From the NCBI GenBank assembly GCA_016932815.1, contig JAFGCC010000015.1, positions 1,402 through 65,401 of the forward strand: a DNA stretch of 64,000 nucleotides, in the 5' to 3' direction. Below are positions 1-64,000 of the stretch, in pieces. Under the pieces are notes generated by a model. That model saw only the letters and a program-made list of their open reading frames with translations. It did no database searches and was not told the origin of the DNA. This DNA comes from Candidatus Micrarchaeota archaeon. Its GTDB lineage: Archaea; Micrarchaeota; Micrarchaeia; Anstonellales; Bilamarchaeaceae. The stretch's first letter is position 1. Each line of letters starts with the position of its first letter. The translations under genes were made by a program, and so were the position numbers.

Positions 1-147
1 GTCTGCTGGCACCCTCTCAAGCGCCATCACAGAAACCGCGCCGGCAGTTTCTGCAACCTTTGCCTGCTCCGGGGTAACGACATCCATTATTACCCCTCCC
101 TTCAACATTTGCGCAAGCCCGCTCTTGAGCTTAAAATCAGGTTCCAT
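1..147 (-). CDS. pdxS: Pyridoxal 5'-phosphate synthase lyase subunit PdxS, N-terminal 49 codons (gene runs off the window start)
   Basis: Reverse-strand translation from the ATG at 147-145 gives [49 protein letters not shown]. This matches the conserved PdxS/SNZ N-terminus ([14 protein letters not shown]...[10 protein letters not shown]). It is absent from the ORF track because the window edge cuts it. Confidence 0.85.
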
Positions 148-215
148 GTTAATTATTCATGTAGTAGAAATCTTTATTTAGGTATTCTTAGTAAGGAAGG
201 TTCAGGTGAAACCAA

Positions 216-1604
216 ATGCCCTCTCCGGAAGATGTTTTTGAATACATAACCTCGAACAACATGAGGTGGGTGGACCTCCAGTTCTCGGATGTTGAAGGAA
301 GGACCCACAGGACGACCATAAACGCACGCGAAGTAAGCGAAGCATCATTTACAAAGGGAATCTACTGCGGCGACCTAAAGGAGATATTCGGCTGGGCCGA
401 AGCAGGCGAGCTCGTCCTCCTCCCAGACCCAGACACTTTCGGCCGCGTGCCCTGGGAGCCCTCAACCCTCCGCATGCTCTGCAATGTAGTCGTTGCGGAA
501 ACAGGCGAGCGCTTCCTTAAAGATTCGCGCTACGTACCAGAGAGGGCGCACGTTAATTCCAGCGCAATGGGATTCACCGATGCAACCGTTTCCTCGCAGA
601 TTGAGTTCTACGTCCTAGACAACGTGACCGTGGACAAGGTAACCCCCCAGAGGGGCCCCAACTGCCTAATAGAGTCCCGCGAAGCCCCCTGGTCTCCGTC
701 TCCCCTGTGGAATTCCACAAGCGGAGCCTACCTCGCCCAGCCCTATGATACCCTATATAGCGCAAGGGTGCAGGTTTCCGAAGTAATTGAGGATAGCTTC
801 CGCTACATAGTGACCAACCACTTCCACGGCCGCTCCGGAAGCGGGCAGCAGAGCCTGACTCTCGCCCCCCTGTCCCTGAAGACCGCCGCGGACGCGGTAA
901 CGACAACCAAGTTCGTGGCAAGGAACCTCGCAATGATTGCGAACTCCATGTGCACGTTCATGGGCCTTCCCATCTCAAATGAGAGGGGCAACTCTCTCCT
1001 AGCAGGAATGACTCTCTGGAAAAAAGACGAGAACGCCTTCTACGACTCAACCGACAAGTACGCCCAGCTCTCCCAGACCGGGCGCTACTTCATAGGGGGG
1101 CTCTTAGAGCATGCCCCCGCGCTCATGGTCTTTACCAACCCCAACACCAATTCGTACAAGCGCCTGAGCATGGACCCGCGCTACATCGCATGGGGAAAGA
1201 GGAACTCCTCCGCAGTAGTGCGCGTTGAAAACGAAATCCGCAACGACCGCCGCGCAAAGAAAATAGTGTTCAACCTCGCAGACCCCTCCGCCAACCCGTA
1301 TCTCGCATACGGGGTAATAATGGCCGCGGGCCTAGATGGCATAAAGAAGAAGGCGGACCCGGGCAAGGCAATAGACGAGGACTTAACCCCGATGGACGAA
1401 GACGAGATGAAGAAGCTGGGAGCAAAGATGCTCCCCTCAAACATCCTAGAGGCAATTGCGGCCCTAGAGAGCGACAACAAATTCCTAAAGGGCGTAATCT
1501 CTTCTGACATCCTGGAGACCTACCTGGAAGACAAGATTGAGGAGCACCGCGAGCAGAGTGCACGGCCAACTGCCTACGAGTTTGAGAAGTACTTCAACCT
1601 CTGA
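216..1604 (+). CDS. glnA: Glutamine synthetase type I family protein (divergent; catalytic motifs look degenerate)
   Basis: 462 aa. GS-family signatures are present: N-terminal beta-grasp (VDLQFSDVEGRTHRTT), QIEFYVLD, NPNTNSYKRL, AWGKRNSSAVVRV and ADPSANPYLAYGVIMAAGLDGI. An AGGTGA RBS lies 6 nt upstream of ATG 216. See the finding on the lost FDGSS and KP..NGSGMH motifs. Confidence 0.8.
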   Translation: MPSPEDVFEYITSNNMRWVDLQFSDVEGRTHRTTINAREVSEASFTKGIYCGDLKEIFGWAEAGELVLLPDPDTFGRVPWEPSTLRMLCNVVVAETGERFLKDSRYVPERAHVNSSAMGFTDATVSSQIEFYVLDNVTVDKVTPQRGPNCLIESREAPWSPSPLWNSTSGAYLAQPYDTLYSARVQVSEVIEDSFRYIVTNHFHGRSGSGQQSLTLAPLSLKTAADAVTTTKFVARNLAMIANSMCTFMGLPISNERGNSLLAGMTLWKKDENAFYDSTDKYAQLSQTGRYFIGGLLEHAPALMVFTNPNTNSYKRLSMDPRYIAWGKRNSSAVVRVENEIRNDRRAKKIVFNLADPSANPYLAYGVIMAAGLDGIKKKADPGKAIDEDLTPMDEDEMKKLGAKMLPSNILEAIAALESDNKFLKGVISSDILETYLEDKIEEHREQSARPTAYEFEKYFNL

Positions 1605-1728
1605 AGGGGAATCCGTTCCCCCTTCCTTCTTTTTCCCTTCCCATGAGCCTTTAGGCTCCATGCCTCCACTCACAGCCTTCTTCATGCGTACGGAGCAGTT
1701 TATTGCAAGAAGTGGAACTAAAAATAGA

Positions 1729-1736
1729 TTTATAAA
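1729..1736 (+). promoter_or_regulatory. TATA-like box (TTTATAAA) upstream of the MoxR-VWA-HEAT operon
   Basis: TTTATAAA is centred about 29 nt upstream of ATG 1761, with no Shine-Dalgarno in between. This fits an archaeal leaderless promoter. It lies in the 156-nt gap after the glnA-like gene. Confidence 0.4.
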
Positions 1737-1760
1737 CATATCTCCACCCGATTTAACACC

Positions 1761-2876
1761 ATGACTAGAGCAAGATTCATCTCCCTCCCGGCTCTTCCGA
1801 GGGAGCTTGATGGGCACGTTAGGACCCCCAAAGGAGTTTACACTCCAGGAAAGGAGATGATAAGCAGGATTCTCGATGGCCACCGCCCGGGCAGGCCAGA
1901 AGCAATAATCGGCCAGGAAGGAACCCTCCAGAGATTTGCAGTAGCACAGAAGCTCCAGCGCCCAATCCTCCTTGCAGGCCCCACAGGCCCCGGTAAATCC
2001 CTGCTTGCGCGCGTATTTGCACAGAGGCAGGAAATGCCCCTAATCCAGCTCCAGCTCAATTCGGACACCACAGAAGCAAAGCTAAAAGGATACCTCTCCA
2101 ACCAGGTATTCGTAATTGAGCTGGGAAATTCCATCCAGAGCATCAAGGCAAACGTATTTGCACCCTCCCCGCTTGCAATTGCGGCTATGGCAGGCGAGCC
2201 GGTAGTCCTCTTCCTAGATGAACTGCACAAGATGCGAGAAGGCGTAAGCTCCATAATCCACCCGCTTGTAAACAAGAAGGAGCGTGCCCTCACGATGATT
2301 GAGCTAACGGGCGAAACTTACCGCCTCCACCCGGAAACCGTGGTAATCTGCGCCCTAAACAACCAGGCCAACTACGGCTCGGGCTTTGAACGCATAGACC
2401 CGGCCCTGAGGAGGAGGTTTGCGCCCACGATTTTCCTTGACCTCACAGAAGATGCAGGAGAATTTGCAAGCATAGTGGATGCCAACATCTCCGAAGCGAA
2501 TGCCGTTGCCGGGAAAATCCCGCTTCCAGAAGGCGGAGCACCCCCCAATTTCGATGCGATAAAGGCCGGCATAATCTCCGCGGTCTGCGACTTCAACAAG
2601 ATGAAGGGCACTCACATGCGCGCAAGGGAAGGGGACATCTCCGACCAGGTCGTTTTCGAAGGCGGGCTTGACGAAGAGGCCGTAGAAGGGGTAATAGAAA
2701 AAATCACCCCGGATTCGGTCATTGCCGCCCTTGAGTTCATACAACTGGGAGTCGATGTGCGCACCGCAGTAGAAGAGTGCATAGTAAACCCCATAGTGCG
2801 CCAGTTTGGCGCAACCGTGACCTCGCTGATAAGCTTCTTCGAAGGCAAGAAGGCATTTGGCGACCAGGGCAACTAG
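1761..2876 (+). CDS. MoxR/AAA_5-type AAA+ ATPase (CbbQ/NorQ/GvpN-like)
   Basis: 371 aa. Walker A is LLAGPTGPGKSLLARVF (1977-2000). Walker B is VVLFLDELHKM. Sensor-1 is VVICALNN. DPALRRRF is the typical MoxR/AAA_5 Arg motif. The VWA gene follows directly. Confidence 0.85.
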   Translation: MTRARFISLPALPRELDGHVRTPKGVYTPGKEMISRILDGHRPGRPEAIIGQEGTLQRFAVAQKLQRPILLAGPTGPGKSLLARVFAQRQEMPLIQLQLNSDTTEAKLKGYLSNQVFVIELGNSIQSIKANVFAPSPLAIAAMAGEPVVLFLDELHKMREGVSSIIHPLVNKKERALTMIELTGETYRLHPETVVICALNNQANYGSGFERIDPALRRRFAPTIFLDLTEDAGEFASIVDANISEANAVAGKIPLPEGGAPPNFDAIKAGIISAVCDFNKMKGTHMRAREGDISDQVVFEGGLDEEAVEGVIEKITPDSVIAALEFIQLGVDVRTAVEECIVNPIVRQFGATVTSLISFFEGKKAFGDQGN

Positions 2877-2883
2877 CTTCTAG

Positions 2884-5130
2884 GTGGTGCCAATCGCCCA
2901 AAAGCCCAGGGAGCCGGGGCACTCAAAGCCCCCCACCCCACAACGGAAACAATTCCCAAAAGTGCGGCCCCTAGACGAATCCAATCCCATAAACAGGAAC
3001 CCCCGCCTGCTAAGCCACAGCGAGAAGAAGGCGTTCTACATCCAGGAATGCACTTACGAGGCGCACAGGAACGAGTGCCACCTTACCATGAGCTACCTCG
3101 AATTGCCGGAAGTGGCGGATGCCCTAAACCGCGCAACCCTTGAGCAGCTAATAGACCTCCTAGGATGCTTAGAGGTGCTAAAAGACGACAACCTCGCCCA
3201 CCTCATAGTTGCCGCATTCGAAGAATACGTTGACCGCAGGATTCTCTGGTACCCCTTTGTTGCAAAAGACGTTGCCCCTTATGTCGCAAACGACGGAATG
3301 ACAACCCTCTTATACATGGAATCGGACGAGAAATTCCGCTCGTATGTGGAGCGCTTCGAAAAGCACGCAGTAACCCTGCTCGAAGCCGAAACCAGGCTTG
3401 GCCTTAGTGCGATGCTGAGGATGTTTTCCGGCCGGCCGCTTTTTATCTCACCTTCACCCACTTCGGGGTTCTCGACAACCCCGGATGGGGCAGTAAACCT
3501 CCCCCAGGTTTACATGGCGCATGATGACAAAACCGCAAACCTAGAAGGGTACAAGCGCTCAAGCCTGCATGAGCAGTCCCACCACAAATACAATTCCTTT
3601 AGGGTTAACCTGCACCCGGACGTTTTCGATTATGCGGCAATCGGCCTAGAATTCGTGCGCATGGGAGAAGACGGCAAAATCCTAATCATAAAGAAAGAGG
3701 AAAAGGAATACGAAGTAAGCAAGACCGAGCACATAGTGGCCCTCTGCGAAAAGCCCGGGCTCCTAAAGCACCTCTGGAACGTCCTCGATGACCGCAGGGT
3801 GGACACCCAGCACACTTCAAGCTATCCCGGCCACGCCCCACTATACGAGCGCGACCACGAGCGGATTCTCGCTTCCGATATCCGCAAGGAAATAACCGAC
3901 GATGCTGCGGGCATGCACGAAGCCTTCCTGCAGGTAATCCTCTGCGGAAAGACGAAAAGCCCCATCCCGCCCGAAGTCAACAAGAAGCTGGAGCCCGTAT
4001 GGGAGCTTGCAGGCAGGCAGAACCTCAACGCCCCGGATGCAACAGACTGCTTCCATATCGCAATCCAGATGTGCAAATATTTCCCAGATGATATCCCAGA
4101 AAACCAGGAATACAAGGGCGGCTCCGGGACCAAGACCACCGACGTGTCCGATGGGCAGACGGTAATAGAGGCGCCTCCCGAAGTAGGGGGCAAGAACGAT
4201 GAGGGAGAGCCCAAGCCCAAACCCAAGCCCGGAGATGGCAATGAGGGCAAGCCCTCAAAGGATTTCAAGTACGATGCCAACACTCCCGGAGGAAAAATCC
4301 GCGGAGGCTGGCAGGTAAAGGAAGTGCCCCCGAAATCCTGGGAGCCGGTTTCGGTTCCCCCAAGGATTTCTTCTGCCATAAACCGCGTCTTCCGCTTATT
4401 CAGGAAAGATGAGAATGCACTAATGCGCCCACTCGATTCCGGGGACCCGGACATAGAGTTGCTTGAAGAGCACAACAGGATGGAGGAAGCGGGGATAATC
4501 CTGCCTCCCGACTATTATTCGGGTGTGGACCACACAAGCCGCAGCGTATGGCTAACCCTCCTAGTAGACCTCTCAGGAAGCATGGGCGAAGCCACGGACA
4601 AAGAGAGCAAGCTCGGCCGCGCCCTCTCAGCCGCAAAGGGAATAGAAGACGGCGCCGCCATGCTCAAAGACGATGTTCTTACCTTAGGCTTTGGGGGGCA
4701 CAACCCAACCGAAATATGCATAGTCGGCTGCCCTGGAAAGCCAATCCGCGCACCCATCGGAGTCACAGGCTCCACCCCACTTGGAGGCGCAATAAGGCAC
4801 GCGCACGCGCGCACAGAAGAAGCGCGCAGGGCAAAGGCCAAGAAGGTTGCCCACATGATTGTTTTGACCGATGGCCAGCCGAACGTGTGCCCAGGCGATG
4901 ACCCCACCTACGATTCAATGAAGGCGGTCTCCGATTCGCGCAAGAGCGGAATCCCGGTATTCGGCATAATATTTGTGGGCAACGAGGAAGAGGAGGCACG
5001 GTACAGGGAAACCTACAACAAGATTTTCGGCTTCGGCAACTACGTTGTGCTCCGCGATGCGGAATCGCTTGCGCGCATCCTAAAGAAATACTACCAGAAG
5101 AACTTGCTTTTGCAGGGGGAAGTTCCATGA
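2884..5130 (+). CDS. VWA-domain protein with an N-terminal HExxH motif (DUF2201-like putative metallopeptidase plus VWA); MoxR partner
   Basis: 748 aa from GTG 2884; an alternative start is ATG 3088 (MSYLELPEV). HExxH is LHEQSHH at 3568-3582. The middle linker is low-complexity and Pro/Lys/Gly-rich (GEPKPKPKPGDGNEGKP). The C-terminal VWA domain has MIDAS residues: LLVDLSGSMG (DxSxS at 4567-4581), TGSTPLGGAI and MIVLTDGQPN. Its stop overlaps the start of the first HEAT gene (ATGA at 5127-5130). Confidence 0.8.
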   Translation: MVPIAQKPREPGHSKPPTPQRKQFPKVRPLDESNPINRNPRLLSHSEKKAFYIQECTYEAHRNECHLTMSYLELPEVADALNRATLEQLIDLLGCLEVLKDDNLAHLIVAAFEEYVDRRILWYPFVAKDVAPYVANDGMTTLLYMESDEKFRSYVERFEKHAVTLLEAETRLGLSAMLRMFSGRPLFISPSPTSGFSTTPDGAVNLPQVYMAHDDKTANLEGYKRSSLHEQSHHKYNSFRVNLHPDVFDYAAIGLEFVRMGEDGKILIIKKEEKEYEVSKTEHIVALCEKPGLLKHLWNVLDDRRVDTQHTSSYPGHAPLYERDHERILASDIRKEITDDAAGMHEAFLQVILCGKTKSPIPPEVNKKLEPVWELAGRQNLNAPDATDCFHIAIQMCKYFPDDIPENQEYKGGSGTKTTDVSDGQTVIEAPPEVGGKNDEGEPKPKPKPGDGNEGKPSKDFKYDANTPGGKIRGGWQVKEVPPKSWEPVSVPPRISSAINRVFRLFRKDENALMRPLDSGDPDIELLEEHNRMEEAGIILPPDYYSGVDHTSRSVWLTLLVDLSGSMGEATDKESKLGRALSAAKGIEDGAAMLKDDVLTLGFGGHNPTEICIVGCPGKPIRAPIGVTGSTPLGGAIRHAHARTEEARRAKAKKVAHMIVLTDGQPNVCPGDDPTYDSMKAVSDSRKSGIPVFGIIFVGNEEEEARYRETYNKIFGFGNYVVLRDAESLARILKKYYQKNLLLQGEVP

Positions 5131-5813
5131 AGAACCCCATTTCGTATTTCAGGGAGTTGCTCCTCTCTTTCAGGCTGAAGGTGCTAGAGCGCGACCTGAT
5201 GCTGGCAGATGCAGGATACCAAATGCCTGGCTCCCGGATAACAAAGCAGATAAATTCCATAGGTGCCCCTGCAATTGAACTGCTCTCAAGGCGCCTAAAG
5301 AGCAAAGAGAAAATAACGCGGGGCAACGCATCATTCTTTTTAGGCAAAATCTTCAATCCGCTTGCCGTGCCGGCTTTCATTGATGCATTGAATCCGGAAG
5401 ACAGCGAAGTGCGGATTTCCGTTGCGGTTTCCCTGATGGTGCGGGATGATGCGCGTGCCGTGCGCCCGCTAATAATCTCCGCTATATATGACTGCGACAA
5501 AAAAGTCAGGCAATGGTCCAGGGCAGCACTTGAGAGGACTACGCCTTCGGGCCCTGGGGATTTGCGCTTCCTCCAAAAACACATCCGGATTTATGCAGGG
5601 GATGAGGGGCAGCCTGCGGATGCGGTACGGCGCGAATTAAACGAACTTGGGAAGCTCTATGTTTTCATGGCTGCCATGCTCACAGACAAAGGCAGGCAGG
5701 AATACGAGGGGATGCGCAAGCCCCCGCGCACTTTCAGGAGGCGCCATAATCAGGCGGGCCGCCATTCTTCGGCACTAAAAATGAAGGCGGCAATCGGAGG
5801 TGCGCGAGCATGA
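5127..5813 (+). CDS. HEAT-repeat paralog 1 of 12 (short form, MKNP-type N-terminus)
   Basis: 228 aa. HEAT/PBS-lyase-like repeats include AVPAFIDALNPEDSEVRISVAVSL and AVRPLIISAIYDCDKKVRQWSRAAL. The shared C-terminal module is GDLRFLQKHI...MRKPPRTFRRR...LKMKAAIGGARA. ATGA overlaps occur at both ends. Confidence 0.85.
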   Translation: MKNPISYFRELLLSFRLKVLERDLMLADAGYQMPGSRITKQINSIGAPAIELLSRRLKSKEKITRGNASFFLGKIFNPLAVPAFIDALNPEDSEVRISVAVSLMVRDDARAVRPLIISAIYDCDKKVRQWSRAALERTTPSGPGDLRFLQKHIRIYAGDEGQPADAVRRELNELGKLYVFMAAMLTDKGRQEYEGMRKPPRTFRRRHNQAGRHSSALKMKAAIGGARA

Positions 5814-7333
5814 TGAATCCCCTAACTGCGCTAAAGATCCGCCGTTTTATCGGGGAGTTCGTTCAGGATAAGGAGCACGCGGAAATCGCAATCGAAGGCC
5901 TGGCACTAATAGGGGAGCCCGCAATCCCCGCACTCCTCAACGCGATTGAAACCGGCGACCACTCGCTAAAGGCCCACTCCATGCGGGCGCTTGGGGAAAT
6001 GGGCAGTTCCGCAGTGTCCGCCGTCCCCGCCCTGCTCAAGGAAGCAAACGACAAGGAGAGCGAAGAGAGGTACAATGCGATAGAAGCCCTTGGGAAAATA
6101 GGAAGCCCTTTGGCATTGGATACGCTTTCTGCCGCGCTAAAGGAAGGGAACTCGCGTATAATAACCAAAGCCGCTGCCCATGCACTGCAGAACATGGGCG
6201 CTTGCGCATCCAATCACCTACTTCCAATAGCCCTAAGTGAAGAATATGCGGCAGGGGAAGCCGGGAAGCTGGCAGCAGAAAGCCTCAGGGACGCAAGAGA
6301 TTCGTCCCTTGCCCCAAAACTCATAGGCGCAATGGAGAGCCACAATCCGCATGTCCGCGCAAACGCCGCCAAAGCCCTTGGGGGAATGGATTTCCCAACC
6401 GTGCCCCTTGCACTCGCCGTTGTGCTAAAAGACGAATCGCCAATAGTCAGGGCGGAAGCGGCAGCGGCATTTGGGGAATTGAGGGTTCCCCCTCCGGAAA
6501 TCGCCCCATTGATTACCGCCCTAAATGACCCTGTTGCCAAAGTGCGCAAAAACGCTGCCTGGGCCTTGGGAGAATTAGGCGATTCCCGTGCAGACAGCCC
6601 GCTTATTGGCGCCCTCAAAGACGAGGACGCGGAAGTAGTGCTCGCTTGCTGCGATGCTTTGGCGAAGCTAGTGAGCAGTAAGGCAGTGCCGCATCTATCA
6701 AAACTGCTAAATGGCGCAAACACGAAGTTCAGGGATGACGCAGCGTACGCGCTAAAAGAAATCGGGGAGCCTGCTGCCAAAACGTTCGTTGCGGCCCTAA
6801 AGGACGGCAATGAGGAATTGAGGGCAATATCTGCGGAGGCACTTGGGAAGATAGGCTGCCATTATGGGCTTTCTGCCCTGGTCAATTCCCTTTATGATGA
6901 TAGCCCCAAAGTGAGGGCCGCAGCAGCAGAAGCATTGGGGAAAATAAACTCGGTTAATTCCTTTGGGAAAAAAGCGAATTCCGCAATACCGAGGCTAATA
7001 GACTTGCTGCTTGATGGGGATGAAGATGTAGTAGTCCATTCCGCACACACCCTCTCCGGGCTGGTTCCGGAAAACGTGCAGCAGCTGCATTCGCTGCGCA
7101 AAGCGATGATTATAATGAGTAAAACCAGGGATTGGAACGGGGAGAAAAAGGGCGAGATGCATTTCTTTGCGCAGATTTACCGGCGATGGGCAGGTCGCCT
7201 CGCAGGAACGAGCGCGCAAGAGCACAAAGGGATGCAGGCACCTCCTGCGAGGTTCAGGAAGCTTCCGGGCAAACCCGGAATGAACAGCGCAGCAGGAGCG
7301 AGGAAGCTTGCAATCGGAGGCGCAAAGAGATGA
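5810..7333 (+). CDS. HEAT-repeat paralog 2 of 12 (long form)
   Basis: 507 aa. It contains many repeats of the type AVPALLKEANDKESEERYNAIEALGKIGSP and DESPIVRAEAAAAFGEL. The tail is QQLHSLRKAM...IYRRWAGRL...HKGMQAPPARFRKLPGKPGMNSAAGARKLAIGGAKR. It is full-length similar to paralog 5. Confidence 0.88.
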   Translation: MMNPLTALKIRRFIGEFVQDKEHAEIAIEGLALIGEPAIPALLNAIETGDHSLKAHSMRALGEMGSSAVSAVPALLKEANDKESEERYNAIEALGKIGSPLALDTLSAALKEGNSRIITKAAAHALQNMGACASNHLLPIALSEEYAAGEAGKLAAESLRDARDSSLAPKLIGAMESHNPHVRANAAKALGGMDFPTVPLALAVVLKDESPIVRAEAAAAFGELRVPPPEIAPLITALNDPVAKVRKNAAWALGELGDSRADSPLIGALKDEDAEVVLACCDALAKLVSSKAVPHLSKLLNGANTKFRDDAAYALKEIGEPAAKTFVAALKDGNEELRAISAEALGKIGCHYGLSALVNSLYDDSPKVRAAAAEALGKINSVNSFGKKANSAIPRLIDLLLDGDEDVVVHSAHTLSGLVPENVQQLHSLRKAMIIMSKTRDWNGEKKGEMHFFAQIYRRWAGRLAGTSAQEHKGMQAPPARFRKLPGKPGMNSAAGARKLAIGGAKR

Positions 7334-8505
7334 GTGGGGAGGAGCAGTTTGACAAGCTGGTTTCAGAACTAAACTCCGGGGACCTAATAAAGGCAGTGCT
7401 TGCAGCACACAGGCTCTCCGACCTAAAAGACGAGCGGGCAATACCTCATCTTATCTGTGCGATAATGGGGGGAAACAGTATGCTGCACACGGATGCAGCC
7501 CGTGCCCTAGGAACATTCGGCAAGCCCGCAATCGCTATGCTAGCCGAAATTCTCGAAGACCATGATGCCAGGGCAGCCCATGAAGCCGCAAAAGCCCTAG
7601 TGGAAATTGGGAACCGCGAATCGCTTCCCGCCCTATGCAAAATCGCTCTGGGAAACTGGGACCCGGCAATTAGGATACCGGCTACCCATGTCCTTGGGGA
7701 GATTAGGGACATCTCCGCAGTACCGACCCTTTTTGCGATAATGGACCTAGAAAGGGAAAGGGAGGGAAGGCCCGCAATAACAATGCGCGATGTGGAACTA
7801 GGCGAGCAAAGCCAAACCGCGCTCAATTCCCTGACACTAATTGCAAACGACCATCCCTATGAACTAGCGGCATACCTGGGGAAAGCCGAAACCTCATTTG
7901 AGAACAAAAAAAGCATACTCCCTCTCTTGGGAACCTACTGCAGGAAGGCTCCAAAGGAACTCCTAGGCTGCCTTGCAAATAATGATAAGGGCTTCAAGCT
8001 AATTGCCGCAAATTCAATTTTGGCAATTGCGGATCCTTCTTCGCTTGATTCTATGCTTGAGCTATTTGAGGCGCACAAGGAAGGAAAAGAAAGGGACGAC
8101 CTGCGCCTGCTTAATGTGTCAGCGCATTTTGTTGGGCGCATAAAAGGCCTGCAAGCATTCTCGTATTTCGCAGGGCACCTGGATAAACCCGGCTGCACTT
8201 TCAAGAATTCCATATTGGCGGGCATATCCGAATTCGACCCCTCGCCATCAGACCTTAGGCCGCTCCAGCGTGAGATAACGAGGCTCCTGTCCGTAGATGG
8301 AGAAGGGAGGGAGGGTGCGCGCAGGGACGCTTGGGATATGGAGCGCATATATTCAAAGTGGCTCTCCCGCCTTAAGTTGAAATGCAACCTCGAACATACC
8401 GGTTTGCAGGAACCGCCAAGAAGGTTCAGGACCCCTCCAAAGGCGCTTAGGAGGCACAATTTTGCGGAGCAGAGGAAACTTGCAATAGGAGGCGCAGGAA
8501 GATGA
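7330..8505 (+). CDS. HEAT-repeat paralog 3 of 12
   Basis: 391 aa, counting from ATG 7330 (MSGEEQFDKLVSELNSGD). That ATG overlaps the stop of paralog 2 (ATGA) and lies 9 nt after a GGAGG. The track ORF start at 7132 is read-through of the upstream tail in another frame. The tail is SDLRPLQREI...IYSKWLSRL...HTGLQEPPRRFRTPPKALRRHNFAEQRKLAIGGAGR. Confidence 0.85.
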   Translation: MSGEEQFDKLVSELNSGDLIKAVLAAHRLSDLKDERAIPHLICAIMGGNSMLHTDAARALGTFGKPAIAMLAEILEDHDARAAHEAAKALVEIGNRESLPALCKIALGNWDPAIRIPATHVLGEIRDISAVPTLFAIMDLEREREGRPAITMRDVELGEQSQTALNSLTLIANDHPYELAAYLGKAETSFENKKSILPLLGTYCRKAPKELLGCLANNDKGFKLIAANSILAIADPSSLDSMLELFEAHKEGKERDDLRLLNVSAHFVGRIKGLQAFSYFAGHLDKPGCTFKNSILAGISEFDPSPSDLRPLQREITRLLSVDGEGREGARRDAWDMERIYSKWLSRLKLKCNLEHTGLQEPPRRFRTPPKALRRHNFAEQRKLAIGGAGR

Positions 8506-9230
8506 AAAACCCCCTGCTCACCCTAAGGATTCATTCTCTTATGCGCAGCCTCCACCGCGAAGGCAATATCGAGCAGCAGATAAATTCGTTATCCGAAATA
8601 GGCGAGCCGGCAGCCCCTTATCTGGTCAGGGCGCTCGGGGACTCGGGAAGATTGGGAGAGAACGCGGTTCGCATATTCCTTGCCATGGGAGAGCCCGCAC
8701 TTCCGCATCTTGGCGAAGCCCTAAAAAGCGAAAAATCCGAAATCCGCTATAATGCGATTCGCGCCTTAGTAAAAATTGGGATTCCGGCAATCCCGCATTT
8801 AATCCATGCAAGCTGCCGCGGTCCATCCATAGGTGCGCGCGCAGATGCTGCGGATGCGCTAGTGGGAATGGGCGAAGCGGCCCTCCCGCAACTTCTTGCT
8901 TCTTTGGAAGATAGCTGGCTCGCAAGGGAAATTCTACCTGGGAGGGTGCTAAAAGACATAGAACCTTCCTCTCCCAACAGCCTGCGCCTGCTTGGAAACT
9001 CCATCCGTTTCTTAAAAGGGGAGCAGCTCAAAAAGAGGGCCGGGCAGCCGGATTTGGATTCCCTCATGGAAGTATATTCCAATTGGGTTTCCCAGCTTGG
9101 AAAGAAAGCAGAGGTGGAACATAGAACGTTGCAGCGGCCTCCCCCAAGGTTCAGGAATCCCATAGGCAGGAAGGCAAGGAACAATTCGGCAGGGAAAATG
9201 AAAGCCGCAATAGGAGGCGCAAAGCCATGA
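8502..9230 (+). CDS. HEAT-repeat paralog 4 of 12 (short form, MKNP-type N-terminus)
   Basis: 242 aa. It begins MKNPLLTLRIHSLMRSL...QINSLSEIGEPAAPYLVRAL, resembling paralog 1. The tail is NSLRLLGNSI...VYSNWVSQL...HRTLQRPPPRFRNPIGRKARNNSAGKMKAAIGGAKP. Confidence 0.87.
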   Translation: MKNPLLTLRIHSLMRSLHREGNIEQQINSLSEIGEPAAPYLVRALGDSGRLGENAVRIFLAMGEPALPHLGEALKSEKSEIRYNAIRALVKIGIPAIPHLIHASCRGPSIGARADAADALVGMGEAALPQLLASLEDSWLAREILPGRVLKDIEPSSPNSLRLLGNSIRFLKGEQLKKRAGQPDLDSLMEVYSNWVSQLGKKAEVEHRTLQRPPPRFRNPIGRKARNNSAGKMKAAIGGAKP

Positions 9231-9250
9231 GCGAAGAAGAAAGGATAGGG
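9138..9250 (+). repeat. Junction repeat copy A (tail of paralog 4 plus start of paralog 5)
   Basis: cctcccccaaggttcaggaatcccataggcaggaaggcaaggaacaattcggcagggaaaatgaaagccgcaataggaggcgcaaagccATGagcgaagaagaaaggatagg aligns without gaps to 10670-10782. By eye there are about 15 mismatches in about 113 nt. Confidence 0.8.
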
Positions 9251-10762
9251 CTACTGCTAACCCACCTTCTTTCCGATGACAATGAACTCAAGGTGGAAGC
9301 GTTTGAAGACCTGGTGGAGGACATAGGGGAGCCAGCGGTTCCTGCACTGCTTGATTTGCTTAAGATTGGTGATAAAAAGGCAAAGGCCCATGCCCTATGG
9401 GTATTGGAGGGGATAGGCGGAGATTCCGCGCTCTCCGCACTGCTTGCCGAGGCCGGCAGCAGGGAGAGTGAGGTAAGGTGCGAAGCAATAGAAGCGTTGG
9501 GAAAGTTCGGGAACCCGGAGGCGCTCTCCGTGCTATCCGAAGCAATAATGGACGAGTGCCCGGAAACAGGCAATGCCGCTTTCAAAGCGCTCAAGAAAAT
9601 CGGGGTTCCCGCAATCGATGCCCTGGTTTCCGTAATCATGGCCGCATCGGAGGAAAAGGACGCCCCCGCGGGAAGGAGGGCCGCAGAAGCGCTTAGCGGC
9701 ACCGAGCAACGCCCCCCCGGCCCATGCCCACTCGGCTTGCTTTACGCATTGCGGCACGATAGCGCCTTCGTGCGCGCAAATGCCGCGGCCGCCTTCGGGG
9801 GAACGGCCTGGCGGCTTTCGGCGCCATGGGCACTGGCAAGCGCCATCAAAGACAAATCCCCCATAGTGAGGGCGGCAGCCGCAGAAGCCATGGGAACGCT
9901 GAAAGGGCTGCCGCCGTGCGACATAGGGCCCCTGCTCAATGCATTGGGCGACCCCGTGCCCCTGGTGAGGCAGAACAGCGCCTGCGCACTGGGGAACATA
10001 AGGAACCCCGGTGCAACGGTCGGCTTGATATCAGCGCTGCAAGACGACGATGAGAGCGTAGTCCTCAGTTGCGTGCAGGCACTGGGGAAAATCGGGGACT
10101 GGAGGGCAGTCCCCGCCCTGGCCGGACTGCTAATGGGCCCGAACCCGCTTTTACGCGATGCCGCAGCAGAGGCGATGACCATGCGATGCCCCCACGCAAC
10201 CGCGGTATTCATAAGAGCGCTAAAGGGCAGGAGCGAGGAGCTCAGGGCCGTTTCCGCAAATGCCCTCGGTGAAGACACGGACCCCGCCGCAATCCCCGCG
10301 CTGATTGAATCGCTGGATGACCAAAGCCCAAAGGTGAGGGCCGCAGCCGCGGGGGCATTGGGGAAGATAAACGCGGGCGGCAATTTCCAGCGCGACATTG
10401 CGCCTGCAATCCCGCGGCTCGTAGAACTGCTCAGGGACAAAAACGAGGGCGTGGTGGCCGCTTCTTCCTGCTGCCTTGCAACTTTGCTTCCCAGAAAAGC
10501 GGAAGAGCTTTACTCCCTCCACAAGGCGGTGATTCACCTGGGGAAGTCTCGGGGATGGGGGAGCGGGGAGAACAGGGGGCGGGACTCCCTTGCGGACACA
10601 TACAACCGCTGGTTTGCCCACCTGCAGAAGAAAAGTATCATGGAGCACGAAAAGGGGGGAATGCAGGAGCCTCCCCCAAGGTTCAGGAACCCCATAAGCA
10701 GGAGGGCAAGGAACAATTCGGCAGGGCAGATGAGAGCCGCAATAGGAGGGCGAAGGGCATGA
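9227..10762 (+). CDS. HEAT-repeat paralog 5 of 12 (long form)
   Basis: 511 aa. It begins MSEEERIGLLLTHLLSDD. The repeat core is collinear with paralog 2 (for example DDQSPKVRAAAAGALGKIN versus DDSPKVRAAAAEALGKIN). The tail is EELYSLHKAV...TYNRWFAHL...GMQEPPPRFRNPISRRARNNSAGQMRAAIGGRRA. Confidence 0.88.
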   Translation: MSEEERIGLLLTHLLSDDNELKVEAFEDLVEDIGEPAVPALLDLLKIGDKKAKAHALWVLEGIGGDSALSALLAEAGSRESEVRCEAIEALGKFGNPEALSVLSEAIMDECPETGNAAFKALKKIGVPAIDALVSVIMAASEEKDAPAGRRAAEALSGTEQRPPGPCPLGLLYALRHDSAFVRANAAAAFGGTAWRLSAPWALASAIKDKSPIVRAAAAEAMGTLKGLPPCDIGPLLNALGDPVPLVRQNSACALGNIRNPGATVGLISALQDDDESVVLSCVQALGKIGDWRAVPALAGLLMGPNPLLRDAAAEAMTMRCPHATAVFIRALKGRSEELRAVSANALGEDTDPAAIPALIESLDDQSPKVRAAAAGALGKINAGGNFQRDIAPAIPRLVELLRDKNEGVVAASSCCLATLLPRKAEELYSLHKAVIHLGKSRGWGSGENRGRDSLADTYNRWFAHLQKKSIMEHEKGGMQEPPPRFRNPISRRARNNSAGQMRAAIGGRRA

Positions 10763-10782
10763 ATGAAGAAGAGAGAATAGGC
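10670..10782 (+). repeat. Junction repeat copy B (tail of paralog 5 plus start of paralog 6)
   Basis: This is the nucleotide-level counterpart of 9138-9250. It has the same PPPRFRNP...ARNNSAG...AAIGG coding, the same GGAGG and the same M-x-EEERIG start. Confidence 0.8.
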
Positions 10783-12318
10783 AGGTGGATGAACAAGCCC
10801 CTCCCCGAAGATGCGCAGCGCAGGCTGGAAGAAACAAAGGAACTATCAGGGCTTGGGGAATCCGCAATCCCGCAACTCCTTGAACTCGCCAAGGACAAGT
10901 ACTACAAGGTGAGGCAATATGCAATCCACGCCATCTCCGAAATCGGGGGTGAACCTGCGGTTTCCGCCCTGCTCAAACTGCTAGATGGAGCGGACAGTTG
11001 TTCCAAGGGAGATATAATAATGGCGCTTGGGGCAACAAAGGAGCCTGCCGCCGTGCCTGCAATCCATGCTGCAATGGCCAATGTTTATGACTGGGTAAAG
11101 AAAAACGCAGTTTGGGCGCTAGAGAGGATGGGGGATGTGGCTGCAAAGGAGCTCCTTCCCATCCTGGAAAATGGAACCAACGGGGAGAGGATTAATGCTG
11201 CAGTTGCAATCGGGAAAACCAGGGGCACAATAGCGCTTCCCGCATTGCTCAGGGCTCTAAGGGATGGGGGCAGGTTTGTTGGGAGCAATGCTGCAATTGC
11301 GCTTGGGCAACTCGGTGACAAGAGGGCAACCCCGCACCTCCTTGCGCAGATGGAGCGCAAGGATTCTGAGAACATAAGAAACTGGTGCGCGCACGCCCTA
11401 GGGGAAATAAACGATTCTTCTGCAATCCCCAGGATGGTCACCCTGATGCATCTTGCTTCAAAGAAGAATGCCACACTGGACTTTGCAAAGGAGCTCTCAT
11501 TTGCGCTAATGAAAATGGGGCTTCCCCCTGTTTCCTGCATCCCGGAGCTATTGGAAATAATAGCCATGAACTGCATTACGGTGAATGCGGAACGCGAGAG
11601 GGTAAGCGAGTACATAAAGTGGGCGCTCCCGCACATGGGGGAACCCGCAGTCCCGTTACTCACTTCCGCACTGTTCCATCCAAGGAGGCCCATTGTGGTG
11701 CACGCATCAGAAGCCCTCTCCCAGATGCATAAATGCACCAATGTAAAAAAACAATACGGAGAAGGCTCGCCCGCAACCGCTTCGCTCTCAGAAATAGCAA
11801 CAAATCAGGAAAACCCGGTTGAAGTGCGAAACGAAGCAATCGGGATTCTCCAGAAAATAGGGGATGAACGGGCGCTTCCCGCAATCCTTTCACTAATAGA
11901 AGACCCGGAAAAATCCATACGCAGGAATGCCGCAACCGCCATGTGCGGGTTCAGGGCGGACAGCGCGACCCTCTCGGTCCTAATCGAAGCGGCCCTGGAT
12001 ACCGAGGCGCAGGTCAGGCTCGAGGCAGTTACTACTCTATCCAGGATGCCCCCAGGAACCCTGCGGGACTTGAAGCCCCTAGCCTGTGCAATCCGCGCCA
12101 CAAAGAATGCGCAGGAAGAAGGAGGGGACAGGGGCAGGGAAATGAATTCGCTCAGGGAAACATACAATAGGTGGTTTTCCCAGCTTTCTGAGAGGGCGGA
12201 GAGGAGGCATCATAATGTGCCCCAGCCTCCTCCACGGTTTAGGGCACCCAAAAAGAATCCCGGAAGAGGCAGCATCGCAGCCCAAAACAAAATCGTAGTT
12301 GGAGGGAAAATGCAATGA
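10759..12318 (+). CDS. HEAT-repeat paralog 6 of 12
   Basis: 519 aa from ATG 10759 (MNEEERIGRWMNKPLPED), which overlaps the stop of paralog 5. The track start at 10555 is rejected. The central part is collinear with paralog 7 (AIPRMVTLMHLASKKNATLDFAKEL...YIKWALPHMGEPAVPLLTSAL). The tail is GTLRDLKPLA...TYNRWFSQL...PQPPPRFRAPKKNPGRGSIAAQNKIVVGGKMQ. Confidence 0.86.
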   Translation: MNEEERIGRWMNKPLPEDAQRRLEETKELSGLGESAIPQLLELAKDKYYKVRQYAIHAISEIGGEPAVSALLKLLDGADSCSKGDIIMALGATKEPAAVPAIHAAMANVYDWVKKNAVWALERMGDVAAKELLPILENGTNGERINAAVAIGKTRGTIALPALLRALRDGGRFVGSNAAIALGQLGDKRATPHLLAQMERKDSENIRNWCAHALGEINDSSAIPRMVTLMHLASKKNATLDFAKELSFALMKMGLPPVSCIPELLEIIAMNCITVNAERERVSEYIKWALPHMGEPAVPLLTSALFHPRRPIVVHASEALSQMHKCTNVKKQYGEGSPATASLSEIATNQENPVEVRNEAIGILQKIGDERALPAILSLIEDPEKSIRRNAATAMCGFRADSATLSVLIEAALDTEAQVRLEAVTTLSRMPPGTLRDLKPLACAIRATKNAQEEGGDRGREMNSLRETYNRWFSQLSERAERRHHNVPQPPPRFRAPKKNPGRGSIAAQNKIVVGGKMQ

Positions 12319-13646
12319 TGAATCCTTTTCTTTATCTGAGGATACGGAGGCTTTTCAACGATTCCACACACGAAGCCGTATTCAGGGGAAAATGGATAAT
12401 GTCCCGGGATTACATAATTAGGGAGTTGAAGGAGATTGGCCCCCCCGCAGTCAAGGTAATCTCCAAGAAGCTACGGAGCAGGAACAGCGGGCGGAGGCTC
12501 CATGCAGCCTATTTGCTGGGGGAATTTGGCAGCCCCCTTGCGGTTCCTCCGCTAATTGAAGCACTCAATTCCGATGATTGTGAATTGAGTTGCGCAGCCG
12601 CAATCGCACTTGGCAAAATAAGGGATAAGAGGGCAACTCCGGAACTCCTCAACCAGTTTGAGAGGGGGGGCCTGCAGCTAAGCCTCGATTGTGCCCATGC
12701 CTTGGGGGAGATAGGCGATGCTTCCGCAATCCCAAGGATGGTTGGTTTGATGCGGTTTGCATCAAAGAGGGAATCTGCTGCGGATTTTGCCAATCAGCTT
12801 GCAGAAGCCCTAAAGAAACTCGGCCCCCCTCCGGCTTCCTGCGTGCCCACTTTGCTTGAACTAGGCGCCTACGGGAATTTCTCCTGCCTTTCTTCTAAAG
12901 AAGTGGCGGCATACGTGAGATGGGCGCTCCCCAGGATGGAGGAATCCGCGATTCCCATGCTGGTATCGGCATTGGCACAGGAGAATTTCCCCCTCCCGGA
13001 GGGGCAGGCATACTGTGCCAGGGAGGCGCTGCTGGGGAAGGGAGCCTCCGCGGTTTCCGAGTTGGTTTTGGCAGTGGAAAATAAGGGGAATCCCCAGATC
13101 CTAAGGGAAGATTCCATCCGCATCCTAGGGAGGATAAAAGACCCTTCTGCAGTGGGCGCATTGGCCTCCGCATTGAAAGAGGAGAGGATGTCCACACGGA
13201 TGGCTGCAGCCAAAGCACTCGGAAAGATAGGGGACTCTTCTGCAATCTCCCCATTGCTTGAGTGCATAAAGTGCGAGAGGGGAGGCGACCTCCGGGATGC
13301 GCTTGCGGAATTGCTCCAAGCGCCCTCAGATGGCGGGCAGCAGGTCAGGCTTGCGGCAGCCGCTTCTCTCTCCATGATGCACCCAAGAAGCCCCCGGGAT
13401 TTGCTTTTATTGCACAAGGCGATAGTTGCGGTAACCGGATTGGTGAGGGGGGAGGATGCAAAAGCGGACGGAGGCCCTTCGTTAAGGAAAATTTATGAAA
13501 AGTGGGCAATGCAGCTTAGCCAACTTGCAGCAGAAAAGCACAAAAACAGCAAATTGCAAATTCCACCTAGGCTAAGAAAGCCCCCCGCGCATATGAGGCG
13601 CAGGGAGGATATTTGCAGGAGAATGGTTGCAGGGAGGAGAGCATGA
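12315..13646 (+). CDS. HEAT-repeat paralog 7 of 12 (MMNP-type N-terminus)
   Basis: 443 aa. It begins MMNPFLYLRIRRLFND. HEAT repeats include AVPPLIEALNSDDCELSCAAAIALGKIRD. The tail is PRDLLLLHKAI...IYEKWAMQL...LQIPPRLRKPPAHMRRREDICRRMVAGRRA. Confidence 0.86.
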   Translation: MMNPFLYLRIRRLFNDSTHEAVFRGKWIMSRDYIIRELKEIGPPAVKVISKKLRSRNSGRRLHAAYLLGEFGSPLAVPPLIEALNSDDCELSCAAAIALGKIRDKRATPELLNQFERGGLQLSLDCAHALGEIGDASAIPRMVGLMRFASKRESAADFANQLAEALKKLGPPPASCVPTLLELGAYGNFSCLSSKEVAAYVRWALPRMEESAIPMLVSALAQENFPLPEGQAYCAREALLGKGASAVSELVLAVENKGNPQILREDSIRILGRIKDPSAVGALASALKEERMSTRMAAAKALGKIGDSSAISPLLECIKCERGGDLRDALAELLQAPSDGGQQVRLAAAASLSMMHPRSPRDLLLLHKAIVAVTGLVRGEDAKADGGPSLRKIYEKWAMQLSQLAAEKHKNSKLQIPPRLRKPPAHMRRREDICRRMVAGRRA

Positions 13647-14731
13647 GCACCCATACGGAAGTTAAGCAGCTTATTAGGGACCTAAAATCCAGCGATGCTA
13701 GCGTGAGCCTCCAGGCCCTGCACCGCTTCACTAAAATAACCGATGCAACCGCTGTTCCGGAACTGCTGCGCGCACTAAGAAGCGGAGACAAGCAGGTAAT
13801 GGATGCAGCGGGGCTTGGCCTAATAAGCATAGGAGAGCCCGCAGTTGCGCTTTTGGTTCGGGCGCTAAGGAAGGAAAAAAACTGGGGAGTCAAGTGCCAC
13901 TGTGCATATGCTTTGGGGGAAATAGGAGATGCCTATGCAACCAGGGCGCTTCTTTCTGCAATAAGGGGAAAGGACTTCCTTGTAAAGACCAACTGCCTAC
14001 AGGCACTAGGGAAAATAAGGGACCCTTCAGCATCTTCTGCGCTAGTTAGGTTGTTGGGCAACAAGAGGCTCCGGGAGGATGCCGCAAGGGTTCTGGGGGA
14101 AATCGGGGCGCCCGCAGCGCCTGAGCTTGCAAAGGCGCTAAAAAACAAGATAACAGGCTCCCGCGCAGCAAAAGTGCTCCTCAAAATCGGGGAGCCTTCG
14201 GTTCCCGCATTAATGAAAGCCCTGCAGGGGAGAAACGATTTGGCAAGGCGGCGCGCTGCAACCGTGCTAAGCGGAATCGGGGGAACTTCAACCGCCACCG
14301 CGCTAACAGACGCCCTAAGAAGCAGGTCCGAGAAGGCAAGAGTAGCCGCATCCCACGCACTAATCAAGGTCCAGGATGATAGGGCAACGCCGCACCTCAT
14401 TTGCGCCCTTGGGGATTCTAGCGCAAAGGTCAGGAAGAACGCGGCCATAGCAATTGAAAAAGCGCAACCAAACAGCATGGACGATTTGCATAATCTCCGC
14501 AGGCAGATAAAATCGCTTGTAAAAGAGCACGGGAAAGATTGCCCCAAATGGATGATAGACTCTCTTGGCGCAACCTACAAGCGCTGGTCTGCGCATCTAG
14601 GAAGAAAGTGCAGGAAGGCCCACAAGGACGGAGGGCTCCTCCCCCCGCCCAAGAGGTTCCGCAATCCCCCCGCCCCCCAGAAGCACTATAACCTGTTTTG
14701 CAGGCCAAAGAGGATGTGGAGGGCGCACTGA
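13643..14731 (+). CDS. HEAT-repeat paralog 8 of 12
   Basis: 362 aa from ATG 13643 (MSTHTEVKQLIRDLKSSD), which overlaps the stop of paralog 7; the track start 13613 is rejected. Repeats include AVPELLRALRSGDKQVMDAAGLGL and ATPHLICALGDSSAKVRKNAAIAI. The tail is MDDLHNLRRQI...TYKRWSAHL...LLPPPKRFRNPPAPQKHYN.... Confidence 0.86.
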   Translation: MSTHTEVKQLIRDLKSSDASVSLQALHRFTKITDATAVPELLRALRSGDKQVMDAAGLGLISIGEPAVALLVRALRKEKNWGVKCHCAYALGEIGDAYATRALLSAIRGKDFLVKTNCLQALGKIRDPSASSALVRLLGNKRLREDAARVLGEIGAPAAPELAKALKNKITGSRAAKVLLKIGEPSVPALMKALQGRNDLARRRAATVLSGIGGTSTATALTDALRSRSEKARVAASHALIKVQDDRATPHLICALGDSSAKVRKNAAIAIEKAQPNSMDDLHNLRRQIKSLVKEHGKDCPKWMIDSLGATYKRWSAHLGRKCRKAHKDGGLLPPPKRFRNPPAPQKHYNLFCRPKRMWRAH

Positions 14732-15606
14732 TGGGAAGGGGGGAAATAGCCTCGCTTGTTGCGCAACTGGGGGCCGGAGAATCTTCTCTTAGGGCAAAAG
14801 CCGCAGAAAGCCTGGGGGAGCTAAGGGCGGTTTCCGCAATCCCGCACTTGTTTGCGGCAATGAGGGAGGACAACGTTTCATTAACGCGCGCAGCAGGGGA
14901 TGCTCTCTCCTTGATGGGCAAGCCCGCCGTGCCGCAATTAATCGGGGGGCTCTCAGACGAGTTTTGGGCAGTCCGCTACCATTGCGCCTGTGCATTAGGG
15001 GAGCTGCGGGATGCAGCAGCCGTGGAGCAGCTCATAGCGGCATTGGGCGATGGGAGTATGCTAGGTAGGGGGGCTGCCGCAAAAGCCCTTGGGCAGATAA
15101 AAGATGCGCGTGCGATTCCCCACTTAATCAACCTCCTCTCGGATGAGCAGATTGGAAGGGAGGCTGCGGTTTCCCTATTCAGGATGGGCCGCCCCGCAAT
15201 GCGCGAACTAATAAACTATGCCAACATTGCTTCTTGGCCCCCGGAAAAAACCCCCTGCCCCGTTGCAACGAGGGCGATTGTCTTTGCGCTGAAAAAAGGC
15301 CCCCCGGAATGGAGGCGGGATGGGGAATACGATGCGGTTTTCGGGAGGAAGCCCGGGGGCGCAGCGGAACTCATCCTGCTGCACCGGGTTCTGCGGTGCA
15401 CAGAGGAATTGCGGAAACTGGGCAAGGCAAGCGAAGAGGAGGTAAGTTCGCTAAGGGAAACCTATTCGCGGTGGTATGAGTTCCTCCGCGGCAGGTGCGA
15501 AGGCGAGCACGCTTCCATGAACCTCCCCCCAAAGAGGGCACCAATCCGCAGGAAGAGGAGGCAGAATCCCATGCAGGCTAGGATGGCAACCGGGGGGAGA
15601 AAATGA
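14731..15606 (+). CDS. HEAT-repeat paralog 9 of 12
   Basis: 291 aa from ATG 14731 (MGRGEIASLVAQLGAGE), a 1-nt overlap with the upstream stop (TGATG); the track start 14698 is rejected. Repeats include AIPHLFAAMREDNVSLTRAAGDAL and AIPHLINLLSDEQIGREAAVSL. The tail is AELILLHRVL...TYSRWYEFL...HASMNLPPKRAPIRRKRRQNPMQARMATGGRK. Confidence 0.85.
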   Translation: MGRGEIASLVAQLGAGESSLRAKAAESLGELRAVSAIPHLFAAMREDNVSLTRAAGDALSLMGKPAVPQLIGGLSDEFWAVRYHCACALGELRDAAAVEQLIAALGDGSMLGRGAAAKALGQIKDARAIPHLINLLSDEQIGREAAVSLFRMGRPAMRELINYANIASWPPEKTPCPVATRAIVFALKKGPPEWRRDGEYDAVFGRKPGGAAELILLHRVLRCTEELRKLGKASEEEVSSLRETYSRWYEFLRGRCEGEHASMNLPPKRAPIRRKRRQNPMQARMATGGRK

Positions 15607-16643
15607 GCAACGGAAAGATTGAGCTTCTCCTTGAGAACCTGCAATCGAGGAATTCCAGTTCCCGCTCTTCTGCTGCGTACCTGCTTGGCCAGCGCGCTTC
15701 GGAAATAGCCGGGCCCCAGAGGGATTCCGCCGTTTCCCTGCTCATTGGGGCATTTGGGGATGAGCCTTCAATGTTGAGGGCGAATGCGGCGGAAACTTTG
15801 GGAAAACTAAAGGCCACTTCCGCGATATCCGCGCTAACTGGGATTCTGGATGATGCGGATGAGGCCGTAATGAAGAAAGCTGCAGAGGCGCTATGCATAA
15901 TGAAAGCGCGCGAAGCTGCGCCCAAACTATTGGAAATCGTGCTATCCTCAAAGGCCGTGCTCAAGATGCACAGGGGCCATGCTGCCGCAGTTGCCCTAAG
16001 AGGGATTAGGGAGCCTTCATGCGCGCCCAACCTGGTTCTTGCGTTGAGGAGCCAGAATGCCCAGGTGCGCGCCCACGCCGCAATTGCGCTTGGGGGAACA
16101 AACGTTCCGGGCGTAAATGAAGCTTTAATCTCCGCACTCAAAGACCTGGACTGGATGGTAAGGTTCAATTCCGCATGCTCGCTTGGGGAGCTTAAAAACG
16201 GCAAATCCCTGCGCCCTTTAATACGGACGCTCAATACGGATGAAGATGGCATCGTAAAATCCGGTGCCGCAAGGTCACTTGGAAAGCTAAAAAAGCCCTC
16301 CGCTGTGCCGCACCTCTTATCCTGCATAAGGAAGGGGGATGAGAGGCTAATCCGCGAAGCTGCGCAGGCTCTCTCAGAAATAAGGCCAAGGGGCATTGAT
16401 GATTTGAGGCTGCTTGCAAATGCCATACGCGAAATAAAAAAGCGCACAATACAGGAGCCCGTGCTGCGCGAGGGGCTTGGCTGCCTTTGGGAAACCTACT
16501 CCAAATGGGCAGCCCGGCTGAGCAGGATGCGCTCCCGCGGGAATTCGGGAATAAGGCCCCCGCCCCGCTTTAGGAGTTGCCCTGCAAAGTTTGCGCGCAA
16601 GCCGCCAAGGCAGGGGAAGATTAAGATGGAGGCAGGGCAATGA
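15603..16643 (+). CDS. HEAT-repeat paralog 10 of 12
   Basis: 346 aa. It begins MSNGKIELLLENLQSRN. Repeats include AISALTGILDDADEAVMKKAAEAL and AVPHLLSCIRKGDERLIREAAQAL. The tail is IDDLRLLANAI...TYSKWAARL...GIRPPPRFRSCPAKFARKPPRQGKIKMEAGQ. Confidence 0.86.
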   Translation: MSNGKIELLLENLQSRNSSSRSSAAYLLGQRASEIAGPQRDSAVSLLIGAFGDEPSMLRANAAETLGKLKATSAISALTGILDDADEAVMKKAAEALCIMKAREAAPKLLEIVLSSKAVLKMHRGHAAAVALRGIREPSCAPNLVLALRSQNAQVRAHAAIALGGTNVPGVNEALISALKDLDWMVRFNSACSLGELKNGKSLRPLIRTLNTDEDGIVKSGAARSLGKLKKPSAVPHLLSCIRKGDERLIREAAQALSEIRPRGIDDLRLLANAIREIKKRTIQEPVLREGLGCLWETYSKWAARLSRMRSRGNSGIRPPPRFRSCPAKFARKPPRQGKIKMEAGQ

Positions 16644-17473
16644 GCGGCCATCCCCTTGAGCATAGGATACGGCGCCTCCTAGCTTCCATGGGCGATGAGG
16701 AAGAAGCGGATGCCGCACTCTCCCAACTAGTTAAGCTGGGAAAGGATGCACTCCCATGCCTCATCCCAATTCTGGGGCAGGATGAATCATGGGAATCCAG
16801 GCGGGATAGCGCAATAGCGCTTGGCGCAATAGGGGATGCAGGCGCAATCGATGCATTGGTTTGCGCAATGGGCGATGAAGATGGCGATGTTAGCTACCAT
16901 GCGGGAGAAGCCCTTGCAAAAATCGGGGAGGCTGCCCTCTCCCCCTTGTTTGCGGCACTCGAAAGCGGGAAGCCGAAAACCAGGAGGAGGGCGGCACACG
17001 CGCTAAGCGGGCTTGGGGATGCGCGGGTGCCCCCCAAGCTCATTGGCATGCTCGCAGACAGCAACCCAATTGTCAGGAAAGCTGCCGCCTATTCACTAGG
17101 CAAAAGGAAGGAGGAATCGGCAATCTTCCCTTTGATTTCCACCCTGCTTGATACCGATTCTTCTGTGAGGAAAGAATGCTGCGATGCACTGCGCGCAATA
17201 GGCCCGCGGGATGCGAGGGATTTGCGCTTTTTGCAGAGGACACTCAATTGCTTGCGGCAAATGCAGGAGAAAGGAGAGGTGCAGGCACAGGATTTGCCTT
17301 CATTGGAAGCGCTGTATGAGAGCTGGGCACACAAGCTGGGAGCAGCATGCAAGGAGAACCACGAGGGATTAGCGGGAATCCCGCCTAGGACAACGAATCG
17401 TCCCCCATTTAGAAGGAATGGGCTGCACAATGGAAAAAGGGCTGCGGTATTGGCGCTGCGCACAAGAAGGTGA
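16640..17473 (+). CDS. HEAT-repeat paralog 11 of 12
   Basis: 277 aa. It begins MSGHPLEHRIRRLLASMGDEEE. Repeats include AIDALVCAMGDEDGDVSYHAGEALAKIG and VPPKLIGMLADSNPIVRKAAAYSLG. The tail is ARDLRFLQRTL...LYESWAHKL...HEGLAGIPPRTTNRPPFRRNGLHNGKRAAVLALRTRR. Confidence 0.85.
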   Translation: MSGHPLEHRIRRLLASMGDEEEADAALSQLVKLGKDALPCLIPILGQDESWESRRDSAIALGAIGDAGAIDALVCAMGDEDGDVSYHAGEALAKIGEAALSPLFAALESGKPKTRRRAAHALSGLGDARVPPKLIGMLADSNPIVRKAAAYSLGKRKEESAIFPLISTLLDTDSSVRKECCDALRAIGPRDARDLRFLQRTLNCLRQMQEKGEVQAQDLPSLEALYESWAHKLGAACKENHEGLAGIPPRTTNRPPFRRNGLHNGKRAAVLALRTRR

Positions 17474-17477
17474 AATA

Positions 17478-18419
17478 ATGGGCGAAGAAGGGAAAATAAG
17501 GGAACTAATTGCAAAATTCGCTTCTCCGGACCCAAGGGAAGCGGTGGATGCGATAGGCGAACTAAAGAAAATTGGTTTGCAAGCAATCCCAATCCTCCGC
17601 GAAGCATCCGCGTATCCCTCAGATGCAATAAGGCACTACGCGATGCTCACCCTAAGGGAGCTAAAGGATGAGCGCTCAATCCCCATAATGGCCCATGCAC
17701 TTGGAGACCTTAACTCCAATGTGGCGGATTGCGCCTCGGAAGCCCTTGCCGGATTCGGGAAAAAATCCATTCCCGCGGTGCTTGAGGTGCTAGGTTGCGA
17801 TGATATTAGGGCCATGAATTGCGCTATAAGTACGCTGGCAAAAATAGGGGAGCCCGCAGTTTCACCTCTCTGCGAAGCATATTCGGATAACCCAGAACCC
17901 ACTTTCCGGATTCGCATTGTCTGCACCCTTGGATCAATTGCGCACGTTTCTGCGGTGCCAATGCTCCTCTCAATCCTGAGCGAGAATATGGGTTGCCCCG
18001 CATCCACTCCGGGCGAAAGCCTGGCATTGCATGCGATATCCTCCCTTGGGGAAATCGGGGACGCATCCGCCCTCCCATCGCTGTTTTCGCTGCGCCTCTC
18101 AAGCAATCTGAAATTGAGGGTTGCTTCTGCGGATTCGCTTCGGGGAATAATCCCAACGAGCCCGCGGGATTTGCGCCGCCTGCATGCGGAACTGCTGCGC
18201 ACCCTCAGGATTGAGAAGGGCAGGGAAGTGAAGAACGAATCGGACTCGCTCTATATAGCTTATCATGGATGGTCGTCCCGCCTTGGGATAAAATGCGCAC
18301 AAGCCCATGAGGAGATGCGCGCACCTCCCCCCAGGCTTGGGAGAAGGAATTCCTGCCCAAGGCGCAGGAATGCAGCAGCTAGAAGAAATGTGCTGTTTTT
18401 GGGAAAAAATAGGGTTTAA
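17478..18419 (+). CDS. HEAT-repeat paralog 12 of 12 (last gene of the array)
   Basis: 313 aa from ATG 17478 (MGEEGKIRELIAKFASPD), 4 nt after the upstream stop and preceded by AAGGTGA; the track start 17418 is rejected. The tail is PRDLRRLHAEL...AYHGWSSRL...HEEMRAPPPRLGRRNSCPRRRNAAARRNVLFLGKNRV. It lacks the GGAGG-encoded GG seen in upstream paralogs. Confidence 0.85.
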   Translation: MGEEGKIRELIAKFASPDPREAVDAIGELKKIGLQAIPILREASAYPSDAIRHYAMLTLRELKDERSIPIMAHALGDLNSNVADCASEALAGFGKKSIPAVLEVLGCDDIRAMNCAISTLAKIGEPAVSPLCEAYSDNPEPTFRIRIVCTLGSIAHVSAVPMLLSILSENMGCPASTPGESLALHAISSLGEIGDASALPSLFSLRLSSNLKLRVASADSLRGIIPTSPRDLRRLHAELLRTLRIEKGREVKNESDSLYIAYHGWSSRLGIKCAQAHEEMRAPPPRLGRRNSCPRRRNAAARRNVLFLGKNRV

Positions 18420-18486
18420 AAGCATTACTTAGCATAAAGTCGGATACCTATTCTATAGGCAAACATATTTTTGGAGTGTGAGAACT

Positions 18487-20127
18487 ATGGCGAAAGTAAG
18501 TGGAGAAGTAATGCCCGAAGGCTCTAACAGGGTAATCGGCAGGGACGCGATGAGGATTAACATCGCAATCGGCTATGCGGTAGCGAACATAATAAAGACT
18601 ACCCTGGGGCCCAAGGGAATGGACAAGATGCTCGTTTCCGAACTGGGGGACATCGTAATAACCAACGACGGGGCGACAATCCTCGAGGAAATGAACGTTG
18701 ACCACCCGGCTGCAAAGCTCATGGTGGAAATCGCAAAAACACAGGACAAGGAAGTCGGGGACGGGACGACCACCTCGGTGGTTCTTGCGGGAAACCTGCT
18801 AAAAAAAGCAGGAGACCTCCTAGACCAGTCAATCCACCCGACCACGATAATCAAGGGCTACGAGCTTGCGGCAAACAGGGCGAACAGGGTCCTGCGGGAA
18901 CTCGGGAAAGACGTTACCCCCGAAGACAAGGAAACCCTGGTAAAAATCGCCCTGGTCTCCATGGGCTCAAAGGGAATCGGGAGCGACGATGAGAAGGAGA
19001 AGATTTCCGAAATCATAGTCGACTCGATTGGCAAGGTGGCAGAGAAGCAGGGAGAAAAATACTACATAGACACCGACCTAATAAAAATCGAGAAGAAAGC
19101 CGGAGGCGACGTGATGGACACCGAGCTAATTAACGGCGTGCTAGTAGACAAGGAGGTTGTGAATGCGGGAATGCCCAAGACGCTAACCGACGCTAAGATT
19201 GCGCTCGTAGATGCGGCATTTGAAATCGAGAAGACCGAGACGGATGCGAAAATCGAAATCACTTCCCCCGACCAGCTAGAAGCGTTCCTCAAGCAGGAGG
19301 AGAAGATGCTAAAAGAGATGGTCGAGAAAATCAAGGCGACCGGCGCGACCTTCCTCTTCTGCCAGAAGGGAATTGACGACGTTGCGCAGCACTTCCTTGC
19401 AAAAGCGGGAATCGCGGCAGTGCGCAGGGTAAAGAAATCCGACATGGAAAAGCTTGCCCGCGCAACCAGCGCTAAAGTGGTCTCAAGCATTTCGGAGCTT
19501 TCCGCCGAAGACCTCGGTTCCGCAGGGTTAATTGAAGAAAAGAAAATATCCGGGGAATCCATGGTATTTGTGCGCAAGTGCAAGGTGCCCAAGTCCGTGA
19601 CAATCTTCGTGCGCGGAGGGACCGACCACGTGGTCTCCGAAGTCGAGCGCGCAATAAAAGACTCCCTCGGGGCGGTTTCAAGCGCAGTCGAGATGGGAAA
19701 ATACGTGACCGGAGGCGGAAGCGTGGAAATGAGCCTTTCCTCTTCGCTCAACAGATATGCGGTTGAGGTTGGGGGGAGGGAACAGCTCGCAATCCAGGCA
19801 TTCGCGGAATCCCTTGAGGCAATCCCGAAGACTCTGGCCGAGAATGCGGGAATGGACTCAATCGACGCGCTCGTTTCGCTCCGCAACAAGCACAAGGACG
19901 GAAACGGCGGCGGATTCGGAGTGAATGTCCTCAAAGGGGAGATTTCCGACATGGAGGAGCTTGGCGTTCTTGAGCCTGCAAAGGTAAAAACCCAGGCGCT
20001 CTCTTCTGCAACCGAGACAACCCGCTTAATCCTTCGGATTGACGACATCATCGCATCCAAGGGCGGAAGCGGGGGCGGAATGCCTCCTGGCGGCCCCGGC
20101 GGAATGCCCATGGGCGGGGAATACTGA
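18487..20127 (+). CDS. ths: Thermosome subunit (group II chaperonin)
   Basis: The N-terminal region [26 protein letters not shown], then [37 protein letters not shown] and a C-terminal [15 protein letters not shown] tail are hallmark thermosome/CCT motifs. ATG 18487 is preferred over the track's GTG 18478 because GGAG sits 10 nt upstream of the ATG. Confidence 0.95.
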
Positions 20128-20303
20128 GCAGTTTTCCCCTCCTTTTTCATTTTTCTTCCCTTTTTACTCTTTATTCTCGTTCCGGAACCATTTCCACCCG
20201 CTTTTCCATAGTGGAAGCATTCTCCTTTTTCAAGAGTGCGCAAAAACCGCGCAATTTCCCCCAAACGGAGGTATTATAAATAAGGAAAGCCCCAATTAAT
20301 ACA

Positions 20304-21032
20304 ATGGAAAGCAGGGCTTTAGCCAATCCCCAGAGGGTTCCGCGCATCCCCAGCGCCAGCCCTGCAAAGAGGGGCTTTGGGAGCGTACTGCGCCTTCTCA
20401 AGCATGAGGGTGTTTCGTTTCCGGCACTAAAGAAAGCCCTGCGCAATCCCCCGGAGAACCTGTCCGGGGCCAAGGAGATGCTCCGCAGCGCCCTAGGGGA
20501 AGGGAAACTCAACGAGCTAATCCTCTCCAAGGGGAAATTCAGCCAGGGCGAAATCGACAACATGTTCAGCGCCGCGCTGGAAATTTTCGTGGAAGAAGGC
20601 AATTCCGAAGGCTGGATGAAGGCCGGGGAGCCAAATCCCCTGCAAAGGGACGTTTCCTCTCTCTTAATGTCGCTGGTGCTTGACGCCCCCAACGTTTCCG
20701 CAGAAAGGCTCTCATCAATTGAAGGCAACGAGAGGTGGATTGTCAGCGGGGCAGGGCATGCCCAGGGTTCATTCACGGATTGTTCATTCCTCCTGCAGGC
20801 GATATTCTACAGGCTCAAGTTTACGAGCGGCCTGGATGCCGCAGAGGAGTTCGCAGACAGGGTAGTTAATGCGGAGGCAGCCGCTAGCAAGATGGGAGTG
20901 CAGGCAATAAAGCATTTTGGGGCTTCGGTGGGCTTCTACATGGTGCTCAACGACCCCCGCTACCAGCCGTGGAAGAGGCAGCCGCAAGAGCGTTCCGCAG
21001 GGGAAAGCCCAGCTTTTGAGGCTGGAATTTAG
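20304..21032 (+). CDS. Hypothetical protein
   Basis: 242-aa ORF with no motif I recognise. A TATA-like ATTATAAATAAGG lies about 25 nt upstream of ATG 20304, fitting a leaderless gene. T-rich tracts after the thermosome stop separate it from the upstream gene. Confidence 0.5.
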   Translation: MESRALANPQRVPRIPSASPAKRGFGSVLRLLKHEGVSFPALKKALRNPPENLSGAKEMLRSALGEGKLNELILSKGKFSQGEIDNMFSAALEIFVEEGNSEGWMKAGEPNPLQRDVSSLLMSLVLDAPNVSAERLSSIEGNERWIVSGAGHAQGSFTDCSFLLQAIFYRLKFTSGLDAAEEFADRVVNAEAAASKMGVQAIKHFGASVGFYMVLNDPRYQPWKRQPQERSAGESPAFEAGI

Positions 21033-21050
21033 GTTTATGGGTGGAAAAAA

Positions 21051-22547
21051 ATGCACGAAGGGAAAATAGCAGAGTTTGGGTTGTATTTAGTGGAATTCTC
21101 CGCATGGGAAGTTAGCCCCAAAGACACATCTGCATTGGGCATTGCCCTGGAATCCACCTGCACAAAGAGCCTGCGGGAAACCGTTGAGGCAATGGACATA
21201 TCGACGGAGGGAAGGCTATGGAAAAAGAGGGTAAGAAGCGCAGAAGCAATGGAGGCCTTGTCTAAGCTTGCAGGCTCGCTTGCGCGCTCATCCGGGGAGG
21301 AAGCGCGCGAGAATGTCCGCAGGGCGGCAAATTCCATGAGGATGGTGCGCTCCCCGGCAAAACTGCTCCTCTTTGCAAAGGCAATGGAGGCTGCAATTGT
21401 GCACTCTGAGAACAAGGAAGCCTGGAGGGGCGCCTTAAACGCATTCACCGGAGTCCTAAGGAGGGATTCGAAGAAGGCTGGCTATATTGCCACTTATGTG
21501 CTAAAGAATATCTGCGGCAACCCCAAAGCCGGAAGGGCGAAGAAGGAACTGGCAGAAAGAGTCCTGGTGCGCGCGGCATTCGTGCCGGATGCGAACCTCT
21601 CTAGGGTGGCGATTCCGGCAATGGGGAGCATAAAGGGCCCCCTTGGGCTTGCAACCTTAATAGCATTATCCTCAAACGGGGGCCTCCCCCCGGATGCTTC
21701 GGCTTCCGCTTCCAGCATGATACACGAAATCGGGGCGGGGCTTGAAGGCTCAAAATCAGGGGGACGCGCAGCTATGAAGCTTGCTTTTGCAGGGGAAATG
21801 CTAGAAGAGGGAAGCGTTGCCCAGATGGAGGTTTTCGCAGGATTCAGGAGCCTGCTTGGGGGGATAGTGGAGCTTCCGGACCCGTTTTTCCTTCCGGATG
21901 CGGGAGCTTCGGGCTACCCTGTCCCCACACTTGAAAAAGGGGGTGCGCATGATGCATCCTTTGCGGCATTGAGCAGGATTAAGAGCTGGTGGGCGGTTTC
22001 CGCGCTCTTGGGGGGAATAGCCCAGCTAATCGCCCCGCACCTTGAATTGCCCCCAAGGCAGGTAATTGGGGAGAGGCCGATAATCCGCGCGCTGCCTAGG
22101 GTTGCAGAGCGCCTTTGTGCGGTTCTCGCCCTAAATGGGGTAAGCGGGGCGGAAACGTTTTCCAGCCTGATTGCGGGCCCGGATTTCGGGGAGATTTCCA
22201 AGGTCTGCCCCCTAGAAGCCCGGGACATGGGGCCTTGCGCATGCGCACTCTTGGAGGAGGCCTCCGCTGCAAACTTAACAGGCTTTGCGATTCCAGTTCG
22301 GGCAGCAGGGCTAATAAAAAGGGGCATGGAAGCGAGGCTCAAAGAAGGGGCAAGCGGGGAATACGCCGCAAGGGTAATGGCGGCAAACCTCCTGCTGATT
22401 GTCGGGCGCTATGAGCGCATTGCAAACAGGGGCGGATTCGCAATAGACAGGGAAAAAATGATAGAATTCCTCAGTAAGGTTGCAAAGGAGCAGCTGCAAA
22501 AGCGCGGTGAAATCCGCAGCCTCCAATCCCCAAGAAGGATAAAGTAG
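21051..22547 (+). CDS. Hypothetical Ala/Leu-rich, probably all-helical protein
   Basis: 498-aa ORF starting 19 nt after the previous gene, with no recognisable catalytic motif. The antisense ORFs are short and low-complexity. Confidence 0.6.
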   Translation: MHEGKIAEFGLYLVEFSAWEVSPKDTSALGIALESTCTKSLRETVEAMDISTEGRLWKKRVRSAEAMEALSKLAGSLARSSGEEARENVRRAANSMRMVRSPAKLLLFAKAMEAAIVHSENKEAWRGALNAFTGVLRRDSKKAGYIATYVLKNICGNPKAGRAKKELAERVLVRAAFVPDANLSRVAIPAMGSIKGPLGLATLIALSSNGGLPPDASASASSMIHEIGAGLEGSKSGGRAAMKLAFAGEMLEEGSVAQMEVFAGFRSLLGGIVELPDPFFLPDAGASGYPVPTLEKGGAHDASFAALSRIKSWWAVSALLGGIAQLIAPHLELPPRQVIGERPIIRALPRVAERLCAVLALNGVSGAETFSSLIAGPDFGEISKVCPLEARDMGPCACALLEEASAANLTGFAIPVRAAGLIKRGMEARLKEGASGEYAARVMAANLLLIVGRYERIANRGGFAIDREKMIEFLSKVAKEQLQKRGEIRSLQSPRRIK

Positions 22548-22613
22548 GCGTATTCCAAGATAAATAAAAAAGTTTGCCAACTTTTTTATATTCTCTTGCC
22601 CCACTAACTACCG

Positions 22614-23528
22614 ATGTTGTCCGTTAGCCTTGCAGGGGCCAAGCTGCAAAACCCTACCGTGCTCGCTTCGGGGGTATTGGGGACCACGGGGGCTTCCCTA
22701 ATCCGAGTTGCAAAAGAGGGTGCCGGAGCAGTGACTACGAAATCCATTTCCCTGGAAGCAAGGAAGGGGCATCCAACCCCCGTGATAACCACGTTTGATG
22801 CGGGAATGATAAACGCAGTAGGGCTTTCTAATCCGGGCATAAAGGATTTCCTTCCCGAATTGGAAGCCGCGGTGAAAGGCTCGCCCTCCCCCGTAATTGC
22901 CTCCATTTTCGCATCCACTATTGAGGAATTCGGGGAGCTTGCAAAAGAGGTTTCGCAGGCAAAACCCAGCCTGATTGAACTAAACATCTCATGCCCGAAT
23001 GTCAATGACGAATTCGGCAGGCCCTTTGCCTGCGACGCAGTAAGCTCTTCTGAAGTGGTGAAGGCGGCAAAGAAGGGGACAGCAATCCCGCTTTTTGTAA
23101 AACTCTCCCCCAACGTTGCGAACATAGGCGCGATTGCGCAGGCCGTGGAGAAAGCGGGAGCAGACGGGATAACCGCGATAAACACCGTAGGCCCCGGGAT
23201 GCAGATAAATATAGAAGCCGCAATGCCGGTTCTCACAAACAAGGTGGGCGGGGTTTCCGGCCCCGCGATAAAGCCAGTTGCAGTAAGGTGCGTTTACGAC
23301 ATCTACAAGGCAACCAAGCTTCCTATCATAGGAACCGGCGGCGTGACCAATGCAAGGGACGCAATAGAAATGGTTATGGCTGGGGCAACCGCGGTCGGGA
23401 TAGGGAGCGCGGTCTATTATGGCGGAGTGGAAGTCTTCTCCGAAATCCCCAAAGGGATGCGGGAATTCATGGAGAGCGAGGGATACTCCAAGATTGAAAA
23501 AATGAGAGGGATTGCCCATGAGGAATGA
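22614..23528 (+). CDS. pyrD: Dihydroorotate dehydrogenase catalytic subunit (class 1B)
   Basis: Motifs are LSVSLAGAKLQNPTVLASGVLG, GAVTTKSIS, GMINAVGLSNPG, ELNISCPNV (active-site Cys), VKLSPNV and GTGGV. The pyrK partner follows. Confidence 0.9.
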   Translation: MLSVSLAGAKLQNPTVLASGVLGTTGASLIRVAKEGAGAVTTKSISLEARKGHPTPVITTFDAGMINAVGLSNPGIKDFLPELEAAVKGSPSPVIASIFASTIEEFGELAKEVSQAKPSLIELNISCPNVNDEFGRPFACDAVSSSEVVKAAKKGTAIPLFVKLSPNVANIGAIAQAVEKAGADGITAINTVGPGMQINIEAAMPVLTNKVGGVSGPAIKPVAVRCVYDIYKATKLPIIGTGGVTNARDAIEMVMAGATAVGIGSAVYYGGVEVFSEIPKGMREFMESEGYSKIEKMRGIAHEE

Positions 23529-24333
23529 CGAATTTATCGTAATGCCGATTGCGCAAACGAAAGATGAAACCAAGACCAGCAGGACGTTCTTTTTCGACTA
23601 TAACCTCAATTCCAAGCCGGGCCAGTTCGTGATGCTCTGGCTTCCCGGGGTGGGAGAAAAGCCGATTTCGGTTTCAGGGGAAAAGGAGGGGAGGTTCTCG
23701 GTTACAGTATGCGCGGTGGGGCCTGTTTCCAAGGCAATCTGCGAGCTAAAAAAAGGGGACAAGCTGGGATTTCGGGGGCCATTTGGGACGCACTATTCTA
23801 TTCCCAAGGATGTGGAATCAATCGCGGTAGTAGGAGGCGGATACGGCTCGGCTCCGCTTGCGTATTTGTGCGAGCACGCCATCGCGCAGGGGAAGAAGGC
23901 ATATTTCATAGAAGGCGCAAGGGATTCGGCACACCTCCTCTTTGCAAAAAGGATGGAGGATGCGGGAGCCGAAGTCCTCCTTGCAACCGATGATGGGAGC
24001 GAGGGGGTAAAGGGCTTCCCCACGGATTTGCTCAAGGACGCGCTCAAGGCCCACAAGATAGACAGGGTGTTTAGCTGCGGCCCGGAAATCATGATGAAAA
24101 AGGTTGCGGAGATTTCCGCGCATTTCAATGTTTCTTCTGAAGTGAGCATGGAGAGGTACATGAAGTGCGGCATAGGGGTTTGCGGCCAGTGCGCAGTAGA
24201 TGAACTTGGAATCTGCCTGTGCAAGGAAGGGCCCGTAATATCCGGAAAGACCGCCTTATCCCTAAAGGAATTCGGGAATTATTTTAGGGATTCTTCCGGA
24301 AAGAAAATAGAATACAATTCGCGCAGGGTGTGA
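23518..24333 (+). CDS. pyrK: Dihydroorotate dehydrogenase electron-transfer subunit (FAD/2Fe-2S)
   Basis: Motifs are PGQFVMLWLPGVGEKPISVS, the VVGGGYGSAP NAD/FAD-type loop, and a C-terminal MKCGIGVCGQCAV 2Fe-2S cysteine cluster. ATG 23518 has a GAGAGG RBS 8 nt upstream and is preferred over the track's TTG 23512. It overlaps the end of pyrD. Confidence 0.85.
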   Translation: MRNDEFIVMPIAQTKDETKTSRTFFFDYNLNSKPGQFVMLWLPGVGEKPISVSGEKEGRFSVTVCAVGPVSKAICELKKGDKLGFRGPFGTHYSIPKDVESIAVVGGGYGSAPLAYLCEHAIAQGKKAYFIEGARDSAHLLFAKRMEDAGAEVLLATDDGSEGVKGFPTDLLKDALKAHKIDRVFSCGPEIMMKKVAEISAHFNVSSEVSMERYMKCGIGVCGQCAVDELGICLCKEGPVISGKTALSLKEFGNYFRDSSGKKIEYNSRRV

Positions 24334-24339
24334 GGAAAA

Positions 24340-25260
24340 ATGGAAACGGAAAAATACGACGTGATAATAATCGGTGCAGGGCCTTCTGGGCTAACTTCGG
24401 CGATATACTGCGGAAGGGCAGGCCTTAGCACGCTGGTCCTCGAAAAAGGGTTCTGCGGGGGCCAGATTTACCTTAGTTCGCTCGTGGAGAATTACCCTGG
24501 GGTAAAATCAACAGACGGCGCAACCCTTATTGCGACAATGGTTTCGCAGGCGAAATCCTTTGGGGCGCAAATATTGGAGAACTCCCCGGTAACCGAAGTG
24601 GACCTGGAGGGAAAAACCGTGAAAACAGAGAAGGCAGATTACTCTGCTGACTCCATTATCATCTCCACCGGGAACCGCTGGAGGAAGCTCGGTGTTCCAG
24701 GGGAATCCGAACTGGTGGGAAGGGGGGTTAGCTACTGCGCAACCTGCGATGGGCCCTTTTTCAAGGGCAAGGAAGTGGCGGTGATTGGCGGAGGGGATTC
24801 CGCAATAGAAGAGGCGATGTACCTAACCAAGTTCGCAAGCAGGGTTTATGTAATACACCGCCGCGACAAGCTCCGCGCTGAAAAATACGTGCAGGAGCAG
24901 GCATTTGCAAACGAAAAACTAGAGTTCCTCTGGGACACTCAGGTAAAAGAGATTGCCGGAAGCGGGAAGGTGGAGAAGCTCTCGCTTGAGAATTCTAAGA
25001 CCAACGAAACAACAGGGCTGGAAGTTTCCGGTGTTTTCATCTACATAGGGATGCTCCCCAATACCGAGATGTTCAAGGGCGCCCTGGAAACCGACGAGAG
25101 GGGCTACATAAAAACAAACGAGAGGATGCAGGCTAGCATAAAGGGCGTTTACGCTGCGGGGGATGTTAGGAGTTCGCCCGTAAAGCAGATTACGACCGCA
25201 ACTTCGGATGGGACCGTGGCTGCGGTATCCGCCGTGCAGCAGTCCCAGGGGCTCCTCTAG
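24340..25260 (+). CDS. trxB: Thioredoxin-disulfide reductase
   Basis: Motifs are YDVIIIGAGPSGLTSAIY (FAD GxGxxG), the redox CATCDG, VAVIGGGDSAIEEA (NADPH site) and GVYAAGDV. Confidence 0.9.
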   Translation: METEKYDVIIIGAGPSGLTSAIYCGRAGLSTLVLEKGFCGGQIYLSSLVENYPGVKSTDGATLIATMVSQAKSFGAQILENSPVTEVDLEGKTVKTEKADYSADSIIISTGNRWRKLGVPGESELVGRGVSYCATCDGPFFKGKEVAVIGGGDSAIEEAMYLTKFASRVYVIHRRDKLRAEKYVQEQAFANEKLEFLWDTQVKEIAGSGKVEKLSLENSKTNETTGLEVSGVFIYIGMLPNTEMFKGALETDERGYIKTNERMQASIKGVYAAGDVRSSPVKQITTATSDGTVAAVSAVQQSQGLL

Positions 25261-25934
25261 TAGTGCGCGCTCTGGGTTTCAAAGTACTTTATTAGCGAAG
25301 TTGCCACAATCGGGTAGAAGACCAGGTACATTATCGTGTTCAGGAGCGGTATGAGCGTGCTGAGCACCACTATGCAGTAGAACACGTACACAAGAAGCGC
25401 CTTGACATTCAGGTCCTTTATGAAATTGAGCGAAATCAGGATTGCGCTAAAGGGCTTCACCTTCTTCTCCACGTATGCGATGAAAGAGTATGCGAAGAAG
25501 AACTCTATTACGAACCATTCGAAGAGCCCTATTCCCGCAAACAGGTATGCTAGCGCTATGTGCACGCTTCCCAAATCCAGGAAGTAGTAGATTAGCCCAA
25601 GAGGGGTAAGGAAGAATCCTATTACCACCATCTTGACTAGGGCGATTGTGAAAAACTGCAGGGTGTTTGCGAATGCGTATTTGGTAAAGGAGCTAATCCC
25701 GACGCTTTCTTTGTGCAGCGCCCTGTAATATTCGTTTAGGAGCGCCCCCTTGTATCCTGCTGAGAAAACGGAATTGACAATTAGCAGAACCAATCCGAGG
25801 ATTCCCAGCGCTATTAGGGTGATTTCCGGGTCAAGCCCCACTGCGGTAAGGAGCAGGAAAACCAGCAGCAGGATTCCGATTGAGGCTCCCAGGGTTATTG
25901 CCATGAAAAGCGGATACAAAAACGTCGGGAGCAT
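25257..25934 (-). CDS. Hypothetical polytopic membrane protein
   Basis: 225 aa with about 6 hydrophobic segments, for example LLVFLLLTAVGLDPEITLIALGILGLVLLIV. Its stop overlaps the trxB stop in convergent orientation. Confidence 0.6.
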   Translation of the reverse strand: MLPTFLYPLFMAITLGASIGILLLVFLLLTAVGLDPEITLIALGILGLVLLIVNSVFSAGYKGALLNEYYRALHKESVGISSFTKYAFANTLQFFTIALVKMVVIGFFLTPLGLIYYFLDLGSVHIALAYLFAGIGLFEWFVIEFFFAYSFIAYVEKKVKPFSAILISLNFIKDLNVKALLVYVFYCIVVLSTLIPLLNTIMYLVFYPIVATSLIKYFETQSAHY

Positions 25935-26054
25935 GAAGTCTCCCGGGGCCCTGGAGAAATTTTCTAGCGAGCTCTTTACGGATTCTAGCAGCTGACCACC
26001 CGAAAGGACTTATTCTCCCTCCTTTAAAAATGTTTTCTCGTCTTTCATTTATGC

Positions 26055-26690
26055 ATGGACTCCCTCCTGCTGTTTCTTGCCGAGCGGGGCGCGCTTGAAT
26101 CCCCATTGCGGATTACGACTGTGGAGATTGGGAATTCCAATTCAATGAGCCAGCAGAACGCATCGGTCCGCATAAGGAAACTCGCGCAATCTGGCATGGT
26201 TGAAGCCTCCCCAGCTGGAATCAGGATTACTTCCAAGGGGAGGCAAGCGCTCTCAAAAATGCATTCACGGCTTAGTTCCATACTCCTGCAAAAGAGCTTC
26301 TCTTTTAGCGGGAAGGTGGTTCGTGGCGCGGAGAAAGGGAGGTACTTCCTATCCCTTGGCGGCTATGCAGAAAGGATAAAAGATGCCGTGGGATTTGCCC
26401 CATTCCCGGGAACCATAAACCTTGAGATAGAAGAATCCCAGATTGAAGCACGGATTGCCCTGCGCGAGCACAGGGGGATACGAATCCCAGGATTCACTCA
26501 CGATGGGAAGGATTACGGGGAAGTGGAGTTATACCCCTGCACGATTATGGGGCATGAGGGGGCCATATTGTTCCCCTACCGCTCCCACCATGGGCTTAGG
26601 GTGCTCGAATTGATTTCTCCCCACGACCTATCTAAAAAAGCGGGCATTTTGGAAGGCTCCAGACTTAAGGTGGAAGTGGTTTTCCAATAG
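26055..26690 (+). CDS. ribK: CTP-dependent archaeal riboflavin kinase fused to an N-terminal winged-HTH (RbkR-like)
   Basis: The C-terminal half, GKVVRGAEKGRYFLSLGGYAERIKDAVGFAPFPGTINLEIEE...YPCTIMGHEGAILFPYRSHHG..LELISPHDL, matches the archaeal riboflavin kinase (MJ0056) family. The N-terminal roughly 75 aa (ITTVEIGNSNSMSQQNASVRIRKLAQSGMVE) looks like a wHTH, as in the bifunctional RbkR regulators. Confidence 0.8.
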   Translation: MDSLLLFLAERGALESPLRITTVEIGNSNSMSQQNASVRIRKLAQSGMVEASPAGIRITSKGRQALSKMHSRLSSILLQKSFSFSGKVVRGAEKGRYFLSLGGYAERIKDAVGFAPFPGTINLEIEESQIEARIALREHRGIRIPGFTHDGKDYGEVELYPCTIMGHEGAILFPYRSHHGLRVLELISPHDLSKKAGILEGSRLKVEVVFQ

Positions 26691-26720
26691 GTTTTTAGGC
26701 GTTTTCTTCCACGTTAAATT

Positions 26721-27083
26721 ATGGGGAAGCATAAGCACGTCCGCCCCTCGGAATCCCCAAAGGAGGGGCAGGGTGCACCCGAAGCCAGGCATTCTAGCAT
26801 TCCGGCGGAAGCAGAGCACATTAGGCGCACCGGCAGGAAATCCCGCACTGGCAGCATCCGGCTTCCCCGCCTAAAGCTCAGGGAATTCATCTCGCTCATG
26901 GGGAAGCTGGGGTACGAAGTGGTGGACAAACGCCGCCACTTCAAGCTGGCTGCCGAAGGCCGTCCTCCGATTACCGTGCCAAACGACAGGGAGGTGGCGG
27001 TAGGGAACCTCAGGGACATAATCACCAAGCACCTGGGATGGACCAAGGAAGAATTCGTGAGATTCTACGAGGAGAACAAATGA
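26721..27083 (+). CDS. HicA/YcfA-like protein with a basic N-terminal extension (copy 1)
   Basis: 120 aa. The C-terminal 65 aa, LKLREFISLMGKLGYEVVDKRRHFKLAAEGRPPITVPNDREVAVGNLRDIITKHLGWTKEEF, fit the HicA dsRBD-like pattern. The usual GSH is RRH here. The N-terminus MGKHKH... is basic and probably disordered. Confidence 0.6.
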   Translation: MGKHKHVRPSESPKEGQGAPEARHSSIPAEAEHIRRTGRKSRTGSIRLPRLKLREFISLMGKLGYEVVDKRRHFKLAAEGRPPITVPNDREVAVGNLRDIITKHLGWTKEEFVRFYEENK

Positions 27084-27182
27084 GCCCCGCATCCCCAGAA
27101 GCAATCCTTGCTTAAAGGGCTATTTGTTGTGATAAAAGGTAGTTTGTGATAGCTTTTTAAATAGTATTACTCATATATACCC

Positions 27183-27554
27183 ATGGGTAAACACAAACGC
27201 AGGATGCACGGAGAAAAAAACAAATTCATGTCCCCGCAGCCTAAGCCGGCATTCCCCTCTCCCCAGACCATGCAGGAGGGAATCATGGGCGGCAGGCAGT
27301 TTTCCGGTACCGCGAGAAACAAGAATGCTCCACTTCCCAACATGAAATGCAGGGAGCTAATGGGCATACTGCACACTATCGGATATGAAGTCTCCCGCAA
27401 AAAGGGCTCCCACATACAGCTTAGGGCGGATGGGCTTCCCCCCGTAACTGTGCCCAACCACACCGAGATTGCAACCGGAACCCTGAGGAAGATAATCTCG
27501 CAAATCGGGATGAGCAAGGAACAGTTTGTGGCAGTATACCAAAAGTGCGCTTAA
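27183..27554 (+). CDS. HicA/YcfA-like protein with a basic N-terminal extension (copy 2)
   Basis: 123 aa. MKCRELMGILHTIGYEVSRKKGSHIQLRADGLPPVTVPNHTEIATGTLRKIISQIGMSKEQF carries the canonical HicA GSH and PxH..ei..gtlr.I motifs. A TATA-like CTTTTTAAATAG lies about 25 nt upstream of the ATG. Confidence 0.7.
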   Translation: MGKHKRRMHGEKNKFMSPQPKPAFPSPQTMQEGIMGGRQFSGTARNKNAPLPNMKCRELMGILHTIGYEVSRKKGSHIQLRADGLPPVTVPNHTEIATGTLRKIISQIGMSKEQFVAVYQKCA

Positions 27555-27757
27555 ACTCGTGCATAGCCTGGTTGGAATCTGCGGCAATTTTTCCCATGCC
27601 CCCACTAACCACCATTCCTTTTATTCTTTGCTCCGCCTACATATACAACCATGAAGCATAATGCCCCCAAGAGGGGGGCCATTCCTCCCCTAAGGCTGGC
27701 AGGCCCCGCTTCCCAAAGGCGGGGCTTGGGGGGAAGCAGCCAAATTACGAGAGGATA

Positions 27758-28519
27758 ATGCGCAGCAGGAAGAATTCGCTAATCCTATCTAGGCTCTGGA
27801 GGGAGCTGGTAAACCCCGAAAAGAGGATGGAGCTGGAAGGCCCATTCCTCAGCAGGCACCTCCCTTCCCCAGAAGGCTCACTAATCCTGGATTCCTGCCT
27901 GGGTTCGGGAGCGACTTCGGTTTACCTACTGCAGAACGGATACAGGGTATTGTCAAACGAGATTGATGAAGGCATGCTCAAGGAAGCTTGCAAATACGCA
28001 GTTGAACGGGGCGTCTCCCTTGATACCTCTTCCCTTGACTGGAGGAACCTCTCAGGCAAATTCCCGCATCCTTTTGCGGAGGCGGTCCTTTGCATGGGGA
28101 ATTCACTTACATACTTATTCGAAAAGGAAGAGCAGGTTGCGGCGCTAAAGAACTTTCATGCAATCCTAAAAGACAGGGGGGCGCTGATTGCGGATATGCG
28201 CAACTACCCTAGGATGCTGCGCGAGAGGGAGCGCATCCTAAACAACCCCGAAGCATTCAGGGAATTCAACAGGCACGTTTACTGCGGAACGGACGCGGTC
28301 CCCATCACCCCCCTGGTCCTAGAGGAAAAAGAGGTGGTGCTAGCTTATAGCAACCTACAGAGGCAGGAATCCGGGTTGCTCAGGCTCTACCCGTTTGGGG
28401 TTGGGGAGTTTGCCGGGCTCCTTCTGCAAGCTGGCTTTTCAAAAATATCCGTTTTCTCAGACTACAGGCAGGGCATCGAAGAGAATGCGTGCTTCTTCCA
28501 ATTCGTTTGCGAAAAGTGA
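27758..28519 (+). CDS. Class I SAM-dependent methyltransferase (glycine/sarcosine-N-methyltransferase-like layout)
   Basis: Motif I is LILDSCLGSGATSVYLLQNGYRVLSNEID. The post-I acidic residue is present. AVLCMGNSLTYL resembles GNMT-type motif IV. Confidence 0.75.
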   Translation: MRSRKNSLILSRLWRELVNPEKRMELEGPFLSRHLPSPEGSLILDSCLGSGATSVYLLQNGYRVLSNEIDEGMLKEACKYAVERGVSLDTSSLDWRNLSGKFPHPFAEAVLCMGNSLTYLFEKEEQVAALKNFHAILKDRGALIADMRNYPRMLRERERILNNPEAFREFNRHVYCGTDAVPITPLVLEEKEVVLAYSNLQRQESGLLRLYPFGVGEFAGLLLQAGFSKISVFSDYRQGIEENACFFQFVCEK

Positions 28520-28526
28520 GGATGAA

Positions 28527-28783
28527 GGAACGGGAGGAATAGCCTGCCTTCTGTATCCGCGCCCAAAGGCGCATTGCGGCATTATACTAAGCGCCAAAAA
28601 CCGGCTTGCACCTTCATCTGGCCTTCGCGGGCCGTTTCATCCTCGCTGCGGACATCTCGTTTCCTCATGGTAAGCCCGCACAGGTCTCGTTTCTGTTCCC
28701 GCTAAGAGCCCCCTTAAGGGGCCTTTGCCTCTGGTGGGCAGAGCTTCCTCCGGAGTGCCCGGTGAGCCGCTGCCTCCCGTTCC
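28527..28783 (-). ncRNA. rnpB: RNase P RNA (compact archaeal form, about 257 nt)
   Basis: The minus-strand RNA begins GGAACGGGAGG and ends CCUCCCGUUCC, a perfect 11-bp P1. CR-I-like CCGGAGGAAGCUCUGCCC pairs with the 3' GGCAGGCU to form P4 with a single bulged U on the 5' strand. AACAGAAACGAGACC is CR-II-like. GGAUGAAACGG is CR-III-like. GAUACAGAAGGCAGGCUAU is CR-V (ACAGAA..GGCUxA). These elements occur in the canonical order. A TATA box lies 25-33 nt upstream. No credible ORF covers the region. Confidence 0.78.
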
Positions 28784-28807
28784 AATGTTTTTTTGGAGCG
28801 CACCTGG

Positions 28808-28816
28808 TATATATAG
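28808..28816 (-). promoter_or_regulatory. TATA box for the RNase P RNA gene
   Basis: The minus strand reads CTATATATA, with 24 nt between it and the GGAACGGGAGG 5' end of the RNA. Confidence 0.55.
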
Positions 28817-28941
28817 ATATGGGTTAGCGGAATTGCGGAAAGCTACCCCCTTCTCCTTTATATAAGATTTCGTGCAAATATTGGATAGAGCGTTCCCGAA
28901 AGGGGCGCGGATATATTGAGTGCCCAAAAAAGGGCACGGAC

Positions 28942-29250
28942 GTGGAAAACATGGAAGAAAAAATAGAGGAATTCGAGGAAATAGAGGAATCCCCTTCAGG
29001 GGAGCAGGAAGCATCTTCCCAGAACCGGGGATACTCCCGGGACGGGGAGGGTTCTTCCGGAAGCGGCCCGCGCCCGGATTTCAGGGTCATGCAACCCGAC
29101 CGGGACAAGGACGGGAACTCCATACTAAAAAACGTGGGGGGCATGTGGAAGAAAACCAGCAAGAACGGAAACGAGTTCTACGTTTTGAGCATAGGAAGGC
29201 TCAGCCTACTTGTTTTCAAGAATGATAAGCAGGGTGGTTTCGATGAGTGA
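28942..29250 (+). CDS. Small acidic-N-terminus protein with a DUF736-like C-terminal half; translationally coupled to radA
   Basis: 102 aa from GTG 28942, or 99 aa from ATG 28951. [10 protein letters not shown]...[31 protein letters not shown] resembles my recollection of the DUF736 core (GPdfRi...GAaWkK.s..g..YLSvkLD). Its stop TGA at 29248-29250 overlaps the radA ATG 29243 (ATGAGTGA). A TATA-like ATATATT at 28911-28917 is followed by the inverted repeat GTGCCCaaaaaaGGGCAC at 28920-28937. Confidence 0.5.
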
Positions 29251-30214
29251 AAAGGACAAGGAGAAGAAGTACGAGCTGGTAAAGGAGCTAGAAGACCTCC
29301 CCGGAATAGGGGGGGTTACCGCGGACAAGCTTAGGAACGCGGGATACGAATCCATACAGCAGATTGCGGCTTCAAGCCCGCACGAACTAGCAGAAGCGGG
29401 AGAGTTCGGGGTGGAGGCTGCGAAGAAGGCGATTGCGGCTTCAAAGGATGCAATCGAGACCGGCTTCGAATCGGCAGACGAAATTCTGGAGAGGAGGAAG
29501 CAGATAAAGAGGATTCCCACAGGCTCAAAGGCGCTTGACGAGCTTCTTGGAGGAGGCGTGGAAACGCAGTCCATAACCGAATGTTTCGGAAAATTTTCTT
29601 CAGGGAAAAGCCAGGTGGGGTTCCAGATTGCGGTAAATGCGCAGTCTGCCCTTGCAGACGAATCCGGGATTCCGCCCAAGGTGCTGTTCATTGATACCGA
29701 GAGCACCTTCCGGCCAGAGAGGATTGTGCAGCTTGCAGAGTCCGCGGGCATGGACCCGGAGGCAACGCTGAAGAACCTGCTCGTAGCGCGGGCAGAGAAC
29801 TCGGACCACCAGATTCTCCTCCTAGAAAAAGCCGAGGAGATGATAAAGACCGAAAACGTGAAGCTGATAATCGTGGATTCGCTAACGTCGCAGTTCCGCT
29901 CGGATTATGTGGGCAGGGGCGCGCTTGGGGAGAGGCAGCAGAAATTGAACAAGCACGTGCACATGCTCCAGAAATACGCGGACAAGTACAACCTGGCAAT
30001 TTACGTTACCAACCAGGTAATGGACAACCCCGCAATCCTTTTTGGGGACCCGACCACCCCTATTGGGGGGCACGTCTTAGCACACGCTGCAACCTACCGC
30101 GTCTACTTGCGCAAGAGCAAGGAGAGCAAGAGGATTGCGAGGCTTATAGACAGCCCGAGCCTTCCCGAAGGGGAAGCGGTATTCAAGGTAACTTCAAGCG
30201 GGATTGGGGACTAA
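29243..30214 (+). CDS. radA: DNA repair and recombination protein RadA
   Basis: The N-terminal HhH is [27 protein letters not shown]. Walker A is [12 protein letters not shown]. Walker B is [19 protein letters not shown] and [19 protein letters not shown] are also present. ATG 29243 ([13 protein letters not shown]) is preferred over the track start 29210. Confidence 0.93.
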
Positions 30215-30239
30215 TCCCCTTCCTTCTTTTTTGATTTTT

Positions 30240-32924
30240 ATGGAACTATCCTCCAACGCGCAGGAATTCCTGGATAGATGCGAGGAAGCCAGAAAGGTTG
30301 CACTCTCTTTTTCAGACCCGCTGTTGGTATATCATTATGACAGCGTATCCGGGGACACCGAACTCTTAGCTTCATACGGGCAATTCAAGGGAAAAATAAA
30401 GATATCCGAGTTGTTCAACCTAGCTGAAAAGGATTTTCCAGCATATATGCGGAGCGACGGAAAGGAGGTTATCGAACCGGACAATCTTTGGGCGTTCTCA
30501 TTAAGGAAAAGTGGGGAAGTCACCCTCTCCAAAGTAAAAGCCCTAATCAAGCACAGGAGCAGCAAGAAGATGTACAGGGTGGAAACGCCATATGGCGCCG
30601 TAGAACTTACCTCCGACCATTCCCTGATTTCCATATCTGAAGATAGGATACAGGAGGTCCGCCCGGCAGATGTGGAATTTGTCGCAATCCCGATGGAATA
30701 TCCCAGCTTGGGAGGTTCATTAATCATTGACCTTGAAAAAAACGGGCTATTGCCAAGGCACAAGACCGTTTTTATTGGGGGAAAGAGGAGATATGTTGTC
30801 AGCAATAAGGTAAACAAGGTTGCCCTAGACCCAGTTATCCGGGTAGATGATGACCTGATGTCTTTCTTCGGTCTTTGGATTGCTGATGGCTGTTTTATGC
30901 ACCGAAAGGGGAGGGAGGGGGTAAGAGTTTCATGTTATTCCGAAGTTGAAACGAAGACCATCATTGACCGGGTTTTTGCCTTGTTTGGTTCGGTTCCCAC
31001 TGTTGCTGATGAGGGCATTACGGCAGTAACCTGCAACAAAGCATTGTATAATCTGATGAACCATCTTGGTTTCTTTCATGGTTCGAGGGAAAAGCGGGTT
31101 CCGGGATGGGTTTTCGGAATGAAGGAAAACCTAATCGCAGCGTTCCTCAGGGGATATTTCTCCGGGGATGGCACAGTGAGCAAGGGAGACATCAATGCAA
31201 CCACCCATTCAGATGGCCTTGCCAGGGATATTGTTTCCCTCCTTCTTTTTTTTGGAATCAGGGCGAGGATACGCAAAGATTCTCCAGGCAGCAAGATAAG
31301 CATAAACGCAGGGCAGCAAAAAAGAATTTTCATGGAAAAAATCTCATTTCTCCAAGAGAAAAAATGTGCTAAAGTTAGGCTGTTGCATAAGGGGAGATCC
31401 AATTACCCGGATTACATCCCCCTCTCTAGCGAAACGTTGCATTCAATGATGGGGCATCTTCCAAATTCTGGAAGGCACAGGCTCAGGGCAGCACTCGCCG
31501 CCTCTAAGCCTGTCACTCGTAATTTTTTGGAATCCTTCTCCGGTTTTTTCCCCAAGCGCCTGTGCGGGAGAATATCCTCCCTAATACACTCTAAGCTTTA
31601 CTGGGAGAAGCCAGTTGCGGTGCGTCTGGTAGGATGTGCAACCGTTGTTTATGATGTTGCAACAGATGAGGGAAACTTTGTTTGTGAGAATATCGTTGTC
31701 AAAAATACGGATGGGATATGCTCAGGCGCAATCGCACAGTCTGCGTTCATAACAGAGAACAGGAAGTTCCGCCCGTATCCCACAAAGAAGCTTGATGATG
31801 AAGTGATAGAAAAAATCGCGCATGAAAAGGAAATCGTTTTCGTGGATTTGGGAGGGGGAAACAAGCGCGTAAACGAGCTTGGGGACGTAGTAATAATAGA
31901 CCACCACCAGACCGCAGGAATAGAAAAGCTCCAGGCAAACCCGCTCTTATTTGGGATAGACGGTGGAAGCGACCTATCCGCTTCTGCGGCAACATCATTG
32001 GTTTTCAACCACCATTTTGATTTGGGGGTAACAGGCGCAGTGGGGGATATGCAGTATCCCCTAAAGGGAATGAACCGCTACGTATTAGAGCGCGGGGTTG
32101 AGGCGGGGGAGATTGAAGCGAAAAACGACCTTACGATGTATGGAAGGCATTCGCGCCCGCTATTGGATTTCCTGGCATATTCGGATGAGCCGTTCCTCCC
32201 TTCTCTTAGCTACAATGTTGAAAACTGCGAGAAGTTCCTCTCCGATTTGGGAATAAGCCTAAAAGAGGAAGAAAGATGGAAAACATATTCCGAGCTGGAT
32301 TTTGCAGAAAAGAAAAAGCTCGTTTCCGCACTAGCAAAACTCCTAATAGACAAGAACATGGCGTGGGCGGCAGAAAGGCTCGTGGGGGAAACGTATCTCC
32401 TAAAAAAACGCAAGGGGCAGCCGGGAACGTACGATGCATCGGAATTCTCCACCGTGCTAAATGCGTGCGGGAGGAATTCGCATCCGGAAACCGGAGTAGC
32501 ATTATGCTTAGAGGAAGAAGGCGCATACGATGCGGCAATCTCCCTCCTAAAAAAGCACAAGAACGCAATCCGCGAAGGCGTTCTCTTTGCAAAAGAAACG
32601 ATAAACGATTTTGGCCCGTTCTTTTTCATAGACGCAAGGGGGGTGATAGCGGATTCCATAATAGGAATCGTGTGCGGGATGGTATCAGGAGGCAGGAAGA
32701 AGCCGGTGCTCGGAGCAGCGCTCTCCGAATCCGGAATCAAGGTTTCCTCAAGGGGCACGAACAAGCTAGTTGACGCCGGGCTGAACCTGGGCGCAATGAT
32801 GAATTGCGCTTCGGAGAAGGTGGGCGGAATCGGAGGGGGGCACAGGATTGCAGCGGGCGCGAACATCCCCGAAGGGACGCTGAATCCGTTCCTTGCAGCG
32901 GCCGCGGAATTTTTACGGCAATAA
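30240..32924 (+). CDS. Archaeal RecJ/Cdc45-like DHH-DHHA1 nuclease (GAN-like), interrupted by an intein
   Basis: The exteins join as ...DPLLVYHYD|TDGICSGAIAQSAF..., restoring DHH motif I (DxDG). Motif III is VVIIDHHQT. The DHHA1 motif is GGIGGGHRIAAGANI. ATG 30240 (MELSSNAQEF) is preferred over the track start 30204. The mature protein would be about 439 aa. Confidence 0.85.
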   Translation: MELSSNAQEFLDRCEEARKVALSFSDPLLVYHYDSVSGDTELLASYGQFKGKIKISELFNLAEKDFPAYMRSDGKEVIEPDNLWAFSLRKSGEVTLSKVKALIKHRSSKKMYRVETPYGAVELTSDHSLISISEDRIQEVRPADVEFVAIPMEYPSLGGSLIIDLEKNGLLPRHKTVFIGGKRRYVVSNKVNKVALDPVIRVDDDLMSFFGLWIADGCFMHRKGREGVRVSCYSEVETKTIIDRVFALFGSVPTVADEGITAVTCNKALYNLMNHLGFFHGSREKRVPGWVFGMKENLIAAFLRGYFSGDGTVSKGDINATTHSDGLARDIVSLLLFFGIRARIRKDSPGSKISINAGQQKRIFMEKISFLQEKKCAKVRLLHKGRSNYPDYIPLSSETLHSMMGHLPNSGRHRLRAALAASKPVTRNFLESFSGFFPKRLCGRISSLIHSKLYWEKPVAVRLVGCATVVYDVATDEGNFVCENIVVKNTDGICSGAIAQSAFITENRKFRPYPTKKLDDEVIEKIAHEKEIVFVDLGGGNKRVNELGDVVIIDHHQTAGIEKLQANPLLFGIDGGSDLSASAATSLVFNHHFDLGVTGAVGDMQYPLKGMNRYVLERGVEAGEIEAKNDLTMYGRHSRPLLDFLAYSDEPFLPSLSYNVENCEKFLSDLGISLKEEERWKTYSELDFAEKKKLVSALAKLLIDKNMAWAAERLVGETYLLKKRKGQPGTYDASEFSTVLNACGRNSHPETGVALCLEEEGAYDAAISLLKKHKNAIREGVLFAKETINDFGPFFFIDARGVIADSIIGIVCGMVSGGRKKPVLGAALSESGIKVSSRGTNKLVDAGLNLGAMMNCASEKVGGIGGGHRIAAGANIPEGTLNPFLAAAAEFLRQ
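30342..31706 (+). mobile_element. Intein (455 aa) with a LAGLIDADG homing-endonuclease domain
   Basis: Block A is SVSGDTELL (Ser1). Block B is LTSDHSL (TxxH). The LAGLIDADG motifs are FFGLWIADGCF and AFLRGYFSGDGTV. Block F is VVYDVATDEG. Block G is NFVCENIVVKN, followed by the +1 Thr. It is in frame, with no stops. Confidence 0.85.
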
Positions 32925-33620
32925 GCGGAGTGGAGCATTGCTCGGTTTTTATATCTTTTGAAGAATAATCTCCAGCATGGAGAGCATGGGCACGCGCCTT
33001 TTGAACGGGCCCGCCCCCAGGATGATTAAACCAATCCCCTCAGTTTCAAGGCCGCTTAGGGTGCCAGAGAGGATTCCAAAATCCTTTGTAATGTTCAACA
33101 GGGGAGGCTTAGTGGAACCAATCCGCTCCCAGCCTCCGGTATTGTCTATGCGCGCAAGCAAGCCTGTCCAGGGAAAAAGCGATGGGCATTCCGGGAAATC
33201 CCAGAGCGCGTCCTTCGCAGTTGACATTGGAGAAAGCCTGCAGGAGGCCAGGGAGTCCGCAACGAAATCCGTAAAGGATCTGGGCCTTGCAATAACCACC
33301 GCAATCCTGGCAGCACAGAACACCCTAAAATCCAAGGGGCTGCATTTTAAGAACGAGGGGAAATACAAGCCCACCTGGATGCTAAGCTGGTTCTGGTGGT
33401 ATTCTTACGTTCGTGCAATGTGCAGGAAGATATGGGAATCAACATCGCTGGTCGCTGCCAAGATGTCCTCAAGCCCGTTGTCCGCAGATGCACGCGCACC
33501 GTTCCAGACATAAATCTTTTTTTTGCGCCAAACGAATTTTTTTCCGCGGAAAATCTATTTTTTCGTCAAAAAACTGCGCAACGTTTTTATAGTTTGCGTT
33601 TGTAGTATTTTCGTGAAAGC

Positions 33621-34100
33621 ATGGGCATCTTGAAGAAACTAAAGGGCTGGCTCTTTGGGAAGCATGAAGGGGAAACGGAAAAATCCGCTCCGAAATCCCA
33701 GATGCACGAACCCCGCCGGACCGTTGTTTACGAAGAGGAAGAAGCTTCCCCGCCGGAGATAGACGAATACGCGGATGTTGAACTCACAAAGCCTGCGCCG
33801 AAAGCGCCGGCACTAAAGCCGGAAGCGAAAGCGTCCCCGGACAAGATAGATGAATACGTGGACATAGAAATAACAAAGCCCGCAAAATCCGCGGGAACTC
33901 CTGGTAAAATACCCATTGAGGGTACGATGGTGAAAAAAAAGATGGCAACTAAAAAGAAAACAACGACCAAGAAAAAGGTCGCAAAGAAGAAGACCGTGAA
34001 GAAAGCGGCCAAGAAGCCGGCGAAGAAAGCTGCGAAGAAGCCCGCAAAGAAGGCAGCAGCGAAGAAGAAGCCGGCAAAGAAAGCGGCCAAGAAGAAATAA
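33621..34100 (+). CDS. Small protein with a histone-H1-like Lys/Ala/Pro-rich C-terminal tail
   Basis: 159 aa. The N-terminal half holds two copies of an (E/K)IDEY(A/V)D(V/I)E(L/I)TKPA motif. The C-terminal roughly 55 aa are KKKMATKKKTTTKKKVAKKKTVKKAAKKPAKKAAKKPAKKAAAKKKPAKKAAKKK. An AT-rich promoter region with TTTTTATAG lies upstream. Confidence 0.7.
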   Translation: MGILKKLKGWLFGKHEGETEKSAPKSQMHEPRRTVVYEEEEASPPEIDEYADVELTKPAPKAPALKPEAKASPDKIDEYVDIEITKPAKSAGTPGKIPIEGTMVKKKMATKKKTTTKKKVAKKKTVKKAAKKPAKKAAKKPAKKAAAKKKPAKKAAKKK

Positions 34101-34286
34101 TCCGTTTTAACTGCAAGTTACAAACGGCGGCCGTTCTACTTTTAATTTTTCTTTTTACCTTCAAACTCCTTCTCCCGCGTGGATTAATCTGGCATTGCAG
34201 TGCAACTGGTTGCGGAACACTCTGAATTGAAAAACCGGAATAAAAAACGGAAAATAAAAAATGCAAAAACTGAAAAAAGCCCCTCT

Positions 34287-34844
34287 TTATGGGAGGAGCA
34301 CCGCAATTGCAACAACGGTCGTCCAGGTGCCGTCCGAGTCCACTTCCGCGGTTGCGGTTATGTTCGTGCTCTTCACGATTTTCCCGCTCATCTTGAAGTG
34401 CTCTTCCTTCTCGTTCCATGCCTTGTTGGAGTCGAATTCGATTCCCAGGGTGGATGCTAGCATGCTTGCTGCGAGGTCTTCTGCATACTCCCCGGCGCGC
34501 TTCTCATTCTGCCCGTAAGAGTGGTGCTCGCTCAAATACCCATGCCAGGTGTGGTCCTTGGGTATTGCAAGCCCCACGGATGCCGCAATCCGCCTGCTCG
34601 GTTCGCAGGAACTAAGGCGGGACATCACGCAGAACACGATTTGCCCAGGCCGCAGCTCCTTTACGCCCTCTTCGCGCTCTATGAGTTTTGCCCCGGGAGG
34701 GAATATGCTTGAAACTTCCACGAGGTTGCAGTATGCAACCCCCGCATCCCGCAGGGCTTCCTCAAACGAGCCGAGCTTGGTGTTGGAGGTCCCAATTCCC
34801 CTAGTGAGGAATACCTTTTTCGGAGTCATGTTCTCAAATTGCAT
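34287..34844 (-). CDS. pdaD: Pyruvoyl-dependent arginine decarboxylase
   Basis: The sequence PKKVFLTRGIGTSNTKLGSFEEALRDAGVAYCNLVEVSSIFPPGAKLI contains the PdaD self-cleavage SS site and the family motif (sFd.AL..AGi..NLv.vSSI.P). Confidence 0.9.
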   Translation of the reverse strand: MQFENMTPKKVFLTRGIGTSNTKLGSFEEALRDAGVAYCNLVEVSSIFPPGAKLIEREEGVKELRPGQIVFCVMSRLSSCEPSRRIAASVGLAIPKDHTWHGYLSEHHSYGQNEKRAGEYAEDLAASMLASTLGIEFDSNKAWNEKEEHFKMSGKIVKSTNITATAEVDSDGTWTTVVAIAVLLP

Positions 34845-34896
34845 AGGTCTCTTTTTTGGGGAACTTATTTAAAAAACCATCATCTAAACATCTCCA

Positions 34897-36048
34897 ATGG
34901 CACTAACTATTGGCGTTGTGGGAAAGCCCAACGCAGGAAAGAGCACGTTCTTTTCCGCCCTTACCATGGCGGAGGCTAAGATAGCCGCCTTCCCCTTTAC
35001 CACACTGGAGCCTAATATCGGAGTAGGCTACGTGCGCAAGAAATGCCCCCACACCGAAATAGGGAAGCAATGCAACCCACGGGATTCTTTCTGCAGGGAA
35101 GGGACTAGGTTCGTGCCCATTAGGATGATAGACGTTGCGGGACTGGTGCCGGATGCGCACAAGGGGAAGGGCCTGGGCCTGCAGTTCCTAGATGACTTGA
35201 GCAGCGCAGACGCGCTTATACACGTAATAGATGCAAGCGGGAAAACCGACCTTGAAGGCAAGGCGGTTGCCGCGCACGACCCCGCAGAGGAGATACGGTT
35301 CCTGCGCGGGGAGCTGCTCCACTGGATTTATGGGATAATAGAAAAGAACTGGAAAAAGGTCCGGGCAAGGGACATAAGCGTGCTCTCCGGGATGCTAAGC
35401 GGGCTGAAAATCCCCCCGCAAAAAACCGAAGAGGCAGCGCGCAAGCTCTCGCTGGAAACCAAGCGGATAGACTGGTCTAAAGAGGAGAAGCTTGCCTTTG
35501 CCGGGGAAATCCTAGACAGCAAGCCGGTAATAGTGGCCGCAAACAAATGTGATGAGCCATGCGGAATCGGGAAGCTCAAAGAGGAATTCCCGCAGGTAAC
35601 AATCGTCCCCTGCTCGGCCTTGTATGAACTAACCCTCAAGAGGGCGGATGCGGCAGGGGCGATTGATTACCTCCCAGGCTCCCCGTCATTTGAAATAAGG
35701 CAGGCTTCGGAGAAGCAGCTTGCGGCGCTCCATGCGATTTCCTCTTATCTGGGGGAGAACGGGAGCACCGGGGTGCAGCAGGTTGCAGAGGAGCTAGTGT
35801 GCGGCATGATGTCCAACATAGTCGCCTTCCCGGTGGAAGATGAAGCGAAATGGTCGGATGCGAAGGGAAACGTGCTCCCCAACGCTTATCTTTTGCCCAA
35901 AGGAAGCACCCCCCTTGACCTTGCCGGGAGGGTGCACACGGACCTTGCGAAGAATTTCATTTCCGCACTCGACGCTCGCAAGAGGGTGCGCCTTGGGCGG
36001 GAATACGAATTAAAAGATTGTGATGTTATAAAGATATTCTCAAAGTAG
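34897..36048 (+). CDS. Obg-superfamily GTPase (YchF/Ygr210-like) with a C-terminal TGS domain
   Basis: G1 is GVVGKPNAGKST. G2 is FPFTTLEPNIG. G3 is DVAGLV. G4 is AANKCD. The C-terminal TGS-like segment is AYLLPKGSTPLDLAGRVHTDLAKNFISALDARKRVRLGREYELKDCDVIKI. Confidence 0.85.
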   Translation: MALTIGVVGKPNAGKSTFFSALTMAEAKIAAFPFTTLEPNIGVGYVRKKCPHTEIGKQCNPRDSFCREGTRFVPIRMIDVAGLVPDAHKGKGLGLQFLDDLSSADALIHVIDASGKTDLEGKAVAAHDPAEEIRFLRGELLHWIYGIIEKNWKKVRARDISVLSGMLSGLKIPPQKTEEAARKLSLETKRIDWSKEEKLAFAGEILDSKPVIVAANKCDEPCGIGKLKEEFPQVTIVPCSALYELTLKRADAAGAIDYLPGSPSFEIRQASEKQLAALHAISSYLGENGSTGVQQVAEELVCGMMSNIVAFPVEDEAKWSDAKGNVLPNAYLLPKGSTPLDLAGRVHTDLAKNFISALDARKRVRLGREYELKDCDVIKIFSK

Positions 36049-36058
36049 GTGAAGTTAT

Positions 36059-37531
36059 ATGGATAAAAATAAGCTTTACCCAATCATCTCCTTGGCGCTC
36101 GTAATACTCATTGCGGGCGCTATTTACGTGATTGCGGATATGTTCGGGGGCACGGAAATACACGGCGCAGAAGAGCACGGGGAGGGGCACGGTGCGGAGG
36201 AAGGGCATGGCGCAGAAGCCGCAGAAGAGCTTTTCTTCAAGGCGGTGGAAGCGCCCCTGCAATATTCGGAATACACTTATGCTTACGAGGAAGAATCCTC
36301 CACCGGATACGATTCCGCGGTCTTCCTCTCGGAATCGGAGAACTATTCTTATGTGCGCAAGGAGGACGCGATATTCACCAGAGAGCTTTTCCTGCTTGAA
36401 AACCGGACGATACTCTGTTTGGAGAACGTGAACCGCCGCGTATGCTCGGAAGTTCCCCAGAACTCCTCGTTCAACACTTACGCTTACACGCTTGAGGGCC
36501 TCCTATTTGACCGCAAGGCCATACTTGACACCGTTGAGGCAAACGAGCTTTTCATAGAATACGGGGCGGTCGTTTTCGGCGATGAAATATCCGAAGCGTC
36601 TTACCTTGGCCGCGAGTGCAGCGAAATCACATACGTTCTGGATTATGGGAAGCTCACAGTTGAGCAGATGTGGGACGTCGGGCTCTCCCCGGACTCAATT
36701 GAGGTCCTAATCACAAAGGAATTCAACTTCGGCCTCTGCATAGACCCGGAGAACGGGGACGTCCTGCACAAGCTCCTAACCTACTCGGTTTTCGGGGAGC
36801 CGCACTACACAGAATCCTTCTCCACGCAGCTCCTTTGGGGAGAAGCATCCCCGATTGAGGTGCCGCAAAACCTTGATGATGAGGAGGACATGTCGGAATT
36901 CTATTCCGCCCTGAAGATGAGCCAGAACAACTACGTTGCCTGCCTCTCGGAAGCTGAGCCGGACATGTGCATAAGGAGCGAGGCGATACTAAGCCGCAAC
37001 GAGAAGCTCTGCGAACTAATAGCCAACTCCACTTCCAAAGACATCTGCTATGTGAATGTGGCGCTTGAGAAAGGGGAATCCCAGTTGTGCATGAGCGCGG
37101 GAGAAGGGAGCAGGGGCGAATGCTTCATGGAGTTTGCCTGGAAGTACAACGATGCTTCATACTGCGATGAGCTCTCAGGGGAAAAGGCGCAGGAGTGCAT
37201 GGAACTAATTTCCGAATCCGGGGAAGATGCCACGCAGCAAGAGCCCCAGGAAGAGCCATCATCGGGTGAAGGAGCCGGAGATGAAGGCTCCGAAGCATCG
37301 GAGCCTGCGGGAACCGAATGCACGGTGGACGCAGATTGCGTAATGGCAGGATGCTCATCGCAGCTGTGCGTGCCGCACTCCCTTGGGGACGTTGCGACTA
37401 CCTGCGAATGGCACTCCGAATACGGGTGCCTGCAATATAGTTCCTGCGGGTGCAGCAACGGGGCATGCGGATGGGCACAAACCGCTGGATACCTAGAATG
37501 CATGGAAAACCCTGAAGGGCATGTGCAGTAG
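36059..37531 (+). CDS. Hypothetical N-terminally anchored extracytoplasmic protein with a Cys-rich C-terminal domain
   Basis: 490 aa. The N-terminal TM is LYPIISLALVILIAGAIYVIADMF. It is followed by a His/Glu/Gly-rich stretch, HGAEEHGEGHGAEEGHGAEAAEE. The C-terminus is ECTVDADCVMAGCSSQLCVPH...CEWHSEYGCLQYSSCGCSNGACGW, with about 10 Cys. Confidence 0.65.
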   Translation: MDKNKLYPIISLALVILIAGAIYVIADMFGGTEIHGAEEHGEGHGAEEGHGAEAAEELFFKAVEAPLQYSEYTYAYEEESSTGYDSAVFLSESENYSYVRKEDAIFTRELFLLENRTILCLENVNRRVCSEVPQNSSFNTYAYTLEGLLFDRKAILDTVEANELFIEYGAVVFGDEISEASYLGRECSEITYVLDYGKLTVEQMWDVGLSPDSIEVLITKEFNFGLCIDPENGDVLHKLLTYSVFGEPHYTESFSTQLLWGEASPIEVPQNLDDEEDMSEFYSALKMSQNNYVACLSEAEPDMCIRSEAILSRNEKLCELIANSTSKDICYVNVALEKGESQLCMSAGEGSRGECFMEFAWKYNDASYCDELSGEKAQECMELISESGEDATQQEPQEEPSSGEGAGDEGSEASEPAGTECTVDADCVMAGCSSQLCVPHSLGDVATTCEWHSEYGCLQYSSCGCSNGACGWAQTAGYLECMENPEGHVQ

Positions 37532-37585
37532 CCCTTACCCAATAATACTTAAAGGCTATGGAATGAAGATACATGAGGTGGTTTT

Positions 37586-37972
37586 TTGATAGTTGGAAAC
37601 AGGATAACCAAGGTAGAAGCCTCCAGGGACAAACCGGACCCGAGGAAGGGGCTCAACTTCAAGATAAACGTGAAGGACGCGAAGATAACCGCTAAGAAAG
37701 TGGAGATTGCCTACGAGTACGTGGCAGAATACACCGAAGGCGTGGGAATAATCAGGATGGACGGCGTGATTACCGCGGAAGAGGAGAAAGCGCTCTTGGA
37801 CAAGATAAAGAAGGAGTGGACCGACAACAAGAGGCTGCCACAGGAGTATGCGGAAGTGATAATCAACGCAATCAACTACTTTGGCAGCGTAAACGGCGTT
37901 CTGGCTTCTAGGATTGTGAACCTTTCGCCTCCGCTGGTCCCGCCCAGGTTCAGCCTTTCTAAGAAAGAGTAG
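37586..37972 (+). CDS. Hypothetical protein (TTG start)
   Basis: 128-aa ORF. GAGGTG lies 5 nt upstream of TTG 37586. No recognised motif. Its end overlaps the convergent priS stop region by 14 nt. Confidence 0.45.
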   Translation: MIVGNRITKVEASRDKPDPRKGLNFKINVKDAKITAKKVEIAYEYVAEYTEGVGIIRMDGVITAEEEKALLDKIKKEWTDNKRLPQEYAEVIINAINYFGSVNGVLASRIVNLSPPLVPPRFSLSKKE

Positions 37973-39041
37973 CCGCCCCTTTGAGCAGCAGGTAAATTCC
38001 GTAGCTCATCGGGACTTCTTTTTCTTCCCCTTTTTCCATTTTCCCCATAGTGGAGTTGCAGAACTCCTGCTCCCCGATGTTTTCTAGCACCCTTATTTTC
38101 AGCGGTTCGCTCCCGAATGCGATAGCGTCATGGTAAGGGTGGAAGCCCTCTATCTTGTCTAGTTTCTTTGCAATTAAGCCCGTTGAGCCGTGCAGGGTTC
38201 CCGGGACGCGGATTAGCCTCTTGGTGTCTATTGTCACCCCGGAATCCACGTTTATCGTCCCGATTTTCATGCGCTCTGCAACCGCGCGCAGCCTGGGGAT
38301 TATGTCCTTTATCGGAGTCTTGCTCCAGTTCCCATCTTCCATGCAGGAGTGCAGCTTGGCTTTCTCTTGCGGTTTTTTGAGCCCGCGGTGTATTGAGGAG
38401 GGGTCATCATCGAGCACTTTTTCTAGGAACCTGCAGAACCTCCCGCGGTATCCCCAGTCCGTTTTCCTGGGCCCCCACACCCTCTTGTTCTCATCTGGGG
38501 CCTCAAAGAACTTCTCGTAATTGAGCCCAACTCCACCAACGTAATCGGCAAGCTCCCTGCGCTCATCCCCGCCAAGGTCCCGAAATTGGGGGGACTTAAT
38601 GTGTATGTGGAATCCCCTGCCTCCTGAGAAAACGAGCAGGGTGTCTTTTTTTTCAACCCCGAAGTCTTCTATTAGGAAGTCCTCCAGCAGGGAAACCGCG
38701 TCGTTTTTTACGCCCTCAATTTCCGCTTCGCTAAGGAACATCCCCGCGTGCACATCCAAATCGAAAACCAGGTCTCCACCCATCCACTCCTTGTTTTCCA
38801 TGGGGGTGGCTTCAGGGAACTTGTAGTATGCAATTGAGTGCGAGATGTAGAGGGGGGTATCCTGCACCAGGTAATTGTGAAGCATCCCGTTGGTTCCAAA
38901 GCCCATGTGCCGCCCCTCTATTTTCTTGCGGAAGCCCCCAACCCCGAATTCCCTCTGCTCAATTGAGGGCACGGTAATTTCCGCGCTTTTGTAATAGCCA
39001 GAAAAGCTATCCAGGACTAACTTCGCTTCCTTTTCTTCCAT
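37959..39041 (-). CDS. priS: DNA primase small (catalytic) subunit PriS
   Basis: Motifs are GGDLVFDLDVH (catalytic DxD), LLVFSGGRGFHIHI and RVPGTLHGSTG. Confidence 0.9.
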   Translation of the reverse strand: MEEKEAKLVLDSFSGYYKSAEITVPSIEQREFGVGGFRKKIEGRHMGFGTNGMLHNYLVQDTPLYISHSIAYYKFPEATPMENKEWMGGDLVFDLDVHAGMFLSEAEIEGVKNDAVSLLEDFLIEDFGVEKKDTLLVFSGGRGFHIHIKSPQFRDLGGDERRELADYVGGVGLNYEKFFEAPDENKRVWGPRKTDWGYRGRFCRFLEKVLDDDPSSIHRGLKKPQEKAKLHSCMEDGNWSKTPIKDIIPRLRAVAERMKIGTINVDSGVTIDTKRLIRVPGTLHGSTGLIAKKLDKIEGFHPYHDAIAFGSEPLKIRVLENIGEQEFCNSTMGKMEKGEEKEVPMSYGIYLLLKGAATLS

Positions 39042-39991
39042 TCATCCCACCCCAGGGGGCTTTTTACCTTGCAGTTTGCAACGCACAGCCCGTAGCTTAG
39101 CATCATGCTGCATGCGGGCATTGTGTAGTTGCGGTTTATAGCGTGCTTTATCTGGTAGCTTGCTATTCTCTCATCATAATCCGGGAAGTTGGAGAAAATC
39201 CCCAGTATCTTCTCGTATGGGACTCCCTTGTTTATCAGGTAGACTGCCAGCGACCACCTGCCCTGGTGGCCCAGGTTCTGGTGCAACCTTGCGGCTTCAA
39301 GCAGTTTCTCTATGCAGGGGGGGTTGTCCCCTTTTTCGAAGCTCATCTTGGATGGGGCGACTTTCGGCATCGACTTCATCAGCCTCTCTGAGTGTTTGCG
39401 GATAATCTCGGGGGCGTTTTTTATCGTGCCTAGGTGCCCCACCCTGATTTTTATCGCTTCCTGGAGCAGGCGCAAATCCTCCCTCTTGGATACCCCTGCG
39501 CCCTTTTTGCGGATTTCAACGCGCCCCCCCTTTACGTTCCTGTTTACGAGCCTATAATCCACCGAGCGGGGCGCGAACTTCACGTACGTTGCAAGGGGGA
39601 GGGTGTCTTTCCCTTCGCGTTTCTCTGGAACTACCCCGAACTCCTCCTGCAGCCTCTTTATATCGGGATGCCCTTCTTCTAGGCCCTTTAGGAATGCGTA
39701 CGCCCTTTTTGCCTCTCCCACGGCGAAGCTGTTTGTGAGGTAGCGGTTCCTAAGGTGGGAGAGCATCATCCTCGCAGCGCCGTAGGAGCCGATTTCTGTT
39801 AGCTTGTCTGAGAGGTGCGCATAGGTCGGGTCGTAAATCCCCCTGCCCTCTTTGTCCCTCCAGTTCATGGCGTTTAGGACTCTTTGCACCGCACGCTCGG
39901 CAATCTCATCGTTTACCTGGATGTTGTTTTCTATGATTGCCTGTTTTCCCTCTTCGGTAAAGGGGTAGCGGCAGGCAAAATCAAGCTCCAT
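39017..39991 (-). CDS. priL: DNA primase large subunit PriL
   Basis: The C-terminal Fe-S domain is PPCIEKLLEAARLHQNLGHQGRWSLAVYLINKGVPYEKILGIF...MPACSMMLSYGLCVANC. It overlaps the priS start by 25 nt, so the two form a priL-priS operon. Confidence 0.88.
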   Translation of the reverse strand: MELDFACRYPFTEEGKQAIIENNIQVNDEIAERAVQRVLNAMNWRDKEGRGIYDPTYAHLSDKLTEIGSYGAARMMLSHLRNRYLTNSFAVGEAKRAYAFLKGLEEGHPDIKRLQEEFGVVPEKREGKDTLPLATYVKFAPRSVDYRLVNRNVKGGRVEIRKKGAGVSKREDLRLLQEAIKIRVGHLGTIKNAPEIIRKHSERLMKSMPKVAPSKMSFEKGDNPPCIEKLLEAARLHQNLGHQGRWSLAVYLINKGVPYEKILGIFSNFPDYDERIASYQIKHAINRNYTMPACSMMLSYGLCVANCKVKSPLGWDEWKKRKRS

Positions 39992-40144
39992 AGGGGCATA
40001 TTTGCGTTCGGCAAAATATAAAGGTTTGCGGAGGGCACAATCCCAATACGTGAAAGGCGGCTTCGCGGATTCTTTGTAACCATGGTTACATATCTCCCCA
40101 TTATGATACTCGTGTATTTATACTTTACCCTCATTTTTTACAAT

Positions 40145-41047
40145 ATGTTGAATAATACGCTTTACTTAGCCGTTGCCTTGTTCCTTCTGATAATCAATGC
40201 AGGCTTCCCATATGAACTCTATGGGGGCGCCCTATATTGCAACACCACCTGCGACGACTGCGAGGACGCGCTCAACAATGGCACCTACACTATGGTTTAC
40301 CTCAATTCCTCCCTCTACTCTCCAGGGGCAACGTGCATAAACAACCCCGCGGGCTTTGAGAACAAGACTTTTGACTGCCAGGGCAACACAATTACCGGAA
40401 ACCGCGCTTCCAACAGGTTCGCGATATACTACCAGTACAAGAACAACGTAACCTTGCAAAACTGCATAGTGCAGAGCTTCTACGATGGATACCGCTTATA
40501 CCGCACAAACTATTCCTTGGCTTTCAACATGACCTCATACAACAACTCCAACGACGGGGCAAGGCTATACATGTTTTCAAACGGGACATTCTCCAACAAT
40601 ACGCACTACAATAACTCCCACGAGGCGCTGGCATTTGATTATTCTTCCGGCAACCTAATATCCAACAGTACGTTCGCCAACAGCACCGAGCAGGGAATAG
40701 AATTTCAGTCCTCAAGCTGGAACACGGTATGTTTCAATACCTTCTATGGCTCAAATGCGATTGATTTCCACTGGCAGGAGGGAAACAGCATAGGAAACAT
40801 CGTCCACAACAACACGGCTTCAGAAGTAAAAAACCTGGTAACCATTTACAAGGGCCTAGAGAATATACTAGTAAATAACACAATGGACTCCGCGAGGGGG
40901 GACTACTGGGCGGCGCCCATCATGATTTACCCATATGCGGACATGGGGGGGGGAACTGATGTGCAACAACATAATCGAGAACAACACCGGGCCCCGCGGC
41001 CTCCCAATCTATTATTCCAACTCCACAGTAAACTGGAGCGGCCTTGA
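40145..41047 (+). CDS. Beta-helix surface protein, N-terminal reading frame (ends shortly after the G9 tract)
   Basis: The N-terminal hydrophobic signal/anchor is MLNNTLYLAVALFLLIINAG. Asn-rich parallel beta-helix (PbH1/NosD-like) repeats follow, such as NNVTLQNCIV, YNNSNDGARLY and NSTEQGIEFQSS. ATG 40145 sits about 27 nt after the TATA-like TATTTATAC; the track start 40082 is also possible. After the G9 tract at 40945-40953 the frame decays into an RPP-rich tail. Confidence 0.7.
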   Translation: MLNNTLYLAVALFLLIINAGFPYELYGGALYCNTTCDDCEDALNNGTYTMVYLNSSLYSPGATCINNPAGFENKTFDCQGNTITGNRASNRFAIYYQYKNNVTLQNCIVQSFYDGYRLYRTNYSLAFNMTSYNNSNDGARLYMFSNGTFSNNTHYNNSHEALAFDYSSGNLISNSTFANSTEQGIEFQSSSWNTVCFNTFYGSNAIDFHWQEGNSIGNIVHNNTASEVKNLVTIYKGLENILVNNTMDSARGDYWAAPIMIYPYADMGGGTDVQQHNREQHRAPRPPNLLFQLHSKLERP

Positions 41048-43106
41048 GGCCTCCCAGATCGTCCTGTGCAATGCGGATAATTCCGTGTTAGAATCCGTAA
41101 GCGCGGACACCGCGCCAGATGGAATCTCCTTTAACATCGCCATACATTATGGCGACAATGTAACCATAACCTCCTCAAGCGCCAGCACAATCTCCCTCTC
41201 CACATGCACAAACAGCACCCTGGTAAACAACACAATCTCAGGAAGCATAATAAGCGGCTTCTTTGATGAGGGCAGCAACGGGACCTACCTTAGCGGGAAT
41301 ACGGCATACAACTGCAACTATTCTGGATTTGAACTCTACAGCAACGACGCCACGCTTGTTTCCAACACTGCATATGGAAACGGGATATACGGAATAGCCT
41401 CATTTGAGCTAAATGACTATTACCACATGGTATATGGCATCAATTCCACTGGAGCCACAATCAACTCAAACACCGTTTACGGTAACGGCCTTGGAGGGAT
41501 ATTCCTTTCAAATGCCCAGAATGCCACGATACGCTCCAACACCGTCTATTCTAACGGCGATGGCGAGGAGCACTCCGAGCCATATTACGGGAACCCGGAT
41601 GCCCCAAGCAAGTATTTTGGAATCGGGTTTGCAGATGCCTTCAACATGACCCTAGAGGCAAACACAATCCATGATAATATGTATTACGGCTTTGCAGTAA
41701 ACGATTCGGATGAGGTAAACTCAACCAATGACTTATGCTATGGGAACCTGGTTGCGGATGTCATCGCAATCGCAACGTACGCTTCGGATGTTTCATTTGA
41801 TGGATTGCTTCTGGATACCTCTAACTACCCCAACATAAGCTTCATTGATGCGCTTGAGGCGAGCACCACCTACACAATCAAGAGGGTCCCATCGCCCAAT
41901 ACAAATTACCCAGAAGGAACCGCAGTCCAGAATCGGCTAATAAACATAACAAACATAACAGGCTCCCCCACAATAGATTCACTTACCTGGGCATGGGGAA
42001 ATTCGGAGCAGAACGACTACAACGAATCCACATTCGAATTATGGAAGTACGTAACAAGCTGGGTTGACCTAAACGCGACAAAGAACACTGCCGCAAACAC
42101 CCTGAACCATTCTTTAATAACAACCGAGGGGGCATATGGGATGCTGGGAGAGTACTACTGGGAGGACCCCGGAGGGGGAGGGGATCCCGAACCCGAACCG
42201 GACTGCTACTCGGATTCCGACTGCGGAGCCTGCGAAGAATGCTCAGGCGGGGAGTGCATACTCCCAAGCGGGGCATGCGCATCCGATTCGGATTGCGATG
42301 CAGGGGAAACCTGCGAATCCTGCGAATGCGCTCCCCCGGAGTGCACATCGGATTCCGACTGCGGGCAGGGGTACGTTTGCGAGGATTACGAATGCATTTT
42401 TGAAGAAACCGGGCCCGAGTGCGTTTCCGATTCCGACTGCGTAAATTGCGAAGAATGCTCGGATGGGGAGTGCGTGCTCCCAACAGGCTCATGCATTTCC
42501 GATTCCGATTGCGCAGGCGAAGGTGAAACCTGCGAATCCTGCATATGCATCCCACCCGAATGCGCGGATGATTCCGATTGCATCGGGGATGGGCATTCTT
42601 GCATAAACTATGAGTGCACCCCACCTGAATGCACTGTTGATTCCGATTGCGGAGCAGGAGGGGCCTGCGAATCCTATTCCTGCATCCGCCCAGAATGCAC
42701 CGAAGACGATGATTGCGCAGAAGATGAAGAATGCAAGGATTATGAGTGCGTTGAAAAGGAAGCCCCGATAGATGGGGGAGCGGGGGGAGCAGGAGAAATC
42801 GAGGTGCCCCCGGAAGAAGGCGGCGAAGTTGAAGGTAAAGAATCCCAGGGCCAGGGGCAAGGAATCCCGATTGTGTCCGCAGTTATAGATACGCTCTCGG
42901 ACATAATGCTCAAGAACGCACCTTCGCAGGCAGCAGGGGCATCCGGGGAAGTGGATGCAAACAAGAAAGAGCTATCCGAAGCCGGATGGTTCTTCGTGCT
43001 GGGTATCCTGGCAATAATCCTTTATTTTGGGCTTACCAAACTCCTGCCCAAGCTCCCAGGGGGCACAACCGGAAGGGCAAGAGTGGAGCGGGAGGATGAA
43101 GAGTAG
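40935..43106 (+). CDS. Beta-helix surface protein, C-terminal reading frame (continues the repeat protein after the G9 tract)
   Basis: The sequence after the G tract, ELMCNNIIENNTGPRGLPIYYSNST..., continues the beta-helix repeats (NTAYGNGIYGI, NTVYGNGLGGIFL, NTVYSNGDG). Then come about 9 Cys-rich C.SDSDC modules, an acidic Gly/Glu linker, and a C-terminal TM (GWFFVLGILAIILYFGLTKLL) with a charged tail. The frame is +1 relative to 40145-41047. Confidence 0.75.
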   Translation: MRTWGGELMCNNIIENNTGPRGLPIYYSNSTVNWSGLEASQIVLCNADNSVLESVSADTAPDGISFNIAIHYGDNVTITSSSASTISLSTCTNSTLVNNTISGSIISGFFDEGSNGTYLSGNTAYNCNYSGFELYSNDATLVSNTAYGNGIYGIASFELNDYYHMVYGINSTGATINSNTVYGNGLGGIFLSNAQNATIRSNTVYSNGDGEEHSEPYYGNPDAPSKYFGIGFADAFNMTLEANTIHDNMYYGFAVNDSDEVNSTNDLCYGNLVADVIAIATYASDVSFDGLLLDTSNYPNISFIDALEASTTYTIKRVPSPNTNYPEGTAVQNRLINITNITGSPTIDSLTWAWGNSEQNDYNESTFELWKYVTSWVDLNATKNTAANTLNHSLITTEGAYGMLGEYYWEDPGGGGDPEPEPDCYSDSDCGACEECSGGECILPSGACASDSDCDAGETCESCECAPPECTSDSDCGQGYVCEDYECIFEETGPECVSDSDCVNCEECSDGECVLPTGSCISDSDCAGEGETCESCICIPPECADDSDCIGDGHSCINYECTPPECTVDSDCGAGGACESYSCIRPECTEDDDCAEDEECKDYECVEKEAPIDGGAGGAGEIEVPPEEGGEVEGKESQGQGQGIPIVSAVIDTLSDIMLKNAPSQAAGASGEVDANKKELSEAGWFFVLGILAIILYFGLTKLLPKLPGGTTGRARVEREDEE
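40945..40953 (+). repeat. G9 homopolymer at the junction of the two beta-helix reading frames
   Basis: The sequence is acatGGGGGGGGGaactg. Loss of one G, or gain of two, would fuse 40145-41047 and 40935-43106 into one ORF of about 990 aa. Confidence 0.9.
42201..42750 (+). repeat. Tandem Cys-rich modules (consensus P-E-C-x-S-D-S-D-C-G-x-G-x-x-C-E-x-Y-E-C) within the surface protein
   Basis: The modules read DCYSDSDCGACEEC, ACASDSDCDAGETCESCEC, ECTSDSDCGQGYVCEDYEC, ECVSDSDCVNCEEC, SCISDSDCAGEGETCESCIC, ECADDSDCIGDGHSCINYEC, ECTVDSDCGAGGACESYSC and ECTEDDDCAEDEECKDYEC. The gattccgactgcg-type nucleotide motif recurs. Confidence 0.8.
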
Positions 43107-43149
43107 GCCTAAACCACTCTCCATCCGGGGAGGGAAGGCGTTCTGCTAC

Positions 43150-43662
43150 CTACATCCCGAGCATTTTCCCGTTTGAATAGCGGTCTACTGCCAGGTATGC
43201 GGCATCAAATGCGAGAAGCACCACGAAGTAATCCCATACTCCGGTTAGCGCACCTGCAACGAGTGCACCCGCTTTCAGCCAGAGCCGATAATCGCTAAAG
43301 GGCTTGAGAGCCTCCCTAAAATCAACTTCATCGAGTGCGGCAAGCGCGAAGAATGGGAGCAACAACCCCATTTCCCCATATTGCATTCCAAGAAGAAGCG
43401 GCACTGCCGCCGCGATTATAACCGCGGTTCCGTGCACCGCCCTGTCTATTTTCCCCATTAGGACCTGCGCCGCAATAACCCCGATAAAGAGCACCGCCGC
43501 AGGGGAGAATGCGAGAACGTATCCTATGCACAATCCCGCAACGATTGCAAGGGGCCACTTCACATTCCCCTCCCCCCCTTTCGAATCCTCAATGCAATCC
43601 ACGTGCTTTATCGCAGCACCCGCAACGAGCGCGGCAACAGCAGCCAAAAGGATATCGTACAT
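43150..43662 (-). CDS. Hypothetical integral membrane protein
   Basis: 170 aa with about 5 hydrophobic helices, for example PLAIVAGLCIGYVLAFSPAAVLFIGVIAAQVL. No recognised motif. Confidence 0.6.
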   Translation of the reverse strand: MYDILLAAVAALVAGAAIKHVDCIEDSKGGEGNVKWPLAIVAGLCIGYVLAFSPAAVLFIGVIAAQVLMGKIDRAVHGTAVIIAAAVPLLLGMQYGEMGLLLPFFALAALDEVDFREALKPFSDYRLWLKAGALVAGALTGVWDYFVVLLAFDAAYLAVDRYSNGKMLGM

Positions 43663-43721
43663 AGCCAGCCTACGGCAAATAACCTATTAAATGGCGCACA
43701 ATAGCGGCCTGCTCCTCTTCC

Positions 43722-44651
43722 TCACAGGGAATAATATATGAGGGGGAGCGTAACGGTAGCATCACCGTGCACGGTTGCGTGCTTTCCTTCCTCGCGTATC
43801 TTTCCCCAGCTCACAGCCTCCCGTGCCGGAGCCCCGCTTAAGCTCCCATCCCACTCCTGCGCGCTAGTTAGGTAAAGAGCATAATCAAGCCCCCCGCGCA
43901 TCAAATTCACACCGATTGTGTGGTGCTTGGAAATCCCGCCCCCAATTATTATCGCCCCGGTCTTATCGGCATCCAGCGCCTTGGAGGCAAGCACTTTCAT
44001 GTCCGATGTAACGTCAATCCCGAATTCCGCGTTCTCCCTTTTCTGCTTCCAGAAATACGTTTGCAGCCCTATTGCCGAATCCGTAATCCCCGGAGAAAAC
44101 ACTGGCACCCCCTTAAGGTGCGCCTGCCTCAAAAACGAGCCTTTATCTTCAATCTGCCTCCCCATTTCCGCCGCGATTGCGCTTGGGCTAACAATATTGT
44201 TCTCTTTACTCACCTCGGAGAAAACCTTCCCGATTTTCTCTTCAAGCAATTCGTAGCGCGAGCTTGGGACCAAAACGTTCCCAATCCGGTTAACTTCCTC
44301 CTTGTGCAGCTTCTTGTCGTCTTCATAGAAGCTCCCAAGCAAATATGGCTCATACGCCTTGATCATGTCGTGGTCAAGAGCCCCCCCGGTAGTCACTATT
44401 ACATCCGCATACCCGTCGCGGACCATGTCCGCAATAACCCCGCGCAAGCCCGAAGCCACGACGTTCGCGGTAAATGCGAGGAAGATTGTCGCCCCGGATT
44501 CTTTCATCTCCCTAACGAGTTCCACTCCCTGCTTTATGTGGGTTCCCTGGAACCCGCACTTCCCGTAAGCCTCAACCAGCTCCGCTACCGAAGGAGCCTT
44601 CCCAAAGTGAATGTCTTTTACTTCCATAGTGCTCTTTGCTTCCAAACGCAT
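43722..44651 (-). CDS. dys: Deoxyhypusine synthase
   Basis: Motifs are FLAFTANVVASGLRGVIADMVRDGYADVIVTTGGALDHD, GAIIIGGGISKHHTIG and EWDGSLSGAPAREAVSWGKI, the last containing the catalytic Lys region. Confidence 0.92.
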   Translation of the reverse strand: MRLEAKSTMEVKDIHFGKAPSVAELVEAYGKCGFQGTHIKQGVELVREMKESGATIFLAFTANVVASGLRGVIADMVRDGYADVIVTTGGALDHDMIKAYEPYLLGSFYEDDKKLHKEEVNRIGNVLVPSSRYELLEEKIGKVFSEVSKENNIVSPSAIAAEMGRQIEDKGSFLRQAHLKGVPVFSPGITDSAIGLQTYFWKQKRENAEFGIDVTSDMKVLASKALDADKTGAIIIGGGISKHHTIGVNLMRGGLDYALYLTSAQEWDGSLSGAPAREAVSWGKIREEGKHATVHGDATVTLPLIYYSL

Positions 44652-45563
44652 TTAAGCCCTTTTCTGCTCCCCTGCCACCATGCTTTCTATTCCGGAGAGA
44701 TTCAACAGCCCCATAAAATTCCGGCTGCTAATGTGATTGTAGCCGATATTCAGGACTCCGAAATCAAACTCAGCTTCGCATATGCATTTTGCCATGCCCA
44801 TCTCCCTCAAAACCTTCAGCTTTCCATAGGATTTCTCAAGCGATTCTGCTATTTCCACAGGGTTTTGTTCCGCCAGGGCCTCTTTGCCTGGAATGGCAAT
44901 ACTGCTTATATCCACCCCAACCTTTGCTTTGACGCCCAATGCCGCAAAGCCATCTTCAATCTCCGCTTTGGCCCCTTCCAGAGTTTCCCTGATGCCTTCG
45001 GCAGTGAATATTTTTCCAATTTTTTCTAATAGTTCCCGCAGTGAGCCGGTTACTCCCTTAGCCGAATTGTCAATCAAATCATCCGCAATGCCTTGCCTCT
45101 CGCTATCGCCTATCTCAACACCAGGAATCTCCCCTACGCTTGTATGTCCAAAATCTTTTAGCATAATAGTAAGGAATGCCTCCATGTTTTGGCTCTCAGC
45201 CGGGATAACCTTTGCCATTTCTGCGATTGTTTCTCCAATAAACTTCCCTGCAATATCCTGATTCCCTATGCCCCACAGGAAAGCATTGAGCCTTGAAACG
45301 CTGCTTAGGAGCGCGAGAGTGTTCGTGAGTTCCTTTATTTTGCCGTTTTCTATAGGTGTAACCGGGAACCCAAACATTTCTGATGCCTGTTTTTGGTTCC
45401 TCTTCCCCACCCCTTCCACAAAGAGCTTTACCTTTCCCATGCCCTCAGAGCGGAGTTTTTTGGCGAATTGCGCTGCCTCCCTTTCTCTCCTGCGGTCGTG
45501 CCTCTCCGGAAATATTGCCAATTGCCTGGTTTTACCAGTTTTGTTCATGCAAATAATATGCAT
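44652..45563 (-). CDS. Hypothetical protein
   Basis: 303-aa ORF whose stop abuts the dys start, suggesting co-transcription. No recognised motif. Confidence 0.55.
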   Translation of the reverse strand: MHIICMNKTGKTRQLAIFPERHDRRREREAAQFAKKLRSEGMGKVKLFVEGVGKRNQKQASEMFGFPVTPIENGKIKELTNTLALLSSVSRLNAFLWGIGNQDIAGKFIGETIAEMAKVIPAESQNMEAFLTIMLKDFGHTSVGEIPGVEIGDSERQGIADDLIDNSAKGVTGSLRELLEKIGKIFTAEGIRETLEGAKAEIEDGFAALGVKAKVGVDISSIAIPGKEALAEQNPVEIAESLEKSYGKLKVLREMGMAKCICEAEFDFGVLNIGYNHISSRNFMGLLNLSGIESMVAGEQKRA

Positions 45564-45730
45564 GAAAGTCTTTTTAAATGTTTATATTTATGTCTTTTTG
45601 TGTATTGTTTTTGAAAAGGGGAGGATATGGCTGTCTTTACGTTTTCTGCCGTATTTAATTACGGCAAGCAGAAACCTTTTTATACCCTAGCCGACACAAC
45701 AACCTAAACGGCCAGCGATGGTGAGACCTC

Positions 45731-46414
45731 ATGGACAAGCTAAAACTAAGAATCGCAGGCGAAATATCGCTCTCAGAAGACCCCGGCTCAACTATGAAAA
45801 AATGGAGGGAAATCTTCGGGATAACACAGGGAGAGCTTGCAAAGGAGATAGGGATATCGGTTTCCACAATCAGCGATTACGAATCCAACAGGCGCAAGTC
45901 CCCCGGAGCCACAATAATAAAGCGCTTCGTAACCGTTCTATTTGAGCTGGATGCAAAGAAGGGGGGCGGCATAACCCAGAAGCTATTGGAGGGCGGCTCC
46001 AACACGGATGAATACTTCGAACAGCACGAGTTCGCCCGCTCGCTTCCCCTCTCAGACTTCATCGGATTGGTGGAGGGGACGGTCGTAACCAACCCGGACC
46101 TAATAGAAGAGAGGAAACTCTATGGATACACCCTCATAGATTCAATCAAGGTAATCCTGGACATGCCCTTTACCTACTTCACCAACATCTACGGGAACAT
46201 GAACGAGCGCGCGATGATTTTCACAGGGGTTTCCACGGGAAGGAGCCCGATGGTCGTAATAAGGGTCAGCCCCTCAAAGCCATCGGTCGTTATCCTCCAT
46301 GGGATAAAGAAGGTGGACAAGCTCGCAATAAAGCTCTCGGAAAAAGAGCAAATCCCAATAGTGGTAACCCAACTGGACATAAGCGAAATCAAGGAAAGGC
46401 TAAACAAGATATGA
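45731..46414 (+). CDS. XRE-family HTH transcriptional regulator with a C-terminal domain of unknown function
   Basis: The HTH_3 signature is MKKWREIFGITQGELAKEIGISVSTISDYESNRRKSP. It lies immediately upstream of the mevalonate-entry operon. Confidence 0.75.
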   Translation: MDKLKLRIAGEISLSEDPGSTMKKWREIFGITQGELAKEIGISVSTISDYESNRRKSPGATIIKRFVTVLFELDAKKGGGITQKLLEGGSNTDEYFEQHEFARSLPLSDFIGLVEGTVVTNPDLIEERKLYGYTLIDSIKVILDMPFTYFTNIYGNMNERAMIFTGVSTGRSPMVVIRVSPSKPSVVILHGIKKVDKLAIKLSEKEQIPIVVTQLDISEIKERLNKI

Positions 46415-46435
46415 TTATTAGAAGGTGCACAAAAA

Positions 46436-47476
46436 ATGGCAGGAATAGTCGGATACGGGGCATACGTGCCCAAATACAGGATAAAAAGCGAAACGATAGC
46501 GCAAGTGTGGGGCGAAGACCCCGACCGCATCCAGAAAGGATTGGGAATAATGGAGAAGGCGGTCCCAGCAATAGACGAGGATTCTGCGACAATGGCAGTG
46601 GAATCCGCGAGAATTGCAATGGCAAGAGCGGGAATAAGCCCCAACGACCTCGGAGCAGTCTATGTGGGAAGCGAGAGCCACCCCTACGCGGTCAAGCCCA
46701 CAGCTTCAATAGTCGCACAGGCAATAGGCGCAACCCCCAATCTCACCGCGGCGGACCTGGAATTCGCGTGCAAGGCGGGAACCGCGGGCATGCAGATGTG
46801 CATGGGATTGGTGGATTCCAAGATGGTAAAATACGGCCTCGCAATAGGCGCAGACACTGCGCAGGGAAGGCCCGGGGACGCCCTCGAATACTCGGCAGCC
46901 GCAGGCTCGGCAGCATACGTAATCGGTCCCGAAGACGAATCCCTCGCGGTAATCGAGGACACTTTCTCGTTTACGACCGACACCCCGGATTTCTGGAGGC
47001 GCTCAAAAGCCGACTTCCCTTCGCACGGGGGGAGATTCACGGGCCAGCCCGGCTACTTCAAGCACGTAAAAGGCGCATTCACAGGCCTAATGGAAAAAAT
47101 GGGAGAAAAGATTGAGAACTACGATTATTTTGTTTTCCACCAGCCCAATGCGAAGTTCCCGCTTGCGGTTGCAAAGCAGCTTGGAGTCCCAAAAGAGAAG
47201 CTAAAAGACGGGCTATTGGTCCCGATTGTGGGAAACACCTATTCGGGCGCATCCCCGCTTGGGCTTGCGAACGTGCTTGATGTTGCAAAAGAGGGAGAGC
47301 GCATCTTCGTGACCTCATTTGGTTCGGGCGCGGGAAGCGACGCGTTCTCAATCAAGGTCACAGGCAAGATAGCAAACCGCGAGAAGGGAACCCCCCTGTC
47401 CGCGTTCATAGAAAACAAGCAATACGTCCCCTACGCGATTTACGCGAAACTGCGCGGAAAATACAAGGGGATGTGA
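46436..47476 (+). CDS. Hydroxymethylglutaryl-CoA synthase (archaeal type)
   Basis: It begins [22 protein letters not shown]. Motifs are [14 protein letters not shown], the catalytic Cys in [16 protein letters not shown] and [12 protein letters not shown]. It is 346 aa. Confidence 0.92.
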
Positions 47477-47485
47477 GGTGAGAAA

Positions 47486-48649
47486 ATGAGGAGCGTTGCA
47501 ATTATCGGAGCTGGAATGACAAAGTTCGGAGAAGACTGGGAACGCGGCTTCCGCGAACTGGTAACCGAAGCGGGAATCCGCGCCCTAGAAGACGCAAAAA
47601 TAAGCGGGGACGAGATTTCCGCAGGATACGTTGGGACGATGGCTTCCGGCTCGCTTGTGGGCCAGGAGCACACCGGAGCCCTGATTGCCGATTACATGGG
47701 CCTAAACCCAATCCCCATAACGAGGGTGGAAGGCGCGTGCGCATCCGGCTCGCTTGCCCTGCGCCAGGGAATCCTCGCGGTTTCCTCAGGCCTCCACGAC
47801 GTAGTGGTTGTTGGGGGAGTAGAGAAGATGACCGACCTTGACACCGCCGCGGTCTCCCAGATCCTAGGAGGCGCAGGCGACCAGGAATGGGAACTATTCC
47901 TGGGAGCAACCTTCCCAGGCCTTTATGCGATGATGGCTAGAAGGCACATGCACGAATACGGGACGACCGAGGAAATGCTCGCATCCGTAGCGGTGAAAAA
48001 CCACGAGAACGGGGCGACTAACAAGTATGCGCAGTTCCAGAACAGGATTACCCTGGAGACCGCGATGAATTCCAAGATGGTCGCAGACCCGCTAAAAGTC
48101 ATGGACTGCTCCCCGATTACCGACGGTGCGGCCGCAGTGGTGCTAGCGCCTATGGAGAAGGCTTTGAGCTACAGCAAAAAGCCAATAGAAATCCTTGCCA
48201 GCGAGCAGGCTACTGGCACGCTCGCACTCCACGACCGCAAGTCCCTAACCAGCGTAAACGCGGCGAAAATAGCATCGGAGCGCGCCTACAAGAAGGCGGG
48301 CCTAACCCCCAAGGACATTTCCGTTGCGGAAGTGCACGACTGCTTCACGATTGCCGAAATAGTCGCAACCGAGGACCTCGGGTTCTTTGCTCCGGGTGAA
48401 GGCGGAAAGGCAGCTTTGGATGGCCGCACGAAAATAGGCGGCGACATAGCGGTAAACACCAGCGGAGGCCTCAAGGCAACCGGCCACCCGGTTGGCGCAA
48501 CCGGGGTAAAGCAGGCGTGCGAAATCTCCTGGCAATTGCGCGGAGAGCGCGGCGCAGGGCAGGTCAAGGACGTTGAATACGGCCTCACCCACAACGTGGG
48601 GGGAAGCGGCGCGACCGCGGTAGTGCATTTGTACAAGAGAGGATACTAG
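47486..48649 (+). CDS. Acetyl-CoA acetyltransferase (thiolase)
   Basis: Motifs are VAIIGAGMTKFGE, the catalytic Cys in VEGACASGSLAL, EVHDCFTIAE, and GGLKATGHPVGATG together with NVGGSG. Confidence 0.92.
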   Translation: MRSVAIIGAGMTKFGEDWERGFRELVTEAGIRALEDAKISGDEISAGYVGTMASGSLVGQEHTGALIADYMGLNPIPITRVEGACASGSLALRQGILAVSSGLHDVVVVGGVEKMTDLDTAAVSQILGGAGDQEWELFLGATFPGLYAMMARRHMHEYGTTEEMLASVAVKNHENGATNKYAQFQNRITLETAMNSKMVADPLKVMDCSPITDGAAAVVLAPMEKALSYSKKPIEILASEQATGTLALHDRKSLTSVNAAKIASERAYKKAGLTPKDISVAEVHDCFTIAEIVATEDLGFFAPGEGGKAALDGRTKIGGDIAVNTSGGLKATGHPVGATGVKQACEISWQLRGERGAGQVKDVEYGLTHNVGGSGATAVVHLYKRGY

Positions 48650-48660
48650 AGGTGTGCAAA

Positions 48661-49062
48661 ATGAAAGAATCGATTTCGCTAACATGGAGAAGGATACCAG
48701 AGCGCTACAGGATGATGGGAAGCGTATGCAAGACCTGCAACACCCATTATTTCCCTCCCCGCTCAATCTGCCCAGAATGCAGGAGGAAGGGAAAAATCGA
48801 GCCCTTTAAGTTTTCTGGAAAGGGCAAGGTGTATTCTTTTACCGAAATCCACGCGCCCCCGGCTGGCTTTGAGAAGCAGGCGCCTTATGTGATGGCGATA
48901 GTGGAGCTTGAAGAGGGAACCCGCTGCACCGGCCAGGTCGTGGATGCGACCAAGGACGACATCAGAATCGGGGATTCGGTGGAGGCAGTCTTCCGCAAGC
49001 TCCTCTCAGACGACCCGGAAGGCCCAATCCACTACGGCTTCAAATTCAGGCTAATCAAATGA
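48661..49062 (+). CDS. DUF35 OB-fold/Zn-ribbon protein (scaffold of the archaeal thiolase/HMG-CoA synthase complex)
   Basis: The rubredoxin-like Zn ribbon is CKTCNTHYFPPRSICPEC. An OB-fold segment follows (GKVYSFTEIH...VELEEGTRCTGQV). ATG 48661 has GAGGTG 6 nt upstream. The gene order HMGCS-thiolase-DUF35 is conserved. Confidence 0.88.
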   Translation: MKESISLTWRRIPERYRMMGSVCKTCNTHYFPPRSICPECRRKGKIEPFKFSGKGKVYSFTEIHAPPAGFEKQAPYVMAIVELEEGTRCTGQVVDATKDDIRIGDSVEAVFRKLLSDDPEGPIHYGFKFRLIK

Positions 49063-50180
49063 TTAATCTGTGCGCGCACTGCAATGCGCGCTTTGGGGGG
49101 AAGTTCCCAAAAGGGGAGCCCTGCCACATCTGCGGAGGCCTGCTTGGGAAATTGCCAGAGATTTTAGGGAAGGCGGCTTCCGCAATGGATGCCAAGTGGA
49201 AAACCTTTGCGCTCTCAACCTCAATCCCAAAAGAGGTGCTCTCAAGGGAGGAAGAGGCATGGGACTATTCGGATGGGGAATGCATCAAGTCCGCACTAAA
49301 CGCCTTCCTCTCAAAGGAGCTTGAGAAAAAAAGCGGCAAAACCTATTCTCCCATGGACGCGGACGGGAGAATCTCAATCAACCTGGAAACGCTTGAAGCA
49401 TCCGGCTCAAACGAGCCGGTTTTCTTTTTTGGGCGCTACAAGAAGCTAATTAGGGGAATCTGCCAGAGCAGGTGGGTTTGCCTAAGCTGCAACGGGAGAG
49501 GATGCAAAAAATGCGGCGGAACAGGCAAGATTTACGAAGAATCGATCGAGGAATTAATCGGGGATGCGGTGGTTTCCGAAACAGGAGGGAAATACACCCT
49601 CCACGCTTCCGGGAGAGAAGACGTTGATGTGCTCAATTTCGCAGGCCGCCCATTTGTTTTGGAAGTGAAGAACCCCTCCAACATCTCCCCCAATCTTCCC
49701 GCAATCGCAGAAAAACTCAACTCAGAGAAAAAGGTGGAAGTTGCCTCCCTTACAAAAGTCCCTTCGGGATTCGTGAAACTCGTTTCGGATTCGCACTTCC
49801 CAAAAACATATCGCGCATGGATAGAATCCGATTCCCCACTAACACGCGAGGATGCGCAAAAGCTCCTCTCTTTCGATTTCGTATTGGCGCAGAGAACCCC
49901 GGAGCGCGTGGCGCATCGGAGAGCGGATAAAATAAGGGAGAGGCGCGCAAGAATCGTTTCTGCAACCCTGGAAGAGAAAGAAAGTAATGCAGGCGCAAAA
50001 TCCCTGGCAATAGTTGCGGATATCCACGCGGATGCGGGAACCTACATAAAAGAATTAATCCATTCTGATTCCGGGCGCACAAAGCCAAGCATCTCCTCAT
50101 TCCTGGAAAAACAATGCAGGTGCGCAAGGCTGGACGTTATTGGGATAGAGGACGATTTCCTCAACCTCTTGCTCCCTTAA
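49059..50180 (+). CDS. pus10: tRNA pseudouridine(54/55) synthase Pus10
   Basis: The N-terminal Zn ribbons are CAHCNARFGG...CHICGG and CLSCNGRGCKKCGGTG. GREDVDVLNFAGRPFVLEV is the catalytic Asp region. The C-terminal motif is YIKELIHSDSGRTKPS. ATGA overlap with the DUF35 gene. Confidence 0.88.
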   Translation: MINLCAHCNARFGGKFPKGEPCHICGGLLGKLPEILGKAASAMDAKWKTFALSTSIPKEVLSREEEAWDYSDGECIKSALNAFLSKELEKKSGKTYSPMDADGRISINLETLEASGSNEPVFFFGRYKKLIRGICQSRWVCLSCNGRGCKKCGGTGKIYEESIEELIGDAVVSETGGKYTLHASGREDVDVLNFAGRPFVLEVKNPSNISPNLPAIAEKLNSEKKVEVASLTKVPSGFVKLVSDSHFPKTYRAWIESDSPLTREDAQKLLSFDFVLAQRTPERVAHRRADKIRERRARIVSATLEEKESNAGAKSLAIVADIHADAGTYIKELIHSDSGRTKPSISSFLEKQCRCARLDVIGIEDDFLNLLLP

Positions 50181-50257
50181 ACTTTCCGCTTCTTTCTAAG
50201 GAATTCAAATGCACTCCCAGGGCGCAGAAGGATACGGGGTTTCCATCGCCGATTGCG

Positions 50258-51736
50258 CTATAATGCCTTAGCAATCTTCTGCCGGATTGCAATCTTCCTC
50301 TCAAGCCGGGCCTTTTCCAGCTCAAACTTGGCTATCTCTAGCCGTTCCCTATCAAGTCTCCCCCTTTCATCAGATGAGAGCGGCGTGCCCCCCTCCCCCC
50401 AGTTTTGCTTGTTCCTCTTGATAACTTCGGCCGTTACCCCCAGCTCCTTATGTGCCTCCGATAATTCGGATTTCGTTTTTTCCAGCTCTTCTTTGAGCCC
50501 ATCTATTTCCGCTTCAATAGCCTCCCTCCCGCTCCCACGCACTATATACAATTCGGTAAGCAGTTTTTCCTCAATTTTGGGTATTTCCGATTTCTCCCTC
50601 GCTAGGGCATCCTCCCATTTCTTGCGTGCAGAAACTTCTTTCCCATCCCATTCCTTCCTGGCGTTTTCGTACTCCGGGGTTTTGGCTGCTTCGCTCCAAG
50701 GCCCCCCGTAACGGGAAGTGATTTCATATAGGGCATCGTTTTTTTCTCTTATAAGAGAATGGTACTTCCCCCAAGCATCGTCCGTTTCATTTTCAATCTC
50801 CGCAATCTCCGAAGCCCCCACTGGCACATGAATCCCATACACGCTCTTCATAACCCGTTTTCCCTCTTCATAGTTGGATACGCTCCCCATAAGCCGTTCC
50901 ACCCAGGACCCGTCGGATCGCTTGGCCAAATTTGCCAGCTCCCTGGCTTTCTTTTCAACCCTGTTTCCCCGCTCCATGGCAGCTCCCCTGAGTTCCTGGC
51001 TTTTCCCATTATCACTTAGAATCCCGTTGCAGTAACCCAGTGCCTCTATGTACGCATAAATCAGTGTTCTTGGGCTAATTAGACCGAGCAGTTCTGCCGC
51101 ATTCTTCTCAACCGGAACATACTTCCCGAACCGGGCATCAAACTCTTCCCTGAATTTCTGCACTTCCTCCCCAACTTCCTTTTGCTCTTCCGGTGTCGGA
51201 ACCTTTTTCTGCTCCACGGGTTTAGGGGCTTCTTCACCGCCCCCTTCATCCATGCCCAGATACGTCCCCACCACGTCTATTACTTCTTCCTCTTCATCCT
51301 GCGCCCCGCCATCCGGCTCGCGCGCCTTGGTGAATTCCGGCTCCTCCACCCGCACCGGAACCTTCCCCTTTTTCTTCTCCCCAAAATAAGCGTCCCGCCC
51401 TATCTGGTAGGTTGCCCTTGCCCCTATAAGCTGTTCCCTCCAGAAACCGGTTCCCCCATCCGTGCCCAATGAGAGCAGTTCTTCCGCCTTCTTGTCAATA
51501 AGGTTCCCCATCTTCAGGGCGGCTTCCCCAAGTTCCCCGCCATTCCCCTGGCTGGCCAGGATTTTCTTGCAATAATCAAGCGCGGTTGCGTACGCCATCC
51601 CAAGCTTGTTTGGCCCCATGCGCCTAAGGAGCTCTTTGATATTCTCCCCAACCGGCACGTTCTGCCCGAACCATGCATTGAATTCCTGCAGTTGCGCCTG
51701 CCCTTCTTTCTGTCTCTGGCCGCCCATTTTTACCAC
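50258..51736 (-). CDS. Hypothetical protein with an internally duplicated ~100-aa module and a C-terminal coiled coil
   Basis: 492 aa. Module 1 (residues ~16-118) is LQEFNAWFGQNVPVGENIKELL...AYATALDYCKKIL. Module 2 (residues ~193-301) is QKFREEFDARFGKYVPVEKNAAELL...AYIEALGYCNGIL. An acidic linker separates them. The C-terminus is rich in E/K/R heptad-like sequence. Confidence 0.65.
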   Translation of the reverse strand: MVKMGGQRQKEGQAQLQEFNAWFGQNVPVGENIKELLRRMGPNKLGMAYATALDYCKKILASQGNGGELGEAALKMGNLIDKKAEELLSLGTDGGTGFWREQLIGARATYQIGRDAYFGEKKKGKVPVRVEEPEFTKAREPDGGAQDEEEEVIDVVGTYLGMDEGGGEEAPKPVEQKKVPTPEEQKEVGEEVQKFREEFDARFGKYVPVEKNAAELLGLISPRTLIYAYIEALGYCNGILSDNGKSQELRGAAMERGNRVEKKARELANLAKRSDGSWVERLMGSVSNYEEGKRVMKSVYGIHVPVGASEIAEIENETDDAWGKYHSLIREKNDALYEITSRYGGPWSEAAKTPEYENARKEWDGKEVSARKKWEDALAREKSEIPKIEEKLLTELYIVRGSGREAIEAEIDGLKEELEKTKSELSEAHKELGVTAEVIKRNKQNWGEGGTPLSSDERGRLDRERLEIAKFELEKARLERKIAIRQKIAKAL

Positions 51737-51840
51737 GCCCTTTTCTTTGTTCAGATTTTGTGCAGAAATATTTTTATTCTAGCACCGTAGCATCCCATGC
51801 CACGCATTCCCTTATAAATTCCCGCCCCAAAACCAATCCC

Positions 51841-52692
51841 ATGTTGGAAAAGCTCCTCTTCTCGCCCCTGCAAATGCCAGGCGAAATATTGCGCATGATA
51901 ATTGCAATTGCCGGAACAGCAGCAATCTCCTATTACGATATCTTCAACAACCGCAACGTTCCCGACAACCTCCTCTATGCATTCCTCATAATTGCATTCG
52001 CAACCAACCTCGTATTCCTGGACACCGACATCCTAATCTACGGATGCGCCCTAACCGCAATCCTCTTCGCATTGGGATACTTCCTCTACAAGAGCGGCCA
52101 GGTCGGGGGAGCCGACCTCTTTGCAGTGTGCGCTATAACCCTTCTCCTACCCATACTCCCATCCTCGTTTTCAGTGCCCTTCAACTACCCCCTGATTTTC
52201 CCGATACTCCTATACAGCGGAGCCGCATTCGCAGCCTACTCCTTATTCTTCTTCTCAAAAATAATCCTAAAATCCAAGAACGCAAAGCCCAACTACGTTT
52301 ACCTAATCCTCATAATCCCATATCTCCTATTCACCTACATCTTCGCTTCCGCGCCTTTCTTCTCCCCCGCCTATTTCCTCCTGGCCTCGCTTCTCCTCCT
52401 CTCATCCATTTTCTTCCTCCTATTCCGCGAAGCGATAAACGAGGGCATAATAAGCAAGGTCCCCCTAAACAAGGTGGACAACGAGGACGTCCTTGCAAAA
52501 GAGAAGATGGAGCCATTAATGAAGAAGCTCAAAATAGGGCCGGTATTGGGCAAAGCGGAAATGGAAAAACTAAAGAAAGCAAAAGTGAAGGAAGTCTGGA
52601 TTTACGCAACCCTTCCCCCGTTCCTGCCATTCCTCCTAATCGGGCTAATCCTCTCGCTGTTTTTTGGGGATGCAATCCTCCCGGTTTTCTAG
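51841..52692 (+). CDS. Archaeal type IV prepilin/preflagellin peptidase-like (A24 family) membrane protein
   Basis: The two candidate catalytic Asp contexts are AISYYDIFNNRNVPDN and GQVGGADLFAVCAI (GxGD/GGAD-like). The protein is polytopic. ATG 51841 lies about 25 nt after the TATA-like CTTATAAATT; the track start 51760 is rejected. Confidence 0.65.
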   Translation: MLEKLLFSPLQMPGEILRMIIAIAGTAAISYYDIFNNRNVPDNLLYAFLIIAFATNLVFLDTDILIYGCALTAILFALGYFLYKSGQVGGADLFAVCAITLLLPILPSSFSVPFNYPLIFPILLYSGAAFAAYSLFFFSKIILKSKNAKPNYVYLILIIPYLLFTYIFASAPFFSPAYFLLASLLLLSSIFFLLFREAINEGIISKVPLNKVDNEDVLAKEKMEPLMKKLKIGPVLGKAEMEKLKKAKVKEVWIYATLPPFLPFLLIGLILSLFFGDAILPVF

Positions 52693-52789
52693 CTCAAGGG
52701 CGCACGCGCACGCCTCCCCGCATTGCCTTCCCCCCACGAATGCAGAGTATCGCATATTTAATCATTCCCACACATAATATCTCCTGAAG

Positions 52790-53413
52790 GTGGGCTTCTT
52801 GCAAAAACAGCTTCTTTTTATCAACTGCAAAATGACTCGCAGAGCAGCGCAAAAATACGCAATGCGGCACAAAAAGAAGCTCGCCTCCCATGCCCTGATG
52901 GACCAGGCGATATTGCGGGGCGAAATGACGCGCCTAAGCTGGGCAAGGGAGTGGCTCGTTTATCCGCGCTCAAGGGGCTTTTTTACAAAAAAGCGCGACA
53001 TAAAAGACGAGCAGACCGGCTGCATCCTCCCATGGGAATTCGTAAGGGGAAAAGACGTTTTCAGGAAAAACGTTGCCCTTTTTGTCGACCCCAAAACCCT
53101 TGGCAAAAGCAAGAAGACCAAGGGCACAATCCTGATTCCAGAAGCGATAACCGTGCTGGAGAATTTCCCCCAGAAAGGAGAGCGCCTAGTCTGCGGCAGG
53201 GCGGATGAGAAAACCGCGATTCCATTGATAGTCCCCGCAGATGAATGGGGGCTCATCCTCCCCTGGATGAGGAGGAAGATTTTCCGCTTCTCAGAGCAGT
53301 CGGTTGTCCCAATCTCGCGCGGATACGAAGGATTTTTCGACCCGGAGGACAAGCACGTGGTGAATGCCTGCATGCAGGCTGGGTGCCTTTTCTGGCTCGC
53401 CCTTGAAGAGTGA
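52790..53413 (+). CDS. Hypothetical protein
   Basis: 207-aa ORF from GTG 52790; an alternative start is ATG 52832 (MTRRAAQKY). No recognised motif. Confidence 0.45.
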   Translation: MGFLQKQLLFINCKMTRRAAQKYAMRHKKKLASHALMDQAILRGEMTRLSWAREWLVYPRSRGFFTKKRDIKDEQTGCILPWEFVRGKDVFRKNVALFVDPKTLGKSKKTKGTILIPEAITVLENFPQKGERLVCGRADEKTAIPLIVPADEWGLILPWMRRKIFRFSEQSVVPISRGYEGFFDPEDKHVVNACMQAGCLFWLALEE

Positions 53414-53524
53414 TTTCCACTCATTGCAAACAAGGGTAAAAGAGGGCCCCCAAATGCCCAAAAATGCACGTTTTACGTCGGTATCCTCACTCCTTTAAAT
53501 AACTGCGCTTTCATATATGTCCCC

Positions 53525-55150
53525 ATGTCCGGTGGGAGAAAATACGTAGTAATCCTAGGGTCTATAATGTCCGGGCTTGGCAAGGGAATTCTCGCCGCCT
53601 CAATCGCCCGCATACTAAAAACGCACGGCTACAAGGTAGCCCCGATAAAGTTCGATGGCTACCTGAATGTTGACTGCGGAACGATGAACCCCTTCCGCCA
53701 CGGGGAGGTTTTCGTCCTCGATGACGGCGGGGAAGTGGACATGGATTTCGGAACATACGAACGATTCCTCAACACCTCGATTACGAGCAAGTCCTCAATC
53801 ACGGGAGGCAAGATATTCAGGCTCCTTCTTGATAAGGAGCGCAAGGGCGAATACCTCGGCCGCGACGTGCAGATGGTCCCGCACCTAACAAGCGAAATCA
53901 AGGAGCGCGTAAAGGATGTGGGAGAAGAATCCAAGGCCGACATAGTCCTAGTCGAAGTCGGGGGCACAGTAGGCGACATAGAAAACGGCTACTTCATAGA
54001 AGCAATGCGCCAGCTCTCCCTGGATGAGGATACCCTCTTCATCCAGCTAACCTACGTCCCAAGCCTCAGCCCCGGAGAGCAGAAAACCAAGCCCACCCAG
54101 CACGCAAACAGGCTAATTAGGAGCCTCGGTGTCAAGCCTGAAATCGTAATGTGCCGCGAGCAGGAGCCACTCTCAAAAGAGGCAAGGGAAAAAATCGCAC
54201 TCTTCTGCGACGTTCCCCAGGAGAACGTATTCGACGACCCCATGGTCCCGACCGTTTATGCCCTCCCGCAGATGCTAGAAAAGCAGGATTTCTACAATTC
54301 AATTGCAAAGAGGTTCCACCTGAGGAAGACCAAGGTCCCAGTGGGAATCTGGAACCGCATGGTAAAGCGCATAATCCGGCCCTCAAAGAGGAAACTGAGA
54401 GTGGGGATAGTGGGAAAATACACCGCGGTAAAAGACGCGTATGTGAGCGTGAAGGAGGCAATCGTGCACGCTTCCGCTGCAAACAACGTCTTCTCCGAGG
54501 TCGTTTTCGTAGAGTCCACGGAAATTGAGAAGCAGGGGACCAAGCTCCTCTCCAATCTTGATGCGATAATAGTCCCAGGGGGATTTGGCAAGAGGGGAAT
54601 AGAGGGGAAGATTGCCGCAATAAGGCACGCAAGGAAGAACAAAATCCCGTTTCTGGGATTGTGCCTCGGCCTGCAGATGATGGTAATAGAATACGCGCGG
54701 GACGTGTGCGGCCTAGAGGGCGCAAACTCCGGGGAGATAGACAAGGCAACCCCCTACCAGGTAATAGCCCTCCTCCCGGAACAGATGCGCATAGAGGAAA
54801 AGGGGGGCACGATGCGCCTTGGCTCATACCCCTGCGAAGTCAAGCCGGATTCTCGCGCATTCGCATGCTACAAGAAAAAGCTAATCCACGAGCGCCACAG
54901 GCACCGCTGGGAAGTAAATCCGCAGTACGTGGAGCAGCTAGAGGGCGCGGGCCTGGTAATCTCCGGAAAGTCACCGAACAAGGGGATAGTCGAGATGGTC
55001 GAGTGGCAGGAGAGCTTCGGAATCGGCACGCAGGCGCACCCCGAACTAAAAAGCAGGCTCGAAGACCCCGCGCCCTTGTTTGTGGGCGTAATAAAGGCGG
55101 CGCTAGAGCGCAGGAAGGAAAAGAAAAAGAAGCTTGAGAAGAAGGAATGA
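53525..55150 (+). CDS. pyrG: CTP synthase
   Basis: Motifs are KYVVILGSIMSGLGKGILAASI, KFDGYLNVDCGTMNPFRHGEVFV, the glutaminase GLCLGLQ, and HRHRWEVN. Confidence 0.95.
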   Translation: MSGGRKYVVILGSIMSGLGKGILAASIARILKTHGYKVAPIKFDGYLNVDCGTMNPFRHGEVFVLDDGGEVDMDFGTYERFLNTSITSKSSITGGKIFRLLLDKERKGEYLGRDVQMVPHLTSEIKERVKDVGEESKADIVLVEVGGTVGDIENGYFIEAMRQLSLDEDTLFIQLTYVPSLSPGEQKTKPTQHANRLIRSLGVKPEIVMCREQEPLSKEAREKIALFCDVPQENVFDDPMVPTVYALPQMLEKQDFYNSIAKRFHLRKTKVPVGIWNRMVKRIIRPSKRKLRVGIVGKYTAVKDAYVSVKEAIVHASAANNVFSEVVFVESTEIEKQGTKLLSNLDAIIVPGGFGKRGIEGKIAAIRHARKNKIPFLGLCLGLQMMVIEYARDVCGLEGANSGEIDKATPYQVIALLPEQMRIEEKGGTMRLGSYPCEVKPDSRAFACYKKKLIHERHRHRWEVNPQYVEQLEGAGLVISGKSPNKGIVEMVEWQESFGIGTQAHPELKSRLEDPAPLFVGVIKAALERRKEKKKKLEKKE

Positions 55151-55188
55151 AAAGGGAAGTTTTTTCCCTTTCCCCAATTTTTGTTTTT

Positions 55189-55536
55189 CTAGAGTTCCAG
55201 GTCCTTGTGCGGAACCGAGGAGAGCGCGTTCTTTAGCCTGTAGCGGGCTATTATCCCGCTTGCCCTCTCCATTTTCTCCCTGCGCCCTTCTGCCGAATTC
55301 CCTTCCAGGTATTCGTCTATGTAGAGCCCGAAGTCCGCAAGCGTCTTTGAGCCGTTTCCAACAAGCGTGCCTATTACGCGCGCTACAAGGAGCTTCCCGG
55401 CGTCGTCGCATCCCCAGATGCTAAGGGCCAGCGCAACCTGGTCCACAAAATGGTTCTTGTCCTCCTCGTCCATTTTCGCCCAGATTTCCACCATTTTTTT
55501 CTTTGTAGAAGAATCGAGCTTCTCAAAAGCGCCCAT
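55189..55536 (-). CDS. Hypothetical small protein
   Basis: 115-aa ORF, last of three contiguous small minus-strand ORFs downstream of the DRG GTPase gene. Its start abuts the stop of the previous ORF. Confidence 0.45.
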   Translation of the reverse strand: MGAFEKLDSSTKKKMVEIWAKMDEEDKNHFVDQVALALSIWGCDDAGKLLVARVIGTLVGNGSKTLADFGLYIDEYLEGNSAEGRREKMERASGIIARYRLKNALSSVPHKDLEL

Positions 55537-55821
55537 CTACGCCACCTTGTCCAGCTTGCGGGTGTTCCCGCTCTCAAGTGCGTCCCTGAGCGCCGTTGCG
55601 TATTCTGCGGCCTTTGGAAGGAGTGCCGCTTCCTGCTGCGTCAATTCCCCCTCATTCTCCCGAAGGCCCTTTGCCCTCTCCCTGGTTTTTATCTGCTCTA
55701 TGCGCACCCCGACTAGCTTGTCCATGTTCCCTATTACCTGCTCCCAGCGGGAGTCGGCCCCCTCCTCATCCTTCCGTTTTTTCTGCGCAGACCTTGGACC
55801 CATGAGTTTCACCACTTGCAA
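55537..55821 (-). CDS. Hypothetical small charged protein
   Basis: 94-aa ORF, Lys/Glu/Arg-rich and probably helical. It is contiguous with its neighbours. Confidence 0.4.
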   Translation of the reverse strand: MQVVKLMGPRSAQKKRKDEEGADSRWEQVIGNMDKLVGVRIEQIKTRERAKGLRENEGELTQQEAALLPKAAEYATALRDALESGNTRKLDKVA

Positions 55822-55844
55822 AAGTTCTTTCTCCCTAATTCTAT

Positions 55845-56147
55845 TTATTCCTTTTCCCGCCCCACTATGCTCCCTTCCAAATCAGGCACCACTTCCATCC
55901 AGTCTCCGCCCATTTTCTGGTAGAGCCTGCGCATGGTGGAATCGTAGACGAGATTGTTGGGCGCGGCGGTCTCCTTTGGCCTGTCTATCTCAATTAGGGG
56001 GAACCTCGCCATCCACCGCATCCTGTCCCTAAAAGGGTTGCGCTCTATTGTGAACATGACTTTTTTTTCCTTCTTTACCCCCTCGCACCATTCTATTACT
56101 TCATTGATTTCCTCTTGCGTCACCATCATTTTCCTCACCGTTTCCAT
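55845..56147 (-). CDS. Hypothetical small protein
   Basis: 100-aa ORF starting 33 nt downstream of the DRG gene stop. No recognised motif. Confidence 0.45.
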   Translation of the reverse strand: METVRKMMVTQEEINEVIEWCEGVKKEKKVMFTIERNPFRDRMRWMARFPLIEIDRPKETAAPNNLVYDSTMRRLYQKMGGDWMEVVPDLEGSIVGREKE

Positions 56148-56180
56148 TTGCCCTAAGCCATGGGGCGCTTCCCCCAGTGC

Positions 56181-57260
56181 CTATTTTTTCACTACGTAAA
56201 CTATGTCCTCGTTCTCAAGCAGGTGCTCAATCCCCACTCTCTGCCCCGGGAACTTCACGCTTTTGCCCCAGACAAGGGCGTACTTGAAGTTCCTGCGGTA
56301 ATCGCGGGGCAGCTTCTCTAGGAATTCCCCTATCGTGTCCCCCCTTTTTAGCATCATGGGTTCTTCGCGGTCTATCCCCTTTGTGCGCGTCTTGGTGTAA
56401 ACGCGCATGAAATGCAGGCTAGAATAGATGCTCTCGCGCAATTCCTCCATCCCCTCCCCCTTGTCCGCGGAAATGGAAATCGCCCCTTCCGGGAACCCTT
56501 CGGGAATCCCCCCGGTTATGTCCGTCTTGTTTACCGCAATTACCTGTGCAACGTAAACCCTGTTGCGCTCAAGCTTGTCTATTAGCTCTTCTCCGGTAAT
56601 GTCCTGCTTGATTGTCACAGTGGCATTGTGTATCCCGTATTCGTTTAGGATTGCAATGACCTCCTGCCTGCCGATTTTGGTTAGCTTCCTGGCGGTAATT
56701 ATATGCACGCCGCCTTTGACCTGCTTTTTTATGTCAACGTTCGGGGGCCTTTTCCCCATCCTTATCCCGACTTCCTCAAGCTCCCGCTTTATCGTCTCGT
56801 ATTCTCCCCTCTTGGTTGCATCCAGCATGACCAGTATCAGGTCCGCCTTCCTCGCAACCGAGAGCACCTCCTTTCCCCTCCCCTTGCCCTCTTTCGCCCC
56901 CTCTATTATCCCGGGGATGTCCAGGATTTGCATCTGCGCCCCCTTGTAATGCATGATTCCGGGTATGCACTCCAAGGTGGTGAATTCGTAAGCCGCCACC
57001 CGGCTTTTCGCATTGGTAATCTTGGAAATGAGCGTGGATTTTCCCACACTCGGAAACCCCACCATGACCACGGTGGCATCCCCCTGCTTCTTTATGTCAA
57101 AGCCGCTACCCCCGCCTTTGCGCGAGGCTTTCTCCAGAACCTCGCGCTGGAGCTTCGCCCTGCGGGCTAGGAGCAGCCCGATGTGGTGCTCGGTGCCCTT
57201 GTGCCTCTTGGTCTTTGCGAGCTCTTCTGTGATTTCCTTTATCCTGTCCTCTGCTCCCAT
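56181..57260 (-). CDS. Developmentally regulated GTP-binding protein (DRG/Rbg family) with a TGS domain
   Basis: G1 is GFPSVGKSTLI. G2 is YEFTTLECIPG. G3 is DIPGIIEGA. G4 is VNKTD. The C-terminal TGS segment is MLKRGDTIGEFLEKLPRDYRRNFKYALVWG...GQRVGIEHLLENEDIVYV. Confidence 0.9.
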   Translation of the reverse strand: MGAEDRIKEITEELAKTKRHKGTEHHIGLLLARRAKLQREVLEKASRKGGGSGFDIKKQGDATVVMVGFPSVGKSTLISKITNAKSRVAAYEFTTLECIPGIMHYKGAQMQILDIPGIIEGAKEGKGRGKEVLSVARKADLILVMLDATKRGEYETIKRELEEVGIRMGKRPPNVDIKKQVKGGVHIITARKLTKIGRQEVIAILNEYGIHNATVTIKQDITGEELIDKLERNRVYVAQVIAVNKTDITGGIPEGFPEGAISISADKGEGMEELRESIYSSLHFMRVYTKTRTKGIDREEPMMLKRGDTIGEFLEKLPRDYRRNFKYALVWGKSVKFPGQRVGIEHLLENEDIVYVVKK

Positions 57261-57286
57261 TAATGGCTAATCTTGCTTGGATAATT

Positions 57287-57296
57287 CTTTATATAC
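57287..57296 (-). promoter_or_regulatory. TATA-like box for the DRG GTPase gene
   Basis: The plus strand reads CTTTATATAC (minus GTATATAAAG). It lies about 26 nt upstream of the start codon at 57260-57258. Confidence 0.4.
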
Positions 57297-57325
57297 TTCC
57301 CTTTAGCCCTGCCATTTAAGATAAT

Positions 57326-57335
57326 CTTTATATAC
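57326..57335 (+). promoter_or_regulatory. TATA-like box for the secretion-ATPase-like gene
   Basis: CTTTATATAC is centred about 26 nt upstream of ATG 57357. The same 10-mer is used by the divergent promoter 40 nt away. Confidence 0.4.
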
Positions 57336-57356
57336 CTCCTCTTCCATTCCGTCTCC

Positions 57357-59687
57357 ATGTGCAACGTAGTCCTAGAGGGAACGAGGGCGGTAGTGGACAT
57401 GGCGAAATGCCCATTCGAGTTCGCATCCGCCGAGTTCCTAAACTTCCACCTAAAGGACCTATCAACCCTTGAATCGCCAATCAAGACGCTCCGCTACGAA
57501 GAGGAAATCATGATTGAGCTAGACGAGAAGGAGACTCTCGTCCTAACAGAATACGCATCGGTGATAAAGCAGGTGGAGGCCCTCCTTTTGCGCACCGACA
57601 TCTACGGGATGGAGCAGGACGAGAACTACGCAAAGAGGAGGCAGATAATCCGGGAGTTCTACGAATACATGTTCATGAACCCCCTAATAGCCGCCAACAA
57701 GCTCAAAGACTACAAGGAGGCAGAGCCTGAGCGCTCGGTTTTCCTAAAGGCGCATAGGACGTTCCAGGCATGGATAAACGGAATCCTAAAGAGGTACATG
57801 CAGACCGCGCTCTACAAGCTCACCGAAAAAACGGGGGACATGCGCGCCGCATTCCTTTCCCTTACCGGGCTGCGCTCGCTCTATTTCGTGCAGTCGCTTG
57901 TGCTGGACATGCCCCCCGGCGCAAAGCCCGCTTCCCTGCCGGATGCGTCATACGAGCTTCCCTTTGGGATAAAGGTGCAGCTCTACGAGGTCCCTGGCTC
58001 GGATGCATATTTGTACGTGCAGGAAAACGAGATGATAAACAACCTCCCCAAAAATCTGGGAGTAATGCTCAAGCGCCTAATCGGAGAGCAATTGAAGGAG
58101 GTTTTCTCCGAGGAAAAATTCGACATCCTCTTCCAGCTAAAAACCCGCGAATACCGCCAGTATTTCATGGACGAGGCGGTAAAGCAGGGAATAAAGATAA
58201 CGACACAGCAGGCAATGGCCATGGGCAGGGAGGCCGCCTCCTGGGTAGTGGGCCTTGGGGACCCCATAGAGAACCTCTGCCTAGACCGCAAGAACGTGAC
58301 CGATATTTACATAGACAGCGAGGACTCGCCCTTATACATAGAGCACGCAAAGTTCGGGATTTGCCACACCCTCTACCGCTACAACCGCGACCTTCTCTCC
58401 AGGGCATTCCGCAACATAGTGCTCTCGGAGAAGGGAAAGAAGTTTGACGATTTGCACCCGGTCGTGGATGTCGTGGTAAAGCGCCACTCAATGCGCAGCC
58501 ACCTCCAGCGCCCGCCTGCAACCTTCCGCGAGCTCCAGGGGGCCTTGCGCATAATGCAGGAGGAGCCCTTCACATACCCGCAGTACCTATACTTCCGCTC
58601 ATTTAGCCCGTTCTTCTGCGGCTACGATGACGTCATGGCCACACTCGGTTGCAGCGAGGCGGTGCTGGGGCTAAAAGGGGTGGGAAAAACCGCGTTCACT
58701 TCCGCAAAGGTCGCGGCAATCGGCACCAAGAAGAGGATTATCCCAATCCAGGACATTGAGGAAATCCCGGTCCGCGCATTCCGCAAGAGGGGCTTCCACA
58801 TCGGCGCCGCAAAAGTCAAGGCGTCTGTCGGGGAGGAAACCGGGGCGCCCACAGGGGAGCTTGACCTGGTTGCAATGGCCAACGCCCTGCTCAGGATGGG
58901 TGATGCGGCCCTGATTATCAACGAAATCCGCTCCAGGGTTGCAGTCCAGGGTGTAATCAACCTCCTAAACACGCAGCCAGGGGTATTCCTGCTATATAAC
59001 CTGCACGCAGAATCCCTGCGCGATGTCCAGGACCGCTTAGAACTCGTATTCGGGATTCCCGGGGCGAGCATGTTTGCGACCGACCGCTATTCGTTCCTAA
59101 AGAAAATCCGCTTTGGCCGCAAGGGGCGCGTTTACAGGGTGCTCGGATACGAATTTGAGTCCGACCCGGAAAACCGCAAGTTCGAAGAGGTGTTCCGCTA
59201 CCGCAGGGGCCCGACCATAGACGATTGCGTGCTGGAAGCCAAGTTCATCCGCAACCCCGAAGCCGAGCAGTATGACTTTACCAAGCTGGATTTGGGCAAG
59301 CTGGAAAAGGAGCTTGACATAGAGTTCATCCCGCCGGTGCTCTCGCGCAGGTGCACTGAAACCGGAATCAGCCCGGAGCAGTACATACTCCAGGCATTCC
59401 TGAAGGGGAAGATGTACGACCAGATATACCGCGCAAGCGTAAAAGAGAACGACCCCCTAATCCGCGACCTGGATTTCGTCGTAACAGCGAACACCGAGAT
59501 AAACCGCATGCTAGGCGAAATAGAAAAAGAAAACGGGACTGTGGACTACAAGGAAGCCCAGGAGAAAATGGAGAAGATGGTCACAGGCCTCATGAAAGAG
59601 GACATCCAGAGAAGGGCGCTCCAGGCAAAAGGCTCATCTTCAAAGGCGGCGGCAAAAAGCGTGGAAGTTGCCCCAGCTAAAAAATAA
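57357..59687 (+). CDS. Type II/IV secretion-system-family ATPase (FlaI/PilB/VirB11-like) with a long N-terminal region
   Basis: 776 aa. VTDIYIDSEDSPLYIEH...SMRSHLQRPPATFRELQGALRIMQEEPFT matches the N-terminal domain pattern of the family. Walker A is GLKGVGKT. The Walker B/Asp box region is DAALIINEIR. The His-box-like segment is FLLYNLHAESLRDVQDRL. Confidence 0.72.
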   Translation: MCNVVLEGTRAVVDMAKCPFEFASAEFLNFHLKDLSTLESPIKTLRYEEEIMIELDEKETLVLTEYASVIKQVEALLLRTDIYGMEQDENYAKRRQIIREFYEYMFMNPLIAANKLKDYKEAEPERSVFLKAHRTFQAWINGILKRYMQTALYKLTEKTGDMRAAFLSLTGLRSLYFVQSLVLDMPPGAKPASLPDASYELPFGIKVQLYEVPGSDAYLYVQENEMINNLPKNLGVMLKRLIGEQLKEVFSEEKFDILFQLKTREYRQYFMDEAVKQGIKITTQQAMAMGREAASWVVGLGDPIENLCLDRKNVTDIYIDSEDSPLYIEHAKFGICHTLYRYNRDLLSRAFRNIVLSEKGKKFDDLHPVVDVVVKRHSMRSHLQRPPATFRELQGALRIMQEEPFTYPQYLYFRSFSPFFCGYDDVMATLGCSEAVLGLKGVGKTAFTSAKVAAIGTKKRIIPIQDIEEIPVRAFRKRGFHIGAAKVKASVGEETGAPTGELDLVAMANALLRMGDAALIINEIRSRVAVQGVINLLNTQPGVFLLYNLHAESLRDVQDRLELVFGIPGASMFATDRYSFLKKIRFGRKGRVYRVLGYEFESDPENRKFEEVFRYRRGPTIDDCVLEAKFIRNPEAEQYDFTKLDLGKLEKELDIEFIPPVLSRRCTETGISPEQYILQAFLKGKMYDQIYRASVKENDPLIRDLDFVVTANTEINRMLGEIEKENGTVDYKEAQEKMEKMVTGLMKEDIQRRALQAKGSSSKAAAKSVEVAPAKK

Positions 59688-59747
59688 TCCCAGGATGCAG
59701 CCAGCCCAAAAGAATAAGTGCGCCAGGCTTCCCGCCCCCTTTGGGAT

Positions 59748-60506
59748 TCATGCGCGGACCATGCTTTTTTCGCCGACTTCCCTAAGGAGTATCTTGTGCA
59801 CCCCGCTCCCGTACTGGAGTGCCTTCTTCTTCCTCTTTACCGCGGTTTCCGGGACTCCCAAAAAGTGGGCAGCCTCGCGGAGAATGCCCTTTTTGAGGTC
59901 CCTCTCCTCCATCCTAACGGCGAGGGGGGTTGAGAACACGCATTCTGCGAGCTTCCGATTGTAGAATGGGAACCGCGCTTCCACCCCGTGCGTTTTCATC
60001 ACTTTCTTTATCATTCCTATGTCGCGGTTTTTTAAGGTGTCAAATTCCTCGCGCATTATCATGTCAAGGTCCTTTCCTTCATTCCAGTAAGTGTAATACC
60101 TCTCATATCCAACAAAGAGCTCCTCGCTTGCAGAGCCAAAGAGCACAACGTCAATCCCGCGCGCCTGCGCTTCCTGCGCAATCACGTAAACCGGGGCCAT
60201 GATTTCCACTTTCAGGAAGTCCGCATTGAGAATCTCCATCGCCTTCGAATAGCACTCTAGCACCTCGTCCTTGGAGAGTATGCGCTTGTGCAAGGGAAGC
60301 CCCAGCTCCCTTGCCACGATTTCGGAATAAACGATATCCTCGCTTCCTTCCACCCCAACCGAGAGCAGGTCCACTTCGGCGCTCTCTTTGGCAACCTGTG
60401 CGATGGTTGCGCTATCTAGCCCTCCTGAGAACGCAATCCCCACCCTGTCCTCAAGGCATTCCTGCACCGAACGCTCAATAGCCTGAGCGAGTTCCACCAT
60501 CGCCAT
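59748..60506 (-). CDS. PP-loop ATP pyrophosphatase, stand-alone asparagine-synthase-C-terminal-domain-like protein
   Basis: The SGGxDS PP-loop is VGIAFSGGLDSATIA. Also present are VVLFGSASEELFVGYERY and the C-terminal KKGILREAAHFLGVPETAVKRKKKALQYGSG, typical of the Asn_synthase domain. Confidence 0.8.
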   Translation of the reverse strand: MAMVELAQAIERSVQECLEDRVGIAFSGGLDSATIAQVAKESAEVDLLSVGVEGSEDIVYSEIVARELGLPLHKRILSKDEVLECYSKAMEILNADFLKVEIMAPVYVIAQEAQARGIDVVLFGSASEELFVGYERYYTYWNEGKDLDMIMREEFDTLKNRDIGMIKKVMKTHGVEARFPFYNRKLAECVFSTPLAVRMEERDLKKGILREAAHFLGVPETAVKRKKKALQYGSGVHKILLREVGEKSMVRA

Positions 60507-60531
60507 ATTTCCACTTCTAGAATCATCCTTA

Positions 60532-60606
60532 CGGGCCCGGAGGGATTTGAACCCTCGACCTTCACCTTAGGAGAGTGTCGCGCTATCCAGGCTGCGCTAC
60601 GGGCCC
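60532..60606 (-). tRNA. tRNA-Arg (anticodon CCU)
   Basis: The minus strand reads GGGCCCG-UA-GCGC-AGCCUGGAUA-GCGC-G-ACACU-CUCCUAA-GGUGA-AGGUC-GAGGG-UUCAAAU-CCCUC-CGGGCCC plus a discriminator G. The cloverleaf is complete, with U33, anticodon CCU and a T-loop UUCAAAU. No CCA is encoded. TATTTAAAAA lies about 24 nt upstream of the 5' end. Confidence 0.9.
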
Positions 60607-60715
60607 AGAAGCTTATTTATCCCCCGCTCCTTTTTAAATACCTTATCGTTGCCCGGGCATTCCATCTTTTAAAGATTCTAGCCCTAATCCATCCGGTGCT
60701 TGGGAGGCAGTTGAT

Positions 60716-61519
60716 ATGGAGCTAGAAGAACTACTGTCAATGTTGGAGATAACCGGGATGGATTCGCTCCATCCCCACGAGCAGACCATTCCTGCGAACC
60801 TTAGGCGCCTTCAGGAAGCCATGTTCAACCTGGGAAGGCTCGTAGACCCCCTGGTAATAGACAGGAAAACCGGGGTGATTCTAGACGGCAACCACCGCTA
60901 TTTAGTTCTGCGCAACATGGAAATCCCGAATGCGGTCGTGCAGCCGGTTGATTATTTCTCTGATAAAATCGGGCTTGGGACCTGGCTTCCCGCATCCAAA
61001 ATCCTAATGCGCAAAGAGGATTTCGAGAAGCTTGGGGAGAAAACCGAATCAGTGGATTTTGAAGCGGGAAAGCGGGCAATTGATTCGCTAGAAGCGGTTT
61101 TCATGATAGTTTCCGGCAAGGGCGGGGATAGGGAATGCGCGCTCATATCACCGGGCTCCTACGACGTTGTTTCCATGACAGCCAAGCAGAAGGAACTAAT
61201 TTCCTCGCTTTCGCAATTCAATTTGGATTATCATCCGGACGACTACGCGCAGGAACTCCTGGATTCCGGCAAGAGCGTCCTCTTCCGCCGCCCCTACGCC
61301 AAGAAGGAGGTCGTAGGGGAAGCCCTTGCAGGCCGCCCGTTCCCGCCCAAATCCACCCGCCACACGATTCCAGACCGGGTAATCCGCCTCAACATGCCCC
61401 TAGGATGGCTGCTTGAGGAAAAAGAGGATGCGCGCAGGCAATTAGAGGAAATGCTCGGAAAAAGGGCGTATTCGGGCAACGTGCGCCGTTACCCCGAACC
61501 AGTAATAGTCATATACTAA
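60716..61519 (+). CDS. ParB/sulfiredoxin-fold protein; candidate free serine kinase (SerK-like)
   Basis: 267 aa. The N-terminus LHPHEQTIPANLRRLQEAMFNLGRLVDPLVIDRKTGVILDGNHRYLVL fits the ParB/Srx motif (hPhE...P..v....ilDGhHR). It lies directly upstream of an aminotransferase and serA. GGGAGG lies 8 nt upstream of the ATG. Confidence 0.55.
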   Translation: MELEELLSMLEITGMDSLHPHEQTIPANLRRLQEAMFNLGRLVDPLVIDRKTGVILDGNHRYLVLRNMEIPNAVVQPVDYFSDKIGLGTWLPASKILMRKEDFEKLGEKTESVDFEAGKRAIDSLEAVFMIVSGKGGDRECALISPGSYDVVSMTAKQKELISSLSQFNLDYHPDDYAQELLDSGKSVLFRRPYAKKEVVGEALAGRPFPPKSTRHTIPDRVIRLNMPLGWLLEEKEDARRQLEEMLGKRAYSGNVRRYPEPVIVIY

Positions 61520-61542
61520 ATGATCAATTGGAGGTAATGTAA

Positions 61543-62604
61543 ATGCCGATATTGCTAAGCCCGGGGCCCGTTTACGTGCCAAAGGAGATACTTGATGCTC
61601 AGGCAAAGCCGATGATTACGCACAGGAGCGCAGCCTTTACCGAACTATATGGCGGGATTTGCGAATCGCTAAAGAGCGCCCTCAATTCGGAAGAAGCCTA
61701 CCTGATTACGGGTTCGGGGACCCTCGCAAACGAAACGAACCTGCTAAACTGCTGCCTCCCCAATGAGGGCGCCCTATTCTTGTCAAACGGAGAATTCGGG
61801 GACAGGTTAGCCGAAATCGCAGCGCTTTACACCAACACCGAAGTGCACGCGCTCCCTGCAGGCAAGGGCTGGGACATTGAGCGCGCAAAGGAAAAAATAG
61901 ACGAATCTTCCGCGCAGGTCTTCGGGATGGTCTACAATGAGACCGGATACGGGGTGCGCAACCACGCAAAGGAGGTTTTCACTTACGCAAAGAAGAAGGG
62001 AATGCTAACGGTGATGGACTCGGTTTCCGCCTGGCCCGCTCTTCCTTTTGATGCAAAGGAGTTCTCGGTTGATTTTTTTGGCTCTGCCAGCCAGAAGGCA
62101 CTTGGTTGCCCGCCCGGGATGGGAATGCTCGGCCTTAGCAAGGATGCAATAGAGCGCATAGAATCCCGCGGCAAAATCCCTTCGCACTACTGCGATTTGC
62201 GCCGCCACCGCAAGAGGTACCTAAAGGACAAGCAGACTCCGAATACCCCTGCAGTGAGCCTCTTCTACGCGTTTTCCAAATCCCTGGAGATAATCGGGCG
62301 CGAAGGGGGCTTTGCCGCATGGTCGCAAAAGCACGTAAAAGAATCCGGATACGTGCAATCGCGCATAAAGGGCATGGGCCTCAAGCTCATCCCGGAGCCC
62401 GGCTTTGAGTCCTACTCCCTAACCGCATTCTATTGCGAGAATGCAAACGAGGTAAAAAAGCGCATGTTGGATGAAAAAGGGATAACGATTGTAGGATGCA
62501 AGGGGGAGCTTGCGGGCAAGGGGCTGCGCATAGCGCACATGGGCAATTTCAGGCGCGAAGACATAGATGCGTGCCTGGAGGCGCTTGAAGGCTTCGTAAA
62601 ATAA
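61543..62604 (+). CDS. Class V PLP-dependent aminotransferase (serine-glyoxylate/phosphoserine aminotransferase family)
   Basis: It begins MPILLSPGPVYVP. Motifs are ITGSGTLANE, the PLP-Lys motif FFGSASQKALGCPPGMG, and IAHMGN. Confidence 0.88.
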   Translation: MPILLSPGPVYVPKEILDAQAKPMITHRSAAFTELYGGICESLKSALNSEEAYLITGSGTLANETNLLNCCLPNEGALFLSNGEFGDRLAEIAALYTNTEVHALPAGKGWDIERAKEKIDESSAQVFGMVYNETGYGVRNHAKEVFTYAKKKGMLTVMDSVSAWPALPFDAKEFSVDFFGSASQKALGCPPGMGMLGLSKDAIERIESRGKIPSHYCDLRRHRKRYLKDKQTPNTPAVSLFYAFSKSLEIIGREGGFAAWSQKHVKESGYVQSRIKGMGLKLIPEPGFESYSLTAFYCENANEVKKRMLDEKGITIVGCKGELAGKGLRIAHMGNFRREDIDACLEALEGFVK

Positions 62605-62621
62605 AGCGTATTGCAAGGTGC

Positions 62622-63521
62622 ATGGAAATGAAAGTGGTAGTTGCAGACAATTTTGAGGCAGGCGCCTTAAAACTCCTGGAGGCAACCGGTGCGCAGATAG
62701 TGCACAAGCCGGAATCGCTGGAAGCCGAACTCGCGGATGCGAAAATGCTAGTTGTGAGGAGCGCAACCAGGGTTACGGAGGAACTCCTCTCCATTGCCCC
62801 CAATCTCAAGGTGGTAGCGCGCGCGGGAGTCGGGCTTGACAACGTAGACCAGGACGCATGCAAAAAGCGCGGAATAGAAGTCATGAACACCCCAAGCGCT
62901 TCCACCAACGCGGTCGCCGAATTTGCGCTTGCCCTGATTCTTGGCGCATCGCGCAACGTCCCCCGCGCCCATCATTCTATGAAGCAGGGGAAGTGGGAGA
63001 AGAAAGTGCTGGCGGGAAGCGAAGTGGAAGGAAGGACACTTGGGATAATAGGGTGCGGCAGGATTGGCTCGCTACTTGCAGAGAAAGCCCGCGCCCTGGG
63101 AATGGAGGTTCTCGGGTACAACCCTCCCCCGCGCCATGATTCGCCCCACATAAAATACGTGGAGCTTGACGAGCTGTTTGGCTCTTCGGACATAATAAGC
63201 CTGCACGTCCCCTCCACCCCGGAAACCAACGGGATGATTAACAAGGGCACAATCTCCAAAATGAAGGACGGGGCAATCCTCATAAACACCGCAAGGGGCT
63301 CAATAGTGGAAGAGGATGCGCTCTATGGGGCGTGCAAGTCCGGGAAGATCCGCGCAGCGGCCCTGGACGTTTTCCCCTCAGAGCCCTATTCGGGGAAGCT
63401 CCTTGAACTAGAAAACGTCTTCTGCACCCCGCACATCGCAGCTTCCACCGCACAAGCCCAGGAGCGCATAGGCGAACTAATCGCCCAGAAGATATCCTCT
63501 TTAATGTCTTGCGGCGAATAA
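62622..63521 (+). CDS. serA: D-3-phosphoglycerate dehydrogenase (short form without an ACT domain) / D-2-hydroxyacid dehydrogenase
   Basis: The NAD site is GIIGCGRIGSLLAEKA. Also present are LHVPSTPETNGMI, NTARGSIVEEDAL, LDVFPSEP and TPHIAAST (catalytic His). Confidence 0.85.
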   Translation: MEMKVVVADNFEAGALKLLEATGAQIVHKPESLEAELADAKMLVVRSATRVTEELLSIAPNLKVVARAGVGLDNVDQDACKKRGIEVMNTPSASTNAVAEFALALILGASRNVPRAHHSMKQGKWEKKVLAGSEVEGRTLGIIGCGRIGSLLAEKARALGMEVLGYNPPPRHDSPHIKYVELDELFGSSDIISLHVPSTPETNGMINKGTISKMKDGAILINTARGSIVEEDALYGACKSGKIRAAALDVFPSEPYSGKLLELENVFCTPHIAASTAQAQERIGELIAQKISSLMSCGE

Positions 63522-63535
63522 CTTCGGTGGATAGG

Positions 63536-64000
63536 ATGGAATACCTTCGTTTTTCCTGGGAAGAAACCGAACGTGCGGTTTGGTCTATTTGCAAAAAGAT
63601 ACAGGAAGTTTCCTTCAAGCCGGACACCATAGTCGCAATCTCCCGCGGGGGGCTCGTTCCGGCAAAACTTTTTTCCGACGCTCTTGATGTGCGCGACCTT
63701 CGGGTAATAAGGCTCTCTTTCTACGAAGCCATGGGAAAGAGGATGGATGAGCCTCGGCTCGTGGACCCGCTTCCCGGGAGCATAGAAGGCAAAAGAGTCT
63801 TGTTGGTAGATGACATTTCAGATAGCGGGGAAAGCTTCAGGGCGGCAATGGCGCACCTCCTAGCGCGCAATCCCGCATCCTTGAAAACCGCCTCCATACA
63901 TATGAAAGAGGGCTCCCCGTTCAAGCCCGATTTCTTTTTCCAGACCAACACGAAGTGGGTGGTGTATCCATGGGAGAAGCAGGAATTCACGCGTGACACC
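63536..64000 (+). CDS. Purine phosphoribosyltransferase (hypoxanthine/guanine PRT-like), 3' end beyond the window
   Basis: My translation from ATG 63536 is MEYLRFSWEETERAVWSICKKIQE...IVAISRGGLVPAKLFSD...GKRVLLVDDISDSGESF (PRPP-binding motif)...KWVVYPWE. It is open to the window end and absent from the ORF track. Confidence 0.85.
   Translation, partial: MEYLRFSWEETERAVWSICKKIQEVSFKPDTIVAISRGGLVPAKLFSDALDVRDLRVIRLSFYEAMGKRMDEPRLVDPLPGSIEGKRVLLVDDISDSGESFRAAMAHLLARNPASLKTASIHMKEGSPFKPDFFFQTNTKWVVYPWEKQEFTRDT

Follow-up and report, generated by a model that had tools for sequence, protein, structure and literature searches.

A MoxR-VWA gene pair and an array of twelve HEAT-repeat paralogs in a Micrarchaeota archaeon: a possible three-part machine

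We found that a gene for a MoxR-type AAA+ ATPase, a gene for a VWA protein and twelve paralogous genes for HEAT_2 proteins follow one another on the + strand, from 1761 to 18419, within a 64-kb stretch of archaeal DNA (hereafter the window). Because a motor, a VWA partner and a set of HEAT proteins recur together in ~17 related loci, the combination looks like an undescribed molecular machine. The reading that we favour, tentatively and with a mechanism drawn by analogy, is that one operon encodes a machine of three parts, confined to a Micrarchaeota-like lineage of archaea, in which a motor-adaptor pair resembling NorQD and CobST works with an expandable family of HEAT proteins.

To our knowledge, MoxR-VWA pairs are widespread, few are understood, and the third partner in each understood one is a single client enzyme. 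In the present system, that place is taken by an entire family of repeat proteins, with as many as 12 in one operon, and the family has been kept with MoxR-VWA across a poorly known lineage of archaea with small genomes. The preliminary description of this DNA knew of no such case, and our literature search likewise found no paper describing a MoxR-VWA pair with an array of HEAT genes. The HEAT proteins may be adaptors, clients or a binding repertoire. If they are adaptors or clients, they would represent a new route to diversifying the targets of an AAA+ machine, and the system would include two new domain families (the HExxH N-domain and the HEAT C-terminal module). That ~17 kb is spent on one operon suggests that its function is important.

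Organization of the locus and its relatives

The fourteen genes lie on one strand where the preliminary description had placed them (Table 1), and its account of their junctions held up. The stop codon of the VWA gene overlaps the start codon of the first HEAT gene (ATGA). The HEAT genes themselves meet at 11 junctions: nine show the same 4-nt ATGA overlap, H8 and H9 share a single nucleotide, and 4 nt separate H11 from H12. The spacing between the MoxR and VWA genes is 7 nt, provided that GTG 2884 is the true VWA start. This start is uncertain (GTG 2884, 2887 or 2962); residues 1-39 are unconserved and of low confidence in the structural model, and the length of 748 aa was also called by a gene caller in a public assembly. 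The TATA-like box upstream of the MoxR gene would fit the promoter of a leaderless or near-leaderless archaeal operon.

A Shine-Dalgarno-like motif (GGAGG, GGGGG or GGTGA) lies 5-17 nt upstream of all 12 HEAT starts. The same motifs occur in 6.9% of random windows within the HEAT array, so their presence at 12 of 12 starts is far beyond chance. Because the cistrons are tightly coupled in translation, the arrangement suggests that the proteins are co-produced in fixed proportions, like the subunits of an assembly.

Table 1. Positions of the genes, domains and motifs of the locus in the window (aa, amino acid residues).
Feature	Position	Strand	Basis or remark
TATA-like box TTTATAAA	1730..1737	+	~24 nt 5' of MoxR ATG; sequence reading
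MoxR-class AAA+ ATPase, CbbQ/NorQ-like type, 371 aa	1761..2876	+	Pfam AAA_5, motifs, PDB sequence matches
VWA/MIDAS partner, 748 aa (HExxH N-domain, disordered charged linker, beta-hairpin, VWA domain)	2884..5130	+	alignments, AF2, Foldseek
N-domain of VWA protein, aa 40-402, unannotated family, possibly zincin-like metal site	3001..4089	+	AF2, conservation
HExxH motif LHEQSHH, aa 229-234	3568..3585	+	conservation in 32 members
Disordered charged Pro/Lys/Gly/Glu linker, aa 405-457	4096..4254	+	pLDDT <50; length differs among homologs
Beta-hairpin before VWA domain, aa 460-488	4261..4347	+	AF2 strands 460-467, 470-480, 485-488
MIDAS motif DxSxS, aa 562-566 (further MIDAS residues T631, D663)	4567..4581	+	conservation
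HEAT paralog H1, 228 aa	5127..5813	+	HEAT_2 35.2 bits; C-module HMM match; 85%-identical ortholog in L001
HEAT paralog H2, 507 aa	5810..7333	+	HEAT_2 225 bits; 45% identity to H5
HEAT paralog H3, 391 aa	7330..8505	+	HEAT_2 78.7 bits; C-module match
HEAT paralog H4, 242 aa	8502..9230	+	HEAT_2 46.1 bits; C-module match
HEAT paralog H5, 511 aa	9227..10762	+	HEAT_2 180 bits; C-module match
HEAT paralog H6, 519 aa	10759..12318	+	HEAT_2 140 bits; 37% identity to H7
HEAT paralog H7, 443 aa	12315..13646	+	HEAT_2 124 bits; C-module match
HEAT paralog H8, 362 aa, body strongly basic (net charge +27)	13643..14731	+	HEAT_2 104 bits
HEAT paralog H9, 291 aa	14731..15606	+	HEAT_2 79 bits; C-module match
HEAT paralog H10, 346 aa	15603..16643	+	HEAT_2 184 bits; C-module match
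HEAT paralog H11, 277 aa	16640..17473	+	HEAT_2 114 bits; C-module match
HEAT paralog H12, 313 aa, last gene, tail without IGG (Shine-Dalgarno) imprint	17478..18419	+	HEAT_2 70.5 bits

The flanking genes are housekeeping genes, as had been described (GlnA upstream and thermosome downstream, by Pfam). Both are syntenic in related loci, the GC content of the locus is uniform and equals that of its surroundings, and no relatives were found in viral contigs (two scans) or in phage records (tblastn). Thus, there is no sign of recent transfer of the locus. We considered the thermosome as a functional partner and rejected it. It lies next to the locus only in the clade of the window and in one other (that of L007), alongside GlnA in both, and is absent from the other clades; that is, the adjacency reflects lineage synteny.

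The HEAT arrays co-occur with MoxR/VWA genes elsewhere, an association on which the preliminary description had staked its proposal in advance. Adjacent HEAT-type genes were found in 17 of the 17 other non-redundant MoxR/VWA loci with enough flanking sequence, down to a MoxR identity of 29%. The VWA gene adjoins the MoxR gene both here and in each related locus whose flank is long enough, and the place of the HEAT genes varies: upstream, downstream, between MoxR and VWA, or divergent. The related arrays contain from one to at least nine genes (12 in the window). Where the contig includes the 3' end, the related HEAT genes finish in a basic, proline-rich tail.

Four of the 17 loci are in Micrarchaeota MAGs (GTDB scan with MoxR patterns). 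The GTDB scan with VWA peptide patterns gave no match, so the species of the window is not a GTDB representative. Searches yielded 13 MoxR proteins at <1e-10 in 5.8 billion sequences and 23 VWA cluster representatives at <1e-30 in 1.84 billion; the metagenome scan was run with a 12-sequence alignment. Judged from these matches, the system looks rare and restricted to uncultured Micrarchaeota-like archaea.

The content of the array changes quickly between close relatives. In one related locus (L001), the VWA protein is 90% identical to that of the window and H1 is 85% identical, and the next two HEAT genes are only ~31% identical to any paralog in the window. This quick change fits a repertoire better than a complex of fixed stoichiometry.

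The ATPase and its VWA partner

The first gene encodes an ATPase of the AAA_5/MoxR class, as had been proposed. The Pfam AAA_5 match (aa 69-220) scores 53.6 bits against a cut-off of 22 (3e-14), and the best sequence matches in the PDB are Midasin, CbbQ and NorQ. In an alignment of 13 homologs, the complete set of catalytic motifs is present and invariant: Walker A (GPTGxGKS), Walker B (DELH), the sensor-1 Asn and the Arg finger (ALRRRF). The invariant residues are G73, P74, T75, K79, D153, E154, N200 and R217-R219.

The second gene had been described as encoding a VWA/HExxH protein, and we reach the same assignment. The Pfam VWA match is marginal (24.5 bits against a cut-off of 23.8). The fold match is much clearer: the best Foldseek match of the AF2 model (pLDDT 81.6) is the VWA domain of NorD (9qh6_G, E=1e-13, TMt 0.72), and the second-best match of the VWA part is the MIDAS domain of Rea1. 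Of the MIDAS residues, D562, S564, S566 and D663 do not vary among 32 homologs, nor does T631 among 12; the predicted metal site is intact. The Pfam CobT_C family is matched by 12 of the 32 family members.

The N-domain, modelled with high confidence (pLDDT 91.8), carries a candidate zinc-binding site. Residues H229, E230 and H233 of its HExxH motif are invariant in 32 family members, as are N219, D303, R305 and D307, and so is a downstream NxxDDxRxD motif. In the model, strands, the HExxH helix and a later helix with the invariant Asp residues give a zincin-like topology, and D303 and D307 on the later helix are candidate metal ligands. We found no Pfam match to the N-domain at E<=10, peptidase families included. 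One of 17 N-domain members matched MPTase-PolyVal (E=0.027). The DUF2201 match that the preliminary description had expected did not appear: neither PF13203 (the metallopeptidase-like N-domain) nor PF09967 (VWA-like) matched the window protein, the 32 members or the 17 N-domains (E<=10). A fold search of the PDB gave no match at E<1, and FtsH appeared only at E=3.7. Because there is no significant match to a solved zincin, the peptidase activity of the N-domain is only putative.

Judged by sequence and predicted fold, the closest solved relative of the pair is NorQ-NorD, a proteobacterial MoxR AAA+/VWA chaperone that inserts FeB into nitric oxide reductase (PMC13036017). NorD is the best match of the VWA part in both sequence and fold, the ATPases belong to the same AAA_5 class, and the two genes are adjacent. 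The order of parts in the partner is also the same: N-domain, long flexible linker, predicted hairpin, and VWA domain with MIDAS. The hairpin is a candidate for the "finger" that enters the ATPase pore, a role taken from NorQD (PMC13036017); the Foldseek alignment to NorD VWA-plus-finger chains covers 305 columns. In contrast, the family profile aligns to NorD over VWA positions 623-731 alone, and the N-domain, which here bears the invariant HExxH, has no sequence match. In addition, the client of NorQ-NorD is a respiratory enzyme, whereas the third component here is 1-12 HEAT-repeat proteins, and the system here is archaeal (DPANN-like).

Other MoxR-VWA systems share parts of this anatomy. 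The aerobic cobaltochelatase CobS-CobT-CobN has the same logic of motor, adaptor and third subunit, with a shaft of the adaptor in the ring (CobSTN preprint), and CobT_C links it to the VWA family. However, a CobN/ChlH-like subunit is absent here, and the NCBIfam cobaltochelatase model, whose cut-off is 779, gives a score of 22.8. The N-domain model weakly but consistently resembles the N-terminal parts of phage "CobT-like/VWFA" proteins (Foldseek prob 1.0, TMq ~0.4), whereas our sequence-level search of phage records found no match to these pairs. The Rubisco activase CbbQ-CbbO pairs a MoxR hexamer with one VWA adaptor, which binds the client through its MIDAS site; our locus lacks a Rubisco context, and its third component is different. 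Midasin/Rea1, which remodels eukaryotic pre-60S particles, also combines AAA_5 modules with a MIDAS domain, but does so within one giant polypeptide and has a UBL-domain ligand, and we saw no sign of a ribosome link here. Rea1 is recruited by the helical-repeat Rix1 complex.

The HEAT paralogs and their C-terminal module

The twelve paralogs have the sizes that had been given (228-519 aa), and all 12 match HEAT_2 above its cut-off of 27.7 (35.2-225 bits). Their pairwise identities are 25-45%, and the pI of their bodies spans 5.3 to 10.2. The best score against the phycobilin lyase CpcE/CpcF / NblB equivalog (NCBIfam) was 89.6, against a cut-off of 220, a level that points to generic HEAT similarity only.

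The preliminary description had placed constant modules at both ends of these proteins. At the N-terminus, the module came down to a first HEAT-like helix pair of weak conservation. The C-terminal module stands in part: two helices and a Pro-rich basic stretch are common to the 12 paralogs, and an HMM built from them matches only those 12 ORFs in the window, but the extreme end has largely another origin (see below). Neither Pfam nor the PDB gave a significant match to the module. The HMM did not detect the tails in more distant loci, so the case that the module is homologous throughout the family depends on a short PP-basic motif. This motif occurs within the last 40 aa of 70% of 71 HEAT genes (15 loci) versus 7% of other ORFs, and the mean tail charge is +7.1 versus +1.8. 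Basic, Pro-rich tails are present on 59 of the 71. A word-indexed protein search with a 22-sequence alignment of the module gave zero matches; HEAT genes with such tails may also occur away from MoxR/VWA.

The extreme C-terminal motif (AIGGA in the window, RRVRNG in other loci) comes mostly from reading, in a different frame, the ribosome-binding site and the start codon that serve the next gene. The last ~5 codons encode GGAGG and the ATG of the next gene, and array-terminal genes lack the motif. That is, the most conserved end of the tail is a coupling signal at the nucleotide level, which weakens the case for a docking peptide. On the same grounds we dropped three readings of the tail end: a diglycine end like that of ubiquitin/SAMP or Pup ("...AIGGxxx"), a MinD-like membrane-targeting helix, and a mimic of the VWA C-terminus, a resemblance that we had tabulated (in NorD, the VWA C-terminus binds the ATPase; PMC13036017). 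For motif searches in general, the lesson is that conservation at the end of a protein can stem from the signals that start translation of the gene behind it, namely its ribosome-binding site and its start codon.

How the parts may work together, and other explanations

By homology with NorQ-NorD and CobS-CobT, the ATPase would form a hexamer, a single VWA subunit would put its hairpin into the pore, and ATP hydrolysis would twist or stretch the linker of that subunit. From anatomy, the HEAT proteins might take the position of the clients in known systems (CobN, cNOR, Rubisco). Each could dock on the VWA subunit, at the MIDAS site or the N-domain, via the C-terminal module that they have in common; the HEAT tails (+7 to +10) would find complementary charge on the ATPase and the VWA protein, both of which are acidic. 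A docked HEAT protein might then be remodelled or loaded, or the HExxH domain might trim it, after which the variable solenoids could serve as different binding scaffolds. A bolder version, which we consider rather improbable, is that DPANN of the Micrarchaeota lineage have a programmable remodelling or proteolysis machine, in which a MoxR motor and a zinc-site VWA adaptor are re-targeted by an expandable, fast-turning set of HEAT adaptors through the one shared module, and which might handle host-derived or changing cellular substrates.

It is conceivable, though unlikely, that the pair is instead a split ATP-dependent metalloprotease, like an FtsH made of two polypeptides. The HEAT paralogs would be adaptors that select substrates (cellular or host-derived proteins), with the C-terminal module as a handle. 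The invariant HExxH and NxxDDxRxD motifs, the zincin-like topology, the diversified surfaces of the HEAT bodies and array sizes of 1 to 12 across lineages all accord with this idea. The N-domain, however, matched no peptidase family in Pfam and no peptidase fold in the PDB, and the roles known for MoxR-class ATPases are those of a remodeller or a chaperone for metal insertion rather than of an unfoldase that feeds a protease (PMC13036017; PMC7159879).

We think it quite unlikely that the locus is a diversified conflict or host-interaction system, in which the HEAT proteins are a repertoire of sensors or decoys under diversifying selection and MoxR-VWA is a regulated switch. The precedent is the bacterial vWA-MoxR "ternary" systems, which include HEAT or TPR repeat domains (Kaur, Burroughs, Iyer, Aravind 2020; PMC7159879). 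They share with our locus the MoxR + vWA core, a conserved third component, the repeats and variable copy number. The fast turnover of the array and the wide differences in HEAT copy number among lineages would suit such a role, and the taxonomically labelled relatives are DPANN (Micrarchaeota), a group described in the literature as host-dependent. Those ternary systems, though, are bacterial and tied to multicellularity; VMAP, iSTAND, FtsH or a beta-propeller serves as their third component, and their repeats belong to the vWA polypeptide, as fused domains in the effector position (PMC7159879). Here the HEAT genes form a free-standing array in an archaeon, and Pfam found only AAA, VWA and HEAT-type domains in the 14 proteins (no VMAP, iSTAND, FtsH, beta-propeller or effector domains). 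PADLOC returned only generic P-loop and HEAT matches, no signal peptide is evident at the N-termini as judged by eye, and the housekeeping synteny, host-like GC content and absence of relatives from the viral and phage collections also speak against this role.

Less probable again is that the HEAT proteins are building blocks of a scaffold. In this case MoxR-VWA would act as a chaperone of assembly, as GvpN does for gas vesicles and Rea1 for pre-ribosomes; it would add HEAT subunits to a structure associated with nucleic acid or membrane, or take them off it, with the basic tails as anchors. The tails themselves, a translational coupling typical of co-assembling subunits and the likeness of the VWA domain to the Rea1 MIDAS domain agree with this; against it, no partner structure is encoded nearby, the thermosome being a syntenic neighbour only.

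Finally, HEAT_PBS-type proteins are common in prokaryotes without MoxR, but it is very unlikely that the array is a coincidental neighbour functionally unrelated to MoxR/VWA, given that the VWA stop overlaps the first HEAT start and that the adjacency is kept in all 17 other loci, at MoxR identities as low as the one above and despite varying gene order.

Layout of the fourteen-gene block

The preliminary description proposed an uninterrupted block of fourteen same-strand genes, joined by minimal junctions and flanked by housekeeping genes, and each part of this layout was recovered. There are 14 consecutive ORFs with the boundaries originally given: a MoxR-class AAA+ ATPase gene, a VWA gene, and twelve HEAT-repeat paralogs (H1-H12, in gene order). 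Stop and start overlap as ATGA at the VWA-H1 junction, and the HEAT-HEAT junctions comprise nine ATGA overlaps of 4 nt, one overlap of 1 nt and one gap of 4 nt. The MoxR-VWA spacing is 7 nt, provided that the VWA gene starts at the GTG at 2884. This start is uncertain because residues 1-39 of the protein are not conserved in the alignment and were modelled by AlphaFold2 with a pLDDT of ~30; the same 748-aa ORF is also called in public gene annotation. The MoxR ATG is preceded, at a distance of 24 nt, by a TTTATAAA box.

GlnA is encoded upstream of the array and a thermosome downstream, with DHODH, a primase subunit and CTP synthase farther out, and the GC content of the array matches its flanks. 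The only RNA genes detected in the window were those for archaeal RNase P RNA, which indicates that the window is archaeal chromosome, and tRNA-Arg(CCT). The thermosome gene probably has its own promoter and lies outside the operon, since a TATA-like box, TTTAAAAG, overlaps the H12 stop and a Shine-Dalgarno (SD)-like GGAGTGTGA precedes the thermosome ATG. Four window ORFs of 242-498 aa have no Pfam match; the two directly 3' of the thermosome gene have no NCBIfam match either. A DHH/DHHA1 (RecJ/GAN-like) protein has a LAGLIDADG_3 domain inside it, which suggests an intein.

Coordinates of features in the window, in its VWA protein and in related loci
Feature	Position	Strand	Remark
Fourteen-gene block	1761-18419	+	
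MoxR-class ATPase gene	1761-2876	+	
VWA gene	2884-5130	+	
Junctions with coding imprint	5100-17480		all 12 junctions
H4/H5 junction stretch	9130-9249		120 nt
H5/H6 junction stretch	10662-10781		120 nt
TATA-like box and SD-like motif	18404-18486		thermosome ATG at 18487
ORF without Pfam match	20304-21032		
ORF without Pfam match	21051-22547		
Archaeal RNase P RNA	28528-28782	-	98 bits
DHH/DHHA1 protein gene	30204-32924	+	906 aa
ORF without Pfam match	36059-37531		
ORF without Pfam match	50258-51736		
tRNA-Arg(CCT)	60531-60607	-	
VWA protein, N-domain	aa 45-400		AlphaFold2
VWA protein, disordered charged linker	aa 405-457		AlphaFold2
VWA protein, beta-hairpin	aa 460-488		AlphaFold2
VWA protein, VWA domain	C-terminal to beta-hairpin		AlphaFold2
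L002, HEAT ORF with two C-modules	6698-8281		aa 276-349 and 437-527
L004, 208-aa protein gene	14139-14765		
L027, hydrophobic paralogs	69-4572		

The ATPase and the VWA protein

The family assignments made earlier held for both proteins, with one exception. Gene 1 is of MoxR type (Pfam AAA_5, 53.6 bits; cut-off 22), and its Walker A, Walker B, sensor-1 Asn and ALRRRF Arg finger are invariant in 13 homologs. The closest solved sequences are Midasin, CbbQ and NorQ. Gene 2 was recognized marginally as VWA (24.5 bits; cut-off 23.8), with a complete MIDAS site (DxSxS, T, D). The exception is DUF2201, to which the VWA protein had been expected to belong and does not. The locus belongs with MoxR ATPases that have a VWA/MIDAS partner; it falls outside DUF2201, the ternary-system classes and the phycobilin lyases.

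The AlphaFold2 model of the VWA protein (pLDDT 81.6) has four parts. For the C-terminal part, the best Foldseek match (E=1e-13, TMt 0.72) was NorD as seen in the NorQD complexes solved by cryo-EM in 2026, followed by the MIDAS domains of Rea1/MDN1. The N-domain, modelled separately (pLDDT 91.8), had no Pfam family even at E<=10 and no PDB neighbor at E<1. Phage "CobT-like/VWFA" proteins resemble it weakly, and consistently, in their N-terminal parts (prob 1.0, TMq ~0.4).

The closest known systems are NorQ-NorD, CobS-CobT-CobN, CbbQ-CbbO, bacterial vWA-MoxR ternary systems (Kaur et al. 2020) and Midasin. In NorQD, a VWA finger sits inside the ATPase pore, the ring is held by the NorD C-terminus, and the NorD linker is twisted and stretched upon ATP hydrolysis (PMC13036017). 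CobS-CobT-CobN follows the same motor/adaptor/client logic. By homology, the MoxR and VWA proteins would form a NorQD/CobST-type hexamer-plus-adaptor complex. We tentatively favor a general model in which such a motor and adaptor work with the HEAT proteins as third component. Going by anatomy, the HEAT proteins would be clients or adaptors engaged via a common C-terminal module (C-module), and the HExxH site of the VWA protein might act on them or on their cargo.

The HExxH motif, noted in the preliminary description, lies at aa 229-233. It does not vary among 32 VWA family members, and neither do DxSxS, the MIDAS Asp, N219 and an NxxDDxRxD motif farther downstream; the MIDAS Thr is unchanged in all of 12 sequences. 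Such conservation would suit an AAA+ metalloprotease split over two proteins, with the HEAT proteins as its adaptors. We consider this unlikely, and any peptidase activity is putative.

HEAT paralogs and dual coding at their junctions

All twelve paralogs are HEAT proteins, as proposed (Pfam HEAT_2, 35-225 bits; cut-off 27.7). Their pairwise identity is 25-45% and the array has no long near-identical DNA repeats, indicating that it is old and ruling out an assembly artefact or recent amplification. Over a 120-nt stretch that takes in a HEAT gene tail and the next start, the H4/H5 and H5/H6 junctions share 86% identity, much above the rest of those genes, which is possibly a trace of gene conversion or of a duplication breakpoint.

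The paralogs share a C-module of ~90 aa: a helix P..DLR.L...I, a helix L...Y..W...L, then a Pro-rich basic stretch PPPRFR.P....RR, ending in AIGGA.. in the window clade. Within the window, a C-module HMM matched only the 12 HEAT ORFs; outside it, the HMM picked up HEAT genes in the three loci most closely related. The module had no match in Pfam or PDB. In L002, a related locus, a single HEAT ORF has two C-modules and looks like two array genes fused via a lost stop, or a sequencing frameshift.

The last 35 aa of each paralog carry a charge of +7 to +10. The bodies range in pI from 5.3 to 10.2, indicating diversified HEAT surfaces. Array content also turns over quickly: compared with the window, the related locus L001 shows 90% identity in the VWA protein and 85% in H1, and the two HEAT genes that follow are at most ~31% identical to any window paralog. 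These properties might be expected of a diversified repertoire for conflict or host interaction, which we rate below the metalloprotease; a scan of viral contigs and phage records for relatives found none. A scaffold-assembly system, of which the HEAT proteins would be building blocks, seems to us more doubtful again.

We found that the end of the tail is dual coding, an addition to the preliminary description. gcaATAGGAGGCgca, which encodes the AIGG end, is also an SD motif 8-12 nt ahead of the next ATG. SD-like motifs precede 12 of 12 HEAT starts, compared with 6.9% of random windows (chance ~1e-14). IGG is absent from the last gene, H12, and also from H11, after which come a gap and an AGGTGA motif. 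The conserved end of other lineages reads "RRVRNG*" (AGG AGG GTC AGG AAT GGx TGA); these codons contain GGAGG as well as the ATG of the following cistron, so that the two genes overlap by 8 nt. Ends in "RRVNL*" or "..RV*" are equivalent, and the motif is missing from array-terminal genes. The imprint was noted in the window, L003, L007, L014, L021 and L022. Where the tail is most conserved, then, it largely records translational coupling, and this is independent support for coupled translation along the arrays. At the protein level, the helix pair and the PP-basic stretch are left. Since the tail end encodes the SD and start of the next gene, we dropped three candidate roles for it: diglycine modifier (AIGG), membrane-targeting helix, and mimic of the VWA C-terminus.

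Related loci

Relatives are rare. The VWA protein had only 3 word-index homologs among 5.8 billion proteins, an exhaustive profile search gave 23 cluster representatives below 1e-30 among 1.84 billion, and a MoxR profile found 13 proteins below 1e-10. Context look-ups and collection scans yielded another 17 loci, non-redundant and with enough flanking sequence to be read. All 17 have MoxR, HExxH-VWA and adjoining HEAT-type genes, bearing out the proposed co-occurrence and making a coincidental neighborhood very improbable. As judged from sequence, this is shown to be a conserved set of three components whose genes are translationally coupled, and the predicted motor and adaptor have intact catalytic motifs. 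Within a full-text library that omits most subscription journals, no publication was found that describes an array of HEAT genes beside a MoxR-VWA pair or that connects Micrarchaeota with HEAT repeats.

Array size varies: nine HEAT genes in L022, at least eight in L012 and L014, seven in L021, six in L011, three in L007 and one in L004. So does position: upstream, downstream, between the core genes (L024, L026) or divergent (L017). HEAT-type genes of these loci encode basic, Pro-rich tails wherever the 3' end is on the contig. A PP-basic motif occurs within the final 40 aa in 70% of 71 complete HEAT genes, whose mean tail charge is +7.1; the values for other ORFs, a background that contains spurious ORFs, are 7% and +1.8.

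Taxon labels (four GTDB matches and one NCBI record) were all Candidatus Micrarchaeota or Micrarchaeia, placed by NCBI taxonomy in phylum Microcaldota, kingdom Nanobdellati. Going by these relatives, the window would sit close to that group. Identity to the window is 93.5% for the thermosome and 59% for MoxR in L002, and 71.5% and 33% in L007. The GlnA and thermosome neighbors are lineage synteny; other clades lack them.

In L027, four paralogous hydrophobic proteins (337-408 aa), probably membrane proteins, are encoded directly 5' of the MoxR gene; none has a Pfam match, and each has a similar ..LTRLI end. In L004, from a Micrarchaeota MAG, a gene 3' of the one for the 990-aa VWA protein encodes a protein of 208 aa; it scores 2.9e-11 with the family VWA profile and could be a duplicated adaptor-protein fragment.

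Follow-up and report, generated by a model that had tools for sequence, protein, structure and literature searches.

Gene organization of the HEAT array

The window, i.e. the full 64 kb stretch of DNA analysed, belongs to an uncultured archaeon and shows 12 tandem HEAT genes on the + strand, located in one operon with the two genes that precede them. The array occupies positions 5127-18419, and these limits, already given in the initial annotation, are correct after five of its open reading frames were trimmed to the ATG overlapping or abutting the stop of the previous gene. The first gene of the operon (1761..2876, + strand) encodes a 371 aa protein, predicted to be a MoxR-class AAA+ ATPase of the CbbQ/NorQ type. 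It matches the Pfam family AAA_5 (PF07728, E=3e-14), its Walker A (GPTGPGKS) and Walker B (LFLDELH) motifs can be read in the sequence, and its best PDB relatives are Midasin (top), CbbQ (6l1q, 5c3c) and NorQ (9qh4, 9qhd). The second gene (2884..5130, + strand), whose start codon is uncertain, encodes a 748 aa VWA partner protein with an N-terminal domain, a disordered linker of Gly, Pro, Lys and acidic residues, and a C-terminal VWA domain (Pfam VWA) with a MIDAS. In the alignment of four homologues, with identities of 45-90%, the MIDAS (DxSxS...T...D) is complete and its residues D562, S564, S566, T631 and D663 are invariant, as is the N-terminal H229-E230-x-x-H233-H234 (HEQSHH). The profile of this protein matches the VWA domain of NorD (9qhd, E=1.6e-10), in an alignment that takes in only profile positions 623-731, all of them belonging to the C-terminal VWA region. 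The N-terminal domain matches no Pfam family, and no Pfam peptidase even at E<=5. The AF2 model of this protein has a pLDDT of 45.6, too low to be used in judging its fold. PADLOC gave no system-specific match for the VWA protein or for H4, only weak P-loop matches for the ATPase and only generic HEAT models for H5.

The HEAT genes, H1 to H12, are all on the + strand, and each shows matches to HEAT_2 and, at its 3' end, to the profile of the C-terminal module described below, whose coordinates follow those of each gene. H1 (228 aa) is located at 5127..5813 (module at 5544-5810, 90.7 bits), H2 (507 aa) at 5810..7333 (7064-7330), H3 (391 aa) at 7330..8505 (8236-8502), H4 (242 aa) at 8502..9230 (8961-9227) and H5 (511 aa) at 9227..10762 (10490-10759). 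They are followed by H6 (519 aa) at 10759..12318 (12049-12315), H7 (443 aa) at 12315..13646 (13377-13643), H8 (362 aa) at 13643..14731 (14462-14728) and H9 (291 aa) at 14731..15606 (15337-15603). The last three are H10 (346 aa) at 15603..16643 (16374-16640), H11 (277 aa) at 16640..17473 (17204-17470) and H12 (313 aa), which ends the array, at 17478..18419 (18150-18416). A gap of 58 nt separates H12 from a thermosome gene. The stop of the VWA gene overlaps the start of H1 (ATGA) and, in total, 13 consecutive junctions of the operon overlap or almost abut; the genes of the operon are therefore translationally coupled.

The repeat cores are ordinary members of the HEAT and PBS-lyase HEAT-like class (Pfam PF13646, PF03130), with HEAT_2 matches in 12 of 12 proteins at 35-225 bits, against a cutoff of 27.7, and E values down to 1e-67. 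They share these cores with the prokaryotic PBS-lyase/HEAT-like repeat proteins (HEAT_2, HEAT_PBS), the natural family of alphaRep, but HEAT proteins outside this small clade are without the C-terminal hairpin and tail found here.

A C-terminal module common to the 12 proteins

All 12 HEAT proteins end in one collinear module of ~89 aa. The three ordered elements described in the initial annotation are present in each of them, at a nearly fixed distance from the C-terminus: element 1 at 80-87 residues, element 2 at 48-54 and the PP motif at 26-31. The strings quoted for them were all found; the one quoted for element 1 of H6 (GTLRDLKPLA) is off by two residues, the aligned segment being RDLKPLACAI. 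Element 2, regarded as weak in the first paralog, is degenerate in H1 (LYVFMAAML). The MAFFT alignment of the last 89 aa is almost gap-free, with L8, L11, Y39, L46 and P61 invariant and P2, W42, P60 and R63 nearly so. The consensus of element 1 is P..s.DL..L...I and that of element 2 is sL...Y..W...L....H; the tail has a single motif at the protein level, (M/L)Q.PP(P)RFR.

The possibility that composition alone makes these ends similar, raised together with the module, was checked with leave-one-out HMMs. The 12 left-out tails score 42.6-90.3 bits (E 3e-15 to 4e-30) and the best of 500 composition-preserving shuffles reaches at most 12.8 bits, so the similarity greatly exceeds what composition would give. 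Over the whole 64 kb, scanned in six frames, there are exactly 12 significant matches, each at the 3' end of a HEAT gene.

The module is covered by no Pfam or NCBIfam family and by no PDB entry, in agreement with the view that it is not a named domain. Searches of the full-length array proteins against Pfam-A and NCBIfam reported only HEAT-type repeat families and none over the last ~89 residues, and the PDB profile search with the module alignment gave only chance-level matches, headed by a four-helix bundle designed de novo (9ugr, E=4e-4). Among 1.84 billion representatives, only ~28 proteins match the module profile. In every one of them the module is at the extreme C-terminus, and those examined over their full length or assigned to a contig are all HEAT proteins.

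The module consists of two long helices followed by a disordered Pro/Arg-rich tail of 26-31 aa. In the AF2 model of H4, the helices span residues 158-177 and 182-208 (pLDDT 69-91, block means) and the coil residues 209-228 (pLDDT 53-67). The two helices probably close the solenoid as a hairpin. No confident docking of the tail onto the solenoid was found in this model. Both helices show an i, i+3/4, i+7 hydrophobic stripe, one per helix. The closest folds to H4 are alphaRep and armadillo repeats, including designed armadillo proteins whose crystal structures have (KR)n peptides in the groove. The net charge of the tail is +7 to +10, and that of the cores spans -16 to +20.

Conservation and recombination of the module

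The initial annotation contrasted a constant tail with diversified cores. This contrast does not hold: pairwise identity averages 32% for the module and 31% for the cores, and orthologues differ most in the final 30 aa of the protein (57-73% identity, versus 77-94% in the cores). What stays constant in the module is its position, its length, its charge and a few residues. Purifying selection on it is measurable, with dN/dS values of 0.14-0.29 for the module helices in the orthologue comparison. The codons of PPxRFR differ synonymously among the paralogs, and the motif is therefore constrained at the protein level; the most distant lineage (L007) shows h-P...basic in its place.

Some of the similarity among the tails stems from gene conversion, the final 90 nt of H4 and H5 being 88% identical. 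Most pairs of paralogs show no DNA-level similarity in the tail (20-40%). One relative (L001) has lost the body of H3, with the H2 body fused to the H3 tail, and also lacks the H5 body. Two deletions of whole genes, a fusion and a conversion tract map to tail-coding DNA, which acts as a recombination site where entire genes are deleted, fused and converted in frame. Tandem duplication would have passed the module to all the paralogs, and the size and content of the array vary among relatives, from three to at least 13 HEAT genes.

Shine-Dalgarno sequences embedded in the gene ends

The sequence GGAGG occurs at 9 of the 11 junctions between HEAT genes (expectation per 15-nt window, 0.046) and sits 5-10 nt 5' of each overlapping ATG. 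It is located at 7316-7320 in H2 (for H3), 8488-8492 in H3, 9213-9217 in H4, 10745-10749 in H5, 12301-12305 in H6, 13633-13637 in H7, 14718-14722 in H8 and 16628-16632 in H10; H9 shows GGGGGG at 15592-15597, and H11 AAGGTGA at 17467-17473, which includes its own stop. GGAGG is preserved in all three reading frames: it is in frame 1 in H7 (G-R) and H8 (W-R), and in frame 2 in H10 (M-E-A). H12 ends without GGAGG and without G-G, and retains the basic tail although no coupled gene lies downstream. The terminal 5-7 residues (...AIGGxKR) are mainly the translated GGAGG Shine-Dalgarno. The end of the basic tail reported for the 12 proteins is shaped by a nucleotide constraint. The embedded GGAGG drives re-initiation at the next gene across the 4-nt overlap. 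A Shine-Dalgarno inside the upstream coding sequence together with an ATGA overlap is a well-known coupling arrangement; the arrangement is the same in this array, where the gene ends come to mimic a protein motif. An encapsulin-type C-terminal cargo-loading peptide was considered for the terminal GG and rejected, the three-frame GGAGG explaining it; no encapsulin-like family was found among the subset of window open reading frames scanned with Pfam.

Linkage to the MoxR-VWA pair and comparison with known systems

A search of 5.8 billion clusters gave only three full-length homologues of the VWA partner, each in an AAA-VWA-HEAT locus whose HEAT genes bear the module, and in a fifth lineage the C-terminus of the VWA protein is directly followed by an H1-like module-bearing gene. 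In every lineage with sufficient contig reach (five), the arrays lie next to genes for a NorQ/CbbQ-like AAA+ ATPase and for a VWA protein of NorD type that has the invariant HExxH. The proposed tie between the module and the VWA/MoxR pair is upheld in this respect, genomic linkage favouring it without proving contact.

Among the closest known arrangements are those of NorQ/NorD, the FeB-insertion chaperone of cNOR, and CbbQ/CbbO, the Rubisco activase. They share with this locus an adjacent MoxR ATPase and a partner of ~750 aa with a C-terminal VWA domain and a complete MIDAS. However, the archaeal ATPase is ~100 aa longer than NorQ and CbbQ, no match of the partner, with its N-terminal HExxHH domain, to NorD or CbbO was found outside the VWA domain, and in place of a metalloenzyme the presumed clients are three to >13 HEAT paralogs of the same operon. 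There is no evident target for metal insertion.

In Rea1/Midasin the MIDAS docks the UBL domains of Ytm1 and Rsa4, so that different substrates share one docking domain, which is N-terminal and offers an acidic residue to the MIDAS, as MIDAS ligands normally do. The same logic of one docking domain for different substrates is proposed here, but with a C-terminal hairpin and a cationic tail, and the module has no invariant acidic residue: the D/E preceding L8, which looks like a helix N-cap, gives way to Q in H2 and to S in H4. The resemblance to Rea1/Midasin would be functional only, and no homology is implied.

The MoxR-vWA ternary conflict systems (Kaur et al. 2020, PMC7159879) also combine such a pair with rapidly diversifying components and HEAT/TPR arrays, and it was proposed that the vWA captures a peptide and the MoxR releases a client whose state is altered. 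They are bacterial, carry effector domains C-terminal to the vWA and have VMAP, iSTAND or FtsH as third component (PMC7159879), whereas here the VWA domain is itself C-terminal, the host is archaeal and the flanking genes are housekeeping ones. A ternary conflict system with VMAP, iSTAND or FtsH was rejected on account of the C-terminal VWA domain and of the other operon genes being HEAT only; none of these third components was found with the libraries used, which include no VMAP-specific profiles.

Possible functions of the module

Among the functions suggested in the initial annotation for the module, linkage favours one tied to the MoxR-VWA pair. Other roles have to be weighed against it. 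The tail, with a charge of about +8, might be a polyanion anchor that tethers the solenoids to nucleic acid (in chromatin, ribosomes or RNA), an acidic membrane or another surface, the MoxR-VWA pair only assembling or releasing the HEAT proteins without reading the module. The charge of the ~30 disordered residues is steady whatever that of the core, and length and composition are kept while the sequence drifts, as is typical of fuzzy electrostatic binding; this role is nevertheless unlikely, as it leaves the strict AAA-VWA linkage and the ordered, constrained PPxRFR unexplained, and no function related to nucleic acids was found for anything in the locus. It is quite unlikely that the module serves hetero-oligomerisation, with paralog hairpins forming bundles or tails occupying the concave groove of a neighbouring solenoid in a 12-protein scaffold. 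Coupling of the 12 paralogs hints at matched stoichiometry, and the hydrophobic stripes, the weak match to designed four-helix bundles and the (KR)n-binding armadillo proteins point the same way, but the hairpin itself would satisfy the single stripe of each helix, the variable number of genes does not suit a fixed complex and the H4 model docks no tail with confidence.

It is about as unlikely that the tail is a C-terminal propeptide, cut near H..G(M/L)Q|xPP by the VWA-fused HExxH domain in order to mature the solenoid or to free a cationic peptide. The invariance of H229, E230, H233 and H234 agrees with a protease, the best-conserved stretch of the tail is exactly at the helix/tail border, and some MoxR-vWA conflict systems have a zincin peptidase and precursors with a conserved C-terminal peptide (PMC7159879). 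Nevertheless, the HExxH domain gave no match to any peptidase profile and revealed no third zinc ligand, and a freed peptide should be conserved, whereas the final 30 aa are the fastest to evolve and in part code for a ribosome-binding site. Little probability is likewise left to the absence of any special shared interaction, the module being an ancestral C-terminal cap kept by descent and made uniform by conversion and by the ribosome-binding site. Module identity not exceeding that of the cores, the H4/H5 tract and a terminal motif accounted for by GGAGG all fit such a cap, but most pairs keep length, charge and PPxRFR with synonymous codons and without DNA similarity, H12 has its basic tail with no gene to couple, and selection on the module is purifying.

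We favour, tentatively and at somewhat less than an even chance, a module that acts as the common handle by which one MoxR AAA+/VWA(+HExxH) machine recognises every HEAT solenoid. Published work on NorQD shows that the target of such AAA/VWA pairs is a separate protein (PMC13036017). Since the NorQD AAA pore is already occupied by a finger of the VWA domain (PMC13036017), the tail is not expected to be threaded through it. The divergence of the tail between orthologues and the replacement of the motif in L007 weigh against a handle, and the co-location of the genes would also fit co-operating HEAT subunits that never dock through the module. The last ~89 residues form a true domain, as yet without a name, by which a very small family of archaeal HEAT-repeat proteins is defined. 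If they are a handle, the solenoid would be the variable part of these proteins and the hairpin and cationic tail the constant recognition element, read by a machine whose genes open the same translationally coupled operon.

Organization of the gene string

The region between positions 1761 and 18419 (+ strand) is a single tightly packed gene string containing a gene encoding a MoxR-class AAA_5 ATPase of 371 amino acids (1761-2876), a gene encoding a 748-amino acid protein with a C-terminal VWA domain (2884-5130) and twelve HEAT_2/HEAT_PBS genes, H1 to H12 (5127-18419). With five mechanical ORFs trimmed to an ATG that overlaps or abuts the preceding stop codon, ten junctions from the VWA gene to H11 are 4-nt ATGA overlaps, the H8/H9 overlap is 1 nt, and H11 and H12 are 4 nt apart. 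The flanks are housekeeping genes: glutamine synthetase upstream, thermosome and pyrD/pyrK downstream and, farther downstream, radA, primase, deoxyhypusine synthase, Pus10 and CTP synthase. The thermosome is closest to the Methanococcus and Thermococcus chaperonins, and together with an archaeal RNase P RNA (98 bits; 28528-28782, - strand) it identifies the host as an archaeon; this RNA and one tRNA (60532-60606, - strand) confirm an archaeal chromosome. Directly downstream of the thermosome gene are two ORFs on the + strand, of 242 (20304-21032) and 498 (21051-22547) amino acids, without a match in Pfam, NCBIfam or PADLOC. The gene at 30204-32924 (+ strand) encodes a 906-amino acid DHH-CID/DHHA1 (RecJ/GAN-like) protein split by a LAGLIDADG_3 domain, which is most likely an intein.

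The C-terminal module

All HEAT proteins of the array end in a module of about 89 residues, which is a real and rare domain formed by two long helices and a cationic tail. The strings quoted for it in the initial annotation were all found in the proteins at almost fixed distances from the C-terminus: 80-87 residues for element 1, 48-54 for element 2 and 26-31 for the PP motif; among the element-1 strings, only that of H6 had been displaced, by two residues. The alignment of the twelve C-termini is near gapless over the final 89 residues, and the similarity goes beyond composition: leave-one-out HMMs gave 42.6-90.3 bits for each left-out tail, and the best of 500 same-residue shuffles did not exceed 12.8 bits. 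A six-frame scan of the whole window with the module HMM gave exactly 12 significant matches, each at the end of one HEAT gene. In line with the initial annotation, which recognized no named domain here, Pfam, NCBIfam and PADLOC give HEAT-type families only for these proteins; a profile search of PDB sequences gave matches at chance level only, and querying a word index of proteins with the alignment of the module gave none. When 1.84 billion representative proteins were searched exhaustively with HMMER, 30 matches were obtained, about 28 of them convincing and several of them the window's own proteins. Every convincing match shows the module at the extreme C-terminus, and all those examined over their full length or assigned to a contig are HEAT proteins.

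The consensus of 39 non-redundant members is.P....DLR.L..aIr...(about 17 variable residues)...sL...Y..Was.L..ka..eH.glq.PPpRFRnPP...gR.n.A...k.a.GG... The AlphaFold2 model of H4, built with the paralog alignment (mean pLDDT 75), shows ordinary HEAT helices followed by two long helices and a coil. The first long helix (residues 158-177) bears L161 and L164 of element 1, and the second (182-208) bears Y192, W195, L199 and the conserved His; mean pLDDT in 10-residue blocks of these helices ranges from 69 to 91. Judging from the secondary structure, both helices would pack as a hairpin. The coil at 209-228, which includes PPPRFR, has a pLDDT of 53-67, and KMKAAIGG is modelled as a short helix of low confidence. 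A PDB fold search with this model returned generic HEAT and ARM repeats only.

Net charge is +7 to +10 over the final 30 residues of each paralog and ranges from -16 to +20 in the cores. The codons of PPxRFR vary synonymously (CCN for Pro; AGG, CGG, CGC or AGA for Arg; TTC or TTT for Phe), which places the constraint at the protein level and rules out a DNA-level motif. A PCNA PIP-box reading of Q.PPPRF was discarded because the hydrophobic positions do not match, and the Asp/Glu of element 1 as a ligand of the MIDAS, the metal site of the VWA domain, because it is not invariant and resembles a helix N-cap.

At the end of the second module helix, just before the PP motif, five of the twelve paralogs (H3 KLKCNLEH, H8 GRKCRKAH, H9 RGRCEGEH and H12 GIKCAQAH among them) and many relatives have a C-x3-H pair on one face of the helix; its His is present in 10 of the 12 paralogs. 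The two residues might serve as metal ligands, notable beside a machine resembling MoxR-VWA metal chaperones. At the other end, a subset of paralogs shows an N-terminal element, M-x-N-P-h-x-x-h-(K/R)-I-(R/H)-(R/S)-h, which is a helix in the H4 model and is located at window positions 5127, 5810, 8502 and 12315 (starts of H1, H2, H4 and H7), and at 5636 and 8822 of the related contigs L005 and L001, respectively; the remaining paralogs begin with M-x-x-E-E-(R/Q)-I.

Sequence conservation and selection

The idea of a constant tail on diversified cores is not borne out: mean pairwise identity among the twelve paralogs is 32% in the module versus 31% in the cores, the latter value being inflated by the repeat consensus. 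Comparison with orthologues in a 90%-identical relative gave 97.6% identity and a dN/dS of 0.02 for GlnA, 89% (0.17) for the AAA ATPase, 90% (0.12) for the VWA protein and 72-92% (0.20-0.34) for the HEAT genes, about ten times the dN/dS of GlnA. Within the HEAT orthologues the last 30 residues change fastest (57-73% identity, versus 77-94% in the cores and 63-92% in the two helices). The module is under purifying selection, and its constant features are its position, length and charge together with a few residues.

A ribosome-binding site within the module

Nine of the 11 HEAT-to-HEAT junctions show GGAGG 5-9 nt upstream of the next ATG, a motif expected 0.046 times per 15-nt window from the gene bodies; the other two have GGGGGG and AAGGTGA. 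GGAGG occurs in all three frames of the upstream gene: frame 0 encodes G-G (H1-H6), frame 1 W-R (H8) or G-R (H7), and frame 2 M-E-A (H10), while H9 obtains the same G-G through the GGGGGG variant. H12, without a coupled gene downstream, has neither GGAGG nor G-G. Relatives show the same pattern, and the R-V ending specific to contig L007 corresponds to AGG GTG. The module's end is shaped by translational coupling: the extreme end of the basic tail described in the initial annotation is a translated ribosome-binding site. Readings as an encapsulin-like cargo peptide or as a C-terminal GG signal of the ubiquitin/Pup type are ruled out, since the GG derives from a frame-independent GGAGG. That PPP and the basic tail act as a nascent-chain pause aiding re-initiation is unlikely: H12 has such a tail but no coupled gene, and the VWA gene is coupled but lacks one. 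For readers of sequence this is a warning: a conserved C-terminal peptide motif such as AIGG can be merely the ribosome-binding site of the next gene.

Linkage to the AAA-VWA pair

The module occurs solely in HEAT arrays associated with the AAA-VWA pair. Among 5.8 billion clusters, three full-length homologues of the VWA protein were identified (90%, 60% and 45% identity), and their contigs (L005, L006 and L007) each contain AAA, VWA and HEAT genes in that order; in L007, HEAT genes flank the pair on both sides. The module HMM matches every HEAT gene of L005 and L006 and two of the six complete ones of L007, the other four having a divergent form recognized by reading. L001, an 11-kb contig from the same metagenome as L005, contains solely ten tandem HEAT genes, with the module in all nine complete ones. 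In a fifth lineage (L009 and L010), the VWA C-terminus, ...LLVQGEVP*, is overlapped by an H1-like gene. Each remaining traceable member is on a short contig of overlapping HEAT genes. Two scans of GTDB species genomes, with the VWA protein or its alignment as query, found no relative; a scan of metagenomes contributed one duplicate of L007 and nothing else, and a scan of viral contigs returned no relative, so there is no sign that the DNA is viral.

Recombination and array dynamics

Several arrangements show the tail-coding DNA to be a recombination substrate that mediates array turnover. The H2 orthologue of L001 tracks window H2 until about 90 nt before the stop codon (24-28 of 30 nt identical); past that point it is the H3 tail with its downstream sequence (28-29 of 30 nt identical), the crossover being at the RFR-coding AGGTTCAGGA and the H3 body being absent. 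L001 H4/H5 is arranged likewise, with the H4 body joined to the H5 tail and the H5 body absent; the relevant region of L001 is 5030-7272. The window's own H4 and H5 (modules at 8961-9227 and 10490-10759) are 88% identical over their last 90 nt, versus about 25-48% for the proteins elsewhere, and this stretch is a conversion tract. In L006 (6716-8284), an in-frame fusion joins two adjacent HEAT genes right after PPARFG, and the 522-amino acid product has an internal hairpin without basic tail and a normal terminal module. N-termini are exchanged too, since the L001 H2 orthologue has the other N-terminus type.

Gene order in the 90%-identical relative differs from that of the window after H1, and at least six of its paralogs are without a close window counterpart (>50% identity). 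Across relatives, arrays comprise from 3 to more than 13 genes; L006 has just three HEAT genes between the VWA gene and the thermosome. The thermosome genes of the window (18478-20127) and L006 (9008-10348) are 93.5% identical, versus 60-62% for the AAA and VWA proteins; by this comparison the AAA-VWA-HEAT system evolves much faster than its surroundings, and the contrast may reflect such faster evolution or a replacement of the system.

The MoxR-VWA machine and possible roles of the module

Among proteins of solved structure, the ATPase is closest to Midasin, CbbQ and NorQ, and the VWA profile matches NorD (E=1.6e-10). The MIDAS residues D562, S564, S566, T631 and D663 are invariant among the VWA homologues, as is HEQSHH in the N-terminal domain, which matched no peptidase profile. 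The AF2 model of the VWA protein (pLDDT 45.6) was too poor for a fold search. The linker between the HExxH and VWA domains (window 4140-4300, residues ~420-471) is a disordered stretch enriched in Gly, Pro, Lys and acidic residues, in this protein and its homologues alike; across them it ranges from 52 to 96 amino acids and from -10 to +1 in net charge, and it is reminiscent of the acidic Pro-rich linker of ChlD/BchD. The acidic N-terminal domain (-11 to -17) might pair electrostatically with the +8 tails. In the cryo-EM structure of NorQD, a finger of the VWA domain fills the AAA pore and the pair acts on a separate target (PMC13036017). For MoxR-vWA systems, Kaur et al. proposed that the vWA captures a client peptide and that MoxR releases the client remodelled (PMC7159879).

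The module may be a common handle that lets a single MoxR-VWA machine recognize each HEAT paralog; we give this reading somewhat less than an even chance, beside the exclusive association of module and pair. A polyanion anchor, a role touched by the uniformly positive final 30 residues and by their rapid change among orthologues, is unlikely. Hetero-oligomerization of the paralogs, to which the shared helices and the variation in array size are both relevant, is quite improbable. A propeptide cut by the HExxH domain is similarly doubtful: some MoxR-vWA systems have zincin-processed precursors with conserved C-terminal peptides (Kaur et al., PMC7159879), and beside this stand the invariant HEQSHH and its lack of a peptidase profile match. 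The same low expectation applies to a mere inherited cap, with a module no more conserved than the cores on one side and purifying selection on the other.

Taking the common handle further, the array might be a recombination-shuffled repertoire of HEAT 'binders' plugged through a C-terminal adaptor into one MoxR-VWA-HExxH hub, an archaeal, chromosomally fixed counterpart of bacterial MoxR-vWA conflict/surveillance systems. This is a long shot, consistent with the reordered array and at least six unmatched paralogs in a relative with a 90%-identical VWA protein, and with arrays of 3 to >13 genes, the 60% versus 93.5% identities and a dN/dS about tenfold that of GlnA. In that case, the sensing of diverse targets (viral or misassembled proteins, for example) would fall to the solenoids, and their remodelling or cleavage to the hub.

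No paper was found in the literature on a MoxR-VWA operon with a HEAT paralog array, nor on this C-terminal module, and the locus is best called a known MoxR-VWA-plus-client theme with a new small domain. Its general impact is limited, as the clade is tiny and uncultured. The function is putative; the feature itself is solid and open to experiment, and there are lessons in what was found on the ribosome-binding site and on recombination. The locus shows how a tandem family may grow and shrink through in-frame recombination inside a common terminal module. Client choice by MoxR-VWA chaperones is poorly understood and, to our knowledge, few pairs have a known target, such as NorQD, CbbQO, RavA-ViaA and CobST. 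Here, a single MoxR-VWA pair is genetically locked to a whole client set with one short, portable C-terminal element; if this element is the recognition handle, its 89 transplantable or deletable residues would offer a direct experimental entry point.
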